DNA of 64,000 bases from NCBI GenBank assembly GCA_965140785.1, contig OZ223510.1:32001-96000 (forward strand), in the 5' to 3' direction. The stretch comes from an uncultured Ruficoccus sp. (GTDB taxonomy: Bacteria; Verrucomicrobiota; Verrucomicrobiia; Opitutales; Cerasicoccaceae). The notes below the pieces were generated by a model. The model made no database searches, was not told the origin of the DNA, and worked only from the letters and a program-made list of their open reading frames with translations. Below are positions 1 to 64,000 of this stretch, piece after piece (within the stretch, counting starts at the first letter, position 1; each line of letters opens with the position of its first letter). The translations under genes and the position numbers were made by a program.

Positions 1-2
1 AC

Positions 3-590
3 CCGCCCGGTAGTCCGCACCGGATCGCGTCCCTGTGCCCGTGTTGGGATTATTGCTGGCTGACATTCGACCACGCAGACTGTGTGCAGTGGCTGCAGGG
101 CTTCGGCCTGAGCGAGAGCCTGCACCGGGTCGGCCCCTGTCCGGTGGAGCGCTTTGAAGCCGTCGCCAGCGCGCTCGCGCTGGGTACCATGCAGGGCGAG
201 TACGAGGCCGCGCAGCAGGCCCATGCGCTGCTCATCGAGGCGTCCCGGGCCAAGGAGCCGGCGGGCCAGTCCCGCATCACCCAGGCCAAAGTCCTGATGG
301 ACGAACGCTTCGCCGAGCCGGAGCTGTCCGTCCAGTCGCTGGCGGGCGAGTTGGCCATGCACCGCACAACGCTTTTTCGGCTTTTTCGGGCGCAGTACGG
401 ACTGAACCCCAACCAGTATCTCAAAAACCTTCGCCTGCACCGGGCGCTGCAACTCATCCAGCAGGGCAATCTACCCATCGGCGAGATCGCCCGCAGCAGC
501 GGATTTAACGATCCCAATTACCTTTCCCGCCTGATCAAGCAGCGGGTGGGCGTACCGGCGCGGAAGATCCGGGCGGCGCGCCCTGTGTAG
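3..590 (+). CDS. AraC family transcriptional regulator (5' partial)
   Basis: Frame is open from base 3 (..WDYCWLTFD..). C-terminal AraC double HTH: LSVQSLAGELAMHRTTLFRLF..YLKNLRLHRA..IGEIARSSGFNDPNYLSRLIK. Confidence 0.9.
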   Translation, partial: PPGSPHRIASLCPCWDYCWLTFDHADCVQWLQGFGLSESLHRVGPCPVERFEAVASALALGTMQGEYEAAQQAHALLIEASRAKEPAGQSRITQAKVLMDERFAEPELSVQSLAGELAMHRTTLFRLFRAQYGLNPNQYLKNLRLHRALQLIQQGNLPIGEIARSSGFNDPNYLSRLIKQRVGVPARKIRAARPV

Positions 591-771
591 TGCTTTTTGG
601 ATACGTTCCAGCCTTCCTGTTGACGCCATTCGCAACTCCGATGGAAGGCGAAGACACGGAGCATCCTAAAGATGCCCGCGGTCGGATTCGGCCGCCACCT
701 CGCGTGCGGCCGCCTTGTCCTCGGCCAGTTGTCCAACGGTCTTGGTCTGAAGGCGTGCCGCGCCCGTGTAG

Positions 772-963
772 CCCTCGCGGGTAGCGATCGGCCATGAGCG
801 CATCGGCACGAAGGCGTATCGCTGGGCTGGAAATGATCGCCCCGGCGCGCACTTGTTGTGGCAGTTCACGCTGGCCGGGTTTCAGGATCAGGCCTACTTC
901 AGCCGCTTTTTCAAAAAACAGACCGGATTTTCCCCCTCCGAATGGCGACGCCAGTTCGGCTGA
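772..963 (+). pseudogene. Internally deleted AraC regulator remnant
   Basis: Frame from 781 reads VAIGHERIGTKAYRWAGNDRPGAHLLWQFTLAG (N-terminal cupin start) joined directly to FQDQAYFSRFFKKQTGFSPSEWRRQFG* (last AraC helix). In-frame stop upstream at 769-771. Confidence 0.75.
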
Positions 964-1014
964 GAAGCGGATACTTTACGGAGCGGTTTGCTTCCGGGCA
1001 TCGACAGATCGGCT

Positions 1015-1848
1015 CTAGGGCTGGGCTTCGATGACCTCCAGATAAACCTCGGCGTAGCGGCGGCCGAATTCGCGCTGGGATTCGGCGTTGAAGTGCACGT
1101 GGTCGGGGTTGTCGGTCAGCCCGTCGCTGGAGACGAAGCCGACGAAGTCCATTTCCTCCGCCACTTCGCGCTGGGACTGGTCAACCGCTTGACGGCCCTT
1201 GGACCAGGGGCGTTCGGGAAATTGCCCGAGCTGGCCGATAATAATGGGCAGATCTGGGTCATTGAATTCGGCCCGGAAGCGTTTGATCAGCTCCTTCAGC
1301 TTTGCCTTGTATCCACTGCCGAGGCGAACATCGGACTCACCCTGGTGCCAGAGAACGCCTTTCAGTGTGCCGTCCTGCATGGCCCGGTGGGTGCGGGCGA
1401 GCGCGTCGTCATAGGGATGGCTCCTCGTCTGGTTATGGTACCCACCGGGTACCCAGGTGGTGATGGACGATCCTCCGCAGGCGGCCGGGATCAGGCCAAT
1501 GACCACCTCGTCGTCCTCCTCTTCAGCCAGTGCAAGGGCGAATGTTCGTCCCGGTCCGACACCGGCTGCGCTCTTGTCGTAGTGGACCGGGTCCACGGCG
1601 GGCACCCACGTGCCGTCCTTGCTCAGCATGAGGACGCGGGGGGAGGGGACCTTGTCCTGGGGATCTACCTTACCACGTCCGGCCATGTTCGACTGCCCAG
1701 CCAGCAGATAGAGGTGAAAATTCTCCTTGGACGGGAGCTCGATGTCGCTCTCCTGAGCCAGGCTGAACGCCGTGCCGATGAGGACGAGGCAAAGGCTCAG
1801 CAGGCTGGTTTTAAGGGCGGCATGGCGGGGGCAGGAAATCTTGAACAT
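1015..1848 (-). CDS. Secreted SGNH sialate O-acetylesterase / CE6-like carbohydrate esterase (SASA/DUF303)
   Basis: Motifs LLAGQSNMAGRG, GLIPAACGGSSI, GVLWHQGESD, DHVHF. Signal peptide follows ATG at 1848. Confidence 0.9.
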   Translation of the reverse strand: MFKISCPRHAALKTSLLSLCLVLIGTAFSLAQESDIELPSKENFHLYLLAGQSNMAGRGKVDPQDKVPSPRVLMLSKDGTWVPAVDPVHYDKSAAGVGPGRTFALALAEEEDDEVVIGLIPAACGGSSITTWVPGGYHNQTRSHPYDDALARTHRAMQDGTLKGVLWHQGESDVRLGSGYKAKLKELIKRFRAEFNDPDLPIIIGQLGQFPERPWSKGRQAVDQSQREVAEEMDFVGFVSSDGLTDNPDHVHFNAESQREFGRRYAEVYLEVIEAQP

Positions 1849-2080
1849 GGCTTTGCTACGTATGGTTCTATTGGAGGATAAAGGCTGAGTTTTTCCGATT
1901 CCAGACCACTGGGCAAAGAGAATTTCATTCATATATAGGAAAAATGCGGGCAAGTCTGCAAGCGGGCTAAGCAGGGGACTCCCTCGAAATTGCGATGCGG
2001 TTAGCGTCAGACGCGGAACATTTAACCGAGAGCTGCCTGTGAAAATGGTACGCTTGTTCGATGACTCACGTCCTGCCTGC

Positions 2081-3187
2081 TCAGAAACCGGTCGGCGGGA
2101 TTGCATCCGGCTGCTTGCAGGGGGTGCTCAGTTCGATCTTGCATCCGGTCTGTTCGGACTGGTCAAAGGCGAGCATCGCTTCGAGAATATGACAGGCCAG
2201 TTCGCCACTGGCGCGGTGGGGGCGGTTTTCCCGGATGGCGAGCACCAGGTCGGCCAGTCCCAGGCCGCGCCCGGCGGCGTAGTCATGAGTGGCTGGAAGC
2301 TCCTGATATTCTTTCTCTCCGGCCCGGCGCAGGTACACCGTGCCGTTGAATTCGTTGGGGTCGGTGCATTTGAGCGTGCCCTCGGTGCCGATGATTTCCG
2401 GCATCTTATCAAAGTCGCTGCCGCCGGGCATGTCGAAGCTCATCAGCGTGAGCGCATGGACGCCGCTCTGGGTTTCAACGACGCCGGAGTAGTGGGTTGG
2501 CACCTCCACTGCGACCCGGGTGCCGTTGAGCGGCTCGCTGGTGATGAGCCGTTCGGCGAAGGCTTGCCGTGAGCGACCGACGACTGAGCGCAACGGTCCG
2601 ACCAACTGCACCAGCGCACTCAGGTAGTAGGGGCCGAAGTCGAGCATCGGGCCGCCGCCGACCTTGTAGTAAAAGGCGGGATTCGGGTGCCAGGACTCAT
2701 GGCCACCGCTGCCCCACATGAGGCGTGCTGCCACAGGCGTGCCGATCAGGCCCTGCTCGATCGCGGCGCGCGCGGTCTGCGTGCCGGGGCCCAGCACCGT
2801 GTCCGGAGCGCAGCCGACGCGCAGGTTGCGCTCTTGGGCCAGTTGCAGCACCTTCCGGCCATCGTCCAGATTGAGGGCGAAGGGTTTTTCGCAGTAAACA
2901 TGCTTGCCGCTTTCCAGGGCGCGGAGGTTGATCTCGGCATGGGCGGCGGGATGGGTGAGGTTGAGGATCACGTCGATATCGGAGGCGGCCAGCAGTTCCT
3001 CCGCAGAAAACACCGCGGGGATATCGAAGTCCTGCGCCAGCTTTTGGGCCAACTCAGCTCGCAGGTCCGCGCAGGCGGTTATGCGGAACTCTTTACGCGT
3101 GGCGGCAAAGGGGAGATAGGCCTTGCGGGCGATGTCGCCGCAGCCGATCAGGCCGACGCGCAAGGGAGTATGGGTGGGAGTCGTCAT
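2081..3187 (-). CDS. Gfo/Idh/MocA family NAD-dependent oxidoreductase
   Basis: Motifs VGLIGCGDIA, GKHVYCEKP, GGGPMLDFGPYY. Confidence 0.93.
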   Translation of the reverse strand: MTTPTHTPLRVGLIGCGDIARKAYLPFAATRKEFRITACADLRAELAQKLAQDFDIPAVFSAEELLAASDIDVILNLTHPAAHAEINLRALESGKHVYCEKPFALNLDDGRKVLQLAQERNLRVGCAPDTVLGPGTQTARAAIEQGLIGTPVAARLMWGSGGHESWHPNPAFYYKVGGGPMLDFGPYYLSALVQLVGPLRSVVGRSRQAFAERLITSEPLNGTRVAVEVPTHYSGVVETQSGVHALTLMSFDMPGGSDFDKMPEIIGTEGTLKCTDPNEFNGTVYLRRAGEKEYQELPATHDYAAGRGLGLADLVLAIRENRPHRASGELACHILEAMLAFDQSEQTGCKIELSTPCKQPDAIPPTGF

Positions 3188-3217
3188 TGGGAATGAAGGA
3201 GAGGAGGTGGAAGGGGT

Positions 3218-3868
3218 TTAGCGGCTGGCCCAGAGCAGCCCGCGCACGGTCATGGCCCAGACTTGCGGATAGGTTTCGAATTCGGCGGTCTTGTGGCCGA
3301 GTGCGGAGCAGAAGACCCGCCCGGAGCCCCAGGGTTTCGTCCAGACGACGGGCATGTTGACGGTGCGGCCTTCGTGTTCATAGACCGTTGTGGCCAGCAT
3401 GTGGATGGCGGGGTCGAACTGGAGGTAATACTGTTCGGAGTCGTACGCGAAGGACGCCGGCAGATCGCTCATGGCGGGGTGGGTCCCGTCTGTCACATAA
3501 ACGTGGTAGGGGCCGACGTAGGGGTGAGCGACGAAGTGAGCGCCGACCATCCACTCGTAGTCGATGCTGCCGCGAAAGGCGTCTGCCATACCGCCGTGGA
3601 AACCGCCCAGACCCGAGCCTTCGCGGACGGCCTGGCAGAGGTTTTTCTGACGTTCGTCACTGAGACTGCCCATTGTCCAGATCGGGATGATGAGGTCACA
3701 GGCTTGCAGCAACGGCAGATCGTCGAGGCAGTCCAGGCTTGCTTGGAGATTAACGTCATAGCCTGCCGTGTTGAGGGCCTGGGCCGTCAGTTGAGCCATT
3801 TTCTCCGGCTCATGTCCGTCCCATCCTCCGTAGATGATGAGGGCTTTCTTGTCGTTGGAAGTTTTCAT
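3218..3868 (-). CDS. ThuA domain-containing protein
   Basis: Motifs ALIIYGGWDGHEP, GLGGFHGGMADAFR, SEQYY, MPVVWTKPWGSGRVF..LGH. Confidence 0.9.
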   Translation of the reverse strand: MKTSNDKKALIIYGGWDGHEPEKMAQLTAQALNTAGYDVNLQASLDCLDDLPLLQACDLIIPIWTMGSLSDERQKNLCQAVREGSGLGGFHGGMADAFRGSIDYEWMVGAHFVAHPYVGPYHVYVTDGTHPAMSDLPASFAYDSEQYYLQFDPAIHMLATTVYEHEGRTVNMPVVWTKPWGSGRVFCSALGHKTAEFETYPQVWAMTVRGLLWASR

Positions 3869-3934
3869 AGATAGATTATTTGCCTAAATTAACACCGTTG
3901 TGGTTCTTGTTAAATAGCTATTTTATTCAAAAAT

Positions 3935-4810
3935 ATGGATAATTTATTCATGCATGCGGGACAAACGCCTCGCTTGTTGCGGGGCGCTCCGCCGGTGCAG
4001 CATGCCGGTTATCTGCCCCGGAAAACTGATGTCATCGATTTGGAGTTCGACAGTTTCAACTTGTCCTTTCTCTTGTCCGGGAGCGGGTTTTTCGCGGTGG
4101 ATGGTAAACGTGTGACAGTGACCGCGCCCTGCGTGCTTACGCAGTGGGAGGGGCCGCATTTCCACTACGGACAGGATGATCGCGGGGGCGGGTGGGAAGA
4201 GCTGTTCTTCATTTACCCGAGCGAAAGTCGTGCGGACTTCGAACGCCGGGGGCTGTGGAGGCCGGAGCGGCCCTGGTGGCCGATCGCCCGCGAGGTAGTC
4301 ACACGGCGCCTCGCGGACGAGGTATTGGAACTGATGCGGGCCTCACGTCCGGTGGAGGTCATCGACCTGATCGACCGGCTGGCCGAGGCCATGGTGGTGG
4401 CCAGCCTGGGGGCGCGCCTGCATATCCGGGAAGCGCAGGACGAGCGGGCTCTCCATATCGGGCGCCTGCGGGAACGTCTGGCCCAGTCTCCCTGTGAACC
4501 TGTTGACTGGACAGCCCGAGCCGCTGCCTGCGGCTGCAGCCTCTCGACGTTTCGCCGTCTGTGGATGGATCAGGTCGGCATTCCGCCCGCTCGCTATGTC
4601 ATGCAATTACGGATACAGGAAGCGGCCCGCCTGCTGCTGGAGACCAACGTGCCCGTGGCGGAAGTGGCGGCGGCCATCGGGGTGGAGGACCCGTTGTATT
4701 TTTCCCGGCTGTTTCGGCAGCAGACCGGGGAGGCTCCGTCCATTTACCGTCAGCGCAAGCGCATGCTGTTGGCCGGGATGTCCTCGTCTTTCCGGGATGA
4801 GACCAGCTAG
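3935..4810 (+). CDS. AraC family transcriptional regulator
   Basis: N-terminal cupin plus C-terminal LRIQEAARLL..VAEVAAAIGVEDPLYFSRLFRQQTG. Divergent from thuA. Confidence 0.92.
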   Translation: MDNLFMHAGQTPRLLRGAPPVQHAGYLPRKTDVIDLEFDSFNLSFLLSGSGFFAVDGKRVTVTAPCVLTQWEGPHFHYGQDDRGGGWEELFFIYPSESRADFERRGLWRPERPWWPIAREVVTRRLADEVLELMRASRPVEVIDLIDRLAEAMVVASLGARLHIREAQDERALHIGRLRERLAQSPCEPVDWTARAAACGCSLSTFRRLWMDQVGIPPARYVMQLRIQEAARLLLETNVPVAEVAAAIGVEDPLYFSRLFRQQTGEAPSIYRQRKRMLLAGMSSSFRDETS

Positions 4811-4842
4811 AGGTCCCATGTAGAAAGGGGTGGGCGCTTAAG

Positions 4843-4856
4843 CTTATGTGTATAAA
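4843..4856. promoter_or_regulatory. Candidate operator (WTTATRYRYATAAA family)
   Basis: cttatgtgtataaa upstream of the 4911 gene; the same motif recurs at several other promoters. Confidence 0.55.
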
Positions 4857-4910
4857 TAACTCCGGGCTATCTGTGGAGTCAGGCAGAGAGTAGTTTGCAT
4901 GATAACACTC

Positions 4911-6089
4911 ATGCCGTTTACATTTCCAAATGCTCATACCCTCGGTGTGGAGGTCCAGGCTGTGACCCAGGGCCCCCGGCACCATTTTTTCGGGTACTAC
5001 GATAAATCCTGCTGGGATGCCTCCGGGCGCTGGATCCTGGGATTGGAGTCCGCCTTTATGGATCGTCCTCCTCGCGCCGGTGACAAGGCCGTGATTGGGC
5101 TCATCGATGTCCGGAACGATTTCGACTGGCGTCCGCTGGCCGAGACGGGGGCGTGGAACTGGCAGCAGGGATGCATGCTCCAATGGCTGGGAGACCGGCC
5201 GGAGATCATCTTTAACGACTTGGGCGAGGACGGTTTCTTTGCCCGCATTCTCAATCTCGAGACGGGCGAGGAGCGCCGCGTGTCGAGGCCGGTTTACGCG
5301 GTCAACCGCACCGGCACCCATGCCATCTCCCTGAACTTCTCCCGGCTGCACCACCAGCGGCCCGGCTATGGCTACGACGGAGTGCCGGATGCCTGGGAGC
5401 AGGTGGACGAACCGGCTGACGACGGCCTGTACGCGGTGGATTTGCAGACCGGCGAATCTCAGCTGATCCTGAGCATCGCCGAGGCCGCGAGCTTCCAGCG
5501 CCGGGCCGAGTTCGATGACAAGACCCACCGTTTCAATCACGCTCAGTTCAGTGCTGATCCAAATCGCTTTGCTTTCCTGCATCGCTATAAAAGCCCCGAA
5601 GACGAAGTGGGAAGTACCCGCCTGATGACGCTTAATCTGGATGGCAGCGACCTGCGCTGCCTCTCCGATCAGGGGATGGTCTCGCACTACGACTGGCTTG
5701 GCTCGTCTGCCGTGCTGGCCTGGGCGCATCGCCGGGATATTGGAAACCGCTATTTCCTCTTCCAGGATCGCAGCAGCGAGATCGAAGTGGTCGGGGAGGG
5801 CGTCTTTCACTGTGACGGGCATTGCTCCTTTTCCCCGGATAATGAGTGGATGCTGACGGATACCTATCCGGATGAGACGCACCACCGCAGCCTCCTGCTT
5901 TACCATCTGCGTACCGGCACCGTGCACCTGCTGGGGCGCTTTCTGTCTCCGCCGATGGAGTGGCAAATCCGGTGCGACCTGCATCCACGCTGGAACCGGG
6001 ACGGGACACAAGTGTGTATCGACTCGATCCACGAAGGGCACCGCCAAATGTACGTGCTGGACGTCAGTTCGCTGACTACTGGAGCGTGA
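4911..6089 (+). CDS. TolB-like beta-propeller protein, oligogalacturonate lyase-like fold (function uncertain)
   Basis: Motifs HHFFGYYDK, WNWQQG, DGHCSFSPD, TDTYPD, RCDLHPRW. Alternative start at 4899. Confidence 0.7.
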   Translation: MPFTFPNAHTLGVEVQAVTQGPRHHFFGYYDKSCWDASGRWILGLESAFMDRPPRAGDKAVIGLIDVRNDFDWRPLAETGAWNWQQGCMLQWLGDRPEIIFNDLGEDGFFARILNLETGEERRVSRPVYAVNRTGTHAISLNFSRLHHQRPGYGYDGVPDAWEQVDEPADDGLYAVDLQTGESQLILSIAEAASFQRRAEFDDKTHRFNHAQFSADPNRFAFLHRYKSPEDEVGSTRLMTLNLDGSDLRCLSDQGMVSHYDWLGSSAVLAWAHRRDIGNRYFLFQDRSSEIEVVGEGVFHCDGHCSFSPDNEWMLTDTYPDETHHRSLLLYHLRTGTVHLLGRFLSPPMEWQIRCDLHPRWNRDGTQVCIDSIHEGHRQMYVLDVSSLTTGA

Positions 6090-6103
6090 GTACGTTAACG
6101 GGG

Positions 6104-7174
6104 TTAACGTGACTTTTTAACGCGCTTGAGCGGCTTTTTATCTTTCGCGTCCATTTGGCGCAGGGTGGTGCCGTCCACCCATGTGCCGTCCACCAGTTGC
6201 GAGAGCGGGACGGCGGGCACTCCGCATTCGCGACGGTGGATCAAGTCCACCAGAAACTCCAACGCCCGCGCCCCGATCAGTTCCGGGTTTTCCCAGATGC
6301 CCGAAAAGACCTTGCCTTCATCCGGCACGGAGAGCAGGGCGAGGCCGGTCGTTTCGGGAATGCTTTCGCCGGCTTCGATCAGCCACTCACGCACCTCGGG
6401 CCAGATAGCGATGACGACATCGGGCCGGTGCTGCTTAAACCAGCGGGTAAAAACTGCCTGGGTCAATGGTTGCGGCAGCAGTGGGGTGACCCGGCCCCCG
6501 GGCGGCAGCCTCCGCTGGGAACTCAAGTAGGCGGCAGACCAGTTATAGTCGGCGCGCCGGTCGCTTTCGTCGGACAGGGCGAGTCCCGGGCGCTTATAGC
6601 CCAGCCGCCGCAGGTTTGTCATCAGCTTCGTCATGGAGCGGAACTGGTGCAGCGTGGCCAGGTGGAGAGCGGGCTTGAGCAGGGTGTAGCCAAAGGTGAC
6701 GGCGGAGAATTTCGTGAAGTCAAACTCGATGCTCATGTCCGGCCCCGGCTGGGGAGCCAGCAATATGCCCGGGATGTTACGGGCCTGGAGCATCCCGGCC
6801 AATCGGCGGGGCGTCATGTTTTTACCCCGCAGGTAGTGCTCCTCCAGGCGATAGCCCAGCTCATTAGCCCGCTTGATTGCGCCGCTAAGGTACAGGCGGA
6901 AGGTGGTGGAGTTCTTCCAGCGCGAGTCCTCGCCCTCGTTGACGAGCCAGGCCAGCGTCGCCTGGTACTGGACGGGGAGTATCTGCTTGCGGTAGGCGGA
7001 GAGGGCTGAAAGGAACGGGTCGGGGCGGTAGCCTAGGCGCTCGGCGGCCTCGTGGACTTTTTGCTGAGTTTCTGCGGAGATCTTGGGGTGCTTGGCCAGG
7101 GCCATCGACACGGCGGCCTGGGTCAGGCCGGTGGCTTCTGCGATGTTTTTCTGGGTGGGGCGCTGGGAAGCCAT
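6104..7174 (-). CDS. LacI family transcriptional regulator
   Basis: N-terminal HTH PTQKNIAEATGLTQAAVSMALAKHPKIS..LGYRPD followed by a sugar-binding domain. Confidence 0.92.
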   Translation of the reverse strand: MASQRPTQKNIAEATGLTQAAVSMALAKHPKISAETQQKVHEAAERLGYRPDPFLSALSAYRKQILPVQYQATLAWLVNEGEDSRWKNSTTFRLYLSGAIKRANELGYRLEEHYLRGKNMTPRRLAGMLQARNIPGILLAPQPGPDMSIEFDFTKFSAVTFGYTLLKPALHLATLHQFRSMTKLMTNLRRLGYKRPGLALSDESDRRADYNWSAAYLSSQRRLPPGGRVTPLLPQPLTQAVFTRWFKQHRPDVVIAIWPEVREWLIEAGESIPETTGLALLSVPDEGKVFSGIWENPELIGARALEFLVDLIHRRECGVPAVPLSQLVDGTWVDGTTLRQMDAKDKKPLKRVKKSR

Positions 7175-7298
7175 GGTCGTGGGCGGTTGTCGAGGCCGGA
7201 ACGGGCCGTTAACGCAAGCGGTGCGTCACCAATATGAGAGGCGGACCGGCAGGGGGACAAGCTTTTCTCCGCTCAAGCGCCAGTCGGTATCGAGCAGG

Positions 7299-9179
7299 CT
7301 AACGTTGGACGGAGACGCTGAGGGGAGCGTCTTCCAACGAAACCTCGCGCACGTCCACCACTCTTTCCCCAATCAGCGTTGTGATCCGGTAATCGCCCTT
7401 AAAGCCGCGGGCGCTCCAGGTGCCGTCACTGTCGGTTTGGCCGGAGGTCTGCGTCCACCATTCCCCGCGCACGAGGTCGAGGTAGGCGCGTCCGGCGGGG
7501 CGGATTTGCCAGTCGAGGCTCCAGAGCGCGGCAGTGGCGTTCCAGTGTCGCCCGGCCCAGAAGCCCCATAGCTGGATGCCGGTGGCGGAGGGATGGCTGA
7601 AGACGGCGGTATAAAAGTCCCGTAGGTACTGGGCCTGGAACTGGTCGTCGGGCGAATCAATGTCAAATTCGGTGACCTTGATGTCCTTGCCGAGTACAGC
7701 CAGTCGGTCGAGCGTTTCCAGAATCTGTAAGGGTGGGGTGACGGCCCAGCCGCTGTAGTGGCACTGGATGCCGAGGCCGTCCAGCGGCGCACCTTCGTCG
7801 ATAAGGAAGTTTGCCATGCGCTCGAGTTCGTCCACACGCTCGCCGGGGGTGAAGGTGAGGGCTTCGTTGAGAAAGAGCCGGCCCTGTGGCAGCCAGCGCC
7901 GGGCTTCCTCGAAGACGTCCACCATGAAGGACTCGCCGCCGAGCAGGTCGAGAATCTCGTGGTTGAGACGGGGCTCGTTGATCACGTCCCACTCGTTGAC
8001 GTAAGGGGCGGTGGCGGTCAGCTCGTCCTGGATGTGGTCCATGATGACCTGCCGCAACTGCGCAGGATCGTGCTTGTAGTTTTGCACAAAGGCCGGCGTG
8101 CGGCTGGTGTAGAAGCTCGGCCACAGCAGGACATGGCCACGGATGTTTTTGAACCCGTTGGCCTGTAGCCATTCCAGGCCGTGAAGCGTGCGCGTGCGTA
8201 AATGTGACTCGGCCCAGTTGGGCCATTTCAGGTCATTCTCGGTACCGCAGGCGTCAAAGTTGTTGAGCAGCACGGACTGGTACATGGCCACATCGGAGGG
8301 CTTTTCGGTGTATTTTGTTTGTTGGGAATCACCGGGTAAAATCGCGTAGCCGAGCATCTCACGCACGGAGACGGCAGTGCCGAAGCCGAAGGCGTGGCGC
8401 GTCTGCTCCAGACGGACGGTAGCGCCGGGCACGGGGTTGCCGTCGGCGTCGGTAACCCGGATGTTTACCGCCTGCTTGCGAATGCGCTCGATGCGTTCGC
8501 GGGCTTCCTGGCGCCAGGCCGCATCGGGTTCGATGCCGGCATACGGATCGGGCCGGGAAGCGGGGAGGGCGGACAGCTTTGTCTCGGGGGGGAGTCGCCA
8601 CAGCTCGATGTCCTTGAACTCAAGCACTTGCGGGGCGTAGCCAAGGCGGAGGCTGAGCTTGAGCGTGTCGGGGGCGTAGGCTTTAGAGAAGCGACCCGCA
8701 GTGCTGAATGTCCGCCACTCGGCGGTGGCGGGAAAGCCGCCCCGCACCCAGAGCGTCTTGGTGAAGGGCATCTCCCGCAACTCGACGAGGGGGGAGAGGC
8801 GACCGATGCCATTCTCGGCCTCCGTGCGCAAGCAGCGGACCTTCAGGCGAAGAAAGATGACGTCGCTCCGATCGAAGCCGCTCTTGGGGTGGGCGTTGAG
8901 CTGGATGTCGTAATCATGCTTCGGGCGCGGGCCTTCCGTCGTCACACGCATAATAGCGTCCGGTGAGCCGTCCGCGGGCAACCACTCGATCTGCGCCTTC
9001 GGGGATTCCGTGACGAACATCCCCGGTCCCGGGGGCGGCAGGACCTGCTGGCCGTCTTTGAGGAAGTTCTCCCCGGCGCCACGGGCACAAAGGGCGCCCT
9101 GGCTGAGCAGCATCCCGAGGCCGATAAAGGAAAAAAGGTGCCGGAAGAAGGAGGGGTGTCGCGAGGGGGTAGTCAGCAT
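7299..9179 (-). CDS. GH10 family glycoside hydrolase with N-terminal CBM-like domain (paralog 1)
   Basis: Motifs ENDLKW, RGHVLLWP, WDVINEP (acid/base), VTEFDI (nucleophile), WGFW. Signal-like N-terminus; start is approximate. Confidence 0.88.
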   Translation of the reverse strand: MLTTPSRHPSFFRHLFSFIGLGMLLSQGALCARGAGENFLKDGQQVLPPPGPGMFVTESPKAQIEWLPADGSPDAIMRVTTEGPRPKHDYDIQLNAHPKSGFDRSDVIFLRLKVRCLRTEAENGIGRLSPLVELREMPFTKTLWVRGGFPATAEWRTFSTAGRFSKAYAPDTLKLSLRLGYAPQVLEFKDIELWRLPPETKLSALPASRPDPYAGIEPDAAWRQEARERIERIRKQAVNIRVTDADGNPVPGATVRLEQTRHAFGFGTAVSVREMLGYAILPGDSQQTKYTEKPSDVAMYQSVLLNNFDACGTENDLKWPNWAESHLRTRTLHGLEWLQANGFKNIRGHVLLWPSFYTSRTPAFVQNYKHDPAQLRQVIMDHIQDELTATAPYVNEWDVINEPRLNHEILDLLGGESFMVDVFEEARRWLPQGRLFLNEALTFTPGERVDELERMANFLIDEGAPLDGLGIQCHYSGWAVTPPLQILETLDRLAVLGKDIKVTEFDIDSPDDQFQAQYLRDFYTAVFSHPSATGIQLWGFWAGRHWNATAALWSLDWQIRPAGRAYLDLVRGEWWTQTSGQTDSDGTWSARGFKGDYRITTLIGERVVDVREVSLEDAPLSVSVQR

Positions 9180-9225
9180 GAGTTGAAGGTTAAGGCTTTC
9201 TTTTATAAAGGACAGAAATGCTCGG

Positions 9226-9263
9226 ATTATACATATAAATCTTCGCTGATTTATGCGCATAAA
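9226..9263. promoter_or_regulatory. Two candidate operators in the divergent promoter
   Basis: attatacatataaa (9226-9239) and the perfect palindrome tttatgcgcataaa (9250-9263). Confidence 0.6.
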
Positions 9264-9497
9264 AAGTTCAGTGGCTGACGCGATCCGGTAATCGCTATGT
9301 GGTGGCGGAACAATCGTTGGTTCTTGTCTCTTTCATGATCACGCTGCGGGCCCGCCCCGGACGTTCGCCTGTCGTTTGAAATCGAGAGGCCCCGGCGGTT
9401 TTCCGAGTTAATTTGCGATGTTTGCTTACCCGTCCGTATATTTCCCGATACCGCGCCTGTCTCCGGATGCGGAAAAGTTTGAGGCGGAGGTTCTGCG

Positions 9498-10095
9498 TTG
9501 AAGCGCCTCTTTGCGACCCTGCTCTCGGTGCTTTTGATCTGGGCAGCCTTGGTTTATGTGCTGCAACCCGGCCATCATAGCTCGGCGCCGGTGCTGTATT
9601 GGACGACTGACAACAACCCGGTACGCGCGATCCAGATCGAGCAGTTTCAGGAATGGCTTGTGCAGCACGACTATCCGGAAATGGTGTTGCGGCTGGACAC
9701 TTCGAACGCCGACCTGAGCAAGAAACTCATCCAGGGGGTGTCCGGGGTGGCCTCGGACCTGATCGACCTCAACCCGAGTCCATCGATTTCTTAATCCGCA
9801 TGGGCTTGATACGCCCGGTGAGCGAAGAGGCCAGGGAGATGGGCTTTTCCCTGGAGGCAATGTTTCCCCGGATCAAGGACATCATCATGCGTGACGGTGT
9901 GCAGTATGGCTTTCCGGCTAACATCACGGCGGACATGATGGTGGTGAACCGCGATTGCTTCCGCGAAGTGGGCATGGAGACTCCGCCGGAGCGGATGGAC
10001 TTTGCACAGTTCGAACGCATCGGTAAGGAATACTGCCGGCGCGCCAACGAAGGGTTGCCGCGCCCGGTTTATTTTTACTCCACCGTGCCGGAGCG
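9498..10095 (+). pseudogene. ABC sugar-binding protein, frameshifted and 3' truncated
   Basis: MKRLFATLL..LYWTTDNNPVR..KKLIQGVSGVASDLIDLNP, then a frameshift near 9775 to ESIDFLIRMG..DGVQYGFPAN..VNRDCF. Breaks off near 10095. Confidence 0.8.
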
Positions 10096-10233
10096 TTTTT
10101 CGACAGCAGCCGGGGGCAGTCCACCCACCTGATGATGGCCGCGGTGACGATGTCGGTTATACCGATGATCATTGTCTTCGTCCTCATGCAGAAGCAGTTT
10201 ATCCGGGGGATTTCTTCCGGGGCGGCCAAGGGC
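10096..10233 (+). pseudogene. C-terminal fragment of a carbohydrate ABC permease (MalG-like)
   Basis: FFDSSRGQSTHLMMAAVTMSVIPMIIVFVLMQKQFIRGISSGAAKG is the typical MalG-family C-terminus. Confidence 0.8.
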
Positions 10234-10235
10234 TG

Positions 10236-10397
10236 GGCAGTGTCTTCAAACCTCCGAAAACTTCGTATTCTAATGCCTTTTTCGCCCAAAACACGTTTCC
10301 TCAGCTCGACAAATCTTGATTTGCCTCGCCTCGAAAGCCGTGTTTTTGGCTGAAAAATTCAAGGCGACTCCTCGTTTCGAGGTTTGAAGACACTGCC
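10236..10397. mobile_element. 162-bp MITE-like element
   Basis: Perfect 19-bp terminal inverted repeats ggcagtgtcttcaaacctc (10236-10254) and gaggtttgaagacactgcc (10379-10397). Flanked by TG and TA; no transposase. Confidence 0.8.
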
Positions 10398-10506
10398 TAG
10401 GGGCACTCTCTCCCGAGCGGCTCATTTGAAGGTTTGCTTTATACATAATGAAAAATAAAAATCAAAAGCGGATGGCGGATCGACGCCCGCCGGAACTCCT
10501 TTCATC

Positions 10507-11634
10507 ATGGCGCACGTAAGCATCAAAAACCTCGTCAAGGAATACCCTCTGGAGCGCAAAAAGACGTTTCCGGCGGTCAAAGGTATTGACCTGGAAATCC
10601 CCGACCGCGAGTTCATGGTGCTGGTGGGGCCCTCGGGCTGCGGCAAGTCCACCACCATGCGCATGATCGCCGGACTGGAGGAAATAACCGGCGGCACGAT
10701 CAGCATTGACGGGCGCGTCGTCAATGATGTGGCCCCCAAGGACCGTGATATCGCCATGGTTTTCCAGAACTACGCGCTCTATCCGCACATGACGGTCTAT
10801 GAGAACATGTCCTTCGGGCTGAAGCTCATGAAGTACCCAAAGTCGGAAATCCGTCAACGGGTGGGGGAGGCAGCAGAAATCCTCGGCCTGAGCTCCATGC
10901 TGGAGCGCAAGCCCAAGGCGCTATCCGGTGGGCAGCGTCAGCGCGTGGCCCTGGGCCGGGCCATCGTGCGCAAGCCGAAGGTCTTTCTCTTCGACGAGCC
11001 GCTGTCCAACCTCGACGCCAAGATGCGCGTGCAGATGCGCACCGAAATCTCTAAACTCCACAACCGGCTGGAGGCGACCATGATCTATGTGACGCACGAC
11101 CAGGTCGAGGCCATGACGATGGGAGACCGCATTTGCGTGATGAAAAACGGGGAGATCATGCAGGTCGATGGACCCCTCAAGCTCTATAACGATCCGCAAA
11201 ACATGTTCGTGGCCGGATTTATCGGTAGCCCGCCGATGAACGTTTTTACCGGGATGATCGAGGGCGGGGACGGCGGATTGTCCTTCGTTGAAAGAAATGA
11301 AAAGGCTGCGCCGTTCCGACTTTGCCTCGACGACAGTCTGTCCGATCGGGTGGAGGACTACGTTGGTAAAGCAATCGTTTTGGGTATTCGGCCCGAGCAT
11401 ATCAGCGAGGTGCCCGCGGAGGCCGGCCAGACGGCGCATACGCTGCGAGTGCGTGTGGATGTGTCGGAGCCGATGGGGGCGGAGACGTATTTGTATTTCG
11501 ATACGGGGGCGCACACCTTTATCGCTCGGGTTCACAGCGATCATGTGTTTGAGGCCGGTCACGAGGTGACGACCGCTTTCGACATGGCACGGGTGAAGTT
11601 TTTCGACCCGGAGACCGAGCACGTCATCGGGTAG
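10507..11634 (+). CDS. Carbohydrate ABC transporter ATP-binding protein (MalK/MsmX/UgpC family)
   Basis: Motifs [47 protein letters not shown]-type C-terminus. Confidence 0.97.
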
Positions 11635-11695
11635 CGGAGCAGCCGGCTTTCGTCCGTCCGCCTGCCCGAGGCGGGCTCAAGAGCTCGGGATCTGG

Positions 11696-11709
11696 GTTAT
11701 TTGTATAAA
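11696..11709. promoter_or_regulatory. Candidate operator upstream of PEP-CTERM gene
   Basis: gttatttgtataaa. Confidence 0.55.
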
Positions 11710-11793
11710 TCAGTGCCGCCTTGTGCTTTCGAAACCATAGGCATTGACTGGTATACAGTCATTAAACCCTGATCCTAACACCCTATTACTCCT

Positions 11794-12663
11794 ATGATTA
11801 AGCTAATCTCGCGTACCCTGACGGCTGCTGGACTGGCCCTTTTTTTTGCGGCCGTGGTTCACGCCCAGGTTTCCCTCACCAGCGGGGGATACACGGAGGA
11901 TTTTAACAGCATCCCTGGTTTCTCGGCTTACGGGATCAAGACCTGGACGGACAACAGCACGCTGACCGGTTGGTACAGCCGGACGGAGGGAACCGCCGGT
12001 CAGTACTATCTGGCGACGAATGCGAACAACCAGTCGCCGAATCAGTTCCCGGCTACCCCGACCTCTATCCTGGCTCTGCGCCGCAACAGCAGTAACGCTG
12101 CGCTCGGTGCTGTCAGCAATAACACCTACAGCGGGGTTTTCGGGGCTCAGTTCGTGAACAACACCGGCTCAGCCATCAACGCGCTCACCGTCAGCTACAC
12201 CGGTCAGCAGTGGAGCTGGAGCGACACGGGTGCGAACACCCTGCAGTTCACCTATTCGCTGGACGCCAGCAGCCTGAGCGATGGCGTCTGGTCAGATGTG
12301 AACCAGCTGGACTTCACGGCCCTGTACAGTGGCAATACGGTTCAGGCTCAAGGGCTCCTGGGCGACGGGGACGAGATCTTGGTCGACAACTCTTACGAAA
12401 CCAAAGGGAGCGGGGAAGCCGGCGGGCCCGGCGCGCCCAACTACGTGGAAATTTCCTACACGATCACCGGGCTGTCCATCGATGAGGGAGAAAGCTTCTG
12501 GCTGCGTTGGGCGGATGATTTCTCCGGCTCGGGCGTGGGGCAGGCGCTCGGTATTGATAACCTGAGCGTGACAGCGGTTCCCGAACCAGCCTCCCTGGCG
12601 GCTGCGATGGCATTGGCCGCGTTGGGCGTCGCCGCGATACGCCGCAGACGGAGCCGCGCTTAG
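11794..12663 (+). CDS. PEP-CTERM surface protein
   Basis: Signal peptide; C-terminal VPEPASLAAAMALAALGVAAIRRRR. Confidence 0.93.
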   Translation: MIKLISRTLTAAGLALFFAAVVHAQVSLTSGGYTEDFNSIPGFSAYGIKTWTDNSTLTGWYSRTEGTAGQYYLATNANNQSPNQFPATPTSILALRRNSSNAALGAVSNNTYSGVFGAQFVNNTGSAINALTVSYTGQQWSWSDTGANTLQFTYSLDASSLSDGVWSDVNQLDFTALYSGNTVQAQGLLGDGDEILVDNSYETKGSGEAGGPGAPNYVEISYTITGLSIDEGESFWLRWADDFSGSGVGQALGIDNLSVTAVPEPASLAAAMALAALGVAAIRRRRSRA

Positions 12664-12816
12664 TTGTTGCTGTGCGGTGAGGGTCCGGCCCCTGCGGCCA
12701 AGCCCTCGTTCGCATGAGCGGATGCTCGTTTATATGTATATGCCAGCATCCCGTTGTCTTTTCAAACCGCTGAACGTTCAATTTTCCTAAACCCAAAATA
12801 ACAACCCGATATTCCA

Positions 12817-13683
12817 ATGATCAATCTTATCTCACGCTCAACGATGGCGGCCACAGCTATCATTTTTTCTACGGCCCTTCTTCACGGGCAGGTTTCCCTC
12901 ACCAGTGCAGGCTATACCCAGGATTTCAACAGCATTCCGGGTGCCGACTCCCCAGGCCTGCACCCCTGGACGGATAACAGCACGATCACCGGCTGGTACG
13001 CCTATACTGTCGATGCTGAAAACAGCTATTATCGCGCCTCGAATGCGAATAACCAATGGCCGCACAGTGGCAGTGACGCTACCTCCCTCTTCGCCTTCCG
13101 TCCCAACGGGACCGAGGCCGCACTGGGCTCGATCAGCAACAGCACCTACAGCGCGGTTTTAGGGGCGCAGTTTATCAACAACACCGGGTCGGTCATCACC
13201 TCGCTGACGATCAGCTATACCGGTGAACAGTGGAACTGGAATACCGCTACAGTCAGCAACACGCTCCAGTTTACCTTCTCTACGGACGCCACCAGCCTGA
13301 CCGATGGCAATTGGACCGACTATGATGACGGCGATTTCGCGGCCTTGTATTCTAGCGGATCCGGTGCCGGTCTCAACGGTAACAGTGACACGATCTTCGA
13401 TGGCAGCTCTTATGTGGAAAAAACTGCCGGACAAGCGGGCGGTCCGGGAGCGGTGAACTATACCGACATCACCGTGACCATTTCGGGGCTGTCGATTGGT
13501 GAAGGCGAAAGCTTCTGGATCCGCTGGTCGGATGATTTCTCCGGCACGAGCGGAAACGGCCAGGGCCTCGGCATCGACGACATGACCGTCACGTCCGTTC
13601 CTGAGCCGGGTTCGATCGCAGCTATGATGGCCCTTGCGGCCCTCGCTGTAGCCACTTGGCGCCGCCGGATGACTCGGCGCTAG
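12817..13683 (+). CDS. PEP-CTERM surface protein (tandem paralog)
   Basis: Signal peptide; C-terminal VPEPGSIAAMMALAALAVATWRRR; colinear with the 11794 protein. Confidence 0.93.
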   Translation: MINLISRSTMAATAIIFSTALLHGQVSLTSAGYTQDFNSIPGADSPGLHPWTDNSTITGWYAYTVDAENSYYRASNANNQWPHSGSDATSLFAFRPNGTEAALGSISNSTYSAVLGAQFINNTGSVITSLTISYTGEQWNWNTATVSNTLQFTFSTDATSLTDGNWTDYDDGDFAALYSSGSGAGLNGNSDTIFDGSSYVEKTAGQAGGPGAVNYTDITVTISGLSIGEGESFWIRWSDDFSGTSGNGQGLGIDDMTVTSVPEPGSIAAMMALAALAVATWRRRMTRR

Positions 13684-13823
13684 CTTTAGGGTATCATCTT
13701 TTTTATCGCCCGGTAAGGGTTGCTGCATCCGCGTTTCGCCAGTAAGCGTGCGGGTAGTGGCAACGCCTGTCTCCGCGGGCCGGGTCCCAACCGCATATCA
13801 TTGTACAAGACGCACACACATCC

Positions 13824-15305
13824 ATGAGGGTTAGATCAGGAATAAGGGTTATAGGAGCGGCGGTGAGTTTACTGCTGCTGACAGGAGGGTGGCTTCGGGG
13901 ACAGGATAGGCAACGGGAGGCAGTGACGGAGAATCTGGCCCGATTGGAGTCGCTATACCAGGGTGTGCTGCCCTGGTTGGCGCGGCTCTACGATCCGGCC
14001 AGCGGCGGGTTTTATGAAACGTTGAGCCTGCGCGAGGGCAGGGAACCGGGTGAGTACGGTCCGGACATTCAATCCACTTACTTTGCCATCCAAATACTCT
14101 CGCAGGCCGGCCTCCTCTCGGAAGCCCCGGCCCCCGTTCGCGCCAAGCTGGTCGAGTATTTCCAGTCGAGACAGGACCGGCAGACTGGTTACTTCGTCGA
14201 TCACGACTATCCGGGGATGGTCGATAATCTGCGGGTGATGGGACGGGCCCTGCAGTTTTCCACCAACGGCTTGGACTATCTGAAGGCGGAGCCGCTGTAT
14301 CCGCTGCCGGGCCAAAGCCGGAGTTCCGCGGCCCCCCAAGCTTCTCCCGATGGAAAAGCGCTGTCCCCGCCCAAGGTAGCGCCCGAGCCTGTGCCGGGCT
14401 CGAATGCCAAGCCTGCCGAGGAGACATCGGCGGCGCCTCAGCCGAAAAAGAGTGGCCCGCCAAACGCTGCTCCCGAGGTGTCCATGCAGGGAAGCAGAGT
14501 GGTTACCGCGCTTAGTTCGAAATCGCTTATGGGCTCCGCTCCGACAGAGCCGGTTAAGCTTGATGGCACCTCTGATGCCAGCCCAAGCTGGCCGGTGGAG
14601 GAAGGGAGCAATGTTCCGGCCTTTCTGACCTCCCGGGAGGCTCTGATCGGGTGGCTGGACGGACGCCCCTGGGATTTCGCCTGGACGGCGTTGGATCATA
14701 TCTCGGCGCAGGCGCAGCTCATCATGAACCAGCCCCCGGCGTTGCGGGAGGCGGCTACGGAAGTGATTCTAACGTACGTGATCGACCGGCAGGACCCGCA
14801 AACCGGCCTGGTCGGCGGTGGCCCGCCGGAAGTGCGCCTCTCTGGAGGATTCAAGCTGGTCGCTTTCTGCCAAAAGCTGCATCGGCCCGTACCCCGTGCG
14901 GAAGTCTTGCAGCAAACCGTCATCGAGTGGTTCCGGCAGGGTCCGGAAACCGACCGCATTTTCTTTATCCGCAATACCTGCGAAATGCTGGGCATGCTGG
15001 TTCGCCAGACCGGCCAGCCTCTGACGGAGGAGGAACTGGCGGATGTGGTCGGGGTGGCCGTCGTGGAGCTGGAGCGCTTTCGCCAGCCGGACGGTTCTTT
15101 TTCCACCTATCCAGACCGTTTCTACATCTGCCCGAACGATCTCTACCTGGGTAAAAACAAGATCACTGCTCAGGACGGCCCACAGAGTGACCTGAACGCC
15201 ACTTCCAGCGCCATGGCGGCCCGGCGGTCGCTGTACCGGCTGGCCGACAGGCCGAAGCCAGCCCTCCAGATGCCCGATTTCTGGAGAGTGGCCCAGGAGC
15301 AATAA
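13824..15305 (+). CDS. Exported hypothetical protein, possible alpha/alpha-toroid (prenyltransferase-like repeats) with Pro/Ser/Ala-rich insert
   Basis: Signal peptide; repeats LYDPASGGF, RQDRQTGYF, RQDPQTGLV, FRQPDGSFS. Confidence 0.6.
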   Translation: MRVRSGIRVIGAAVSLLLLTGGWLRGQDRQREAVTENLARLESLYQGVLPWLARLYDPASGGFYETLSLREGREPGEYGPDIQSTYFAIQILSQAGLLSEAPAPVRAKLVEYFQSRQDRQTGYFVDHDYPGMVDNLRVMGRALQFSTNGLDYLKAEPLYPLPGQSRSSAAPQASPDGKALSPPKVAPEPVPGSNAKPAEETSAAPQPKKSGPPNAAPEVSMQGSRVVTALSSKSLMGSAPTEPVKLDGTSDASPSWPVEEGSNVPAFLTSREALIGWLDGRPWDFAWTALDHISAQAQLIMNQPPALREAATEVILTYVIDRQDPQTGLVGGGPPEVRLSGGFKLVAFCQKLHRPVPRAEVLQQTVIEWFRQGPETDRIFFIRNTCEMLGMLVRQTGQPLTEEELADVVGVAVVELERFRQPDGSFSTYPDRFYICPNDLYLGKNKITAQDGPQSDLNATSSAMAARRSLYRLADRPKPALQMPDFWRVAQEQ

Positions 15306-15442
15306 ATCCTGGACCCTGAGCAGGGAGGCGGCGGCAATGGATTGCGCGCTAGTCGCTGCTCGGCTGTGTGTATGGGTAGAGTGAATACGGCTTGCATTGG
15401 GAAGAGATGAGCCAGGGAACCGGAAGCACGATTCATTCAGAC

Positions 15443-15475
15443 AAAAAAGCCCCGATCCCTATCGGGGATCGGGGC
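15443..15475 (-). terminator. Intrinsic terminator for the minus-strand GH10 operon
   Basis: 11-bp stem gccccgatccc/gggatcggggc preceded by A6 on the plus strand. Confidence 0.8.
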
Positions 15476-15531
15476 GCCTGATCGCGGGAGGACTGCTCGG
15501 GGGCTGCTTCCCTGTCTACAAAGAACGTGAT

Positions 15532-16359
15532 CTAATTGAGGGGAGATATCTCGACCTCGTAGATGGAAAAATGCACGCTGTCGCCGCTCTCCTTGGTTTG
15601 GGCCTGGAAGGCGATCGCGCTCTCAGCAGGAGCCCAGTCTTCTTCTTTGGCGCGGTAGCGCAGCCCCTCTGCGCTGACCGAATCCCGCCCATCCGAGACG
15701 GAGATGTCGTAGGTTCCTTTTTTCGGGTAATTCTTGATCGTGATTTCGTAGGTCTTGCCAATTTTGACGGACATGCCTTTGCCCCAGCCGCCGATCTCCT
15801 CCATCTTCTTGCCGGAGAATGCCCCGCCGTTGGCGTCCCCGTGGTAGGCGGCCCATCTCCAGTCGGAGGGTGTCTTGCCGATGGTGCGTACGGCCCAAGT
15901 GGAATCGATGGTGAAGTTTGTCCGGGGTCGGTCACCGCCGAAAGCGCCGACGAAGTCTGAAGAGACGTCGAAGCCCTCCGCCTTGTTCACCTGGATTTTA
16001 AACCGGATCGTATGCGGACGGTCGGCGTCGCGGTACTTGCGCATGACCGAGGCATTATTGTATTCTTGGCTCGGTGAGCCAACCTGCATGTCAAATGCGA
16101 GGTGCGAGGGACGGGGCGTCTCCTCGAGCTGGAGGCTCAGGGTGATGTTGCGGGCGTGGCTGGGGATGCTCCATCCGTCCGACCAGCCCGAGCCTTTGGA
16201 GCCGGGATACTGATTGGGCTGGCGATTGCCGGTGCCATCGGAAAAGTCGGTCCTGGCCTCCTGAGCCGTTAGGGAGAGCGCGGTGACGGCGCTCAGCGTG
16301 CCGGCCAGTACGGCTGCACGGGCCAGCGTCTTGATACGGGAGTGGTGTCTTTTTTTCAT
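15532..16359 (-). CDS. Exported beta-rich hypothetical protein (possible lectin/jelly-roll)
   Basis: Signal peptide MKKRHH..LSLTAQ; beta-strand-rich and Trp-rich; last gene of the GH10 operon. Confidence 0.65.
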   Translation of the reverse strand: MKKRHHSRIKTLARAAVLAGTLSAVTALSLTAQEARTDFSDGTGNRQPNQYPGSKGSGWSDGWSIPSHARNITLSLQLEETPRPSHLAFDMQVGSPSQEYNNASVMRKYRDADRPHTIRFKIQVNKAEGFDVSSDFVGAFGGDRPRTNFTIDSTWAVRTIGKTPSDWRWAAYHGDANGGAFSGKKMEEIGGWGKGMSVKIGKTYEITIKNYPKKGTYDISVSDGRDSVSAEGLRYRAKEEDWAPAESAIAFQAQTKESGDSVHFSIYEVEISPLN

Positions 16360-16374
16360 GGGATTCAAGTAAGG

Positions 16375-18174
16375 CTATTGTTGAGTTTGGATCTCGAGGT
16401 TGAGCGGGGATTCATCGAGGCTGGCTTCCCGCGTATCGACGACTTTTTCCCCGATCAGCGTTGTGATCCGGTAGTCGCCCTTGAAGCCGCGGGCGTTCCA
16501 GGCACCGTCGCTGCCGGTCTGGCCGGAGGTCTGCGTCCACCATTCCCCGCGCACGAGGTCGAGGTAGGCGCGTCCGGCGGGGCGGATTTTCCAGTCGAGG
16601 GTCCAGAGGGCGGCGGTGGGTTTCCAGTGGCGGCCTTCCCAGAAGCCCCACATCTGGATGCCGGTGACGGAGGGATGGCTGAAGGCGGCGGTGTAGAAGT
16701 CGCGCAGGTAGGCGGCTTGGAAATCGTCGTTGGCGGTGTCGATGTCGAATTCGGTCACCTCGATGTCGAGACCGAGTTCTTCCAGGCGGTCGAGTGTTTC
16801 AATGATCTGCGCCGGGGGCGTGACGACCCAGCCGTTGTAGTGGCATTGGATGCCGATGCCGTCGATGGGCGCGCCCTCGTCGAGGAGGTATTGCGCGGTG
16901 CTTTCCAGCACACCGATGCGGAAGTCCGGACTGAAGGTCAGCGCCTCGTTCAGAAAGAGCCGTCCCTGCGGCAGCCATTTGCGGGCCTCCTTGAAAACTT
17001 CGACCATGAAGCTCTCGCCACCCAGCAAATCGAGGATGTCGTGGTTGGTGCGCGGCTCGTTGATGACGTCCCACTCCTGCACGTAAGGACCGGTCGCCAC
17101 GAGGATGTCCTTGACGTGTTCCATGATCAACTGCCGCAGGCGGTCGGGGTCGGAGGCCGCCTCGCTCAGGTAGTCCGGCGTGCGCCCGCGGTTGAAGGTA
17201 GGCCAGAGCAGAACATGGCCGCGCATCTGGGTCATCCCGTTTTGCTGGAGCCACTCCAGCCCGTGCAGGGTCCGCTCCCGGGTTTCGGTCCACGTCGGCC
17301 ACTTGAGATCGTTTTCCGTGCCACAGGTGTCGAAGTTATTTAAGAGAATACTCTGGTACATGGCGGTATCGGCAGCGTCAGAGTAAGCGAGCACTTGCTT
17401 AATGGAAATCGCGGTGCCAAAGCCGAAGGCGTGGCGGGTCTGCTCCAGACGGACCGTGGCGTTCGGGACGGGGTTGCCGGATGCGTCAGTCACGACAATG
17501 CGTACGTCCTGCTTACGGTATTTCTCGATCCGCACCTGGGCTTTGCGGCGCCAGTCTGCCTCGGCCTCGTGGCCCTCGTACATTTCGGGAGTGGTGGCGG
17601 GAAGGGTAGACAGCTCGGTGTCGCGTGGCAGGCGCAGTAGTTGGAGGTCCTTGATCTCGATGGTCTGGGCGTCGTAGCCGAGGCGCAGGTTCAGGTTGAG
17701 CTCTCCCTTGCCATAGTCCCTGCCGACCCGGCCCGGCACAAAGAGCTCCTTCCACTCACTGACGGCGGGGAAGCGCGCCCAGATGGTTTTGGTATAGGGG
17801 GACTGACCCATTTCGACCAAGGTGCCGATCTGTCCGACGCCGCTTTCGGCCAGTGTCTCCAGGCAGCGGACCTTGAACCGCAGCAGGAGCGCGTCGCCGG
17901 GCTTGAAGCTTTCCGGCAGCGTAGCGCGCAGCTGGATAGCGCTGTCACTGGAGGGGCGCGGGCCAAACGTCTGGAGACGCAGGAGCCCGTCCGGGTTGCC
18001 ATTGGCTGGCGTTATGGTCACAGCTTCCGCATTCGGGTAGGCGCGGAAATTCCCGATCTCCACCGGCACGGCGTCGTCAGGGATACGTTTGGTTTCCTGG
18101 GCTGACAGGCCGGGAAGTGCCGTTAAGCAAGCGAGGCCCACGAGCAAGCGGGCGGCATGGTCAAAGGTAAACAT
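16375..18174 (-). CDS. GH10 family glycoside hydrolase (paralog 2)
   Basis: Motifs ENDLKW, RGHVLLWP, WDVINEP, VTEFDI; signal peptide from ATG 18174. Confidence 0.88.
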   Translation of the reverse strand: MFTFDHAARLLVGLACLTALPGLSAQETKRIPDDAVPVEIGNFRAYPNAEAVTITPANGNPDGLLRLQTFGPRPSSDSAIQLRATLPESFKPGDALLLRFKVRCLETLAESGVGQIGTLVEMGQSPYTKTIWARFPAVSEWKELFVPGRVGRDYGKGELNLNLRLGYDAQTIEIKDLQLLRLPRDTELSTLPATTPEMYEGHEAEADWRRKAQVRIEKYRKQDVRIVVTDASGNPVPNATVRLEQTRHAFGFGTAISIKQVLAYSDAADTAMYQSILLNNFDTCGTENDLKWPTWTETRERTLHGLEWLQQNGMTQMRGHVLLWPTFNRGRTPDYLSEAASDPDRLRQLIMEHVKDILVATGPYVQEWDVINEPRTNHDILDLLGGESFMVEVFKEARKWLPQGRLFLNEALTFSPDFRIGVLESTAQYLLDEGAPIDGIGIQCHYNGWVVTPPAQIIETLDRLEELGLDIEVTEFDIDTANDDFQAAYLRDFYTAAFSHPSVTGIQMWGFWEGRHWKPTAALWTLDWKIRPAGRAYLDLVRGEWWTQTSGQTGSDGAWNARGFKGDYRITTLIGEKVVDTREASLDESPLNLEIQTQQ

Positions 18175-18291
18175 AATGGGTAAATTCTCTGGGTTATCTG
18201 GCTGTAAGTTTAGTTGTGGGAGTGGAGGGACTCGGCTGTATTTGCAAAACAACTCACGTCGCATGCTCGTTCCCTATTTTGCATACACAGC

Positions 18292-20103
18292 CTAGAGTTT
18301 GATCTGCACCTGGGCGGGTGTTTCACCCAGGGTGAGTTCACGGACATTTACCACGGTTTCGCCGATGAGGATAGTGACACGGTACTGCCCCTTGAAGCCG
18401 CGGGTGGTCCAGGCGCCGGTGCTGTCGGTCTGGCCGGACTCCTGCGTCCACCATTCTCCGCGCACCAGGTCGAGGTAGGCTTGTCCGGAGGGGCGGATGT
18501 TCCAGTTCTCGGCCCAGGGAGCGGCGTCGGGTAGCCAGTGCCGTCCGGCCCAGAAGCCCCACATCTGGATGCCGGTCACAGCCGGGTGGCTGAAAACCGC
18601 CGTGTAGAAGTCGCGCAGGTAGCGCGCGCGGAACGTGTCGCTGGGCGAGGCCAGGTCGAATTCCGTCACTTCAATATCGACGCCCAGTTTAGCCAGGCGA
18701 TCGAGCGTGCTGAGAATCTGCTCAGGCGGGGTGACCTCCCAGGCGCCGTAGTGACACTGCACGCCGAGACCGTCGAGCGGGGCTCCCTCGTCGAGCAGGT
18801 AGCGGGCCGTCTCTTCAAAGGCATCCATCCGGCTGTCGGCGGTGAGGGTGAGGGCTTCGTTGAGAAAAAGCCGGCCTTCGGGCAGCCATTTACGAGCCTC
18901 GTCAAAGACTTCTAGCATGAAGGAGCGGCCGCCGAGGATGTCCAATATCTGGTGGTTGTTGCGGGGTTCATTGATGACGTCCCACTCCTGGACATAAGGG
19001 GCGGTCGCGGTGAGGATGTCCTGGACGTGCTCCAGGATCACTGACCGGAGTTTTACCGGGTCGTCGGCGTACTGCTGGAGCCAGCCCGGGGTACGCCGGT
19101 CCACAAAGCTGGGCCAAAGCAGGACGTGGCCGCGCATCTGGTCAAAGCCCCGCTCCTTCAGCCACTCCAGTCCTTGCAGGGTTTTCTCACGGTGCATTTC
19201 CCAGCCGGGCCACTTGAGGTCGTTCTCGGTGCCGCAGGTGTCAAAGTTGTGCAGCAGCACGCTCTGGTACATGGCACGATCTGCCGCGTCGCCTGTGCCA
19301 ATGAGGTACTTGACCGCGATGGCGGTACCGAAGCCGAAGGCGTGGCGGGTCTGCTCCAGGCGGACGGTGGCCTCGGGCACAGGGTTTCCGTCGTTGTCGA
19401 CGACTTGTATCTGTACGTCTTGCTTGCGGTACTTGTCGATGCGTTGTTGGGCAGCCTGGCGCCAGGCCGCGTCCTTTTCATGGCCGGAATAGAGAGGCGG
19501 CTCGGTGGAGGGGACGGCGTAGAAGTCGGTTGCTTCAGGCAGGAGCCAGAGCTTGATGTCCTTTATTTCGAGGGTCTGCGCGGGGTAGCCGAGGCGGAAT
19601 TTCAGGATGACGCGGCCCGCCGCGTAATCCCGCCGGGTGACCCGGCCCTTGAGGGTCAGGGTCTGCCACTCGGGACCGACTTCGAAACCATGGCGGGACC
19701 AGATGAATTTTTTGTAGGGGGGCTCGTCCACCTCGACGAGGGGAGATATCCGGCCCAAACCATTATCCGACTCGCTGTGAGGACAGCGGACCTTGAAGCT
19801 CAGGACGACGATGTCTCCCACGTTGAACGCGGTGTCCAGCGTGTAGCTGATCTGGTCGCCTCTGTCGTGCGCGGGGGCCGGGCCATCGACGGTGATTTGA
19901 AGCGTCTGTGGGCCGGGGGCGTCCGTGCCGGGAAGCCAAGTCAGCTTGGCCCGCGGGGAAGCCACTGTGAATTGGCCGGACTGGGGGCCCGTGAAAATCG
20001 GATCGGTGCCTTTGAGGGAATTGTCACCTTCTTTCCCCGCCACGGCGATCAGACTGGAGATGATAAGCGCGAGGACGGAAACGACGGGATAGGGTAAGCT
20101 CAT
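18292..20103 (-). CDS. GH10 family glycoside hydrolase (paralog 3)
   Basis: Motifs ENDLKW, RGHVLLWP, WDVINEP, VTEFDL; signal peptide from ATG 20103. Confidence 0.88.
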   Translation of the reverse strand: MSLPYPVVSVLALIISSLIAVAGKEGDNSLKGTDPIFTGPQSGQFTVASPRAKLTWLPGTDAPGPQTLQITVDGPAPAHDRGDQISYTLDTAFNVGDIVVLSFKVRCPHSESDNGLGRISPLVEVDEPPYKKFIWSRHGFEVGPEWQTLTLKGRVTRRDYAAGRVILKFRLGYPAQTLEIKDIKLWLLPEATDFYAVPSTEPPLYSGHEKDAAWRQAAQQRIDKYRKQDVQIQVVDNDGNPVPEATVRLEQTRHAFGFGTAIAVKYLIGTGDAADRAMYQSVLLHNFDTCGTENDLKWPGWEMHREKTLQGLEWLKERGFDQMRGHVLLWPSFVDRRTPGWLQQYADDPVKLRSVILEHVQDILTATAPYVQEWDVINEPRNNHQILDILGGRSFMLEVFDEARKWLPEGRLFLNEALTLTADSRMDAFEETARYLLDEGAPLDGLGVQCHYGAWEVTPPEQILSTLDRLAKLGVDIEVTEFDLASPSDTFRARYLRDFYTAVFSHPAVTGIQMWGFWAGRHWLPDAAPWAENWNIRPSGQAYLDLVRGEWWTQESGQTDSTGAWTTRGFKGQYRVTILIGETVVNVRELTLGETPAQVQIKL

Positions 20104-20183
20104 GGGCAGGTCTTTGATAGAGGGGGGCAGGGGTTGGCCCTTACCGTATCGAAACGGGGTGGAAGGAAGAAACACTTCCGGTT

Positions 20184-20268
20184 TTTATACAAATAAACTG
20201 GAGGATGCCTGAAAATGGCGAAGCGGGTGATTTCTGCCGGATTCAACCCCACCAATTATATGTATAAA
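20184..20268. promoter_or_regulatory. Two candidate operators in the GH10/pilin divergent promoter
   Basis: tttatacaaataaa (20184-20197) and attatatgtataaa (20255-20268). Confidence 0.6.
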
Positions 20269-20325
20269 TTTCATTGAAGCTGTGCGACATTAATGACCAT
20301 GGTAAGGTGCTGTCCATTGGAACGC

Positions 20326-21018
20326 ATGACCATTTCCCCTTACCCCCTGTCCCGCTCTCGTGGCTTCTCCCTGGTTGAATTGCTGATGGTGATCGCGATT
20401 ATCGCCATCCTCGCAGCGATATTGATCCCCGTTACCAGTTCGATCCGCAAGCAGGGGTATGTTACGCATAACCTGGCCAACCTGCGAGCCTTACAGGCGG
20501 CGAATATCCTCTACGCGCAGGAAAACGACGGCAGCTTCGTGCCGGTGGGGGCGTTTAACGAAAACGGCAGCTACGGGAGCTTCTGGTATCAGCGGGACGA
20601 TTTCGTCGTCGAGTATTTGGAAATTCCAGACCCCTCCGATTGGCCGGAAAACCGGCTCTCCCCGCTGGCGACCCAGCGCAACCCGGCGGGCGAACTTTAT
20701 ATCTCGCGTTCGTACGGGTATAATTTTACCGAGCTGGGCGCCTATGGGGTGGCCAACACCTCCCGGGTGGCCACCATCAATACGGTGGCGGATCCAGCTC
20801 AGACCCTGGCCTTCGCCGATGCGCTGGACTGGCAGATACAAATGAGCGGAGCCAACCGCTATGTGAGCGAAGAGGCCGACGTCAACGTGAACCAGAACAA
20901 TGCCATCGCCTACCGCTATGACGGGGCCGCAGGTGTTGTTTACTTCGATGGCCACACGGCCATGCTCAAGCGGGCAGACGTGGTCGATAACGAAAAACTC
21001 TGGCTCATCCGCGAGTAA
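20326..21018 (+). CDS. Prepilin-type N-terminal cleavage/methylation protein with H-X9-DG-like C-terminus
   Basis: RGFSLVELLMVIAIIAILAAILIP; SYGYN; AYRYDGAAGVVYFDGH. Confidence 0.92.
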   Translation: MTISPYPLSRSRGFSLVELLMVIAIIAILAAILIPVTSSIRKQGYVTHNLANLRALQAANILYAQENDGSFVPVGAFNENGSYGSFWYQRDDFVVEYLEIPDPSDWPENRLSPLATQRNPAGELYISRSYGYNFTELGAYGVANTSRVATINTVADPAQTLAFADALDWQIQMSGANRYVSEEADVNVNQNNAIAYRYDGAAGVVYFDGHTAMLKRADVVDNEKLWLIRE

Positions 21019-21223
21019 AGGCGGACCCGGCCTAAAGGCAAAGACGGCCCCTTGGCATCCTTGGGATACGCATCCGTCGTAGCTGCATGGCTTGATGGAA
21101 CATTAATCCAGAAATTAAGACATCTGTCGTCTGGATGTATTTATCTATCTAAGGTAATTCTGTGTGGATTCCATAACACCCGAAACATAATTCACTTTCC
21201 TGAATGATAATCCTTTGAGCCCC

Positions 21224-22944
21224 ATGAATACGATAGCATGCAATTCCGCCACTCACGAACGACTCCTCAACGGCCTGTGGGATTTTTCCTTCCTGGGCGA
21301 TGTCGATCCCGACCGGGTGCCCGAACCGTCGAGCATCTCGTGGAAAAAGGTCATGGTGCCTTCCGCCTTTGATGCCTTACTCAAGACCCAGGGCAAGCGC
21401 GGCTTGGCGCTCTACAGGCGGGAACTCCCGCTGCCCGCCGGGCAGGACGGCGAGCTGTGGTTCGGGGCTTTGTCGATGTGGAGCCGCGTTTATGTCGATG
21501 GCGAACTGCTGCGGGAGAACGCCTGCGGTTACGAGCCCCTGCGTGTGCGTGTGCCCGCCTCGCCCAGCGAGAAGCGCGAGCTGCTCGTGGTGGTGGATAA
21601 CCGCTTCGACTTCGAGCGCGTGCCCATGCACGAGGAGTATTTTGATTTCTATCAGTACGGGGGCATTTTGCGGGAGGTGAAGCTACGCCTGCTGCCCCGG
21701 CAGGGGCCGTGGATCCAAGCGGTCCGCGTTACGCCCACTGAGGAGTATCGGGCAGGCAAGGTCACCGTCGATGTTATGATCGAGGGGGAGCAGGGAGACG
21801 GTTTGCAGATCATGGCTGGCTTCGACGGCGAGGCGCCCCGTGTGGTTTCAGCCGCACCCGGAGTGATCGAGGGCGGGCTGCGCGTGAGCTTGACGGTTCC
21901 GGCTCCACGGCTGTGGAGCCCGGATGAGCCGAACCTGCATGGGCTTGAGATCGCTCTGGACGATGGCACGGGGACGATTATTGACCGGCGTTGCGTACGC
22001 TTCGGGCTGCGCCGGATCGAAGCCCGCGAGGCCCGGCTTTGGCTCAATGGCGAACCGCTCATCCTCAAGGGTTACAACCGGCATGAGTGGCACCCCAGCG
22101 TCGGCCCCTGTACGCCGCCCCCGCTGATGTTCGAAGATATCGAGCTGATGAAGGATTTGGGCTGCAACTTTGTGCGCGGCTCGCACTACCCCCCCAGGAC
22201 CAGCGATTCCTCGACCTGTGCGACGAACTCGGACTGCTCGTGTGGGAGGAGAACCTCGGCTGGGGCCAGCGGGAGAAGACCTTCGCCAGTGAGAAGTTCG
22301 TGCGCGACCACCGCCAGTCGCTGATTTCGATGGTCCACGAAAGCTATAACCATCCCAGCATTATCTGCTGGGGTTTTCTGAACGAGGCGGGCAGCGACTC
22401 GGCGTACTCGCGGGCGGTCTTCGAAGAGAGCGCGGCGCTGCTGCGTGAACTCGACCCCAGCCGGCTCGTGACGTACGCCACCATGTTTCCCTTGACGGAC
22501 CTCCATTACGACCTGGTGGACCTGATCAGCATCAACACCTATCCGGGCTGGTATGCCTGCGAAAGTGTGGCGGACCCGGTCTCCCTGATCAAACCGCGAC
22601 TGGAGGCTCTTGTCGCATCGGTGGACGAACGGGGCTTTAAGGACAAGCCGGTGATGATCTCCGAAATCGGCGCCGAGGCCCTCTACGGCTGGCGCGACGG
22701 GCACAACGACTTTTTCACCGAAAGCTATCAGGCCCGCTACCTGGCTACCGCCCTTGAAGGGGTCCTGGACAACCCGCGCTACAGCGGTATCTCGCTCTGG
22801 CTGTTCAGCGATACGCGCACCTATAGTGGCGGGTTTTCGCTGATGCGTCCGCGTACCTATAACAATAAAGGGACCCTGGACGAGTACCGGCGGCCGAAAG
22901 AAGCGTATGCCGTGGTTAAGCGGGCCTTTACCGGCGGATGTTAG
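21224..22944 (+). pseudogene. GH2 beta-glucuronidase-like enzyme, split by a frameshift in a C7 run
   Basis: LKGYNRHE, NFVRGSHYP|QDQRFLDLCDELG, WGFLNE, ISEIGAE, NNKG. Frame change at 22189-22195. Confidence 0.85.
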
Positions 22945-23046
22945 TCAGCAAACGGCGATACGCGGGGTGAAAAATCTACGGCCCGGATCGACATCCGGGG
23001 CAGGGGAGCGCTGACGCGGGTCTCCCGGCTCGTTTAGCGGTATCGC

Positions 23047-25866
23047 CTAAGCCTTCATCTTGTGCTGGCTGGCTTTAGCGAGGACGGCTTTCAGATTCTT
23101 GGTCAGGATGGGTTTGCCCAAATGCTCGTTCATACCTGCATCGAGGCAGTCCTGCTTGTCATCGCCATGCGTGTAGGCGGTGAGGGCGCAAATAAAGGTG
23201 TCTTCGTTTTGCTTGCCGGCGTCTCCCTGGCGGATGAAGCGGGTCGCTTCCAGGCCATTCATACCGGTCATCTCGACGTCCATGAAAATAATATCGAAGC
23301 GCTCCCGGCGAAGCCGTTCCAGGGCGATCTCCCCGGAGGAAGCCGTCTCGCAGTGGTGCCCCATCTGCTTGATGATTTCGTGGAGGAGTTGGCGGGTCTG
23401 GGCCTCGTCCTCGACCAGGAGGATGTGCAGAGGCTCCAGCGGCTGGCGCTCTTCTTCACGGGGGAGGAGGGGCGCGTCCTGCTGAATGATCTCACCCTCG
23501 ACGGTAAAGTAAAAGGTCGTGCCCCGGCCTTCGTGGCTCTCGGCCCAGATGTCTCCGCCCAGCAGGTGGCAGATTTTCTGACAGATAGCCAGTCCCAGGC
23601 CGGTGCCGCCAAATTTTCGCGTGGAGGAGGAGTCCACCTGGCTGAAGCTCTTGAAGAGCGTGTTCAGCTTATCGCGGGGGATGCCCACCCCCGTGTCGCG
23701 CACGGCAAAAATATAGGTCCAGTGGCCGGGGTGGTTGGCCGAGGGCTTGGCCGAGACGGAGATGCGGATCGAGCCCTCATGGGTGAATTTGATGGCGTTG
23801 CCCACCACATTAAGGAGGATCTGGCGCAGCTCCAGGTAGTCGGTTTTAACCAGCGAAGGCGTGTGTTCCTCGATCTCGTAAGTCAGCTCCAGGTTCTTTT
23901 GGCTGGCCTCGACGCCCAGGGCTTCCTCCACCTCGCTCAGCAGTAAGGGGATGTCCGTGTCGCGGTTTTCGAGCACGATCCGGCCCGAATCCAGGCGGCT
24001 GTAGTTGAGCACGTTGTTGATGAGTTCGAGCAGGGTGTAGGCGTTGGCCTTGATGATATCGATGGACTCGATCTGGTCCTCATCCTCGGTCTGCTCGCGC
24101 AGGAGGTCGGCAAAGCCGATGATCGAGTTCATCGGGGTGCGGATCTCGTGGCTCATCACGGCCAGGAACTCGTCCTTGCTGCGGTTGGCGGTGTCGGCGG
24201 CCTCTTTGGACTTTTTCAGCTCCTGCTCGTAGCGGATACGGTCGGTGATGTCGTTGACGAGAGAGGCGATGCCGACAATGGTGCCGCTCTCGTTCACCAA
24301 CGGCGTGTTGTACCACTCGCAGGTGATGGCGGTGCCGTCCCGGGTGACATTTTCGTTGGTGCTGCTGAACCCGCCCTTGTTTTCCAGGAGCTGGTTAAAG
24401 ATTTGGTCCCCGACGTGCAGCATGTTCTCGTGCATGAGCCAGGTGTAGGGCTGGCCGACGATTTCCTCGGCGGTGTAGCCGAAAATGCGCTCGGCGGCGG
24501 GGTTCCAGGATGTGATGCGTCGCTGCACGTCCCACTCGATGAAGGCGAGAGGGGTGCGCTGGACGTGGAACTGGAGGCGCTGCTGGGCTTCCAGGCGCTG
24601 TTGCTCGGCGTTCATGCGTACGCTGATATCCCGGCAGCAGGCGATGATCCCGACGACCTCGCCGCGGAAGTTTTTCTCCTGGCTGAGGGAAAGGTGGGCA
24701 TGAAAGACGCGTCCGCCGCTGTGCTTGAGTTGGGTTTCCACCACATGGTTGCCATGGATCAAGAGCGGCTCCAGGAAATGGCGGTTGACGAACTGCTCAT
24801 CCGGTTCGGGCAGCAGGTCGATGAGTTTGCTGCCAACGGCCTCGGTCGCGTTGAGGCCGAAAAGCTTTTCGGCCTGAAGGTTCCAGGACTTGATATTGCC
24901 GTCAATGTCGGCTCCGACAATGGCCTCACCGAGCTGCTCCAGGATGCGCGCTTGGCGCTGCAGGACATCCTGGGTGCGTTCTCGCTCCAGCTCCATCTCG
25001 GCCCGGGCGGCGAAGACGCGCAGTGCCAGCAGCACGAAGTCGAGGTTTTCGATGCGCTGGCGGTGCATCACACACAGCAGGCCCGTTACCTCTTTGTCGC
25101 GGTTGAGCAAAGGTAAGCCGATGTAGGCCTCGGCCTCAAGCCGCCCAAGCTCGGAGTCATTGGGAAAGTTTTTTTGCACGTTGGCCTGGAGCACATAAGG
25201 CTCGCCTTTGAGCAGGTGTTCGCAGGGGGTGCCGAAGAGAGAGTAATCGAAATTCGCGGACGGGGCGTTTTTATAGGAAAAGGACAGGGTCCGCACACGG
25301 GCCCGGTCCGGCTTGGTGAGTTCGCCGACAATGGCGTAATCCAGATTGAGCGTTTCGGTGATGTAGTGGGTCAGCTCCCGGAAAAAAGCCGTGCCCGAAA
25401 CCGCGGTAATGGAGACGGCAATGCGCTCCAAGGCGCGCTCGGCCGACTTGCTGGCCCGCTTGGCCTGGTAGTGGTCGATAATCCGGACGATGGTGTGCGG
25501 GAGATAGACCAGGTAGCGTCCGTCGGGGTCGATCTCGATATAGTCCTGAATCCCGCCCTGAAAAGCCGTTACAGCCCGCTCGCGGGAGGGGGCACGGTCG
25601 AGCATGATCGTGGGAATCTGCTCGGCCCGCAGGCGAGAGCGACAGCAGTCCCAGCCGTCGGCGTGGGCGGCGGTCGCATCGACCAGAACGACATCGAACT
25701 GCCGGTCTTTTTTGCCCAGAACGGTTTCGGCGTCTTCCCAACTGGGTACGACGGTGAAGGCGGCCTCGGTGGAAAAGTCCTTCAGGCTTTGCGCTACCGA
25801 TTGGTGCTCATTCTCCAGCAGTCCAACGGCGAGAATGGAGACCTTTTCCGTATATTTTTTTGCCAT
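23047..25866 (-). CDS. Hybrid sensor histidine kinase (REC-like, GAF, PAS, PAS, HisKA, HATPase, REC)
   Basis: Motifs FLAVMSHEIRTPMN, LNVVGNAIKFT, DTGVGI, GGTGLGL; C-terminal FDIIFMDVEM. Confidence 0.95.
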   Translation of the reverse strand: MAKKYTEKVSILAVGLLENEHQSVAQSLKDFSTEAAFTVVPSWEDAETVLGKKDRQFDVVLVDATAAHADGWDCCRSRLRAEQIPTIMLDRAPSRERAVTAFQGGIQDYIEIDPDGRYLVYLPHTIVRIIDHYQAKRASKSAERALERIAVSITAVSGTAFFRELTHYITETLNLDYAIVGELTKPDRARVRTLSFSYKNAPSANFDYSLFGTPCEHLLKGEPYVLQANVQKNFPNDSELGRLEAEAYIGLPLLNRDKEVTGLLCVMHRQRIENLDFVLLALRVFAARAEMELERERTQDVLQRQARILEQLGEAIVGADIDGNIKSWNLQAEKLFGLNATEAVGSKLIDLLPEPDEQFVNRHFLEPLLIHGNHVVETQLKHSGGRVFHAHLSLSQEKNFRGEVVGIIACCRDISVRMNAEQQRLEAQQRLQFHVQRTPLAFIEWDVQRRITSWNPAAERIFGYTAEEIVGQPYTWLMHENMLHVGDQIFNQLLENKGGFSSTNENVTRDGTAITCEWYNTPLVNESGTIVGIASLVNDITDRIRYEQELKKSKEAADTANRSKDEFLAVMSHEIRTPMNSIIGFADLLREQTEDEDQIESIDIIKANAYTLLELINNVLNYSRLDSGRIVLENRDTDIPLLLSEVEEALGVEASQKNLELTYEIEEHTPSLVKTDYLELRQILLNVVGNAIKFTHEGSIRISVSAKPSANHPGHWTYIFAVRDTGVGIPRDKLNTLFKSFSQVDSSSTRKFGGTGLGLAICQKICHLLGGDIWAESHEGRGTTFYFTVEGEIIQQDAPLLPREEERQPLEPLHILLVEDEAQTRQLLHEIIKQMGHHCETASSGEIALERLRRERFDIIFMDVEMTGMNGLEATRFIRQGDAGKQNEDTFICALTAYTHGDDKQDCLDAGMNEHLGKPILTKNLKAVLAKASQHKMKA

Positions 25867-26105
25867 TATTGCGTGACGGGTGCCAATTCCTGTAACTGGG
25901 CTGTAAATATGAGCTTTCTGCAACACATGGCAAGCACTGGCATGGTTGGTGCTAAATAATTTAATGAGTGTAACAAGTTGGGCTCATGGGATAGCTAAAG
26001 GAGAGGCTCGGCGGTTTGGGGTTCCGTCGGGCCTCTCTGCTTTTTGAGAGGAGTGGAATCGCCGGGCAATTTACTGCAGGGAGCGATGTATGTCGGCGTG
26101 ACGGT

Positions 26106-26423
26106 TCACTCGACCGGTTCGCCAAGTTCAGCCAACAGGTGCCGGGCTTCGTCGGCGGGGTCGTCGTGGTGCTGCTCGATCGCGAGACGCAGCCCCTCCC
26201 GCAGGTAGGGGATGGCTTCCTCGCGATGGCCGGTTTCCATCAGCGCCTTACCCAGCATAATACGCGGGAGCATCCAGTCCTCGCGGCTTTCGCTACAAAA
26301 GCGCAGGTGCTCAATAGCTTCCTCCCACTGAGCCTCCTGGGAGAGGGCTTGGGCCATGCTGAAGCGAAAGAGCGGGTTTTGCGGATTGGCGGCGAGGCGT
26401 TCGCGCAGCAAGTCGATATTCAT
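26106..26423 (-). CDS. Small TPR-like protein
   Basis: NPQNPLFRFSMAQAL..LGKALMETGHREEA helical repeats. Confidence 0.8.
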   Translation of the reverse strand: MNIDLLRERLAANPQNPLFRFSMAQALSQEAQWEEAIEHLRFCSESREDWMLPRIMLGKALMETGHREEAIPYLREGLRLAIEQHHDDPADEARHLLAELGEPVE

Positions 26424-26432
26424 AGCAAGGTG

Positions 26433-27203
26433 TCAGGCGGGTTCCGCAAAGATAGCGATAGCGGTGATGTTGTCCGGTCCGCCTCGTTCGTTGGCGAGGT
26501 CGATAATATGCCGAACAAAAGCCTCCGGCGAGGTGGCGGCGATGATCAGCCCGTGGACTTCTTCCATCGTCATGGTTTTGGAGACCCCGTCGCTGAAGAG
26601 CAGGAGGCGGTCGCCCGGCTCTATTTGTTCGTTCAGGATATCGACTTTCACCTTGCCGGTCTGGCCGAGGCAGCGGGTCAGGGTGTGGTTAAAGTAATCG
26701 GGGATGTAGGCCTCCTCGCCGGGATCGAGCTGGCTGATCATTTCCTGGGCCATGGTGTGATCCCGGGTCAGCTGACGCCACTGGTCGGGCTTAAAGACCA
26801 CCAACGCGGTGTCGCCGATATGGCCTACAGTGAGACGATTCCCGGCGATGTGGGCAACGGTGAGCGTCGTGCCGATACCGAGATCGGAACTGACTTCATG
26901 GCCACGGTCGTAAACCTCTTCATTGATGCGCCTGAAAATGGGGACAAAATCCACCTCATCAGTGGCTCTGCGCTGGCCTGTCCACTGCCGCAGGGCGTCG
27001 ATGGCGATTTCGCTGGCCATGGCACCCTCGGGCAAGCCGCCGAGGCCGTCAGCCACGGCATAGATACGTTGGGGTGCGTTCAGCAGGAAGCCGTCTTCGT
27101 TGTTGCTGCGCATGAGCCCGCAGTCGGTGTCACCGTAGGCTTGCAGGGGCAAGTCGTCGGTGGGGGCTAAGGTAGCCGGGGGTCTGTCGGGCTTTCCGGG
27201 CAT
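26433..27203 (-). CDS. PP2C (Stp1-like) Ser/Thr phosphatase
   Basis: Motifs RSNNED, VADGLGG, GTT, HIGD, LLFSDG, GGPDNIT. Confidence 0.95.
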   Translation of the reverse strand: MPGKPDRPPATLAPTDDLPLQAYGDTDCGLMRSNNEDGFLLNAPQRIYAVADGLGGLPEGAMASEIAIDALRQWTGQRRATDEVDFVPIFRRINEEVYDRGHEVSSDLGIGTTLTVAHIAGNRLTVGHIGDTALVVFKPDQWRQLTRDHTMAQEMISQLDPGEEAYIPDYFNHTLTRCLGQTGKVKVDILNEQIEPGDRLLLFSDGVSKTMTMEEVHGLIIAATSPEAFVRHIIDLANERGGPDNITAIAIFAEPA

Positions 27204-27383
27204 TCAGGTAACTATAATATCTGCGCCCCGTCTTGTAAAGATAATCCCTCTGTTGCGAAGACAGGGCGCAAAAGGTGTGAGAAGCGTTAAGTCTATGACT
27301 ATGAGCAGAAAAGATGCCGGATCGGGAATCGGGTCAAGCTTTTGCTGCTGCGCCGGGCAGCGGAATCCACCCTGCCGGACGGC

Positions 27384-28250
27384 TCAGTAAACTTCGCTCA
27401 CATTGACGGTGACCGAGAGGGTGCTGGTAACGCCTCCCGGACCGGTGTAGCTGCCCGAAACCGGCGGCACCATCTCGGGGTGGCGGGCGATGGCGGTGGC
27501 GATGTGGTCGGGACCGGCCATGCGTCCGCTGGTGTTGTCAAAACCGCGCCAGCCCAGGCCGGGGATATACACCTCGGACCAGGCGTGAGTCGAGCCGGCG
27601 GCGAAGGCCAGGTCCGGCGCATGGAGATAGCCGCTGACGAAGCGCGCGGCCATGCCCAGGTAGCGGCAGGTTTCGATGAAAAGCGTGGCATAGTCGCGGC
27701 AGGAGCCGCCGCGTTTATGAAGGGTTTCAATCGGCGTCTGCACGCCTTCCTCCTCGCGCATGGCGTACTGGAAGTTGTTGGCCGTCTCTGAGGCCAGGCG
27801 GGCCAACAGGTCCGCCGTGCACCACTCGGACTGCTCCGCCAGGATGCTGTCCACCCATTGGCCGACCTGCCCCTGGTCGTGGAGATAGGAGGGTGTCTGG
27901 AACGCAATCAGGTCAAGGCGCTCCTGCGAGTTGTAGTTAAAGGGCCATTTCTCGGCAGTGTCGGAAATTTGCAGGCCGGGGTCCTCGACTTCAAATTGCT
28001 GGAGCGTGACTTCACTGGTGATGCTCAGGTTAACCGCGTCGGAGCCGTCGAAATCGACGCGCGCGACGGAATTGCCGTAGAGGTCGCGTTGCCAGAGGGT
28101 TTGGGTCGGGACAGGGCTGATGACCAGGCTGCTGCGGTCGATGAGCACATCGTGTCCGGCGCGGGGCCGCAGGAGCAGAGTATGGCGCCCGAGACGGACC
28201 GGTTGGGAGAAATTATACTGAGTGGCGTGATGGATGGAGAGATGTTTCAT
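27384..28250 (-). CDS. Transglutaminase-like family protein
   Basis: Motifs GSCRDYA, ARFVSGYL, THAWSEVYIPGLGWRGFD. Confidence 0.93.
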   Translation of the reverse strand: MKHLSIHHATQYNFSQPVRLGRHTLLLRPRAGHDVLIDRSSLVISPVPTQTLWQRDLYGNSVARVDFDGSDAVNLSITSEVTLQQFEVEDPGLQISDTAEKWPFNYNSQERLDLIAFQTPSYLHDQGQVGQWVDSILAEQSEWCTADLLARLASETANNFQYAMREEEGVQTPIETLHKRGGSCRDYATLFIETCRYLGMAARFVSGYLHAPDLAFAAGSTHAWSEVYIPGLGWRGFDNTSGRMAGPDHIATAIARHPEMVPPVSGSYTGPGGVTSTLSVTVNVSEVY

Positions 28251-28525
28251 ATAAAAAAAGGGGAGGTGAGGTTCAGGTCGCGATGCGTGCTGCTATCAAC
28301 ACAAACCGTGAAGCAAAGCGACCTCTTCAAAATGATGACTTAAAAAAACAGGCAGGCCGGGGAGAAAGCGAAAAACCCTGCTTGGGCCTTCTTGGCTTTC
28401 TCCCCGGCCTGCTTATTATATCAATAACCATAATTTGAAATTTATCAACATCGGGAGAAAGTCGCAGGAAACTTTTCGGCGGGAATCTCTCCGCGACCCG
28501 GTGCCTCGGTGTCAAATCGTAAAAA

Positions 28526-30583
28526 CTACAGCGCGAACACGTCTTCGCGGTCGTGGCGGTTGAAGCGGGCATAGTGGCGCTTGGGCAGGGCGTCGATGAA
28601 GTGCCGCCCGTACTCCTTGGTCAGGATGCGCGAGTCGAGCACGATCATGCGGCCGGTGTCGTCCTGCTTGCGGATGAGCCGCCCGATGCCCTGGCGGAAC
28701 TGGATGACCGCGTCCGGCAGGGTCATCTCGGTGAAGGGGTTGCCGCCGCGCTTGCGGATCCACTCGGACCGTGCCTCGGCCACCGGGTGGGTGGGGATCT
28801 CGAAGGGCAGGCGCGTGATAATGACCTGCGAGAGCGCCGGGCCGGGCACGTCGAAGCCGGTCCAGAAGCTTTCCGTGCCCAGCAGCACGGCATTACCCGC
28901 CTCGACGAAGCGGGCCTTCAGCTCCGAGCGGGAGAGGCCCATGCCCTGCGAAAGCAGCGGGCGGCCCTCTTTCTCCAGGGGCTCGCGCAACTGCGCCGCC
29001 ACGTGGTTCAGGTCAGCGTAGCTGGTAAAGAGTGCCAGCGTGCCGCCCTCGACCTGCCGGGCGCAGAAGCCGATGGTGTCAGCCAGGTAGCTGATGTCGA
29101 GCCGGTTGGAGGTGCGGTCCGGGCCGGGCGCGTCCTCGGCGATGTAAATCTCCACGTGGTTCTCGTAGTCGAAGGGCGAGGCCTCGACCCCGGTTTCCTC
29201 GCCCTCGGCGCCGACTCGTCGCAGGAACGGCGCCATCGAGCGCCCGCTGGTCAGGGTGGCGCTGGCCAGGGTGACGGAGGTGCTTTTTTCAAAAAGCGTC
29301 TCGCGCAAAAACTCGGCCACGTCGATGGGCGCGGTGCGCATCGTAACGATCTGGCGGCGGCGTCCGGTTTTTTCCAGCCAGTAAACGACCGCCTCGTCAT
29401 CGAGCGCGAGGCAGTGGGTGATGCCCTTGAGGTAGGCGTCGAGCCGGGCGGCGTGGTCGGAGAGTTCCTGCTGCGTGCCCTCCTCGGTAATGTCCTGGCG
29501 CAGGCGCTTGAGCAGGCCGGAGACTGCCCCCAGCGGACGGTGCAGGAGCGGGTCCGTCCAGTCGGGCTTGAGCAGGCGCAGCACGTCGCGCTTTTCCAGG
29601 TACTGGCGGCGGATGCCGTTAAAGAACGATTCGCTGGCCGAGAGGGCACGCACGACCTGCTCCTGGTCCGAACGCTGGGCGAGCTTGGCCAACAGGCCCT
29701 TTTTCGTCTTTGGGTTATAGAGGACCTTGAGGGCACGCTCGATGGCGTAGGAACTAATATTGAGGCCGCAGTGGTTAGTGGCGATCTCGGGGACGGTGTG
29801 GGCCTCGTCGAGCACGAGAAAGTCATCCGGAAAGAGCACACCGCGGGCGTCCCCAGCCGGGGAGAGCCCCGCGCTGATCAGGCTGAAGAGCAGGCTGTGA
29901 TTGACGATGACGACCTGGGCCTGCGCGCGCTCGGCCTGCGCCTTGCGGTAGAAGCAGGTCTGCGGGGTGCAGTTTTTCGAATTGCAGGAGGAGGCGTCGG
30001 CGTTGACCCACTCCCAAACCTCGGGGGAGGGGGCGGGGACGAGTTCCTCGCGCAGGCCGGTCTGGGTCTGGGTGGACCACTCGCAGATGCGCTCCAGCTC
30101 CTCGGCCTGGACTTGATTAAACAGGTCGCCCCGGGTCTGAATCGCCCGCGCCAGCCGGTGGCCGCACAGGTAGTTGCCGCGCCCAACCAGTAGCGCCACC
30201 CGGAAGTCCCGGAAGCGCTCCAACTGCGGCATCTGGTCGAAGAGCCGCCGCACCAGCGGGATGTCGTGGTTTTTCAACTGCTGCTGGAGCGCGATGGTGT
30301 GCGAGGACACCAGCAGGGGGCGCTTTTCGCTGACGGCCTGAAGGATACCGGGGACAAGGTAGGCGAGGCTCTTGCCCACGCCCGTTCCTGCCTCGAAAAC
30401 CAGCGGAATGTCCGTCGCCATGGCGCGGGAAACGGCCTGGGCCATCGCTTCTTGCTGCGGACGGTGCTCCAGCATCAGCCGCTCGGCCAGCCAGCCGCCG
30501 GGCGCGAACACCCGGTCCGCCAGCTCCACCGGGAGCGGCGTCGAGGGCAACGGGCTTCCCCCGCCTTCACGAAATCCTATCAT
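28526..30583 (-). CDS. DinG/YoaA family ATP-dependent DNA helicase
   Basis: Motifs EAGTGVGKSLAYL, Fe-S cysteines, DEAH, SAT, RQGIGRLIR. Confidence 0.95.
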   Translation of the reverse strand: MIGFREGGGSPLPSTPLPVELADRVFAPGGWLAERLMLEHRPQQEAMAQAVSRAMATDIPLVFEAGTGVGKSLAYLVPGILQAVSEKRPLLVSSHTIALQQQLKNHDIPLVRRLFDQMPQLERFRDFRVALLVGRGNYLCGHRLARAIQTRGDLFNQVQAEELERICEWSTQTQTGLREELVPAPSPEVWEWVNADASSCNSKNCTPQTCFYRKAQAERAQAQVVIVNHSLLFSLISAGLSPAGDARGVLFPDDFLVLDEAHTVPEIATNHCGLNISSYAIERALKVLYNPKTKKGLLAKLAQRSDQEQVVRALSASESFFNGIRRQYLEKRDVLRLLKPDWTDPLLHRPLGAVSGLLKRLRQDITEEGTQQELSDHAARLDAYLKGITHCLALDDEAVVYWLEKTGRRRQIVTMRTAPIDVAEFLRETLFEKSTSVTLASATLTSGRSMAPFLRRVGAEGEETGVEASPFDYENHVEIYIAEDAPGPDRTSNRLDISYLADTIGFCARQVEGGTLALFTSYADLNHVAAQLREPLEKEGRPLLSQGMGLSRSELKARFVEAGNAVLLGTESFWTGFDVPGPALSQVIITRLPFEIPTHPVAEARSEWIRKRGGNPFTEMTLPDAVIQFRQGIGRLIRKQDDTGRMIVLDSRILTKEYGRHFIDALPKRHYARFNRHDREDVFAL

Positions 30584-30665
30584 CGCCCAGCAGCATCGTC
30601 CAACACCCTACCACTGGCAAGCCAGCAAGGCAGCGGTTTTTCTGGGCTCTCGTAAGTTCCGGGCT

Positions 30666-31175
30666 TTAGCCCTGCTTCGGGTAAACCTGTTCGCCGGTGT
30701 CGAGACCGTCCTGGATGTCGGCCTTGGACTTGATGAACTGGACGTTCGGGCCGGTCTTTTCCCAGTCAAAGGTCTTGCCCAGCACATAGTACGTGGCGGG
30801 GAGCTTGGGCAGGTCCTTGAGGGTGACGCTGGCCTTGGCGCTTGAGATGACCTGCGCGGCCATACCGTCGGTGTCCTTGTGGAGGGAGGCGATGACCCAC
30901 AGCTCCTGACCGACGACCCAGGCCTCGTCGATTTTCAGGCTCCAGGCGGGGGAGGGCACGGCCAGGGTAATGCTGATCACCTGTTCGGCCAGGATGGGCA
31001 CATTGCCGCTCTCGGGCGGTTTACTCTGGACGTTATCGGCCAGTTCCTGGATGCCCTCGGCCATGGGGGCGGTGTATTCCTTTTCGGCCTTTTCGGCGGT
31101 TTTGCTATCACAGCCGGAAAGCAGGCCGAGCAGGGGGAGGGCAAGTAAAGCGGGTAGCAGGCGTGTCAGTTTCAT
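30666..31175 (-). CDS. Hypothetical lipoprotein
   Basis: Lipobox LLSGC after a hydrophobic leader. Confidence 0.8.
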   Translation of the reverse strand: MKLTRLLPALLALPLLGLLSGCDSKTAEKAEKEYTAPMAEGIQELADNVQSKPPESGNVPILAEQVISITLAVPSPAWSLKIDEAWVVGQELWVIASLHKDTDGMAAQVISSAKASVTLKDLPKLPATYYVLGKTFDWEKTGPNVQFIKSKADIQDGLDTGEQVYPKQG

Positions 31176-31239
31176 AACAGCTAAACTAGGGCCCCGCCCC
31201 CGGTCCCGGCAAGCGCATTCAACTGTCGTTACTTTGGGA

Positions 31240-31271
31240 GTTTGAACGTTTGAGAGTTTGAGGGTTTGAAA
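31240..31271 (+). repeat. Imperfect 8-bp tandem repeat (gtttgaNN x4) followed by a G9 run
   Basis: gtttgaac gtttgaga gtttgagg gtttgaaa. Confidence 0.7.
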
Positions 31272-31403
31272 GTTGGGGGGGGGAGGCGAAGCACCGAAGT
31301 AGCCACCCGCTTTACTCGCCCCCGCCCAAACCGCTCCGGGGGGTAGCCGCCTTTCTGGCGGCGTAGGGGCGTAAGCCCCTCAAAGTCCAGTGCGGCCACG
31401 CAC

Positions 31404-31934
31404 TTACTCGATCAGGACGAGGGTGCCGGAGGGGACGGCGTCGTAGAGTTCGATGACTTCGGCGTTGCGCAGCAGGACGCAGCCGTGGCTGCGGGCGTTG
31501 GCGAAGTCCGCCTCGAGATTCGTCCCGTGGATGTAAATATAGCGGTCGTGGCTGTCGCAGCCGGGACCGGCATTGTGGCCGGGTTCGAGCCCGCGCAGCC
31601 AGAGGATGCGTGTGGTGACGAAGTTGCGGGCTTCCTCGTGCTCCCAGTAACATTTGCCGGTGGGCACGCGTCCGATGAAGACCATCCCCTCCGGCGCGCT
31701 GTCGCCGATTTTCTCATCGACGACGTGCAACCCGGTCGGCGTGCCGAGCGAATTTTCCACGCACGAGGGCGGATTGACCCCGAAGGCGGTGTCGTAGGTG
31801 CGCACGAGCCGCCCCTCGCAAAAGTGCTTCAGTTTCTTCTCGCCAAGCGAGACGTGAAGCGCATGCTTTGTCGGTTCAATTGACAGCCGGGAGCACTCGG
31901 CTAATATTCTATCCAAACCGTTAATCACCACCAT
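31404..31934 (-). CDS. L,D-transpeptidase (YkuD) family protein
   Basis: Motifs GTPTG, YIYIHGTN, SHGCVLL. Start uncertain. Confidence 0.9.
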   Translation of the reverse strand: MVVINGLDRILAECSRLSIEPTKHALHVSLGEKKLKHFCEGRLVRTYDTAFGVNPPSCVENSLGTPTGLHVVDEKIGDSAPEGMVFIGRVPTGKCYWEHEEARNFVTTRILWLRGLEPGHNAGPGCDSHDRYIYIHGTNLEADFANARSHGCVLLRNAEVIELYDAVPSGTLVLIE

Positions 31935-32949
31935 GAGCTATCGAGTCGGCATTGTCGGCGCCACAGGCGCCGTAGGTCAAGAACTGATCGAACTGCTCCA
32001 TCGGCGGAACTTCCCGATGGACTCCCTGACGCTGCTTGCGTCCAAGCGTTCGACCGGCAAGACCATCACCTGGGAAGACAAGTCCTGGGTCGTCGAGGAA
32101 GCCGAACCGACCGCTTTCGATAAGCTCGATATCGCTATTTTCAGCGCCGGGGCTTCTATTTCAAAGGAGCTCGGTCCCGAGGCCGTCAAGCGAGGCTGTG
32201 TGGTGGTCGATAACAGCTCGGCCTTCCGCATGGACGCCGATGTGCCGCTGGTTGTGCCCGAGGTCAACGCCGAGGCCATGCGCAACCACAAGGGTATCAT
32301 CGCCAACCCCAACTGCTCGACCGCCGTTGCGCTGATGGGGCTGTACCCGCTGCACGAAGCCTTTGGGCTGAAGCGTTTTTTCGCCGCTACCTACCAGGCC
32401 GTCTCCGGCGCCGGGGCTTCGGCCATGACTGAACTGGTGGACCAAGTCCACGCCTGGACCAAGGGCGAACCGCTGAAGGTGGAGAAGTTCCCGTACCAGA
32501 TCGCCTTTAACGTGCTCCCGCACGTGGACGTTTTCTACGAAGACGGCTACACGAAGGAAGAGCACAAGATGCTCAACGAGTGCCGCAAAATCATGAGCCT
32601 GCCCGGCCTGCGTGCCTCCACCACCTGCGTGCGCGTGCCCGTGCTGCGGGCGCACAGCATCGCCATCAACGCCGAGTTCGAGCGTCCCGTGGACCTGGCC
32701 AAGGCCCGTGAGGTTATTGGTGGTTTCGCTGGGGCCGAACTGCGTGACGATGTCGCCAACAAGGTTTACCCGATGCCCCTGGACTACTCCGGCAAGGAGA
32801 AGTGCGGGGTGGGGCGCCTGCGCATCGACTCGGCCCTTGACAATGGCCTGTCCCTCTGGGTCGTGGGCGACCAGCTCTGGAAGGGCGCGGCGCTCAACGC
32901 CGTTCAGATTGCCGAGGCGCTGCACGAACAGTCCGCGCTGGCCGGATAA
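31933..32949 (+). CDS. asd: Aspartate-semialdehyde dehydrogenase
   Basis: Motifs VGATGAVG, DNSSAFRM, VVPEVN, ANPNCST, CVRVPV, GAALNAVQIAE. Confidence 0.98.
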   Translation: MSYRVGIVGATGAVGQELIELLHRRNFPMDSLTLLASKRSTGKTITWEDKSWVVEEAEPTAFDKLDIAIFSAGASISKELGPEAVKRGCVVVDNSSAFRMDADVPLVVPEVNAEAMRNHKGIIANPNCSTAVALMGLYPLHEAFGLKRFFAATYQAVSGAGASAMTELVDQVHAWTKGEPLKVEKFPYQIAFNVLPHVDVFYEDGYTKEEHKMLNECRKIMSLPGLRASTTCVRVPVLRAHSIAINAEFERPVDLAKAREVIGGFAGAELRDDVANKVYPMPLDYSGKEKCGVGRLRIDSALDNGLSLWVVGDQLWKGAALNAVQIAEALHEQSALAG

Positions 32950-33278
32950 GCCGCTATCGCCTTTCACCAGGATGCGCTCCGGTGGACATCGGGCGCGGAG
33001 CTGATCCAGCACGTTGTCGATACGGAGGAGAACCCGGGTTCCGGCGAAGCTTTTGTCGGCATTTCAGGTCTTCAGTCCCGAAGAAAAGCCGCAACGGGCA
33101 ATTCGGGGTCGTGCCGAGCGGATTGCTGGATGCGGACCCCGGCTTGAAGCCCCAGGCGAATATTTACTGGGCAGCGCATGCTCCCTGGTATGTGCCGCCG
33201 AATCAAATTGAGAGGCATGAAGGGTTATTGCCGGGTAAGTCGAGAGAAGGGACGGCGACCGAAGACGCGCAAAAATAA
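32950..33278 (+). pseudogene. GFA/CENP-V family remnant
   Basis: DALRWTSGAELI..NPG, frameshift, then FRRSFCRHFRSSVP..VPSGLLDADPGLKPQANIYWAAHAPWY. The 5' end is missing and the CxxCG motif is degraded. Confidence 0.65.
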
Positions 33279-33398
33279 ACGTATCTACCAGAGCCATGCG
33301 CGCGTCTGCCACTTGCCCGGAACGGTAGCCACCACCCGTCCAATAAAAGGCTTGCCCCTGCCGCCGGGGTCGCCAAGATACCGTCCCTTTCCTGAAGG

Positions 33399-33475
33399 GG
33401 GCGCTTAGCTCAGTTGGCTAGAGCAACTGGTTTACACCCAGTAGGTCGCAGGTTCGAGCCCTGCAGCGCCCACCA
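33399..33475 (+). tRNA. tRNA-Val (anticodon TAC)
   Basis: Acceptor stem GGGCGCT/AGCGCCC, anticodon arm actgg-tttacac-ccagt, GGTTCGAG T-loop, encoded CCA. Confidence 0.97.
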
Positions 33476-33579
33476 CTGTAAAAGCCTGCGAAGGACCTTG
33501 AATAAAGGGCACGGGAGGCAGTTTCGGTGGTCGGCTCCCACTTTTCGTACCAGAGCGATGAGACACTGGCTGGAGCGGG

Positions 33580-34329
33580 TCACCGCTTTTGTCCATTTTT
33601 GACGCTTGCCTCTGAGCTTCCCAGCTCGGCCAGGATGGCTTCCTTGCATTTTATGAGCCGGGGGAGGTATTTATGGGCGGTCTTGGGGCCGATTTTCGGA
33701 GAGCTGAAGCCGATGGCTGCCTGGAAGTTGTCGTTGATGGAGAGCGCCAGGGTATTATCATGTTGGGCGTATCCGCGCTCGCGCACCTCCGCCAACTTGT
33801 CCAGCAGTTGGTCTATCGAGTCGAATTTCGGCATTGGGTGGCCGGCATAGAGTTGCCGGATCGCATCATCGCTCTCAAGTGCCAGCAGCGCCACGCCGAG
33901 GCCAGACACGGTGGCGGGCCAGATGTCGAAGCTCCCGATCGCCTGTTCCAGGGGTTGGTCCGGGTCTGCGTGGTAGAGGTAGGAGACAGAGCGGTTCCAT
34001 AGCACTCCCATGGCAGTGATCATGTTCAGATCTTTATGGAGCTCGGAGAGAGGCTTGATGGCCTTATAAAAACCGGAGGCATGCATCGTCTGCGTCGCCA
34101 GAACGGGTACGGCGGGGCCGGCGGCATACTTGCGCTTCTCGGTCCATCGCAGCATACCGGAGGCGGCCAGGGTGCGTAAAATCCGATGCACGCGGGTGGT
34201 TTCCAATCCCATTTCCTTGGCGACCTGCCCGACCCCAACTGGTGCCGAATGGCTGAGCACTTCCTGCAGGCAGCGTATGCCATCGATCAGGCTTTTGTTG
34301 GGTTGCTTGGGTAATGCTGGAATGGCCAT
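33580..34329 (-). CDS. IclR family transcriptional regulator
   Basis: NKSLIDGIRCL..VGVGQVAKEMGLETTRVHRILRTL; SGLGVALLA; EVRERGYA. Confidence 0.9.
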   Translation of the reverse strand: MAIPALPKQPNKSLIDGIRCLQEVLSHSAPVGVGQVAKEMGLETTRVHRILRTLAASGMLRWTEKRKYAAGPAVPVLATQTMHASGFYKAIKPLSELHKDLNMITAMGVLWNRSVSYLYHADPDQPLEQAIGSFDIWPATVSGLGVALLALESDDAIRQLYAGHPMPKFDSIDQLLDKLAEVRERGYAQHDNTLALSINDNFQAAIGFSSPKIGPKTAHKYLPRLIKCKEAILAELGSSEASVKNGQKR

Positions 34330-34392
34330 TTTAATTTTATTTATAGCAAACGTACGCGGTTGGCAAGTTCAAGCTTAGACACGTTTGCATAT

Positions 34393-36175
34393 TCAGTAAA
34401 CCTCTCGCTCAGTTTCTCCCAGACTGTTGTGTCTTATATCATGGGCTAGAGACGAAATGGCTGAATGGCTGTTCGGCGGGTATTCTCTGTCACGACCCAG
34501 TCCTCCAAGCGGTGGTGAGGGGGGGTAGGCGGTGCTGGACTCGAGAGTGTTGCCCTGGAGGGTGAGTCCGTCCACGCAGCGGGCATAGATGAGGCCCTTG
34601 TCGAAGACGATAAAGTGATTGTTGGTGATGGATATGCCTGAGTGATATTTATCCTCGCGGTAATGCTCGGGCGAGATCTCCGGGTCGATCGCGATGATGC
34701 CCCGGCCCCAGATACCATACCCGCAGTTGTCGAAGACATTATTCTCGATATGGACCTCACGCACCGCCCCCGATTCATACCAACTGTTGGCATCGCCGGA
34801 AATCTTGATCGCCGAGCCCCCGTGATGAAAGGTGTTGTCGGTGATGAGGACGTGTCCGCCGGAACTGATCAGGGGGCCTCTCGCCCGGTTTTTGCCGAAG
34901 CTGCAGTGGCTGATCTCCACGTCCGGGACCCAGTGGAGGGATTCCAGGCAGTCGCCGCAGGCAGTGCCCGCTGGCAGCGGGTCTTCCAGCTCGACCAGCC
35001 AGCGGTAGCGGTTAATCATCTCGACCCGGCGCACGCCAGTTTGCCCGAGCGGGAGCAGCGTATGGCGGTCGATGATGCGTATGAGAGTACCGGCATCCAC
35101 GGAGCAAATCCCCGCCTGCTCGTCGTGCGCGTTCACGATCTCGATCTGGCGCGGACTATGTATGCGCCGGATGGGGCTGTAGATGCCGTGAACATTGACC
35201 GGGTCATCCATCATGTTCTCGAACTGGCAATGGTGCAGGCGGATACTCCCGCGGCAGCAGGAGAAGTGGCTGGCGTCGGCGAAGGTCGAGACCATGCGCC
35301 GAGAGCCGGGGGGAGGCATAACTGTGCAATGCTCAAGGCTCAGGGTCTCCGAGCGTTGGGCGATGATGCCCATGGCTCCCGCGTGGTGGATGGTGATCGT
35401 TTGCAGCGTGATGTCCCGGCTCTCACTGATGCAGATGCCGAAGCTGTCCCGGTGGTCATGGGTGAGGACAAGGATATTGCCGGGACGGGGCAGGGGAGAG
35501 GGGTAATTGACGGCGAGCCGGATCAGCCGGTCTCCCGCCTCGCGGACATGATACGCCGGCACGCGGTAGTGGTCCCGTGCGAGGTAGGCGGGCTCTCGGC
35601 GCGTGCGATCGAACTCCAGCGCATGCAGGTACGTATCCCGCCGGAAATGCGCGCCACCGAAGCTGCCCTGAATATAGTCCGGACCATGAAACCAGATGCG
35701 CCCCGTTCTCAAAAAAGTAAGGGTGTTCCTCGTCCATATGCAGCGTGACGGACTGCGGCGTGGCTTCGAGCACCTCTCCCTGGCTGAAGGTGGGCCGCAC
35801 CGTGTCGATGGAAAAATCGCGCAGCCGAACCGCCTCGCAGCTCTCGATCAGGAACGGGCAAATCCGCCCGTGAAAGACGAAGCGCGACCCGCCGCCGTCG
35901 ATCTCCACCCCGCGCAACCCGATGAGCGGGAAGGCGATCCGTTTGAGCCCCTCGTGGTTGTTGGAGACGAAGCAGAAACGCTCCGTTGCTTCGTCCGCGT
36001 GGAAGTGGTACTCGCCCTGCGGGAAAAACAGCCGCTTGATCTTTCCCGCGTGCAGGGCCTTGAGAGCCCGGCGCAACGCCGGAGTCGCGTCCCCGGCCTC
36101 CGACGGAGCGTAATGCAGAAAGCTTTCCTCCTCAGGGCAGGCGGGCGGGAGCAGGGGATGAGGGAGGACGGGCAT
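34393..36175 (-). pseudogene. GH110-like (alpha-galactosidase-type) beta-helix enzyme, split by one frameshift
   Basis: FVSNNHEGLKRIAF.. then ENG|RIWFHG; ADASHFSCCRG, ENMMDDPVNVHG, NRARG, WYESGAVR. Extra base in the C4 run at 35701-35704. Confidence 0.85.
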
Positions 36176-36263
36176 GGGAATAATCAGGGACTTGGAAGTC
36201 GTCGTATAGCTGTGCCATGCGCCTTGCTCCCAATGTGATTTTAGGGTTGACGTAAGCTAAAAA

Positions 36264-36278
36264 TTGCTATTAATGCAA
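36264..36278. promoter_or_regulatory. Candidate IclR operator
   Basis: TTGCTATTAATGCAA in the divergent promoter, just downstream of TTGACG at 36247. Confidence 0.6.
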
Positions 36279-36310
36279 GATTATACTTCTCTAACCTCAT
36301 ATAATTCACC

Positions 36311-37171
36311 ATGAAATTAGCCCCGACCCTTACCCTCCTCATGCTGGCCTCCGCCCCCGCTTTCAGCTTCACGGCCAGTGTTGATTTTAATAATGTCAGT
36401 GCCGCGACCTTGAAGGGGCAAGGCTCGGGTATCGGATTTGAGCCGGGCAGTGACTGGTCGAGTGGTTCATCTGCCATTAAAGTGGCTGACGATGACTTGG
36501 CGGCACCGGCTTACACGAACTACGGTTTATCTCAAAGCACTGGGTCAGGGCTGGTACCGCGCCATGTTTATGCACAGGTGTCGACGACCCAGCCGTTTGA
36601 TGATGCATCGAGTCGGCAAAACGGGCGTAATCTCGAAAGTACCATTAGCTCCGGGACTGTATGGATATCCTTTCTGGCAGCGGCGCCGACTGGCACTGAT
36701 ACGTCTTGGGCGGGTGTGGGGCTGGACCCCAGTGCATCTTTCTCCGGATTTTCCAACAGCCCGCTGATTGGCGTCGATTCCACGGGTTCGCTTTTTTATA
36801 GCTCAGACGGCTTCAACCTCGACCCGGGCACTTTTATCTCGGGAGTGGCCTCGAGCGACGGCTCGGCTAATCTGGTCCTGGCCAGTTTCGATCTGGATGC
36901 AGGAACGCTGAGTGTCTGGGTCAACCCGGATGTCGATAACCGGGGCGTGGCCGACCTGACGTCCTCGGAGCTGGGCACCATTGCCTCCACCGGCATCAGC
37001 CGCATCGGCGTGGGCGGTGTCAATAGCGGCGAAATCGACGCTGTCTATCTGAGCAACGACGTGGATGCCTACCAGCAGGTAACCGGTTCGAGTATTCCCG
37101 AGCCCGCCACCTGGGCTGCTATGGCCGGTGTGCTCGCGCTGGCGATTGCCGCGATGCGCCGCCGTCGCTAG
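36311..37171 (+). CDS. PEP-CTERM surface protein
   Basis: Signal peptide; C-terminal IPEPATWAAMAGVLALAIAAMRRRR. Confidence 0.93.
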   Translation: MKLAPTLTLLMLASAPAFSFTASVDFNNVSAATLKGQGSGIGFEPGSDWSSGSSAIKVADDDLAAPAYTNYGLSQSTGSGLVPRHVYAQVSTTQPFDDASSRQNGRNLESTISSGTVWISFLAAAPTGTDTSWAGVGLDPSASFSGFSNSPLIGVDSTGSLFYSSDGFNLDPGTFISGVASSDGSANLVLASFDLDAGTLSVWVNPDVDNRGVADLTSSELGTIASTGISRIGVGGVNSGEIDAVYLSNDVDAYQQVTGSSIPEPATWAAMAGVLALAIAAMRRRR

Positions 37172-37323
37172 TGTCCCGTCCGGTAAGTTCTTAAGAAAAT
37201 TACAAAGGCCACAAAAAGGCACAAAAAACACAAACAGGATGTTTCCAATGTCGTACGCTTGTGAGCTGACTACTTTTGCGCCTTTTCGTGCCTAATTACT
37301 TATTTCAATTACTGGTCGGACAC
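37171..37323. mobile_element. Degenerate MITE/REP-like element of about 153 bp
   Basis: Imperfect ends gtgtcccgtccggtaa / ttactggtcggacac; internal inverted repeat aaaaggcacaaaa / ttttgcgcctttt. Confidence 0.5.
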
Positions 37324-37366
37324 CCCATTAGAAAGTCGCCTTCGCCCTATTGGCGATAGGATTTCG

Positions 37367-37393
37367 ACCGCCCGGTTTCGGGCGGTTTTTTTT
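37367..37393 (+). terminator. Intrinsic terminator
   Basis: accgcccg-gttt-cgggcggt followed by a T run. Confidence 0.85.
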
Positions 37394-37434
37394 GGATGGT
37401 GACCCGGTTATTTTGAAAAATGACTTGCAAAACT

Positions 37435-37449
37435 TTGCTAAATTAGCAA
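37435..37449. promoter_or_regulatory. Candidate IclR operator
   Basis: TTGCTAAATTAGCAA palindrome upstream of the 37534 operon. Confidence 0.65.
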
Positions 37450-37533
37450 TAAATAGATTCATTGAAAGGGTAATTACCACCCCGGAGTGGCACTTAGGCG
37501 TGCCGTAGACTAATTTAAGCCCCCAAGTATCCC

Positions 37534-40500
37534 ATGTCTCTTTTGTTGCCGACTTTGCGTTTTGTTTCCCGCTTCAGGATTTGTCGCGTCCTGTTGGTTG
37601 GATGGGTCTTGGCGCCGGGTTGGGTCAGCGCATCCTCGCCCTGGCAGCCGACGGCTCGCCCCGCCGTTGAGACGCTGTCGATCGCCACGACGGAAGCGGG
37701 CGAAGCGTTCGCCGTGGAGCCGACGCCGGATGCCCCTTGGCCGACCCGCGAAGCGGTCGTCCTGCCCGAGGCGGAGAAGAAGGCCGCCCTTCCCGTCGAG
37801 GCTTCACTGCCAGCGGGCGTGCGCATGATGAGTGTCTGGGTGCGCGATAACGGCCAGTCGCGAGCCGCGTTCAATTTCCGCGAAGCGGACGGGCGTGCCT
37901 TCACCGTGCATGAGGAGAATCTCGAAGCGCAGCCGTATTTTCGCGCGAGTGACGGGGTGCAGAAGCTGGCCCTGCGCATAGGGCCGTGGACGCGCAAGAG
38001 CGTTTATCTTCAGCCGGAGCACGCAGGGCTGGTGCTGGAGAGTCTGGACCTTCGCCGCCTGCGCGGGTCCGAGGGGGACTTTCTAGTCGGCGACCTTGAA
38101 GCCGAACTGGAGGCCACTCCTCCGCATGCCGCCACCGAGGTGTGGAAGCTCAAGGACGTGCAACTGCCCCGCCCGAGTTCGCTCTACTACACGGCGGCGC
38201 GTTTTTTCGAATACGGCTACGACGTGGCCCCCTACCTGCGCCTGGGGGCGCTGTCAGTTTTTTTCGATACAGCGCGACTGGACCGGGTCGAGCTGCTCCT
38301 GCGCACCACGACCTGGAAGCCCCTCTGGAGCGAAGCCACCGCTTACCGGGCGGACGGTATCGTCCCGTTGCCGCGTTGTTCGGAGGGCGCGTATTACCTG
38401 GAGATTCGCGGGTTTGACAAAAGCGGAACGCTCCTTGGCCGCGAGGAAATGGTCCTCGAAGTCCTGCGCAATGACGCGGATCGCACCGACCCGCTCCCTG
38501 ATTCGGTCGAGACGCCGTACACGATCGAGGGACTGGCCTACGGCAAGGCCGTGTCCGACTGCACCGGGCCGGTTTCGCTGAGCGTTAAGCTTAATCCTAA
38601 AACTTTGTCAGTCTCGACACCGCTGGACTACAACTGGCGGCTGACGGACATCCTGGGGCGTGAATACGGCGTCGGGCAAGGCACACTGCCCGACGCCGCT
38701 GCGCCCCTCCGCCTCACTTTCCAGCCTCCGCGGGCGGGCCGCTACGACCTGGACCTGACGGTGCGGGATCGCTCAGGGCGGCTTGTGCAGGCCATCCAGG
38801 AGCGGGTCTTTGTCTCGGAGGGCAAGCCCGCCGAGTTGCCGAGCGCCCCCGACGAGGAACTGACGCAAGAGGCGGGACAGGTACTGTTCGTCGCTAATGC
38901 CCACCTGCATCAGGATAAGAACCAGATCGAGCGCCTCTCCATCGATTACCTTCCCAGGCTGCTGGAGTGGATGCACGACGAGGAGATGACGCCCGTCATT
39001 CAGGTCGGGTGGAACGAACTCGAACCGGCGCAGGGACTTTACCAGTGGAGTATCATCGATGAGGTGCTCGACCAGTACGCCTCCGCGGAGCAACCGCTGA
39101 TGCTGGGAATACGCCTGCACGGGGACAATATCCCGGACTGGCTCTGGTTCGAGGAGACGATGAGCCAGAACCAGAAGACCATCCGCCACGACTACCACTA
39201 CATCTCGCCCATGGGGCCACGCTTCCAGCGGGAGCACATCCAGCTCTGGAAGGATATCGCGGAGCGCTACCGGCACGATCCCCGCGTGGCGGGCTACTTT
39301 GTCACGGCGGGGGCCTCGGAAGGTTTTCTCACTGACACCGGAAACCTGATCAGCGAGTACGCGCCGTTCGCCAGGCGGGATTTCCGGGATTGGCTGAAGG
39401 CGCGCTACGGCAATCTTGAGGCGCTCAACGCGTCATGGAAAAACAACTACACCAGTTGGGACGCGGTGCAGCCGCCGCTGCCGGACTTTACGCTGGAGTG
39501 GGAGTCGTCTCCGGCCTGGTGGGACTTTCACCAGTTCAAGCGCGACTTCGTCAAGCGCCACCTCGACACGCTGCAAGGAACCCTCCGCGAGGAGGACCCC
39601 GTGCGGCCCATGCTGATGTACGCCTACGCCGGGTTCGGTGACAACGGCGCACTCGCCCCGGTCTTTATCAAGAACCGCTTCCGCTTCAACCTGGGATCGG
39701 GGGAGTACCCCGACGGCTACCGCGCCAGCGCCGTCATGCGCAGCAACGGCGTGCAGACCACGGTCGAGTCTCACTATGTGCCGCCGAACGTCGGGGCGCT
39801 GGCCATGCTCTTCACCAACGGCATCATCCAGGGCGGATTTCAGGGGCAGATCCTCCAATACGGTATGGTCTGGACCAAGATCGAGCTGGAGGGGACCGAC
39901 GAGCAGGCCGGACGCGCGCAGATCATTGAGGGCGTGCGGGCCGTGGCCGATGAGCTTTCGCAGGCCGAGCCCGCCGTGCCGTGGGCGGGCTACTACTCGG
40001 GCGCCAGCAGCATGCTGCGCACCCGCTCGTTTCGCAACAACGGCTTCCGCCCCAGTCAGGAGCTTTACCGTGCCGCCAACGAGGGCATGCACCTGCCCGG
40101 CAGTTGGGTGGACGACACCAGCTCCTCTGAGGCGCTGGCGAAGTACCCGCTGCTGGTCGATGCGCACTCCGATGTGTTGACCCCGGAGGCGGTGGAGGAA
40201 CTGCTGGCCTACGTTGACACAGGCGGCACGCTCATCTGTGCCGCCGACACCGCCCGCTGGCAGCCGGGCTCGCCCGAACCGGTGGACAGCCTGCTCCATG
40301 CGCTGGGGGCGGACCGCGTGCAGCCGCTGGAGGGGCAGGGTGGAGGCGTCGGTCCCGAGGGCTATCCGGTTATTTTGAAAAAGCGCTATGCGCTTGATTG
40401 GAAACCTGGCGTGGGGGCGAGGGTGCTCTCCGCATCTGCCACCGGCCAGCCCGTCGTATGGGAGGTGCCTTATGGCCAGGGCCGGGTCGTGGTGGCAGCG

Positions 40501-40860
40501 GGACCGGTGGACTTTGATCGTTCGGCCCGCTGGCTGCAAGGGCAGCTGGAGCGCCGGGTCGGGCAAGCGCCGTTTCGCATCGAGGCGGCGGATACCGTGG
40601 CCGGGGTGCTGGAGTCGCCGCAAGCCTGGTGGATCGTGGCCACGCCGCAGATGCCGGACCGCAAGCTGAACCACACCCTGGGCGAAATGCAGCGCGCGCC
40701 GAGGGTTATGATGACCGCCACCGGCGAGTTCCCCGCCGGTGTGGAGTCGGTGAGCGATGTTATCTCCGGCCAGAGTTATACGGTCGAGGAGGGTTCCTTC
40801 CAGGCTGAGCTGATGCCCGGCTTTTTGCATCTTTTCCGCATCGCCAAACCCGCTCCCTGA
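37534..40860 (+). CDS. Large exported GH42-like (beta-galactosidase-type) protein with uncharacterised N-terminal beta domains
   Basis: WNELEPAQGLYQWSIID, FRDWLKARYGNLEALNASW, WWDFHQF; C-terminal trimerisation-like domain (YVDTGGTLI). Confidence 0.75.
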   Translation: MSLLLPTLRFVSRFRICRVLLVGWVLAPGWVSASSPWQPTARPAVETLSIATTEAGEAFAVEPTPDAPWPTREAVVLPEAEKKAALPVEASLPAGVRMMSVWVRDNGQSRAAFNFREADGRAFTVHEENLEAQPYFRASDGVQKLALRIGPWTRKSVYLQPEHAGLVLESLDLRRLRGSEGDFLVGDLEAELEATPPHAATEVWKLKDVQLPRPSSLYYTAARFFEYGYDVAPYLRLGALSVFFDTARLDRVELLLRTTTWKPLWSEATAYRADGIVPLPRCSEGAYYLEIRGFDKSGTLLGREEMVLEVLRNDADRTDPLPDSVETPYTIEGLAYGKAVSDCTGPVSLSVKLNPKTLSVSTPLDYNWRLTDILGREYGVGQGTLPDAAAPLRLTFQPPRAGRYDLDLTVRDRSGRLVQAIQERVFVSEGKPAELPSAPDEELTQEAGQVLFVANAHLHQDKNQIERLSIDYLPRLLEWMHDEEMTPVIQVGWNELEPAQGLYQWSIIDEVLDQYASAEQPLMLGIRLHGDNIPDWLWFEETMSQNQKTIRHDYHYISPMGPRFQREHIQLWKDIAERYRHDPRVAGYFVTAGASEGFLTDTGNLISEYAPFARRDFRDWLKARYGNLEALNASWKNNYTSWDAVQPPLPDFTLEWESSPAWWDFHQFKRDFVKRHLDTLQGTLREEDPVRPMLMYAYAGFGDNGALAPVFIKNRFRFNLGSGEYPDGYRASAVMRSNGVQTTVESHYVPPNVGALAMLFTNGIIQGGFQGQILQYGMVWTKIELEGTDEQAGRAQIIEGVRAVADELSQAEPAVPWAGYYSGASSMLRTRSFRNNGFRPSQELYRAANEGMHLPGSWVDDTSSSEALAKYPLLVDAHSDVLTPEAVEELLAYVDTGGTLICAADTARWQPGSPEPVDSLLHALGADRVQPLEGQGGGVGPEGYPVILKKRYALDWKPGVGARVLSASATGQPVVWEVPYGQGRVVVAAGPVDFDRSARWLQGQLERRVGQAPFRIEAADTVAGVLESPQAWWIVATPQMPDRKLNHTLGEMQRAPRVMMTATGEFPAGVESVSDVISGQSYTVEEGSFQAELMPGFLHLFRIAKPAP

Positions 40861-40895
40861 TGGGCGTTTTGTAGTAATTTTCGAATACAGCTAAT

Positions 40896-42953
40896 ATGAA
40901 TCTTCATCTTCTCGACTGGGGTATTGTCGCAGGTTTTCTGGCCTTTTTATTTGCCATGGCCATCGTGGCTCAGCGGTACACCCGCAGCGTCTCGGACTTT
41001 CTGGCTGCGAATCGCTCGGCCGGGCGTTACCTGCTGACGCTGGCTGACGGCATGGCGGGAATGGGTGCGATCGCCGTCATCGCCAACTTTGAGAAATTCT
41101 ACCAGGCGGGCTTTGCCGCTAGCTGGTGGGGGTTGATGATGGGGCCGCTCGGACTGATCGCCGCGCTCTCGGGCTGGGTCGTGTACCGCTACCGCGAGAC
41201 GCGGGCCATGACGATGGCGCAGTTCTTCGAGATGCGCTACAGCCGCCGCTTCCGCATCTACGCCGGGGTGCTGGCCTGGATCAGCGGCGTCCTCAACTAC
41301 GGGGTGTTTCCGGGCATTACCGCCCTGTTTCTGATCCACTTCTGCGGCCTGCCCGAAACGATCCAGATCGGCGGGGCCACCCTGGGAACGTTCCCGCTGG
41401 TCATGGCGGTGATGCTCTCGATCGCGGTCTGCTTCACGCTCTTTGGTGGGATGATCGCGGTCATGATCACGGACTTTTTCCAGGGGCAGTTCGTCAACAT
41501 CGTCTTTCTGTCGATCATGGGCCTGCTGCTGTGGAAGTTCAACTGGGGCGACATTGTCGCGACGCTGGAGCAGGCTCCGAAGGGGCAGAGCATGCTCAAC
41601 CCCTTTGACCAGGGCGAGATCAAGGACTTCAACTTCTGGTTCTTCGCCATCTTCGGCTTCAAGATTTTTTATAACCGGCTGGGCTGGCAGGGGTCGCAGG
41701 GCTACTACTGCGCGGCCAAGTCCCCCCACGAGCAGAAGATGGCCGGGGTGCTGGCCGAGTGGCGCAACAGCGTGACCTACCTGATGTTTCTGCTTATGCC
41801 GATCTGCGCCTTCGTGGTGATGCACCACGGCGGGTTCGCCGCTCAGGCGGCCGAGAGTCAGGCGGCGCTCGGGACGATCGCAGATGTCCAGACCCAGAAG
41901 CAGATGCTCACACCGGTGGTGATGAGCACGCTGTTCCCGGTGGGACTGCTCGGGCTCTTCGCGGCGGCCATGATCGCGGCGGCGATTTCCACCGACGACA
42001 CGCAACTGCACTCCTGGGGTAGCATCTTTATTCAGGACGTGGTGCTGCCGTTTCGCAACCGGCCTTTTACGCCGAAGCAGCATCTGTGGCTCCTGCGGAT
42101 GTCGGTCATCGGGGTGGCGCTGTTCGCCTTTTTCTGGAGTTGGTTTTTCCCGCTGCGCGATTACCTGTTTATGTATTTCCTGTTGACCGGCACGATCTAT
42201 CTGGGCGGGTCAGGGGCGGTTATCATCGGCGGGTTGTACTGGCGGCGGGCCACCAGTGCCGGTGCCTGGACGGCGATGACGGTGGGTCTGCTGATTGCCG
42301 TGGCCGGCATCACTCTGCAGGCGATCTGGCCGAGTGTGCCGGCCCTGGTCGAGCTCGCTCCCAAGTTCCCCATCAACGGCGCCTGGCTCGCCATGATCGC
42401 GTACATCTGCTCGCTGACATGCTTTGTCGTGGTTTCCCTGTTGACGTGCAAGCAGCCTTTCAATCTGGAAAAAATGCTCCATCGCGGCAAGTACGCCCTG
42501 GCCGACTCCCGGCAGAAAGGGGACGGGCGCGGGCGCTCGGGGCCGCTGGCAAAACTCTTTGGCTTTACCGAGGAGTTCACCCGCGGGGACCGGACGATTT
42601 ATCGCCTAAAGGTGGGCTGGACCGGTTTCTGGTTCGTGTGCTTCATCATCGGCACGATCTGGGGCCTGACCATCGGCATCCCGGATAACCTGTGGGGGCA
42701 CTGGTGGCTGTTCACCACCCTGCTCGGCGGGGTGGTCGGCCTGATCACCGTGGTGTGGTTCCTGATCGGGGGCACACGCGATTTGATCGACCTGTTCCGC
42801 ACGCTGAGCAAGGCCCGCCGCGACAGCGCCGACGACGGCTCGGTGCATGAGTTTGACGAACACCGTGACGACCATGATGTGCCGCCGGACTCACCCGCCA
42901 ACACCTCGGCGGGGGCAGTTCCTGCACCGACCGATCTTCCCGCCGGGCGTTGA
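40896..42953 (+). CDS. Sodium:solute symporter (SSS) family transporter
   Basis: SVSDFLAANRSAG, RYRETRAMTMAQFFEMRYS, AAAISTDD, GGLYWRRAT; many transmembrane segments. Confidence 0.93.
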   Translation: MNLHLLDWGIVAGFLAFLFAMAIVAQRYTRSVSDFLAANRSAGRYLLTLADGMAGMGAIAVIANFEKFYQAGFAASWWGLMMGPLGLIAALSGWVVYRYRETRAMTMAQFFEMRYSRRFRIYAGVLAWISGVLNYGVFPGITALFLIHFCGLPETIQIGGATLGTFPLVMAVMLSIAVCFTLFGGMIAVMITDFFQGQFVNIVFLSIMGLLLWKFNWGDIVATLEQAPKGQSMLNPFDQGEIKDFNFWFFAIFGFKIFYNRLGWQGSQGYYCAAKSPHEQKMAGVLAEWRNSVTYLMFLLMPICAFVVMHHGGFAAQAAESQAALGTIADVQTQKQMLTPVVMSTLFPVGLLGLFAAAMIAAAISTDDTQLHSWGSIFIQDVVLPFRNRPFTPKQHLWLLRMSVIGVALFAFFWSWFFPLRDYLFMYFLLTGTIYLGGSGAVIIGGLYWRRATSAGAWTAMTVGLLIAVAGITLQAIWPSVPALVELAPKFPINGAWLAMIAYICSLTCFVVVSLLTCKQPFNLEKMLHRGKYALADSRQKGDGRGRSGPLAKLFGFTEEFTRGDRTIYRLKVGWTGFWFVCFIIGTIWGLTIGIPDNLWGHWWLFTTLLGGVVGLITVVWFLIGGTRDLIDLFRTLSKARRDSADDGSVHEFDEHRDDHDVPPDSPANTSAGAVPAPTDLPAGR

Positions 42954-42996
42954 AGTCCATCCGTCATTGAAACTGAATACCCAACCAGACATTGTT

Positions 42997-43647
42997 ATGA
43001 AAACAGCATCCTTACTTGTTTCCTCAGTCTTCCTGCTGGCAGCCAGCCTTACGGCTGCCCCTGAGCTGAAGCCCTACGCCGAGGCGGTCGTCTCGAAGTC
43101 CCAGCCGACAACGTCGCAGTCGGCTTCAGTCCTGCGGGTGTCGGCCCGGGGTGCCCACGCGCACAAGACCTATCTGGTCTTCGATGTGAATGGGCTTAAG
43201 CCGCAAGAGCTGGCGTCCGCCTCAGGCGCGGCCCTCTCGCTGACGAGCCTCGACGGCTACTACCTGATCGGCGATGCGAACGGGCCGGTCTCCCTGTCGC
43301 TCTACCTCGTCCAGAACAATGCGAAAAACCCGGCCCTGTTGAACCTGAACTGGAACAACGCGCCGGCCAACGATACGTCCAGTGCGAGCGGTGTGGTGCC
43401 GGGCGAGGCGCAGCTGCTGGCAACGGTTGCGGTGGACAGCGCCAGTCTGAAAGGTGATCAGCCGGTCCAGTGGGAAGACCCGCGTCTGCTGGCGGCCCTG
43501 CGCGAGGCAAGCGCGCAGTCCGGCGCCAAGTACCTGACCCTGATGGTGGTGTCGGAGGGCGCGGTTAGCGATCCGGGCTTCAATTTCTATTCTTCCCAAA
43601 ACACTTCCCGTACCTCGCGTAAGCCGCGTCTGCTCATCCGCGAGTAG
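42997..43647 (+). CDS. Exported DNRLRE/CBM96-like domain protein
   Basis: Signal peptide; KTYLVFDV, LNWNNAPAND, FYSSQN..PRL pattern shared with the 58863 and 59647 proteins. Confidence 0.65.
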   Translation: MKTASLLVSSVFLLAASLTAAPELKPYAEAVVSKSQPTTSQSASVLRVSARGAHAHKTYLVFDVNGLKPQELASASGAALSLTSLDGYYLIGDANGPVSLSLYLVQNNAKNPALLNLNWNNAPANDTSSASGVVPGEAQLLATVAVDSASLKGDQPVQWEDPRLLAALREASAQSGAKYLTLMVVSEGAVSDPGFNFYSSQNTSRTSRKPRLLIRE

Positions 43648-43696
43648 TCCCAGCAGGCTGTGCGTTTCCTTCACATTTTAATTTCGCATTTCTCTC

Positions 43697-45817
43697 ATGA
43701 TTCGATTGACCCTGAGCCTCTTGACGACCTTCACCCTGAGCCTGGCCGTGACGGGCTGCGGTAGCCCCTCTCGGGCCTCCACGCCGTTAGCGGCGGATAC
43801 GGATGTGGGCTTAGCGGCACCGGTGATTAACACCCGGCAGCCGGTACTGCTCGCTCCGGCGGACGGGGCGCTGGAGTACCGGCCCACGCCCAGCTTTACC
43901 TGGGAGCGGGTGGACGGAGCAGACCGTTACGAGGTGCAGATTGCGACGGATGCGGAGTTCTCCAAACTTATAGATACCGATACGGTAAGTGTGGCGCACT
44001 ATGTGTCCGCGGAGCCGCTGCCCGCGGGTACCCTGCACTGGCGGGTGCGGGCGGTCATGCCCGACAGCCCGACAGGAAGCTTCTCCCCCGCCTTCACCCT
44101 TTCGATAACTCAACCTCAGGCGGTCTATACTATTCCGGACGGAGCCAACATCGAGACGGTGGAGCGTGTCATTGCCGAGGCGGCGATGAATACGCCGGCG
44201 GTGGTGCGATTCGCTCCGGGGGGCTCTTATCGGCTGGCTCCGACGCAGAAGGACCTGATCAAGCTCGACAGCGTTTCGAATCTAATCATCGAGGGGCAGG
44301 ACGCCACGATCACCCTTACTGATGCGACCGCGGGCTTGGCGCGGCTGAATGGGTGTACGTCGATTTTGATCCGCGATCTCACCGTTCGTTTCGATCCGCT
44401 CCCTTATACGGTCGGGGTGGTGCGTAGTGCTGACACCACTACAGGTGAGTTTACCGTGGTCATGGATACGCCGCAGATGGTGCCTTTTGACCAGGAGCCG
44501 ATCGTGAACCACTGGACCTGGGGCGTCCTGCTGGACCCCGATGTGCCGGGGAAGCTGCTCGACGGCTCGCCGCTGGTTATCTCGACCGTTAAGGGCGAAG
44601 TGGAGCGCAGCACTTCAGCCGAGGGGGAAACGCTCTACACGCTCCGCCTCAAGGCCCCGGCGCAGGCTGAGCACTTCGTGCCCGGCTCGAAGTATATCCA
44701 GTTCGCTCGAAACGGCGGGCGCTCGCTGGTGGCTTCGACCGGGAGCACCGATGTGACCTGCCTGAACATTACCAACTACGGCATCTCCGGCGGTCACTAC
44801 CTGTGCACGGAGGGTTCGGACTTCAAGGTGCTCGGATGCACCTCGCTGATACCGGACGGGCAGTGGTTTGGGGGTAATGCCGACGGCATTCACGTGCGCT
44901 CGAACAAGCTCGGCCCCTGGGTCGAGGACTGTCTCTTTGAAGGTGTGGGGGATGACGCGGTCGCGCTTTACAGTAAGGCGATTTTTATCCTCAATCAGGA
45001 TTCGCCCACGCAGTTGCGGATCGGTAAGAAGTTTTTCAACCTCGCCCCCGGTGACCGGCTGGCGCTGTTTAATCCCCGCGAGGGAGTGATCCTGGCGGAC
45101 GATCAGGAGGTGGCTGCCGTTGAGGCTATCCCGGCCGGGACCGACGGTTATGACGATGAGCACTACCGCGTCACCCTGACCGAACCGCTGGAGATCACGC
45201 TCAATACCTCCAGCGACGATCCGCTCGAAAACGACCAGGCGTTCAGCCGCTCGCGGGTCAATGGCGACTTTGCGATCCGCAACAACACCTTTAGCTGTAT
45301 CCGGCGCTTTGGCACAGTGGTGCGTGCCGATGGTGGCATGATTGAGGGCAATGTGTATGACTGTATCTCTGACATTCCGGTCGTCTTTCGCAACGAGCCC
45401 GATCTTTGGTACAACGGGCTGAACGGCTCACGCATTCGCATCGCCGGAAACACGATGCTCGACAGCGGATTCAGCCAGAGCAGCGTGGGCCACGGGCAAA
45501 TCGAGCTGATTATGTACAAAATGGGCCGCGTCCCGGCTAACGGACGGGGACACCGCGACATTCGTATCGAGGACAACAAGATATCCAACTGGCAGGATAT
45601 CGCGATCCGCGTGGCCAACGCCGATGGAGTCGCCATCGTGGATAACACTCTCGGCGCGAGGGTGAAGAGCGTCACCCATCCCGGTCCACACTACGGCATT
45701 CTGGTCGATAACAGCGCTAACGTGGAGATTCAGGGGAATGTCTTTACCGATCCAAGCGATCTCGACGCCGAAATCGAAGTCACGGATGACACCTCAGCGG
45801 TGACTATTGAGGAGTAA
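43697..45817 (+). CDS. Lipoprotein with Ig-like N-terminal domain and right-handed beta-helix (GH110-like)
   Basis: Lipobox AVTGC; PSFTW..YEVQIATDAEF..LHWRVRA; NADGIH..FEGVGDDAVA. Confidence 0.75.
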   Translation: MIRLTLSLLTTFTLSLAVTGCGSPSRASTPLAADTDVGLAAPVINTRQPVLLAPADGALEYRPTPSFTWERVDGADRYEVQIATDAEFSKLIDTDTVSVAHYVSAEPLPAGTLHWRVRAVMPDSPTGSFSPAFTLSITQPQAVYTIPDGANIETVERVIAEAAMNTPAVVRFAPGGSYRLAPTQKDLIKLDSVSNLIIEGQDATITLTDATAGLARLNGCTSILIRDLTVRFDPLPYTVGVVRSADTTTGEFTVVMDTPQMVPFDQEPIVNHWTWGVLLDPDVPGKLLDGSPLVISTVKGEVERSTSAEGETLYTLRLKAPAQAEHFVPGSKYIQFARNGGRSLVASTGSTDVTCLNITNYGISGGHYLCTEGSDFKVLGCTSLIPDGQWFGGNADGIHVRSNKLGPWVEDCLFEGVGDDAVALYSKAIFILNQDSPTQLRIGKKFFNLAPGDRLALFNPREGVILADDQEVAAVEAIPAGTDGYDDEHYRVTLTEPLEITLNTSSDDPLENDQAFSRSRVNGDFAIRNNTFSCIRRFGTVVRADGGMIEGNVYDCISDIPVVFRNEPDLWYNGLNGSRIRIAGNTMLDSGFSQSSVGHGQIELIMYKMGRVPANGRGHRDIRIEDNKISNWQDIAIRVANADGVAIVDNTLGARVKSVTHPGPHYGILVDNSANVEIQGNVFTDPSDLDAEIEVTDDTSAVTIEE

Positions 45818-46060
45818 AGCTGGACCGGGTGCCGGTTAAATCGGATAGAGCAATCTTGCTTCCGAGGTCGCTCGTAAGCTGTTTCTTATAAACGGCGATC
45901 AACTCCGAATTAGACCTTACACTCTCGCCTGCGGGGAGAGTAGGCAGTTCACTCACAGATACAGACGAGCAGAGTGAAACCCCGGGCGACATCCTGTCTC
46001 ATGCTTCCATCGTTGAACGTCGCGGTCACACGCTTTTGGCAAGGCCGACGAGACCGGCGA

Positions 46061-46816
46061 TTACTCGAACAGCGGCGAGTCCACAAACTGGACTTTCCAA
46101 CCTGCACTGCCGGCAGAAGATGGATAGATCAGGGCCAGCATCGGTGCGCCTGACCCCCGGGTGATAAAGGAATTATAGATCAGCTTCCAGCCGTCGTTTT
46201 CGTTGACCGCTACGCTTAACTGAAAACGGTGGTTCTTGAGTTCACCCATCGGGATTGTGGCCGAACGGGTGGGCTGAACCTCGGTGGTTCCCTTACCCGT
46301 GCGGGCCGCCAGCTTGCGGCCGCTCATGTTCATGATCAGCAGTTGGCCGCGGCCGAGGTTTTGGGCGGAGACATCCAGCGGAACGAGTTTATAGCCGCTC
46401 TGCGGGGAGCCCAAGAGCATGAGCAGGACCTTCCCGGGAATACGCATGCTCGCCGGCAGGCTGGCCACCGGCGTATAGCGGATTTCGCCTTCGACGGTTT
46501 CCCTCTTGTACAGGCTGAAGGGTGCACGACCCTGGTACTGATAGGTGGGGCTGGTTTCGTTACGCTGAATGTTTAGCCGTGCGGCCTCACCGTCGATCTG
46601 CGCATAGAGTTCGGGCGGTGACTCGACCTGATAGCGTTTGCCGGCGATTAGTTCCTGCTTGGTCAAGGCCTGAGTGCCGCTTCCGCTCAGATAGTAGATC
46701 TGATAGGTGAAGCTCAGAGGCGGCGCGTCGGTGGACTGGGCCTGGCCTGAACGCGGAAAGCAAAGCAGGGTTACAAAGATGAAGAAGGAAAGGGGGGCTC
46801 GTGTGTTTTTAAACAT
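46061..46816 (-). CDS. Exported hypothetical protein coupled to the PilX-like gene
   Basis: Signal peptide; start overlaps the stop of the 46809 gene by 8 bp. Confidence 0.7.
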   Translation of the reverse strand: MFKNTRAPLSFFIFVTLLCFPRSGQAQSTDAPPLSFTYQIYYLSGSGTQALTKQELIAGKRYQVESPPELYAQIDGEAARLNIQRNETSPTYQYQGRAPFSLYKRETVEGEIRYTPVASLPASMRIPGKVLLMLLGSPQSGYKLVPLDVSAQNLGRGQLLIMNMSGRKLAARTGKGTTEVQPTRSATIPMGELKNHRFQLSVAVNENDGWKLIYNSFITRGSGAPMLALIYPSSAGSAGWKVQFVDSPLFE

Positions 46817-49800
46817 CGTCTTGGTTGAGCCACCGGAATCCGACGATGCGGAAGCGGCGGCCCATTTCCTGGTTGGTGGAGTCGGTGGGAGGAAAGACCT
46901 CGGGGGCGTCGGCGGTATCGTTGACGTAGTCTGGGTAGCGCTGGATGATAGCTTCGCACCAGGCCCGCGCGGTAACCTGGTCGGTCAGGGCATCGCGAGT
47001 TTCACCATAGGCACGGATGACAAAGGTATCGGATCGAGGACTGAGCACAGGTCCCAGTCGGGCCAGTAGCGCCGTCTGCGAAAGGTAGCCGGGAGCGTTC
47101 GCCATGTAAGCACCCATGGCGGCCGGGATGTTCGGTGGCCGAGATTCGCGCTCGGCCTCGATGGAGCTGGTCTTGGCCTTGGTGAAGAACCACTCGTCCT
47201 CGAACTCGTCATTGAGCCCGGCGGTGTCGATGGCTGCTTGGAGAGCACCCATCATACGCGGGTCAGAGGCCAGTTCAGCCAGGACTCCATCTCTTTCGTT
47301 CTCGCCAAAATCGCTGCCGTTTTCGCTCAGGACGGCGTCGGCGGGATTGACGGATCGATTGACGAAGTCTGCCAGCGAGAGGAAGGGACCGCGCAAACGC
47401 ACCTGTTCGACAATGGCCCCGGCGAGGTCGTCGATTTCCGCCGGGCTGAGTTGGCGGTAGCCAAAGTAGAGGCCGCTGTCGCGGGAACCATCATCGTCGT
47501 AAGCGTTGCCACTGGCCAGCGGGGCCGGGAGGATCGGGCTGGCATTGCCGGAGGCGGCTTGGGTGCCGTCGTTGTTGATGACGGTCTGATCGCGGAAGGA
47601 AGACAGGAGGGCCTTCCAGGCTTCGACCGAGGTGGAGTTAATGTTAAAGGGGCCGTCGAGCAAGAGGTGCCGTGCGCTCTGGTCAAAAGTCTGAAGCGCC
47701 TCGGTTTCGTCTTCGCTGAAGGTCGTTTGCTTGGGATCAGCTGGGCGGTAGCGGGGGTTGTCGAGGGGCAGGGTGATCGCGCCAGAGGGCGGCAAGGTCG
47801 AGACATAGAAGCGGTCCCAGAGCTCCTCGTTGATGATCCAGGAGTAGTCGGGAACCACTTCGCCGCTGTCGGATTCGACCGAGATATCGTCGAACTGCAA
47901 CATCATCGGGGCTTGGGAGTTCCCTACGACGTAGGAGGGTCCATAGAGGTCCGTCTCGCTTGTGATGTTGGTGTTGACCGTGCTGTCGGCTCCGGCAAGG
48001 TCCACGTGCATGAGGTCTCCCACCGACCAGTAGGGGTGCTCGCCCCTGGGCAGGTGGAAGGGTGCATAACTTGCAACCGCATTGAGGGTGCCCGCATTGG
48101 TCGTGCTGCTGTCGCTCAGCCCGATGTAGGCCCGGGTTCCTTCGACATCGAGGGTCTGGATTTCGGTCAGGCCCTGGATGTCCACGCCACCTGCGCTGAA
48201 GTCCATCAACGGGTAGGCATCATAGGTACGGGCCTCGCCCGATCTTCCCCAGTCGCCATTGTTATAAAGATCGCCGAAGTACAGTTTACCAACGCGTACG
48301 GCCCGGAGGTTATAAGCGGTCAAACCGCGTGCATTTTCGCGCTCGGTGATGACGTTGTCACGCTTGAGTTCCGGCGAGAGCAGGGAGATGTCGAGTCCCA
48401 TGGGGCGGTGCGCACTGGTGTCGAGGGGAGTGGTGGGGGCAGAGGCATAAATTTTCGGAGCGAAAACACCGGGCTCGTTTTGATCCGAGCTTTTGTCCGA
48501 CTGCTCAGAGATGGTCTCCTTGTCCATGAAGCTTCCGAAGGTAACGGTGTTGAGAAGCTGGTAGTAGCGGCTGCTGTGGTAGGGCGTTAGGGCAAGAACC
48601 ACCCCCATCAGGTCGGAACTGCCAAGGCTGCTGACATCCCGCCGCAAATCCAGGCGGAGGGAGGCGCGCCCATTCGGCAAGTCATCGATTTTGACTGAAA
48701 ACGAGTCACTGGCGTCCTGATAAAAGCCGTAGCTGCTGTTTCCCAATGCCAGATCCAGGCCGTCATTACCGTAGAAGCTGCTGCCCAGGCTCTGATGGCT
48801 ATCCGGTGAGAAGACCAGCGCTTGACCCGGCGGGATGTCTACGGCCGGGATATTGAAATAGATATTGTCGGAGGTGGAGTTCGCCTTGAACAGGGGCGGG
48901 AAGCCGCCCAGGGCGGAACTGTTGCTGGATGCGATGGCCTTCCACGTGCCGTCAAAATAACCGGCAGCGTAGAGAATATGGAAGCCGTCGTCGCTGGTTT
49001 GGCGCCAACGCACCTGGTAGCTGTTCGTGGGAGCTTCGAGCGTGACGTCGTAGGGGTTCCAGAGGACAATCTGTGGCAGGTAGTATATGCGTGGGCGGAA
49101 GGTGGTCTCCTGCGTGGCCGGATCGGTGCCTTCCTCGATCAGGGCGACATACACGAAGAGCTGGAATTTCGCGATGAGGGGCCCGACGGCGAGACTTTCA
49201 TCATCGACGGCTGGGAAGGCGGTGATGCCGGCATCGGTCGTGTTTTGAACGCTCTGGGTAAAGCTGCGCAGAATGTCCCAGCGCGGACCGTGGCCGGGCA
49301 GGTAACGCTCCAGCATGCGCTGGCCCGGCATCTGGGAGACGAAGTCGTTGGCGAAGTCGGTTTGGGAGAGTTCCAGCAGGGTGGAGAGGTCCCACTTCAG
49401 GCCGCCGTGTTTGGTGTCGGTGAGCAGGCCGCGCGAGTAGGTGGTCAGGTCGGCGAAGCGCTCTTTGACCGCTGCTTCGCTAAAGCTGTTGTCGCCGTTG
49501 TCGTCTTGAAGAAAAATAAGCTGGCTAGCACTGAGCACGCTGTCGTAGCTGGCGGGCAGCGGTGCGTAGGTGCCAAAGTCGCTCATTGCCTCAATGCCGT
49601 AACGCAGCGGGATCGCGGTGGTTGAGGTGTCGTGATCCTCGACGAGGGTTTCGTAGTCCTGCGCCAGGCTTACAATGTTGGCTTTGACGCCTTCGTCGCC
49701 GATCCAGTAGCCGTAGGCGCCGGTGTCGTCGTTAAAGGTGACGAGCGGGACGCGTACCGTGTCGGCGTCGGTTGCCGAGCCTCTTCCGACCAGCTCCACG

Positions 49801-50210
49801 CTGTCGTTCCCGGCCCCTTCGGTGGGGTTGTAAACATTGTCATCGAGCTGATTGCCGCTGACGAGCCATTCTTGGAGTACAGGTTCATCACGGGGATTGT
49901 TGGGTGATGGGTCCTTCCAGACGCCTGTCCACAACGGTTCCGCTTCATTTGGACCGAGGATATCGGCGCGGGCTGACACGCGCTGGTCGGGGCCAAGCGC
50001 CCGTTGCAGATGCCCGAGCCCCACCTGGAGACCGAGGATGGCATTTTGGCGGGCCTGGGCTCCGGTCAGGGTGGCCTGAGTGCCGCTGACTTCTATGCGT
50101 ACCAGCCCCGAAAGCGAAAGCAGCAACAGCATGATGAAGCCCATCAGTGCCAGAGCTACGATGAGTGCGAAGCCGGAGGGGGGAGCGGGGGAGGTGGGGC
50201 GAGTTTTCAT
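46809..50210 (-). CDS. Large PilX/GspK-type pilin-like protein (Verru_Chthon cassette protein A-like)
   Basis: SGFALIVALALMGFIMLLLLSL (no Glu5), ARQNA..LGPDQRVSA, WIGDEGVK, FNINSTSVEAW, RGPFLSLADFVNR, RSDTFVIRAYG, GRRFRIVGFRWL. Confidence 0.85.
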   Translation of the reverse strand: MKTRPTSPAPPSGFALIVALALMGFIMLLLLSLSGLVRIEVSGTQATLTGAQARQNAILGLQVGLGHLQRALGPDQRVSARADILGPNEAEPLWTGVWKDPSPNNPRDEPVLQEWLVSGNQLDDNVYNPTEGAGNDSVELVGRGSATDADTVRVPLVTFNDDTGAYGYWIGDEGVKANIVSLAQDYETLVEDHDTSTTAIPLRYGIEAMSDFGTYAPLPASYDSVLSASQLIFLQDDNGDNSFSEAAVKERFADLTTYSRGLLTDTKHGGLKWDLSTLLELSQTDFANDFVSQMPGQRMLERYLPGHGPRWDILRSFTQSVQNTTDAGITAFPAVDDESLAVGPLIAKFQLFVYVALIEEGTDPATQETTFRPRIYYLPQIVLWNPYDVTLEAPTNSYQVRWRQTSDDGFHILYAAGYFDGTWKAIASSNSSALGGFPPLFKANSTSDNIYFNIPAVDIPPGQALVFSPDSHQSLGSSFYGNDGLDLALGNSSYGFYQDASDSFSVKIDDLPNGRASLRLDLRRDVSSLGSSDLMGVVLALTPYHSSRYYQLLNTVTFGSFMDKETISEQSDKSSDQNEPGVFAPKIYASAPTTPLDTSAHRPMGLDISLLSPELKRDNVITERENARGLTAYNLRAVRVGKLYFGDLYNNGDWGRSGEARTYDAYPLMDFSAGGVDIQGLTEIQTLDVEGTRAYIGLSDSSTTNAGTLNAVASYAPFHLPRGEHPYWSVGDLMHVDLAGADSTVNTNITSETDLYGPSYVVGNSQAPMMLQFDDISVESDSGEVVPDYSWIINEELWDRFYVSTLPPSGAITLPLDNPRYRPADPKQTTFSEDETEALQTFDQSARHLLLDGPFNINSTSVEAWKALLSSFRDQTVINNDGTQAASGNASPILPAPLASGNAYDDDGSRDSGLYFGYRQLSPAEIDDLAGAIVEQVRLRGPFLSLADFVNRSVNPADAVLSENGSDFGENERDGVLAELASDPRMMGALQAAIDTAGLNDEFEDEWFFTKAKTSSIEAERESRPPNIPAAMGAYMANAPGYLSQTALLARLGPVLSPRSDTFVIRAYGETRDALTDQVTARAWCEAIIQRYPDYVNDTADAPEVFPPTDSTNQEMGRRFRIVGFRWLNQDDV

Positions 50211-51868
50211 GGGGCAGGGGGGGAGTCGTCGAGGAAATGAATGGCTTCGGTGGAACTCTCATCAACCCGCAGCGACTGCTTGATCCCATGGTAACGATTA
50301 TTCCAAATTACCACGTTTCGGGCGGTCATCAAGTGGATGGCGCACTCGGAGTTATTGAAGTTGTTATCGGCGATGAGAATGTCTTCGTTAAGGGGCGTGT
50401 CGAATCCCGCGGAGTGGACGCCAATGCACCCGACGGTGCCATACCGGGGGAAAAACCCGCAGGTGTCGAAGTGGCAGCCCTTGATGAGGACATTGGTGGC
50501 GTGGCCACCCTCGGCATGGGTGGGCATTTCAGCTCCCAGCAGAATACCTGGGTTCATGGTGTTACGGTAGGTATTGTCGAGCAGGACAAGATTGTCGTAA
50601 CGGCTGAGATGACCGGTGCCGGCGATGTTCAGAAAGCTGGAGTTTCGGCACAGGTAGCGGTCGGCCTCCCAGCAGCGAGCCGCGCAGAGAGTGCCCACGA
50701 CGGCGATTTCCGGCATCGGCTGGTCGAATTTCACACGGTAGAGGTGACCGTGTTCAAATTTGCCCTCGCTTTCGGCCTCACTGACCGTGCGGACCAGTCG
50801 GGCCGCTCCGTCGTAAAATTCGAGGAGGCTACCGGACAGGATGGGGGCGTAGGTGTATTTCGCGTAGAAAATGGCTTCACGCGCAGAAAGTCGGCGGTGA
50901 AGCCAGAGCCAGTTACTGTGCATGTTTTGCCCGTCCATGCGTACGCCCTCGACGCTGAGGGCGTCGATATCGAGAATACCGCCGCATTTAAAAAGCTTCC
51001 AGGCGTCGCGCGGCCCGGTGAAAAGCGGTCCGTGGGCCGGACGAAACGTGATGCGTCGGGCGGTGATATTACGGCAGCTCTCGCTCACGAAGCAGAAGCC
51101 GTTGCTGTTAAAGGTGCGCAGGTTCTCCAAGCGCAGATCGTTGCAATGGCCGAGGTAAACTTGAAAATCTGTTTTGGCTCCCTGGTGCCAGGAGAGCAGC
51201 TCGCCGGGTTGGACTTTTGCTGCGACGGCGGGGCTGCGCAACGTGAAGCGATCCTGCTCGCTGCTTTCCCAGAGTGCATCGGCACCGTTGCCGTAGGTGA
51301 TGCTCTCGCCCCGCAGATTCTCCCCGCTGGCGTCGAAGCGGTTGGCGCAGTACAGGCCCATCCCCTCCCAGGCAGAGCAGCCGGGCAGAAGTTCCACCGT
51401 GAGACTGCCGGAATCCCGGTCTATGACCGTTCCGGCCGAGCTGAAGGCGGGTTCGCGGGTAAAGGCCAGGTTACACAGGGTCAGGCGTGGGCTATTTTCG
51501 CACCACAAAATCGAGGGGAGAAAGCTGTGGCGTTCCCCATCGTTCCACCCGATGAGCACGGTGGCGGGCTCGCCGTTTTCATCTACGGCCCCTTTCAGGG
51601 TCAGGTCGCCCAGGTTGTAAACGAGCAGGTGTGTGTCCTTATGCGGCTCCACGCCGCGGCTGCCGGCATCGTGAACGATGCCTTCGGTGCGGTGATTTGC
51701 GCTGCTGCGAAGCAGGTAGCGGCCTGGTTCGAAAACGATCGTGCGTGAGCCAGTACGCTGAGCCTCCAAAATGGCCCGCCGAATCCCCGCCGCCGAATCA
51801 GTATCTCCGGGGCTGGTGTAATCCCGTACGAGGACGGGGGCAGGTTCAGGTATGATCGATTTCGTCAT
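50207..51868 (-). CDS. Right-handed beta-helix protein, divergent GH110-like
   Basis: DSAAGIRRAI..IVFEPGRY; PRDAWK..EGVRMDGQNMHS; no signal peptide. Confidence 0.7.
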   Translation of the reverse strand: MTKSIIPEPAPVLVRDYTSPGDTDSAAGIRRAILEAQRTGSRTIVFEPGRYLLRSSANHRTEGIVHDAGSRGVEPHKDTHLLVYNLGDLTLKGAVDENGEPATVLIGWNDGERHSFLPSILWCENSPRLTLCNLAFTREPAFSSAGTVIDRDSGSLTVELLPGCSAWEGMGLYCANRFDASGENLRGESITYGNGADALWESSEQDRFTLRSPAVAAKVQPGELLSWHQGAKTDFQVYLGHCNDLRLENLRTFNSNGFCFVSESCRNITARRITFRPAHGPLFTGPRDAWKLFKCGGILDIDALSVEGVRMDGQNMHSNWLWLHRRLSAREAIFYAKYTYAPILSGSLLEFYDGAARLVRTVSEAESEGKFEHGHLYRVKFDQPMPEIAVVGTLCAARCWEADRYLCRNSSFLNIAGTGHLSRYDNLVLLDNTYRNTMNPGILLGAEMPTHAEGGHATNVLIKGCHFDTCGFFPRYGTVGCIGVHSAGFDTPLNEDILIADNNFNNSECAIHLMTARNVVIWNNRYHGIKQSLRVDESSTEAIHFLDDSPPAP

Positions 51869-51930
51869 AGGGCTGAGGCTACAAGGGGAAAACGGTTGCC
51901 CTTCGGCAATGTGTAGAATAAAGCTAATTT

Positions 51931-51945
51931 TTGCTCTATAAGCAA
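51931..51945. promoter_or_regulatory. Candidate IclR operator
   Basis: TTGCTCTATAAGCAA, 63 bp upstream of the 51868 start. Confidence 0.6.
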
Positions 51946-52267
51946 AAAAGTCAAGTTTTTATACGGCACAAATTCACGGGCACCGGGGTCATACGTGTGC
52001 TGGGGGAGGGCTCTCTATAAACCCGAAAAGTCCTTCCTTTGTTTCCTAAGTACCTGAAGATCAGTGTTACGCTTGTCGAAACTCAACCATGAGGAGACGC
52101 ATGTGTGGCTGGTGACTGCAACGAATCAAGCAGGTGCCCCCGATATATCCCGAGAGCGTGGCATTGCGTGCGCAATGCTGGCCGTTTTACTCCGCTTATC
52201 CACCGGAGACTTTCGTCAATCCCGGTATCAGCAGGACGGGAAGTGATTTGGATGTCAGGAGGCGTCG

Positions 52268-53107
52268 TCAAACGTCGGTTTGGTATCGCAGGCGATAAGA
52301 CTGGGGTGTCATGCCGGTTTTGCGCTTAAAAAAGCGGTGGAAATACTGGGAGCTTGAGAAGCCGCTCCTGTCTGCGATGTACGCGACCTTGTGATAAGTG
52401 AAGCAGAGTAAGTCACGAGCGCGGTTCAAGCGCATCTCGTCCTTGAGTTCGATGAAAGAGCGTCCGGTGACTTCTTTTATGATATGCGCAACCCGGGTGG
52501 CGGAAAGCCCCATGTGGCGGGCTAGCTCGGACAGGCCAGGGTTTTTATGCAGGTTTGTTTGCAAGTAGGCGTGTATGATTTCGGCGCGATAGGTGTCCGG
52601 GAACGCGCCAGCAAAGCGCGGTTTGGCCAGTTTGTCGGTCAAATAGGCCATAAGCATCTGAGCCAGCCCTGTCAGGCGACTTAAGTCGGAGGATGTCAGC
52701 AGCGGCAATGAGTCGGCTTGCGCTTTGGTGGTGCGAAACTGACCCACATACCCCACGCCTATCAGGGTTTCTTCCTGGAGTAGGGGGATGATGATCTCGT
52801 CGGCCCCGGCGTGACAGGTATGTGCAAATAGTTTCCTTTCCCGCTCGCAGCGAGCCGGCAACTGGCGTAAATCGCACGCTTTGCATTGTTCGTTGCGGGT
52901 GCGTTTGACCTCCAGGCAAAAAGCCGATGTATGCAGCATATGGCGCCCCAATACCCCGGAGAATGCAGTATCGTAGCGCAAACCCTGGTCGAAGACCTTC
53001 ACGCACACACGCATACCCGTTGCCTGCTGAAAGGCTTCAATGGCAAATTGGAATTCATCCGACTCCGTCGTGGGCTTGTTCCGCGAATGAGCGCGTTTTG
53101 ATGTCAT
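52268..53107 (-). CDS. AraC family regulator with PocR ligand-binding domain
   Basis: FCLEVK..CKACD..TCHAG..IPL..VGQ; GFSSSQYFHRFFKRKTGMTP. Confidence 0.9.
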   Translation of the reverse strand: MTSKRAHSRNKPTTESDEFQFAIEAFQQATGMRVCVKVFDQGLRYDTAFSGVLGRHMLHTSAFCLEVKRTRNEQCKACDLRQLPARCERERKLFAHTCHAGADEIIIPLLQEETLIGVGYVGQFRTTKAQADSLPLLTSSDLSRLTGLAQMLMAYLTDKLAKPRFAGAFPDTYRAEIIHAYLQTNLHKNPGLSELARHMGLSATRVAHIIKEVTGRSFIELKDEMRLNRARDLLCFTYHKVAYIADRSGFSSSQYFHRFFKRKTGMTPQSYRLRYQTDV

Positions 53108-53192
53108 AAGCGTGTGTATTTAGCCGATTATTGCACAATTATAGCCTTTTCGACCACTAGAAAGTGTTATCGGAAAGATTTATACTGATCCC

Positions 53193-56054
53193 ATGACAGC
53201 GCCTAACCCGACCGAAACCCCGTTCGTATCCATTTTCGAAACCGCTTACGACAGCATTGTTTGCGGTGGAGGCTTCATTGGCTTTGCCGCCGCCGAGAGC
53301 TTGGCTGCAAAGGGGAAGCGTGTGCTTCTGGTTGAAGCTTCTGGTGACCTCTTATGGGAGTCCACCCGGGCGCTGGAAAATCCAGTCAGCGGTTCGCAGC
53401 CCTCAAAATCATGGGAGACATGGCTTCAGCCCTTACGTGAACGGCGGGGCGCGGACGAAGACTGGTTTGATCCGGCCTTGGCGGAAATCCTGACGGCAAA
53501 GTCGCTGCAGGCGTCCGATGCTCCTTTTCAAGTTCTGCTCTATGCGGCCCCTGTCGCTGTGGAACAGCTAGATGGTGGCCTAGCGCGTCTCACGGTCGCG
53601 ACTAAGGCCGGCCCCCGCGCTCTGCGGGCAGCGCACTGGGTCGATGCTACGGAGGAGGGTGTCCTTGCCCGGCTTTGCGATCCGCAGCTTTCGGTCCGCA
53701 AGCCTCAGCATTCTTTCCGAAATCTCGTCTTGGAAGGGGTGCAGCCTGAGTCTTTTGCTTCCGTCTGGGACGCGCTGGTCTCCCGACATCCAGGCCTGGA
53801 GTATTTCCGGTCGCATCGTTCGGAGGAATGCCGCCTGCGCTGGACGGAGACGGTGGGCCCCTGGTATCGCAAGGCATTGGCCGTCGTTCAGGATATGCGG
53901 GAGCTTATCTCCGGCGGACCGGGAGCGGACTTTTGCGTCAGCCACTGCGCGATGCACGTGTTTTCCACTTATGGGGAGACCGAAGACGCCTGCCCCTCCA
54001 GCTCGCTGCCGGGTAATCTCCATCTCCTGAGTCCGGTGTTGGTGGGGCAGTCGCTTCAATCGCCCGCGGATCGTTACACACTGGGGGCATCCATCTCCGA
54101 CCAGATAAACGCATCTGCCGGGGAAGCACTCACGGACGAACCAGCCGTGCCGGTGGCTGAGTGGCCGGAAGCCCTCGATATCGGTGAGGCATATGATGTT
54201 GTTGTTGCCGGGGTAGGGACGGCTGGTGCTTTGGCCGCCCTGGCGGCTGGTCGGCAGGGGGCGCGCACGCTGGCCTTTGACCACAGCACGTACCCCGGAG
54301 GAGTCGGAACCGGGGGCGGCATCAACGGGTACTTCCACGGTGTGTCCGGGGGATTGCAGGATGAGGTAGACCAGCGAACCAGAGAGATCAGCCAGTGTTT
54401 TACCGGTCGGCCTTCGGGTCTCAACGGCTGGCACCATGAGGCTAAGAAGATCGCCCTGCTCGAAATGTTTGAGAGCGCCGGCGTCGATTTTCGCGGAGAT
54501 GTTTGGCTGGGAGATGTCGAACGTGATTCGTCGGGGTGGGTGAGTGCTGTTTACACTGTCCTCAACGGGCGTTGGATACGTATTCCTGGATGCGGCTTTG
54601 TCGATGGAACCGGTGATGGTGATCTCTGTGTCCGGGCCGGAGCAGCTTTTGTTTGTGGACGGGAGGGAGATGGGCGCACATTGGCGTACAGCCAGTCAGC
54701 CTTTTCCCTGGCCGGAAATGCGGATGGGCCGGTCGTTCGCTCTTGCAACTTCGACGCGGGTTGGGTGGATCCGACGGACCCAGAGGATCTGACGCGTGCG
54801 CGACTCCAGGGCATCGCCCAACATCTGCACACGCAAGCGACCCGGGAGGGCAATTGCCTGAGCCTTTCCCCCTTGATCGGCTTGCGTCAATCGCGCCAGA
54901 TCCAGACCTCTCGTGTATTGGCTTTTGACGACATTGTCGAGGGCCGCAGGTTTGCTGATGCCATCGGCGTGACCAAGGGAGTCGCCGATACCCACTCCGT
55001 GGATTTCGAATTTGAAAGCGATGGACTGGCATTCTACTATTGGACGTGTCGCGGATTCCGGGTAACGCTCAAGTGTGACTTGCCGTATGGCATGCTGCTT
55101 CCGGAAGGCCTCCAAAACGTATGGGTTCCCTGCCGGGCCGCCGGGCTGGAGGTCAGCGCCGCCTATGGCATGCGCATGCAGCGCGATATGCAACGACTGG
55201 GGGAGGCTGCCGGCGTTGCTGCCGCCCTTGCCTCCACTACGCATGCCGGCTCCCGTGAAATCGATCTTGCCACGCTACAAGCGGCATTGCGGAAAAGCGG
55301 CGCACTTTCGGACACGCCGGAAGCTTCGGAATCAACCGCCGATGCCAATGATTGGCTGGAGGCGCTGGATGAAGGCAAGCCGGGCATACACCTGTGGCAC
55401 CTGAGCCGGGACAGCGCGGCCTATCGTGAGGCTGTCCTTAAGCGCCTGAACGCGCCAACGCCGAACACTTCCTTCTATGCCGCCGCTATTCTCGCGCAAT
55501 GGGGAGATTTTCGGGCCGAGCCGCGTCTCATCCGGGCGGTCAATGAGCGTGAGAGGGGGCCCAGCCCGAAGGACTATCCGGTGTCTGGCGCTCACGGTCA
55601 GTGCATTGACATACCCTTCTGGTTGCAGGCGGTTGTCCTGTTGCGTCAGGTCGGTGGGGATGAATGCCTGGATGCTTTGCACGCGTTGGCCGCAGAAGCG
55701 GCCCTGCCTTATAACGTCAAGACCACGCTGGCCATGACGCTGGAGCGCCTGGCTGTAAGCACGCGTAAGCACGAAGCGTTTCAGCCAATGCTGGAGCTAC
55801 TCGAACGGCACCTCGGAGACAGTGTTCTGCCACCTTCTTTTTCTCTTTGGCACATCCTTTACGGGGAACCGCAGAAAAAACTCAAGAGCGACTACGGAAC
55901 GGATACTGCGCAGGATCAGCGGTGGCAGTTGGAGTTGGTTTTAACACGGGTTCGCCGGAGGCTGGGGATTCCTGTGCACGCCAGCTCGTCTCAAAAATAC
56001 TCTCAGGACCAGCGGGCGCTTGTTCGTGAAGCCTTCTCTGCAGCACAGTCATAA
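53193..56054 (+). CDS. FAD-dependent oxidoreductase with duplicated FAD module and helical C-terminus
   Basis: YDSIVCGGGFIG and YDVVVAGVGTAG; VDATEEG and VDGTGDGD; LPYGMLLP, RMQRDMQRLGEAAG. Confidence 0.85.
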   Translation: MTAPNPTETPFVSIFETAYDSIVCGGGFIGFAAAESLAAKGKRVLLVEASGDLLWESTRALENPVSGSQPSKSWETWLQPLRERRGADEDWFDPALAEILTAKSLQASDAPFQVLLYAAPVAVEQLDGGLARLTVATKAGPRALRAAHWVDATEEGVLARLCDPQLSVRKPQHSFRNLVLEGVQPESFASVWDALVSRHPGLEYFRSHRSEECRLRWTETVGPWYRKALAVVQDMRELISGGPGADFCVSHCAMHVFSTYGETEDACPSSSLPGNLHLLSPVLVGQSLQSPADRYTLGASISDQINASAGEALTDEPAVPVAEWPEALDIGEAYDVVVAGVGTAGALAALAAGRQGARTLAFDHSTYPGGVGTGGGINGYFHGVSGGLQDEVDQRTREISQCFTGRPSGLNGWHHEAKKIALLEMFESAGVDFRGDVWLGDVERDSSGWVSAVYTVLNGRWIRIPGCGFVDGTGDGDLCVRAGAAFVCGREGDGRTLAYSQSAFSLAGNADGPVVRSCNFDAGWVDPTDPEDLTRARLQGIAQHLHTQATREGNCLSLSPLIGLRQSRQIQTSRVLAFDDIVEGRRFADAIGVTKGVADTHSVDFEFESDGLAFYYWTCRGFRVTLKCDLPYGMLLPEGLQNVWVPCRAAGLEVSAAYGMRMQRDMQRLGEAAGVAAALASTTHAGSREIDLATLQAALRKSGALSDTPEASESTADANDWLEALDEGKPGIHLWHLSRDSAAYREAVLKRLNAPTPNTSFYAAAILAQWGDFRAEPRLIRAVNERERGPSPKDYPVSGAHGQCIDIPFWLQAVVLLRQVGGDECLDALHALAAEAALPYNVKTTLAMTLERLAVSTRKHEAFQPMLELLERHLGDSVLPPSFSLWHILYGEPQKKLKSDYGTDTAQDQRWQLELVLTRVRRRLGIPVHASSSQKYSQDQRALVREAFSAAQS

Positions 56055-56082
56055 CCCCCCCCTAAAAGCACGGGCTCGTACC

Positions 56083-57408
56083 ATGAATCTTTTTCTGGAC
56101 CGTCATTTTCCTCGTTACGCTGCCGAGCCTTTGTTGGTTCCTGCCTGGTGCCTGACGCCCGAAAGTGGGCACTGTACGCACCGCTTCTTTGATACATCCG
56201 CCATCAGTCCTTCCGGACGGTATGTGGCTGTCCTCCGGTTGCCCTTTGAAGATCGCCTTCCTTGCCCCGGTGATGTCGCCCACATCCTACTCATCGATCT
56301 GAAAACGGGTAAGGAGAGCACGGTGGCGGACACCCGTGGTTGGGAGCATCAACTCGGAGCGAACCTTAACTGGGGTGGTTCCGATCACGAGCTGTTCTTT
56401 AACGATGTGGATACCGCTATCTGGACACCTTTTGCCTGGAAACTTGATCCGCTTACCGGACGCAAACAGCGCATGGCGGGCACCGTCTATCACGCCTCCC
56501 GAGACGGACGCTGGCTTATCTCGGCCAATCTGGTCACCACCCGCAAAACTCAGCGTGGCTACGGAGTCTGTATCCCCGACGGTGAGCTGCCGCCCCGGCG
56601 CATCGGTCCCTGCGAAGGCGATGGGTTCTGGATGACTGACACACGCACCGGAGCGAAACACCTTCTCATCTCCCTGCGTACGATCTTTGACCGCCTGGGA
56701 GCGGAACTGTCCAAGACCGGCGTCGATGCCGAGCGCAGCGAAATTATCGGATTCCATTCCAAATTCAATCCCCAGGGAGACGCTCTCATGTTGAGCCTGC
56801 GCTGGTTTCCTGCGGGTGAGGAAGCGGGATGGGACATGTTTATCAAGAACTATGCGGCGATTCAATTCGCCTGGGTCACGGTGCGTATTGATCCGGAAAC
56901 CGGCGAGGCGGACCTTTCTACGCTTCATTGCGCGACCGGTCCTGATCTCTGGAAGAATCCGGGGCATCACGCCACGTGGTTTCCCGACGGGCGTCGCCTA
57001 TCACAGAACCTGGCTATTCGCGGCGCGGATGACGGTTTGCGTTTTGTGCAGGTTGATGAGGATGGCTCCGGTTTGGGCATTATTCCCGGGACGGAAAAAC
57101 TGGCTGGTTCGGGACATCCGACCCTGCACCCGGACGGCTGCCATCTTCTCACGGATACCTATCCCAATGAGCCCGTTGCATATGGGGACGGTACGGTTCC
57201 CCTGCGCTGGATCGATCTGCGCACCGGGGAGGAAAAGCACATCGCTCGCGTTAATGCCCGTAACCCGGCCGCTGCCACGCACACGTCTCTGCGTTGCGAC
57301 CCTCATCCCGCCTGGGACCGTACGCATCGCTATATCGTCTTCAACGGAATGGAGGGAGACGTGCGGAGGGTTTATCTCGCGGATATGGCAGCTCTCCTGG
57401 ATGCTTGA
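56083..57408 (+). CDS. TolB-like beta-propeller protein (homolog of the 4911 gene)
   Basis: Motifs HRFFDTSAISPSGR, WEHQLGA, GHPTLHPD, TDTYP, RCDPHPAWD. Confidence 0.7.
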   Translation: MNLFLDRHFPRYAAEPLLVPAWCLTPESGHCTHRFFDTSAISPSGRYVAVLRLPFEDRLPCPGDVAHILLIDLKTGKESTVADTRGWEHQLGANLNWGGSDHELFFNDVDTAIWTPFAWKLDPLTGRKQRMAGTVYHASRDGRWLISANLVTTRKTQRGYGVCIPDGELPPRRIGPCEGDGFWMTDTRTGAKHLLISLRTIFDRLGAELSKTGVDAERSEIIGFHSKFNPQGDALMLSLRWFPAGEEAGWDMFIKNYAAIQFAWVTVRIDPETGEADLSTLHCATGPDLWKNPGHHATWFPDGRRLSQNLAIRGADDGLRFVQVDEDGSGLGIIPGTEKLAGSGHPTLHPDGCHLLTDTYPNEPVAYGDGTVPLRWIDLRTGEEKHIARVNARNPAAATHTSLRCDPHPAWDRTHRYIVFNGMEGDVRRVYLADMAALLDA

Positions 57409-57590
57409 TCCTACGCAGGCTCGCAAACGAGCCAGGATCAAGCCTGCCCGTTTTTGTAATCGCTTGCGAGCCCGCTTGATAAAAGCGAAAGAGCTCTACA
57501 ACTCACCTCTGCGGGTTTCGAGTTGCTGACGAATCCCCCGCTTTTTCCAGCGTCAAATTGTTAGTGGTAATGAAGTGCGCATTCCGAACC

Positions 57591-58679
57591 TTATTGCCGG
57601 GGAGCGGCGCACGAATTGCGCTCTATGACTTTGACAGGTAGCGTGGTAATGCTCGTCTCCGCGCTGACTTCACCTGTGGTGATTTGCCGATCGATTGTCT
57701 TGATGGCCGTTTGTCCCATCTCACAGAGCGGGAAATGGACGGTACTCAAAGTCGGGTGGTGGGTGGTGGCGCAAGGCTCGTCATTACACCCCATGATCGA
57801 AACATCCTTCGGTATGTTGAGGCCCTGTGTTTGCAGATACCCGGAAATTACTGTCGCCGCAGGATCGTGGAAGCAGAGAATCGCGGTGGGCGGCTTGGGA
57901 AGATTCATCAAATGATCGGCCACGGTGGTGAGGCTTTCACGCGAGAATTCCCCCTGGTGAGACTCACAGTGGCAGATGTACTCCGTGCGCATGGGCAGGT
58001 TGCATTCCTGCATCCCCATGGCGAACCCACGCTCCATTTGTGCCATGTTGTAGAGCCCTTCGCCGAGTGGTCCGGTGATGTAGGCGATACGCTCGTGGCC
58101 GAGGCTATTGAGGTAATGGACGGATTGCCGGGTCGCATCAATATAGTCGGGAATGATGCAGTGTGCGCCCGGTATATCAATAACGTGACCAAGATAGATG
58201 AAGGGGAGGCCGGCGTTGATGGCGTACCGTACCAAGCTTGCATTGGGGGCGCTCGCGGCGATGAAGCGCGTGCAGGACCCGTCGGTCATCGGCTTGGGGA
58301 GCTTCTCGGGTTCTTGGGTGTAGTCTGTGCGAGGGGAAAAGAGCGCATATACGACCGACTGATTCTGATGATTGAGGGTCGTGATGATCCCGCTGAGCAT
58401 TTTGCCGAAGTATTCGTGCTGCGTCCCTTGAGGGACGTCGCTGTTGAGCAGGAAGCAGATGTTGCCTTGCTCCGGGTAAAGGCGGCGCATGGCGTATTCG
58501 CTCTTCGGCTGATAATTAAGACGGCGACAGGCTTCGATGATGCGTGCCTGGGTGTCTGCTCCTACCCGGATGCCATATTCCCTGTTATTCAGGAAGGAGG
58601 ATATCGCGCTGACCGAGACATTCGCTTCCCTGGAAATTTGGGACATGGTGATCTTGATAGCGGGTGATTTAGGTGGCAT
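57591..58679 (-). CDS. LacI family transcriptional regulator
   Basis: ITMSQISREANVSVSAIS; LGHERIAYI; PTAILCFHD; IPKDVSIMG; PTLSTV. Confidence 0.93.
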   Translation of the reverse strand: MPPKSPAIKITMSQISREANVSVSAISSFLNNREYGIRVGADTQARIIEACRRLNYQPKSEYAMRRLYPEQGNICFLLNSDVPQGTQHEYFGKMLSGIITTLNHQNQSVVYALFSPRTDYTQEPEKLPKPMTDGSCTRFIAASAPNASLVRYAINAGLPFIYLGHVIDIPGAHCIIPDYIDATRQSVHYLNSLGHERIAYITGPLGEGLYNMAQMERGFAMGMQECNLPMRTEYICHCESHQGEFSRESLTTVADHLMNLPKPPTAILCFHDPAATVISGYLQTQGLNIPKDVSIMGCNDEPCATTHHPTLSTVHFPLCEMGQTAIKTIDRQITTGEVSAETSITTLPVKVIERNSCAAPRQ

Positions 58680-58862
58680 GATAAAAATATTACTTAAAGT
58701 ATCGGTGATTTATCGCTTTAATAATCTACGCTTTATCTGTTTGGTATAAAAATCATATGATAAAACTTGTGTAAATGATAAAATTTTTATTTTCACCTTG
58801 ACTCTTTCCTTTCTTTGAGGGATTGATGGGGGCACGTTGCTAATCCTCAACTCAAGGAAGAT

Positions 58863-59636
58863 ATGAAAACCTCTCGTTTGTTTTTGCGCCCGGCCATGTT
58901 TGGCTTGGGCATGCTTACCGCCGCAGCCTCAATGTCACTCGCACAGACGACTGTCTATGAGTTCGATACTCCCAGCGCGGATACCTACGTTTTAAATTCC
59001 ACGCCCAATGAGAACTATGGCACGTCTGAAAGCATGTGGGTGCGTCATAGTGACAGTACCAACTATTCACGTTTGTCCTACGTAAAGTTTGCGTTGACCG
59101 GAGAGGGTATCTTGTCGAACCAGGTGCAGGACGCAGAGATTACGTTTACGCTGATAGGCATGAATAGCTCCCGTACCACGAGTACGATGCAGGTTTATGG
59201 CTTGAGTCAGGAGTATCAGTCGGGCTTAGGGCAGGACTGGGGCGAGACGGATCTGACTGCGGCAAATGCCCCCTGGAATCCGGTCGATTCGAGCCCGCCG
59301 AGCTATGCGGTGTTGCTGGGCGAATTCTCCGTCCCTGATACGGCGGCGCCTGGTACAGCGTACACGCTTTCAGGGCAGGACTTGGCCGATTTTCTTAACG
59401 ATTCGATTGCGTCACTGACTACGGAGAGTCCTTATGTGACTTTCATGCTTTTTGAAAAAGAAGTGAATCAGCCGTCCTACTGGGCGACGAAGGAGAACAC
59501 GGACGGCTATAACCCGACTTCCCTGACGATCACCTCGAGCATCCCTGAGCCCGGCACAATGGCACTGCTGTTGGGTGCCGGTGTCTTCAGCGTTGCGCTG
59601 TTGATCAAGCGCCGTCGCAACACCTGCCAACGCTAA
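58863..59636 (+). CDS. PEP-CTERM protein with DNRLRE/CBM96-like domain
   Basis: ADTYV..NYG..RLSYVKF..WGETDLTAANAP..ATKE; C-terminal IPEPGTMALLLGAG..KRRR. Confidence 0.88.
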   Translation: MKTSRLFLRPAMFGLGMLTAAASMSLAQTTVYEFDTPSADTYVLNSTPNENYGTSESMWVRHSDSTNYSRLSYVKFALTGEGILSNQVQDAEITFTLIGMNSSRTTSTMQVYGLSQEYQSGLGQDWGETDLTAANAPWNPVDSSPPSYAVLLGEFSVPDTAAPGTAYTLSGQDLADFLNDSIASLTTESPYVTFMLFEKEVNQPSYWATKENTDGYNPTSLTITSSIPEPGTMALLLGAGVFSVALLIKRRRNTCQR

Positions 59637-59646
59637 TCACTGGCTG

Positions 59647-60294
59647 ATGTTACAGATGAAAGTATTGACTCTCGTTGTCGGATTTCTCGCCGTGGCTTGC
59701 CCCAGTATATGGGCGAAAGACGAATTGGTGATTTCTCCCTCTGCCGATTCCTATGTGTTAGGTGGAAAATCATCGACGGAGAACTACGGAAGCGACCACA
59801 CCTTCCTGGTGCGGCATTCCTCAAATGCTGCTTATAATCGCATTGGGTATGTACAGTTTCCCATTGGAGAGATCGGGGATGGGCAGAAGCTTGCCTCGGC
59901 AAGCCTGATCCTGAGGCTGGCATCGGTCTTCCGCGGGCGGGATACGGACGCCACTGTTCAAGTCTATGGCCTGGCCGCTATCGATTGGGAGGAGAGTCGG
60001 CTCACCGATGACAATGCCCCGGTAGCTGCAAAAATGTCCGAATCGATTCCGACTTCCGCCGCCACCTTGTTGGGGGACTTTACGGTTCCCTCTGCCGCCC
60101 AGGCTAGCCCGGGCCTGGAGTTTTCCGTCTCGGGGAAGTCCGTGGTCGATTATATTGATCAGGCTCGGAGTCAGGGCGCAAGGTTTGTGACTTTTTTAAT
60201 CGTTGAAAAGGATGTGACCGCGAATTCAGTGGCTTTCATTGCCAGGGAAAACCCCAGCTTTCAGGCCAGTACGCTTGAGCTAACCCTTCAGTAG
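59647..60294 (+). CDS. Exported DNRLRE/CBM96-like domain protein without an anchor
   Basis: ADSYV..NYG..RIGYVQF..WEESRLTDDNAP..ARE. Confidence 0.8.
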   Translation: MLQMKVLTLVVGFLAVACPSIWAKDELVISPSADSYVLGGKSSTENYGSDHTFLVRHSSNAAYNRIGYVQFPIGEIGDGQKLASASLILRLASVFRGRDTDATVQVYGLAAIDWEESRLTDDNAPVAAKMSESIPTSAATLLGDFTVPSAAQASPGLEFSVSGKSVVDYIDQARSQGARFVTFLIVEKDVTANSVAFIARENPSFQASTLELTLQ

Positions 60295-60362
60295 GGGAGA
60301 CCGTTCCTCGCGGCTGGTCCGTCTTTTTTTTCACAGGTGCGGAATCTCGAAGCTGCACTGAC

Positions 60363-62207
60363 TTGAATCTTATGTACCCTTATATGTCTTTATCAAGCTG
60401 CATGCCTGCGCGTCTTTGGCGCAGCGCTGGACTCACGCTCCTGGCTGGTGCTTGCGCGCTGGGCGTTGCTGCCGAGGATGTCTCGACGGCAGACATACAC
60501 CTCACGTCTACGGCTGGTCGCGTTCAGGGGTTTGATACGATACAGGCGGCCGTGGATGTGGCTGGCCCGGGAGACGTGATCGAGGTGGGAGCTGGCACTT
60601 ACCACGAGTCTGTTCAGTTTTCGCGTTCCGGTACGTCGGATCAGCCCATTACCTTGAAGGGCAAGGACGGCGCCCATGTTGTCATCGATGGTGCGTATCG
60701 ATCCTTGCAGGAAATAGATGAGCCAGTGTGGCAGTCGTGGGAATTTGAAGGAAAGAAAATGTATAAGGCGGTTTTGCCCTTTACGGGAGAGCCTTCCATC
60801 CTGGCCATTGGGACATGGATCTCACGCTATGGGGTCCCTGGCTCGAACGGTTGTGATCAACTGATCGCAAGCTATGCCAGCCTGGCTGCCTTGAAGGATG
60901 CGGTTCGTGGTCCGGGGAGTTTTCGGCGGGGCAGTGAAGTTTTTCTTTGTTTGGATGAAAATGAGAATCCCAATGAGATTCCACTCAGTATCGGCAGTTG
61001 CGTTGCGGTTTTGGACTTGGGTAGCCAGAGTGGTATCCATATCCAAAACCTGGAGATTCGTAATGCCGGTTGGGCCGGTATCCGATTGGGTGATTCTGGC
61101 GCTCAGGAAGTGATGGGGATGGAAGAGCTTGACCTTGCCGATTTGAATGACGGCGTGGACTATTCCGACGTAGAGATCAGCAACGTGACGATCCGCAATT
61201 GCTTCCGGGGAATTTCCACCGGGAGGCTCAAGGGCGAGCATGTGACGATTGAAGGAGTCGTTGTCGCCAATGGAGTACAGGACGACATCTGGCCCTGGGG
61301 CGGGGCCTATACTGCGGGGGTGGGGCGTGCGGCAGGAAATAATTCCGACGACTTGGCTCCTTGGCGCGGTTTTGGCATTCGCCTGACGAACCTCAGTTAC
61401 AGCGAGGTTAAGGATAGCGTGGTCAGCGGCCAGTGGGATGGGATGGGGCTCAAGAAATGCCACTACGTGCAAGTTCACAATTGCACGCTACGGAATTTGA
61501 TGGACGATGCCGTCGAGCTCGAGTCGCTCGATCAGAGTGAAATACAATTCAATAATAACCTTTTGTATAATGTGTTTGCGGGCGTAAGCGTAACGGCAAA
61601 CACACCGGGGCCCATTTATGTTTACCGAAATGTCGCGGAGGTAACTCATCCCGGCGGCCGGTCATTCGTGGCTTCGTACGGTGTTAAGAGCGGCTTGGAT
61701 AACTATGGGAAGGCCGATAACGTTAAAATCTACCAGAACACTTTCTACACGCACAGCTACTCGGTTTGGGAGAAATACGGGGACCCTGCCGAGAACAGAT
61801 GGAACGGGTATGATTTTATCAACAATATATTCTATGTGTATGGGGAAGGTCGGGGGAATTATAATTTCAGAGGCCTGAGCAAGGAGGAAAGTGGCGCTGA
61901 AAATCATTGGGCGGGGAATGTTTACAACCGTGACAAACCTGAGGATGAACAGCTATCCATCACCGATGAAAATCTGGCGACATATTTCATGGATACTGAT
62001 GTTTCGGGACCGGGAGAGGCCAGAGATCTTCGCCTTCAGCCTGACTTGATATCCTGGCCGTCGGGGAGCACTTACGCGATTGATGAGGGATGGCCGGACG
62101 ACAGCGTCTCGGACTCCGACTACATAGAAAGAGGGGCTTGGCGGCCGGACATGGACGCCGGGAAAATTGGGGCACCCGAATCCGTGCTTAAGCGGGTTAA
62201 CCCCTGA
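60363..62207 (+). CDS. Exported right-handed beta-helix protein (pectate-lyase-like fold)
   Basis: TIQAAVDVAGPGDVIEVGAGTYHE..SGTSDQPITL; MDDAVELE; GPIYVYRN. Start uncertain. Confidence 0.8.
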   Translation: MNLMYPYMSLSSCMPARLWRSAGLTLLAGACALGVAAEDVSTADIHLTSTAGRVQGFDTIQAAVDVAGPGDVIEVGAGTYHESVQFSRSGTSDQPITLKGKDGAHVVIDGAYRSLQEIDEPVWQSWEFEGKKMYKAVLPFTGEPSILAIGTWISRYGVPGSNGCDQLIASYASLAALKDAVRGPGSFRRGSEVFLCLDENENPNEIPLSIGSCVAVLDLGSQSGIHIQNLEIRNAGWAGIRLGDSGAQEVMGMEELDLADLNDGVDYSDVEISNVTIRNCFRGISTGRLKGEHVTIEGVVVANGVQDDIWPWGGAYTAGVGRAAGNNSDDLAPWRGFGIRLTNLSYSEVKDSVVSGQWDGMGLKKCHYVQVHNCTLRNLMDDAVELESLDQSEIQFNNNLLYNVFAGVSVTANTPGPIYVYRNVAEVTHPGGRSFVASYGVKSGLDNYGKADNVKIYQNTFYTHSYSVWEKYGDPAENRWNGYDFINNIFYVYGEGRGNYNFRGLSKEESGAENHWAGNVYNRDKPEDEQLSITDENLATYFMDTDVSGPGEARDLRLQPDLISWPSGSTYAIDEGWPDDSVSDSDYIERGAWRPDMDAGKIGAPESVLKRVNP

Positions 62208-62228
62208 ATATGAGATTTTAACAACAGC

Positions 62229-64000
62229 GTGAACAAAAGAGCCCAGAAAACGACGGAAGATAGAGCGGGGTTTGCGCTGATTTTGGCCATATCCCTGATG
62301 GCCTTTTTGCTACTCTTGACCATCGCCCTTTCGACTCTGGTCAGGGTTGAGGTCTCCGTTGTCAATACCAGCCAACTGCAAACGATTGCCCGGCAAAACG
62401 CGCTTCTGGGCCTGACGGTTGCGATTGGAAATTTACAGACAACACTCGGGCCGGATCAGCGGGTATCCGCGCAGGCTAATATCTTGACGGGCGCAGACGC
62501 CCCTTCGAGTGCGGCCTACTACTGGACCGGGGTTTGGAATGCGGATGCGAATCACCCCGATTACGAGCTAGGTGAGCGTGTGGCCTGGCTGGTATCCGGT
62601 TCTCCGGACACGGATAACGGGCATCAGGTGAACGCGGGGGATTCCTGGGTTACCTTGTTCGGAAGCCATCTGGGCGCAAATAATCCAGAGCGTATTCGTT
62701 TACCCCGGGTGGAGATTGCCAGCGGTGGACCTATGGCGGGTAGCTATGCCTGGTGGGTTAGCGATGAGGGTGTAAAAGTCCGCTATAACAACGACGCGGA
62801 TGTGGTCTTTGGCGAGAGTGACCAAAATGGTGACCTGCGCTTATCCAGCCCGTCACACGCGGATATCGGCTCCTATGCGCTGCTCGGAGATTATAATGCC
62901 AATACCATGAATACGGAGGCGGTATTGGGATTTGACACGCTGCCGCTTGTGCATGGCGACAGCGAACTGAAAAATCCGTCGAGCCAGGCCCGGGCGCAGT
63001 TAGAGCATGAGCTGTCTTTTTCCAGCGTGGGCTTGCTGACCGATACCCGAAACGGAGGGCTGAAGCAGGATCTGACGGTACTGTTTGAGGGGGACGGAGC
63101 ACTACCGGACCTCGGCACGGGATTGCCCGATATGGATTTGTTTAAGTCGTTTTACAGTTTAAAGGATGATATTAATGACAGCGGTGTTGACGCGAATATC
63201 TCTCCCCGGAGACAGACGGCGACCGAGCACGGAATTGCACCGGTGCTGACCAATTTTCTTTTCAATTTCGGGTTTGCACCCTCGCAGTATGCCGACCCCG
63301 CCACGGTGCTGATCACGATGCGTCCGATTATTGTATTGGCCAATCCCTACAATATCAAATTGACCGCGGCCGACTACACAGTTCAGTGGAAGCCCGGGAG
63401 TCACGGAGACCCTCCCAAGGTGGCCGTGAAAATACTCGATCCTGATCCTGCGTTCAGAGAGGCTATTTCGCTTACCTTACCCTTGGACACTCTATTCGGA
63501 ACATCGTTGAGCTTTCAGCTTCCGAATGTGGCATTTGAACCCGGCGAGGTGAAGATTTTTACACTGAATGCGACGGCGCCGTTCGAGTTGCCCGCTGCGG
63601 GCGTGTCTATGACCAATGAGGGAATTCCTTCCAGTGCCTATGTCTGGGTGGACAGTGGGCAGGTGCCGAAGCCCGGTGCGACCCGGAGTAAAGGGGGCAT
63701 GGCGATGCGGGCAGGGTATAACGACTTCGTCCTCCAGATTAACGGGTCAGATGCCCAGCGGATCGAGGACGTCTTTAGTCCCGGTACTTATCTCGACACG
63801 GGGAGTGGGGCGGTCTCCATGGATGATGCCGACGGCGTACCCCTCGAATCCGTGCTGTGGGGGGTGCCGGACCGATTTAACTTTAAGACTACCTCTGATG
63901 ACAGGAACAGCTTTGGACCTACAGATAATAACACCGATGGAAGCTTTAGAGATGTACGTGGTTCGGCCTGGCTGGTGTGCGGAAATATCCGTGCTCCGCG
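62229..64000 (+). CDS. Second large PilX/Verru_Chthon A-like protein (3' partial, absent from the ORF track)
   Basis: GTG start; RAGFALILAISLMAFLLLLTIAL..ARQNALLGL..LGPDQRVSA..YWTGVW..WLVSG..WVSDEGVK..GLLTDTRNGGLKQDL. Confidence 0.88.
   Translation, partial: MNKRAQKTTEDRAGFALILAISLMAFLLLLTIALSTLVRVEVSVVNTSQLQTIARQNALLGLTVAIGNLQTTLGPDQRVSAQANILTGADAPSSAAYYWTGVWNADANHPDYELGERVAWLVSGSPDTDNGHQVNAGDSWVTLFGSHLGANNPERIRLPRVEIASGGPMAGSYAWWVSDEGVKVRYNNDADVVFGESDQNGDLRLSSPSHADIGSYALLGDYNANTMNTEAVLGFDTLPLVHGDSELKNPSSQARAQLEHELSFSSVGLLTDTRNGGLKQDLTVLFEGDGALPDLGTGLPDMDLFKSFYSLKDDINDSGVDANISPRRQTATEHGIAPVLTNFLFNFGFAPSQYADPATVLITMRPIIVLANPYNIKLTAADYTVQWKPGSHGDPPKVAVKILDPDPAFREAISLTLPLDTLFGTSLSFQLPNVAFEPGEVKIFTLNATAPFELPAAGVSMTNEGIPSSAYVWVDSGQVPKPGATRSKGGMAMRAGYNDFVLQINGSDAQRIEDVFSPGTYLDTGSGAVSMDDADGVPLESVLWGVPDRFNFKTTSDDRNSFGPTDNNTDGSFRDVRGSAWLVCGNIRAP

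What the first reader, a model, noticed from the sequence alone, without database searches (positions are those of the whole stretch)
4843..64000. Thrice-repeated glycan module: regulator + PEP-CTERM + pilin-like protein + CAZymes, without TonB/SusCD
Seen in sequence: module 1 (about 4.8-23 kb) has LacI, 3x GH10, ABC genes, 2x PEP-CTERM, an H-X9-DG-type pilin and GH2. Module 2 (33.6-52 kb) has IclR, 3x GH110-like, PEP-CTERM, GH42-like, SSS, DNRLRE-like and a 1133-aa PilX-like protein. Module 3 (57.6-64 kb) has LacI, PEP-CTERM-DNRLRE, DNRLRE, a beta-helix enzyme and a second PilX-like protein. No TonB-dependent receptor is recognisable in the window. Established: Bacteroidota PULs rely on SusC/D, and N-methylated pilin-like proteins assemble on type IV pilus/T2SS machinery. 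Inference: each locus supplies a substrate-specific pilus subunit or tip plus exosortase-anchored binding proteins to a shared filament machine, making a pilus-based glycan capture or import system.
Basis: partly seen in the sequence, partly recalled or inferred. Interest (0 to 1): 0.82.

Follow-up and report, generated by a model that had tools for sequence, protein, structure and literature searches.

The report
Pilin-like parts inside glycan-degrading gene clusters
In this Verrucomicrobium, small pilin-like proteins, giant pilus-tip-like proteins and surface-anchored lectin-like proteins are built into sugar-regulated enzyme gene clusters, which gives concrete candidate genes for how such bacteria, which lack the SusC/SusD route, handle polysaccharides.

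Summary
There are three regulator + CAZyme clusters, each with PEP-CTERM genes and a prepilin-type gene, and no TonB-dependent receptor in the window.

It is more than chance:
- Genome-wide, 31 of 150 neighbours of solitary pilin-like genes are GH/PL/sulfatase/CBM proteins, against 5 of 152 neighbours of random genes.
- 10 of 38 solitary pilin-like genes sit directly beside a PEP-CTERM gene (1.5 expected).
- Each of modules 1 and 2 has its own rare cis-element. It lies upstream of the CAZyme units and also of the PEP-CTERM and pilin-like or tip-like units.

The two "PilX-like" giants belong to a 17-paralog family. The predicted fold is that of the T2SS tip pseudopilin GspK/XcpX (Z 12.6 and 11.9), split by a ~700-residue insertion. 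The core is conserved and the insertion is hypervariable. A small secreted beta-sandwich protein nearly always follows.

Best reading (0.45): these are locus-specific plug-in subunits and tips for shared type-IV-filament/T2SS machinery, serving glycan capture or uptake. Binding, assembly and import are inferred, not shown. The PEP-CTERM link to CAZymes is weak apart from adjacency to pilin-like genes.

This scan noted pilin-like genes in CAZyme loci in four other PVC genomes. I class it as a new variant of a known kind.

The parts
4844..4856 (+). Module 1 operator-like site TTATGTGTATAAA, 43 nt upstream of the 396-aa gene
   Evidence: one of 14 genome-wide matches (<=1 mismatch) to TTATWTGTATAAA, 5 of which lie in module 1
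4899..6089 (+). 396-aa protein with no family hit, behind a module 1 site
6104..7174 (-). LacI-family regulator of module 1
   Evidence: (PF00356)
7299..9260 (-). GH10 enzyme a. The true start is probably near 9182. A module 1 site at 9226-9238 lies inside the longest ORF.
10507..11634 (+). MalK/UgpC-type ABC ATPase. A decayed permease remnant lies upstream, and a weaker copy of the module 1 site upstream of it was seen by eye.
11697..11709 (+). Module 1 operator-like site upstream of the first PEP-CTERM gene
11794..12663 (+). PEP-CTERM protein 1 (289 aa)
12817..13683 (+). PEP-CTERM protein 2 (288 aa), tandem paralog of protein 1. A weaker site copy lies upstream.
16375..18264 (-). GH10 enzyme b
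18292..20175 (-). GH10 enzyme c
20184..20268 (.). Divergent GH10c/pilin-like intergenic region with two module 1 sites (20184-20196 on the minus strand, 20256-20268 on the plus strand)
20293..21018 (+). 241-aa prepilin-type protein. It has the G|FSLVE cleavage/methylation motif, a pilin-like alpha1 helix and a C-terminal YFDGH motif.
21215..22944 (+). GH2 enzyme, frameshifted near 22192
33580..34329 (-). IclR-family regulator of module 2
34393..36175 (-). GH110-like enzyme (GLAA-B barrels plus beta-helix), read in two overlapping frames
36264..36278 (.). Module 2 palindrome TTGCTATTAATGCAA between the GH110-like and PEP-CTERM genes
   Evidence: one of only 3 matches in the genome, all in module 2
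36311..37171 (+). PEP-CTERM protein (286 aa, weak Laminin_G_3 hit). It is monocistronic, followed by a hairpin and T-run at 37368-37393.
37435..37449 (.). Module 2 palindrome TTGCTAAATTAGCAA upstream of the GH42-like operon
37534..45817 (+). Operon: GH42-like (1108 aa), SSS transporter, DNRLRE/CBM96 protein, beta-helix lipoprotein
46061..46816 (-). 251-aa secreted all-beta partner, overlapping the giant's stop by 8 nt
46809..50210 (-). 1133-aa GspK/XcpX-fold giant pseudopilin-like protein. N-terminus is GFALIVAL, without Glu5. The insertion spans roughly residues 100-780.
50207..51868 (-). 553-aa beta-helix, distant GH110-like enzyme with no signal peptide, overlapping the giant's start by 4 nt
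51931..51945 (.). Module 2 palindrome TTGCTCTATAAGCAA upstream of the beta-helix/giant/partner operon
52268..53107 (-). AraC/PocR-type regulator upstream of that operon
57591..58679 (-). LacI-family regulator of module 3, divergent from the operon
58863..62207 (+). Module 3 operon front: CBM96/DNRLRE + PEP-CTERM protein, CBM96/DNRLRE protein, secreted beta-helix enzyme (gaps of 10 and 68 nt)
62229..64000 (+). Second giant (1035 aa, runs past the window end). It is followed in the genome by a 231-aa partner.

Best explanation
The window holds three of many PUL-like loci of an Opitutales-type Verrucomicrobium.

In each locus a sugar-type regulator (LacI, IclR or AraC) controls four kinds of genes through a locus-specific operator:
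- exported glycan-degrading enzymes;
- an inner-membrane sugar transporter;
- PEP-CTERM proteins with lectin-like domains (CBM96/DNRLRE, LamG), which exosortase would anchor at the cell surface;
- a type-IV-filament subunit.

The filament subunit comes in two forms. One is a small H-X9-DG-like pseudopilin. The other is a giant GspK-fold tip pseudopilin, with a conserved pilin core and a hypervariable beta-rich insertion, followed by a secreted tandem beta-sandwich partner.

The proposed mechanism has four steps:
1. The single prepilin peptidase processes the small subunits.
2. The shared T2SS/T4P-type machinery (secretins, GspE/PilB-type ATPases and ATPases of PilT size) builds them into a short filament.
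3. The locus-specific giant caps the filament, as GspK caps the pseudopilus.
4. The variable head, helped by the PEP-CTERM lectins, catches the cognate glycan. It holds the glycan for the enzymes or draws it through the outer membrane. This would stand in for the missing SusC/D-TonB route.

Shown here: the co-localisation, its statistical excess, the shared cis-elements, the fold, the core/insert conservation pattern, and the presence of the machinery.

Inferred: processing, assembly on the shared machine, surface exposure, glycan binding and import.
For: Enrichment:
- Pfam at E<=1e-6 on the +-2 neighbours of all 38 solitary pilin-like genes gave 31 of 150 GH/PL/sulfatase/CBM proteins. Neighbours of 38 random genes gave 5 of 152 (Fisher p=1.8e-6).
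- By locus the figures are 20 of 38 against 5 of 38 (p=4.9e-4).
- LacI/GntR-PBP/AraC regulators: 15 of 150 against 4 of 152 (p=0.009).
- Sugar-type transporters: 9 of 150 against 1 of 152 (p=0.01).
- The 14 pilin-like genes that sit in machinery clusters are not near CAZymes (0 of 14 at +-1).
- PEP-CTERM genes lie directly beside 10 of 38 solitary pilin-like genes. 1.5 are expected, and the maximum in 2000 draws was 7.
- Of 12 adjacent pairs, 8 are co-directional with the PEP-CTERM gene first.

Shared cis-elements:
- TTATWTGTATAAA (<=1 mismatch) occurs 14 times in 4.36 Mb. Five of these lie in module 1, upstream of the 396-aa gene, GH10a, PEP-CTERM 1, GH10c and the pilin-like gene.
- Seven of the other 9 lie in 22-45% GC islands or on a foreign contig.
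- TTGC-[AT-rich 7]-GCAA occurs 3 times, all in module 2: at the GH110-like/PEP-CTERM divergent region, upstream of the GH42 operon, and upstream of the beta-helix/giant/partner operon.
- Module 3 is one tightly spaced operon that runs from the PEP-CTERM gene to the giant.

The giants:
- The AF2 model has pLDDT 85.6 and pTM 0.87.
- The best structural matches are XcpX 5vtm_X (Z 12.6, rmsd 2.9 A, 220 of 259 residues) and GspK 3ci0_K (Z 11.9, 239 of 280). ComZ follows at 8.2 and the next is at 6.6 or below.
- The N-terminus is GFALIVAL, without Glu5.
- There are 17 paralogous loci.
- Mean pairwise identity among 15 full-length paralogs is 42% for residues 1-120, 34% for 781-1133, and 14-17% for 341-780.
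- 12 of the 17 loci have a GH/PL/CE/sulfatase within +-4 genes, and 14 of 17 have some sugar context.
- 9 of 14 loci sampled from 14 other genomes have one within +-3 genes.
- The partner gene follows on the same strand in 13 of 16 own loci and 7 of 14 foreign loci.

Machinery and route:
- The genome encodes a canonical gspG-K, L/M, D, E, F operon, 5 secretins, 7 T2SSE ATPases (3 of them 389-396 aa), 1 prepilin peptidase and exosortases.
- It has only 2 TonB_dep_Rec hits, and one of them is on a 39%-GC SusC/D-like foreign contig.

Precedent in print:
- Pilus and periplasmic-complex genes (MUL) are needed for mucin uptake in Akkermansia (passage in PMC12418764).
- A type IV-like pilus has been proposed for attachment to fucose-rich glycans in Akkermansiaceae (abstract and one passage of PMC13174399).
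- A 'fishing rod' pili hypothesis exists for Planctomycetes (passage in PMC12078418).
Against: - There is no experimental or expression evidence. No RNA run holds this DNA.
- No sequence profile links the giants to GspK: Pfam T2SSK does not hit, and hhalign against the genome's own GspK gives probability 1.7%. Foldseek found nothing at E<=0.001. The fold assignment therefore rests on one aligner and one predicted model.
- The giants are not encoded beside GspI/J-like genes. They rarely share a locus with the small pilin-like genes (1 of 18 within 5 genes).
- PEP-CTERM genes more than 3 genes from a pilin-like gene are not significantly enriched beside the proxy CAZyme set (6 of 55 against 3.4 expected; 350 of 3000 draws reached that).
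- Pilin-head similarity barely predicts shared neighbours. 9.2% of 251 similar pairs share a neighbour family, against 5.3% of 452 other pairs. The closest paralog of the module 1 pilin sits in a locus without GH10.
- Several genes just upstream of giants lack signal peptides (553-aa beta-helix, GH130, trehalase-like).
- 3 of 17 own loci and 5 of 14 foreign giant loci have no CAZyme context.
- Both cis-elements were defined from the very regions they are then counted in.
- Gene calls and the pilin and PEP-CTERM sets come from my own crude caller and regular expressions. These miss members, for example C39_67.
Confidence: 0.45

Rival explanations
1. Secretion adaptors. The giants are alternative GspK-type tips, and the small proteins alternative pseudopilins, of the T2SS. 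They give the piston specificity for pushing each locus's own enzymes across the outer membrane. The system would export enzymes rather than capture or import glycan.
For: - The fold is that of the T2SS tip subunit.
- A complete T2SS operon exists.
- Most module enzymes carry signal peptides or a lipobox (GH10 a-c, GH42-like, the 706-aa and 614-aa beta-helix proteins).
- The gene directly upstream of a giant is variable and often enzyme-like.
- That the pseudopilus tip contacts T2SS substrates is recalled knowledge, not taken from any call.
Against: - Several enzymes directly upstream of giants have no signal peptide, so they are not T2SS substrates (553-aa beta-helix, GH130, trehalase-like).
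- This reading does not explain the PEP-CTERM lectin-like partners or the scarcity of TonB-dependent receptors.
- No known T2SS uses many alternative tips (recalled).
Confidence: 0.2
2. Bindosome-like anchored binding proteins. The prepilin-type N-terminus serves only as a peptidase-processed membrane anchor or assembly signal. The proteins act in the periplasm or envelope as glycan or oligosaccharide binders. They feed the SSS, MFS or ABC importers, and no extended filament forms.
For: - The loci carry SSS, MFS_2, RhaT or ABC-permease genes but usually no solute-binding protein.
- Sulfolobus sugar-binding proteins carry class III (pilin-type) signal peptides and need the Bas system for surface function (abstract of PMC3047682).
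- Pfam files the related DUF1559 family under the identifier SBP_bac_10.
Against: - SSS and MFS transporters do not normally use binding proteins (established knowledge).
- The giants have a true GspK-type pilin core that is conserved among paralogs. This argues for incorporation into a filament.
- No SBP fold was detected.
Confidence: 0.15
3. Sugar-induced adhesion. The pilin-like, giant and PEP-CTERM proteins form adhesive fibres and a surface coat for attaching to particles or algae when a glycan is sensed. They play no direct part in depolymerisation or uptake.
For: - Attachment is the role proposed for the type IV-like pilus of Akkermansiaceae (PMC13174399).
- PEP-CTERM proteins are generally linked to exopolysaccharide and biofilm producers (recalled family knowledge).
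- Hypervariable heads are also typical of adhesins.
Against: - 17 giants and 38 or more small subunits, each under a different sugar-type regulator, are more than attachment alone seems to need.
- Translational coupling to intracellular-type enzymes suggests a tighter metabolic link (for example the 4-nt overlap with the 553-aa beta-helix).
Confidence: 0.1

Closest known systems
GspK / XcpX, the tip minor pseudopilin of type II secretion systems (PDB 3CI0 chain K, 5VTM chain X)
   Same: - The predicted fold matches: Z 11.9 and 12.6, rmsd 2.9 A over 239 of 280 and 220 of 259 residues.
- The N-terminus is a prepilin-type hydrophobic segment without Glu5.
- There is a helix-hairpin-helix-like GPF.SL.DF.NR stretch.
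   Different: - The giants are three to four times larger, with an insertion of about 700 residues, mostly beta.
- No T2SSK Pfam hit and no profile similarity to the genome's own 374-aa GspK.
- There are 17 copies, scattered in CAZyme loci rather than in a gsp operon.
- Each is paired with a secreted beta-sandwich protein.
ComZ of Thermus thermophilus (PDB 6QVI), a large competence-pilus minor pilin with an inserted domain
   Same: - It is the third-best structural match (Z 8.2).
- A pilin core carries a large inserted domain.
- From memory, ComZ is thought to sit at the pilus tip and bind the transported polymer (DNA).
   Different: - The insertion and context differ.
- ComZ serves DNA uptake and is single-copy.
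- The resemblance of role is a lead, not a test.
DUF1559 (PF07596 'SBP_bac_10') / TIGR04294 H-X9-DG prepilin-type proteins of PVC bacteria
   Same: - The small pilin-like genes have the G|F(S/T)L(I/V)E N-terminus.
- About 28 of 38 have a C-terminal ...F.DGH motif.
- 6 paralogs give partial PF07596 hits.
   Different: - The window's 241-aa protein is not hit by either profile.
- It has Tyr where the family's first His would be.
- The function of the family is unknown.
Akkermansia mucin utilisation loci (MUL) and the type IV-like pilus of Akkermansiaceae
   Same: - A Verrucomicrobium uses pilus genes and periplasmic complexes for glycan uptake or attachment (passages in PMC12418764 and PMC13174399).
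- The profile of the giant family hits 15 of 15 sampled genomes of one Verrucomicrobiae family outside the window's order.
   Different: - MUL2 is described as one conserved locus with PilM and an archaeal-type pilin.
- Here many different subunits are dispersed, one per CAZyme locus.
- I did not test homology to the MUL genes.
Planctomycete 'fishing rod' pili hypothesis (Boedeker et al. 2017, as summarised in PMC12078418)
   Same: The idea is the same: pilin-like proteins bind whole polysaccharides and pull them into the periplasm.
   Different: That hypothesis named no locus-specific subunits, tips or PEP-CTERM partners. I read only the review passage, not the primary paper.
Sulfolobus bindosome (sugar-binding proteins with class III signal peptides, Bas system)
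   Same: Pilin-type signal peptides on proteins dedicated to sugar uptake, which depend on a type-IV-filament-like assembly system (abstract of PMC3047682).
   Different: That system is archaeal. Its proteins are ABC solute-binding proteins, and it has no GspK-like tip and no CAZyme loci.
Bacteroidota polysaccharide utilisation loci (SusC/SusD)
   Same: A substrate-specific regulator, CAZymes, surface glycan-binding proteins and a transporter sit in one co-regulated locus.
   Different: - No SusC/TonB-dependent receptor or SusD in the window.
- Only one such receptor in the genome proper.

Membership tests
GspK/XcpX (T2SS minor pseudopilin K) | Prepilin-type N-terminal hydrophobic segment lacking Glu5 | tested here: met
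   GFALIVALALMGF... and GFALILAISLMAF.... The consensus of 58 homologs is GFALV.AL.LMAF.
GspK/XcpX (T2SS minor pseudopilin K) | Pilin fold with the GspK-type alpha-domain | tested here: met
   VIA-align: 5vtm_X Z 12.6 and 3ci0_K Z 11.9, rmsd 2.9 A, covering 85% of each chain. The model has pLDDT 85.6. Foldseek alone gave no significant match.
GspK/XcpX (T2SS minor pseudopilin K) | Match to the T2SSK sequence profiles (PF03934 / PF21687) | tested here: not met
   No Pfam hit for the whole protein or its ends at E<=0.01. hhalign against the genome's own GspK gave probability 1.7%.
GspK/XcpX (T2SS minor pseudopilin K) | Encoded in a gsp operon next to GspI/GspJ and forming the K-I-J tip | tested here: not met
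   The giants lie in CAZyme loci. The canonical gspG-K operon is on contig C40.
Verru_Chthon cassette protein A (TIGR02600) | Match to the NCBIfam model; cassette with proteins B, C and D | tested here: not met
   No NCBIfam hit at E<=0.01. No pilin-like B/C/D genes are adjacent. UniRef does name two homologs this way.
H-X9-DG / DUF1559 prepilin-type proteins | Prepilin cleavage/methylation motif | tested here: met
   PF07963 E 1.7e-7 and TIGR02532 E 3.9e-7. The N-terminal helix matches solved pilins from residue 25.
H-X9-DG / DUF1559 prepilin-type proteins | Match to TIGR04294 / PF07596 | tested here: not met
   No hit for the 241-aa protein. The C-terminal YFDGH motif is present and is shared with paralogs, 6 of which give partial PF07596 hits.
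PEP-CTERM / exosortase substrates | C-terminal PEP motif, transmembrane helix and basic tail | tested here: met
   TIGR02595 scores 16.7, 20.3, 18.8 and 21.7 bits (cut-off 16) for the genes at 11794, 12817, 36311 and 58863. The tails are visible.
PEP-CTERM / exosortase substrates | Exosortase encoded in the genome | tested here: met
   PF09721 hits at three loci.
PEP-CTERM / exosortase substrates | Actual sorting to the cell surface | not testable with these tools
   Needs experiment.
Bacteroidota-type PUL | SusC-like TonB-dependent transporter with SusD | tested here: not met
   No PF00593 match in contig C39. There are 2 in the assembly, one of them on the foreign 39%-GC contig C9.
Akkermansia MUL2 | Synteny of the PilM gene with an archaeal-type pilin gene (amuc_1099-1102) | not tested
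   Only passages of PMC13174399 were read.

The most novel reading that the evidence does not exclude
A plug-in tip system. One type-IV-filament/T2SS-type machine is reprogrammed by 17 interchangeable GspK-fold tip subunits with hypervariable heads, each with a dedicated beta-sandwich partner, and by dozens of small H-X9-DG-like subunits. Each of these is switched on together with one CAZyme set and PEP-CTERM lectins. Together they form a TonB-independent, pilus-driven polysaccharide capture and import route. This would be the PVC counterpart of SusC/D.
Probability: 0.3. Interest if true: 0.85.

Novelty: new variant of a known kind. Interest (0 to 1): 0.66.

Why it matters
How Verrucomicrobia and other PVC bacteria take up polysaccharides without SusC/D is an open question. 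These bacteria are major degraders of algal and host glycans.

This genome offers concrete, testable candidates:
- a family of giant tip-pseudopilin-like proteins that sit inside CAZyme operons. The family has at least 3848 clusters at 50% identity in public data at E<=1e-30, and my searches found no functional study of it;
- their conserved partner protein;
- small pilin-like genes paired with PEP-CTERM genes;
- predicted operators that define which glycan regulon each belongs to.

If the reading holds, substrate specificity of a type-IV-filament machine would be set by exchangeable subunits.

Tried and rejected
Searches and predictions that gave nothing:
- RNA evidence: no RNA holder listed for window 11001-21000, so I did not lay reads.
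- Complex prediction (giant residues 75-850 with partner 28-251) never ran. The queue was full, then the tool was declared unavailable. Binding between giant and partner remains untested.
- Foldseek against the PDB gave nothing at E<=0.001 for the giant. The best match was CBM4 1gu3 at E 0.024, and GspK ranked 41st at E 0.15.
- Sequence searches of the PDB with the giant or its profile gave only a non-significant helix-hairpin-helix match to DNA polymerase III alpha (E 1.2).
- The partner protein has only a generic tandem Ig-like fold. The best match was the PepT1/2 extracellular domains, with TM 0.5 or below. The Atlas places it in Verrucomicrobiota-only clusters with no Pfam family. The Atlas placed PEP-CTERM protein 1 only with other PEP-CTERM clusters.

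Tests that weakened or did not help the reading:
- Perfect palindromes in intergenic DNA were uninformative, apart from the site at 37435.
- No k-mer links the module 3 promoter to the next locus.
- Conservation of module 1 in relatives: only 3 of 40 other genomes of the order match GH10c at 1e-40, and the same-genus genome does not. Module 1 is therefore not conserved.
- Co-diversification of pilin heads with neighbouring enzymes is weak.
- The motif hit upstream of a SusC-like gene on C9 was rejected, because C9 is a 39%-GC Bacteroidota-like foreign contig.

Literature searches:
- 'Verrucomicrobia, PEP-CTERM, pilin, polysaccharide': 2 papers hold the terms, 1 listed.
- 'DUF1559, polysaccharide': 3 papers.
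- 'Verrucomicrobiota, prepilin, glycoside hydrolase': 5 papers, listing only.
- 'PEP-CTERM, CAZymes, Verrucomicrobiota': 2 hold the terms, 1 listed.
- 'Verru_Chthon / H-X9-DG': 1 irrelevant paper.
- 'pseudopilin, CAZymes, polysaccharide': 1 irrelevant paper.
- None of these describes locus-specific pilin-like or GspK-like genes in CAZyme loci. Subscription-only papers are not covered.

Full report
WHAT IS IN THE WINDOW

The window is contig C39:32001-96000 of a 4.36-Mb, 50-contig assembly (completeness 90.85%, contamination 1.21%). GC is about 60%. Close homologs of its proteins carry names from Verrucomicrobiota: Opitutales, Coraliomargarita, Cerasicoccus and Rubellicoccus.

- Module 1 (4.8-23 kb) holds a LacI regulator, three paralogous GH10 enzymes of about 630 aa with signal peptides, a MalK-type ABC ATPase, and two tandem PEP-CTERM paralogs. 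It also holds a 241-aa prepilin-type protein and a GH2.
- Module 2 (33.6-53 kb) holds IclR, a GH110-like enzyme, a PEP-CTERM protein and a GH42-like/SSS/CBM96(DNRLRE)/beta-helix operon. On the other strand lies a translationally coupled operon: a 553-aa beta-helix, a 1133-aa giant and a 251-aa protein, behind an AraC/PocR regulator.
- Module 3 (57.6-64 kb) is a LacI gene divergent from one operon: CBM96-PEP-CTERM, CBM96, a secreted beta-helix and a second giant. In the genome that giant is 1035 aa and is followed by a 231-aa protein.
- No TonB-dependent receptor lies on this contig.

Corrections to the inventory:
- Only the ABC ATPase is intact.
- GH2 has a frameshift near 22192, and the first GH110-like gene is read in two frames.
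- The stretches 23-33.5 kb and 52-57.5 kb are mostly housekeeping or other genes.
- The modules are analogous in architecture. They are not repeats.

IS IT MORE THAN CHANCE?

I laid the genome and called 3407 genes with a simple codon-bias caller. Regular expressions then marked two sets:
- 52 prepilin-type genes, of which 38 are solitary and 14 sit in clusters;
- 71 PEP-CTERM genes.

These sets undercount. At least one pilin-like gene just past the window end was missed, and one search shows two more.

For all 38 solitary pilin-like genes I scanned the +-2 neighbours with Pfam at E<=1e-6. I did the same for 38 random genes drawn with a fixed seed; the draw happened to include one pilin locus and three giant loci.

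| Measure | Pilin neighbours | Random neighbours | p |
|---|---|---|---|
| GH/PL/sulfatase/CBM proteins | 31 of 150 | 5 of 152 (one gene counted twice) | 1.8e-6 |
| Loci with at least one | 20 of 38 | 5 of 38 | 4.9e-4 |
| LacI/GntR-PBP/AraC regulators | 15 of 150 | 4 of 152 | 0.009 |
| SSF/MFS_2/RhaT/ABC-permease transporters | 9 of 150 | 1 of 152 | 0.01 |

Leaving out the window's own locus gives 28 of 146 (p=1e-5). I counted one BNR_2 protein as sialidase-like, which is a judgement. Five further ambiguous neighbours (GDSL twice, Sortilin/BNR, 3-keto-disaccharide hydrolase, beta-helix) were not counted.

The pilin-like genes without the C-terminal F.DGH motif are the ones in housekeeping contexts. 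The 14 clustered genes, which include the gspG-J genes, are not near CAZymes.

PEP-CTERM GENES

Ten of the 38 solitary pilin-like genes have a PEP-CTERM gene as immediate neighbour. 1.5 are expected, and none of 2000 random draws exceeded 7. After adding the missed pair, there are 12 adjacent pairs. Eight are co-directional with the PEP-CTERM gene first and gaps of 3-230 nt. One of these eight precedes gspG in the T2SS operon.

Against a proxy CAZyme set, all PEP-CTERM genes are about twofold enriched: 10 of 71 at +-1 against 4.4 expected, and 32 of 3000 draws reached that. The proxy set was seeded largely from pilin and giant neighbourhoods, so it is circular for those but usable for PEP-CTERM. 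The 55 PEP-CTERM genes more than 3 genes from a pilin-like gene are not enriched (6 against 3.4 expected; 350 of 3000 draws).

The PEP-CTERM proteins are very diverse. In and near these loci, several carry lectin-like domains:
- CBM96/DNRLRE at 58863;
- a weak Laminin_G_3 hit at 36311;
- LamG in two neighbours.

CO-REGULATION, INFERRED FROM CIS-ELEMENTS

The upstream regions of module 1 share an AT-rich quasi-palindrome. TTATWTGTATAAA with at most 1 mismatch occurs 14 times in the genome. Five of these fall within the 16 kb of module 1, about 10-95 nt upstream of the called starts (about 40-95 nt if GH10a, GH10c and the pilin-like gene start at internal Met codons):
- 4844, upstream of the 396-aa gene;
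- 9226, upstream of GH10a;
- 11697, upstream of PEP-CTERM 1;
- 20184, upstream of GH10c;
- 20256, upstream of the pilin-like gene.

Weaker copies precede the ABC ATPase and PEP-CTERM 2 (by eye). Seven of the other nine hits are in 22-45% GC islands or on contig C9.

In module 2, the palindrome TTGC-[AT-rich 7]-GCAA occurs three times in the genome, with four low-GC contigs excluded. All three are in module 2:
- 36264, between the GH110-like and PEP-CTERM genes;
- 37435, upstream of the GH42 operon;
- 51931, upstream of the beta-helix/giant/partner operon.

The looser pattern TTGCT-N5-W-GCAA has 11 distinct sites. Three are these, three are other intergenic sites and five are genic.

Both motifs were derived from the regions in which they are then counted. 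The genome-wide rarity is the control. I infer that the PEP-CTERM, pilin-like and giant genes belong to the same regulons as the CAZymes. No expression data exist to test this.

THE GIANTS

The 1133-aa protein has 17 paralogous loci in the genome and no Pfam or NCBIfam hit. Some homologs are named 'pilus assembly PilX family' or 'Verru_Chthon cassette protein A' by their sources.

Structure:
- With a 58-sequence alignment, AlphaFold2 gives a confident model: pLDDT 85.6, pTM 0.87, and a 59-residue N-terminal helix.
- Foldseek finds nothing significant.
- The Foldseek-independent aligner puts two chains clearly on top. XcpX (5vtm_X) scores Z 12.6 with rmsd 2.9 A over 220 of 259 residues. GspK (3ci0_K) scores Z 11.9 over 239 of 280 residues. 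The model range is about 42-1133. ComZ follows at Z 8.2, then everything else at 6.6 or below.
- The protein is therefore a GspK-type pilin core, made of the N-terminal helix plus the C-terminal ~350 residues, split by a ~700-residue insertion, mostly beta.
- The N-terminus (GFALIVAL) lacks Glu5, as GspK does (the GspK property is recalled).

Sequence-level membership fails: there is no T2SSK hit, and hhalign against the genome's own 374-aa GspK gives probability 1.7%.

Among 15 full-length paralogs the core is conserved and the insertion is not. Mean pairwise identity is 42% for residues 1-120, 34% for 781-1133, and 14-17% for 341-780.

A same-strand gene of 193-312 aa follows in 13 of the 16 loci where the downstream side is visible. 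BLAST links 11 of these into two families. Its model (pLDDT 81.7) is an all-beta tandem sandwich with only generic matches.

The gene upstream of a giant is variable and often enzyme-like. Examples are a beta-helix (twice), GH130, a trehalase-like protein, BNR_4 and a polysaccharide pyruvyl transferase.

Context:
- Of the 15 giant loci outside the window, 10 have a GH/PL/CE/sulfatase within +-4 genes and 2 more have only sugar regulators and transporters.
- The other 3 do not: one is unclear, one is at a contig end beside an ArdC gene, and one is a frameshifted copy among housekeeping genes.
- In 14 loci taken from 14 other genomes, 9 have a GH/PL/sulfatase within +-3 genes, 7 have the small partner, and 5 have PEP-CTERM neighbours by regex.

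Distribution:
- The family profile hits 43 of 151 sampled Verrucomicrobiota genomes at E<=1e-10. These are concentrated in the window's order and three other families.
- It hits 6194, 5091 and 3848 proteins at E<=0.001, 1e-10 and 1e-30 among 1.84 billion representatives.

MACHINERY AND ROUTE

The genome encodes:
- a canonical T2SS operon (gspG, H, I, J, K, L/M, D, E, F) preceded by a PEP-CTERM gene;
- 5 secretin matches;
- 7 T2SSE-family ATPases, three of them 389-396 aa, which is the size of PilT-type retraction ATPases (a size-based inference);
- one prepilin peptidase;
- exosortases at three loci.

Of the two TonB_dep_Rec matches, one lies on C9. That contig is 39% GC, has SusC/SusD-like genes, and is evidently foreign.

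INTERPRETATION

The best-supported reading is that these are PUL-like regulons whose accessory parts are type-IV-filament subunits and exosortase-sorted lectin-like proteins. The conserved core and variable head of the giants, and their GspK fold, fit locus-specific caps for a filament built by shared machinery. The small H-X9-DG-like proteins fit locus-specific shaft or accessory subunits.

The data cannot say whether the filament captures or imports glycan (my preference, 0.45), exports the locus's enzymes (0.2), or is not a filament at all, as in the bindosome-like reading (0.15).

Points against a simple 'one head, one glycan' picture:
- the weak link between pilin-head similarity and neighbouring enzymes;
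- the rarity of loci with both a giant and a small pilin-like gene;
- the cytoplasmic-looking enzymes that are translationally coupled to giants.

COMPARISON WITH WHAT IS KNOWN

The general idea is in print, for three groups:
- Planctomycetes: the 'fishing rods' review passage.
- Akkermansia: MUL genes for pili and a periplasmic complex are needed for mucin accumulation (review passage).
- Akkermansiaceae: a type IV-like pilus for attachment to fucose-rich glycans (abstract and passage).

I did not see the primary papers of Boedeker 2017 or Davey 2023.

The Sulfolobus bindosome is an archaeal analogue (abstract).

This scan's earlier notes report pilin-like genes in CAZyme loci in four other PVC genomes. 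Those are unchecked notes, but here the same pattern passes a controlled test.

I did not find the following described in my six literature searches:
- the giant GspK-fold family with a hypervariable insertion and a dedicated partner inside CAZyme operons;
- the PEP-CTERM/pilin-like gene pairs;
- the module-specific operators linking them.

I therefore class it as a new variant of a known kind.

Noticed in passing
window 21215-22944: The GH2 gene is split by a single frameshift near 22192. Its two frames align end to end to residues 28-330 and 330-575 of a 611-aa paralog on contig C43. This is either a pseudogene or an assembly error.
   Followed up: partly
window 34393-36175: The GH110-like gene next to IclR is read in two overlapping frames (439 aa and 239 aa). 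It looks like a second frameshifted CAZyme in the same window.
   Followed up: no
window 9261-10506: About 1.2 kb upstream of the intact MalK-type ATPase holds only remnants of an ABC transporter: a 40-aa match to a permease C-terminus at about 10114-10233.
   Followed up: partly
window 4899-6089 and 56020-57408: Two proteins without family hits (396 and 462 aa) look alike by eye (H.FF..., D.HP.W.R... motifs). Both sit at the edge of sugar loci. The first lies behind a module 1 operator-like site.
   Followed up: no
G000 contig C9 (44 kb, 39% GC): This contig carries SusC/SusD-like and other Bacteroidota-style genes. It is most likely contamination in the assembly. It accounts for one of the two TonB-dependent receptor matches.
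   Followed up: partly
G000:C39:99500-104973 (3.5-9 kb past the window end): A fourth module follows: LacI-like regulator, 440-aa protein, PEP-CTERM protein (306 aa), pilin-like protein (239 aa) and a 340-aa protein, all on the minus strand.
   Followed up: partly
G000:C40:7825-19216 (locus L091): The canonical T2SS operon (gspG-K, L/M, D, E, F) is directly preceded by a co-directional PEP-CTERM gene, 230 nt upstream of gspG.
   Followed up: no
window 53193-56054; L026:6387-7721; L098:10524-11930; L099:3-848: PF12831 FAD_oxidored proteins recur in pilin-like and giant loci. The one in the window is a 953-aa double-domain form.
   Followed up: no
G000 C20:84-90 kb, C28, C39:295-300 kb: Islands of 22-28% GC sit in a roughly 60% GC genome. 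I saw them only because AT-rich motif matches pile up there.
   Followed up: no
L106 (G078:C1:202500-218400): In a genus where 14 of 14 sampled genomes carry the giant family, two giant paralogs lie back to back with no CAZyme nearby. The family is therefore not always tied to CAZyme loci.
   Followed up: no
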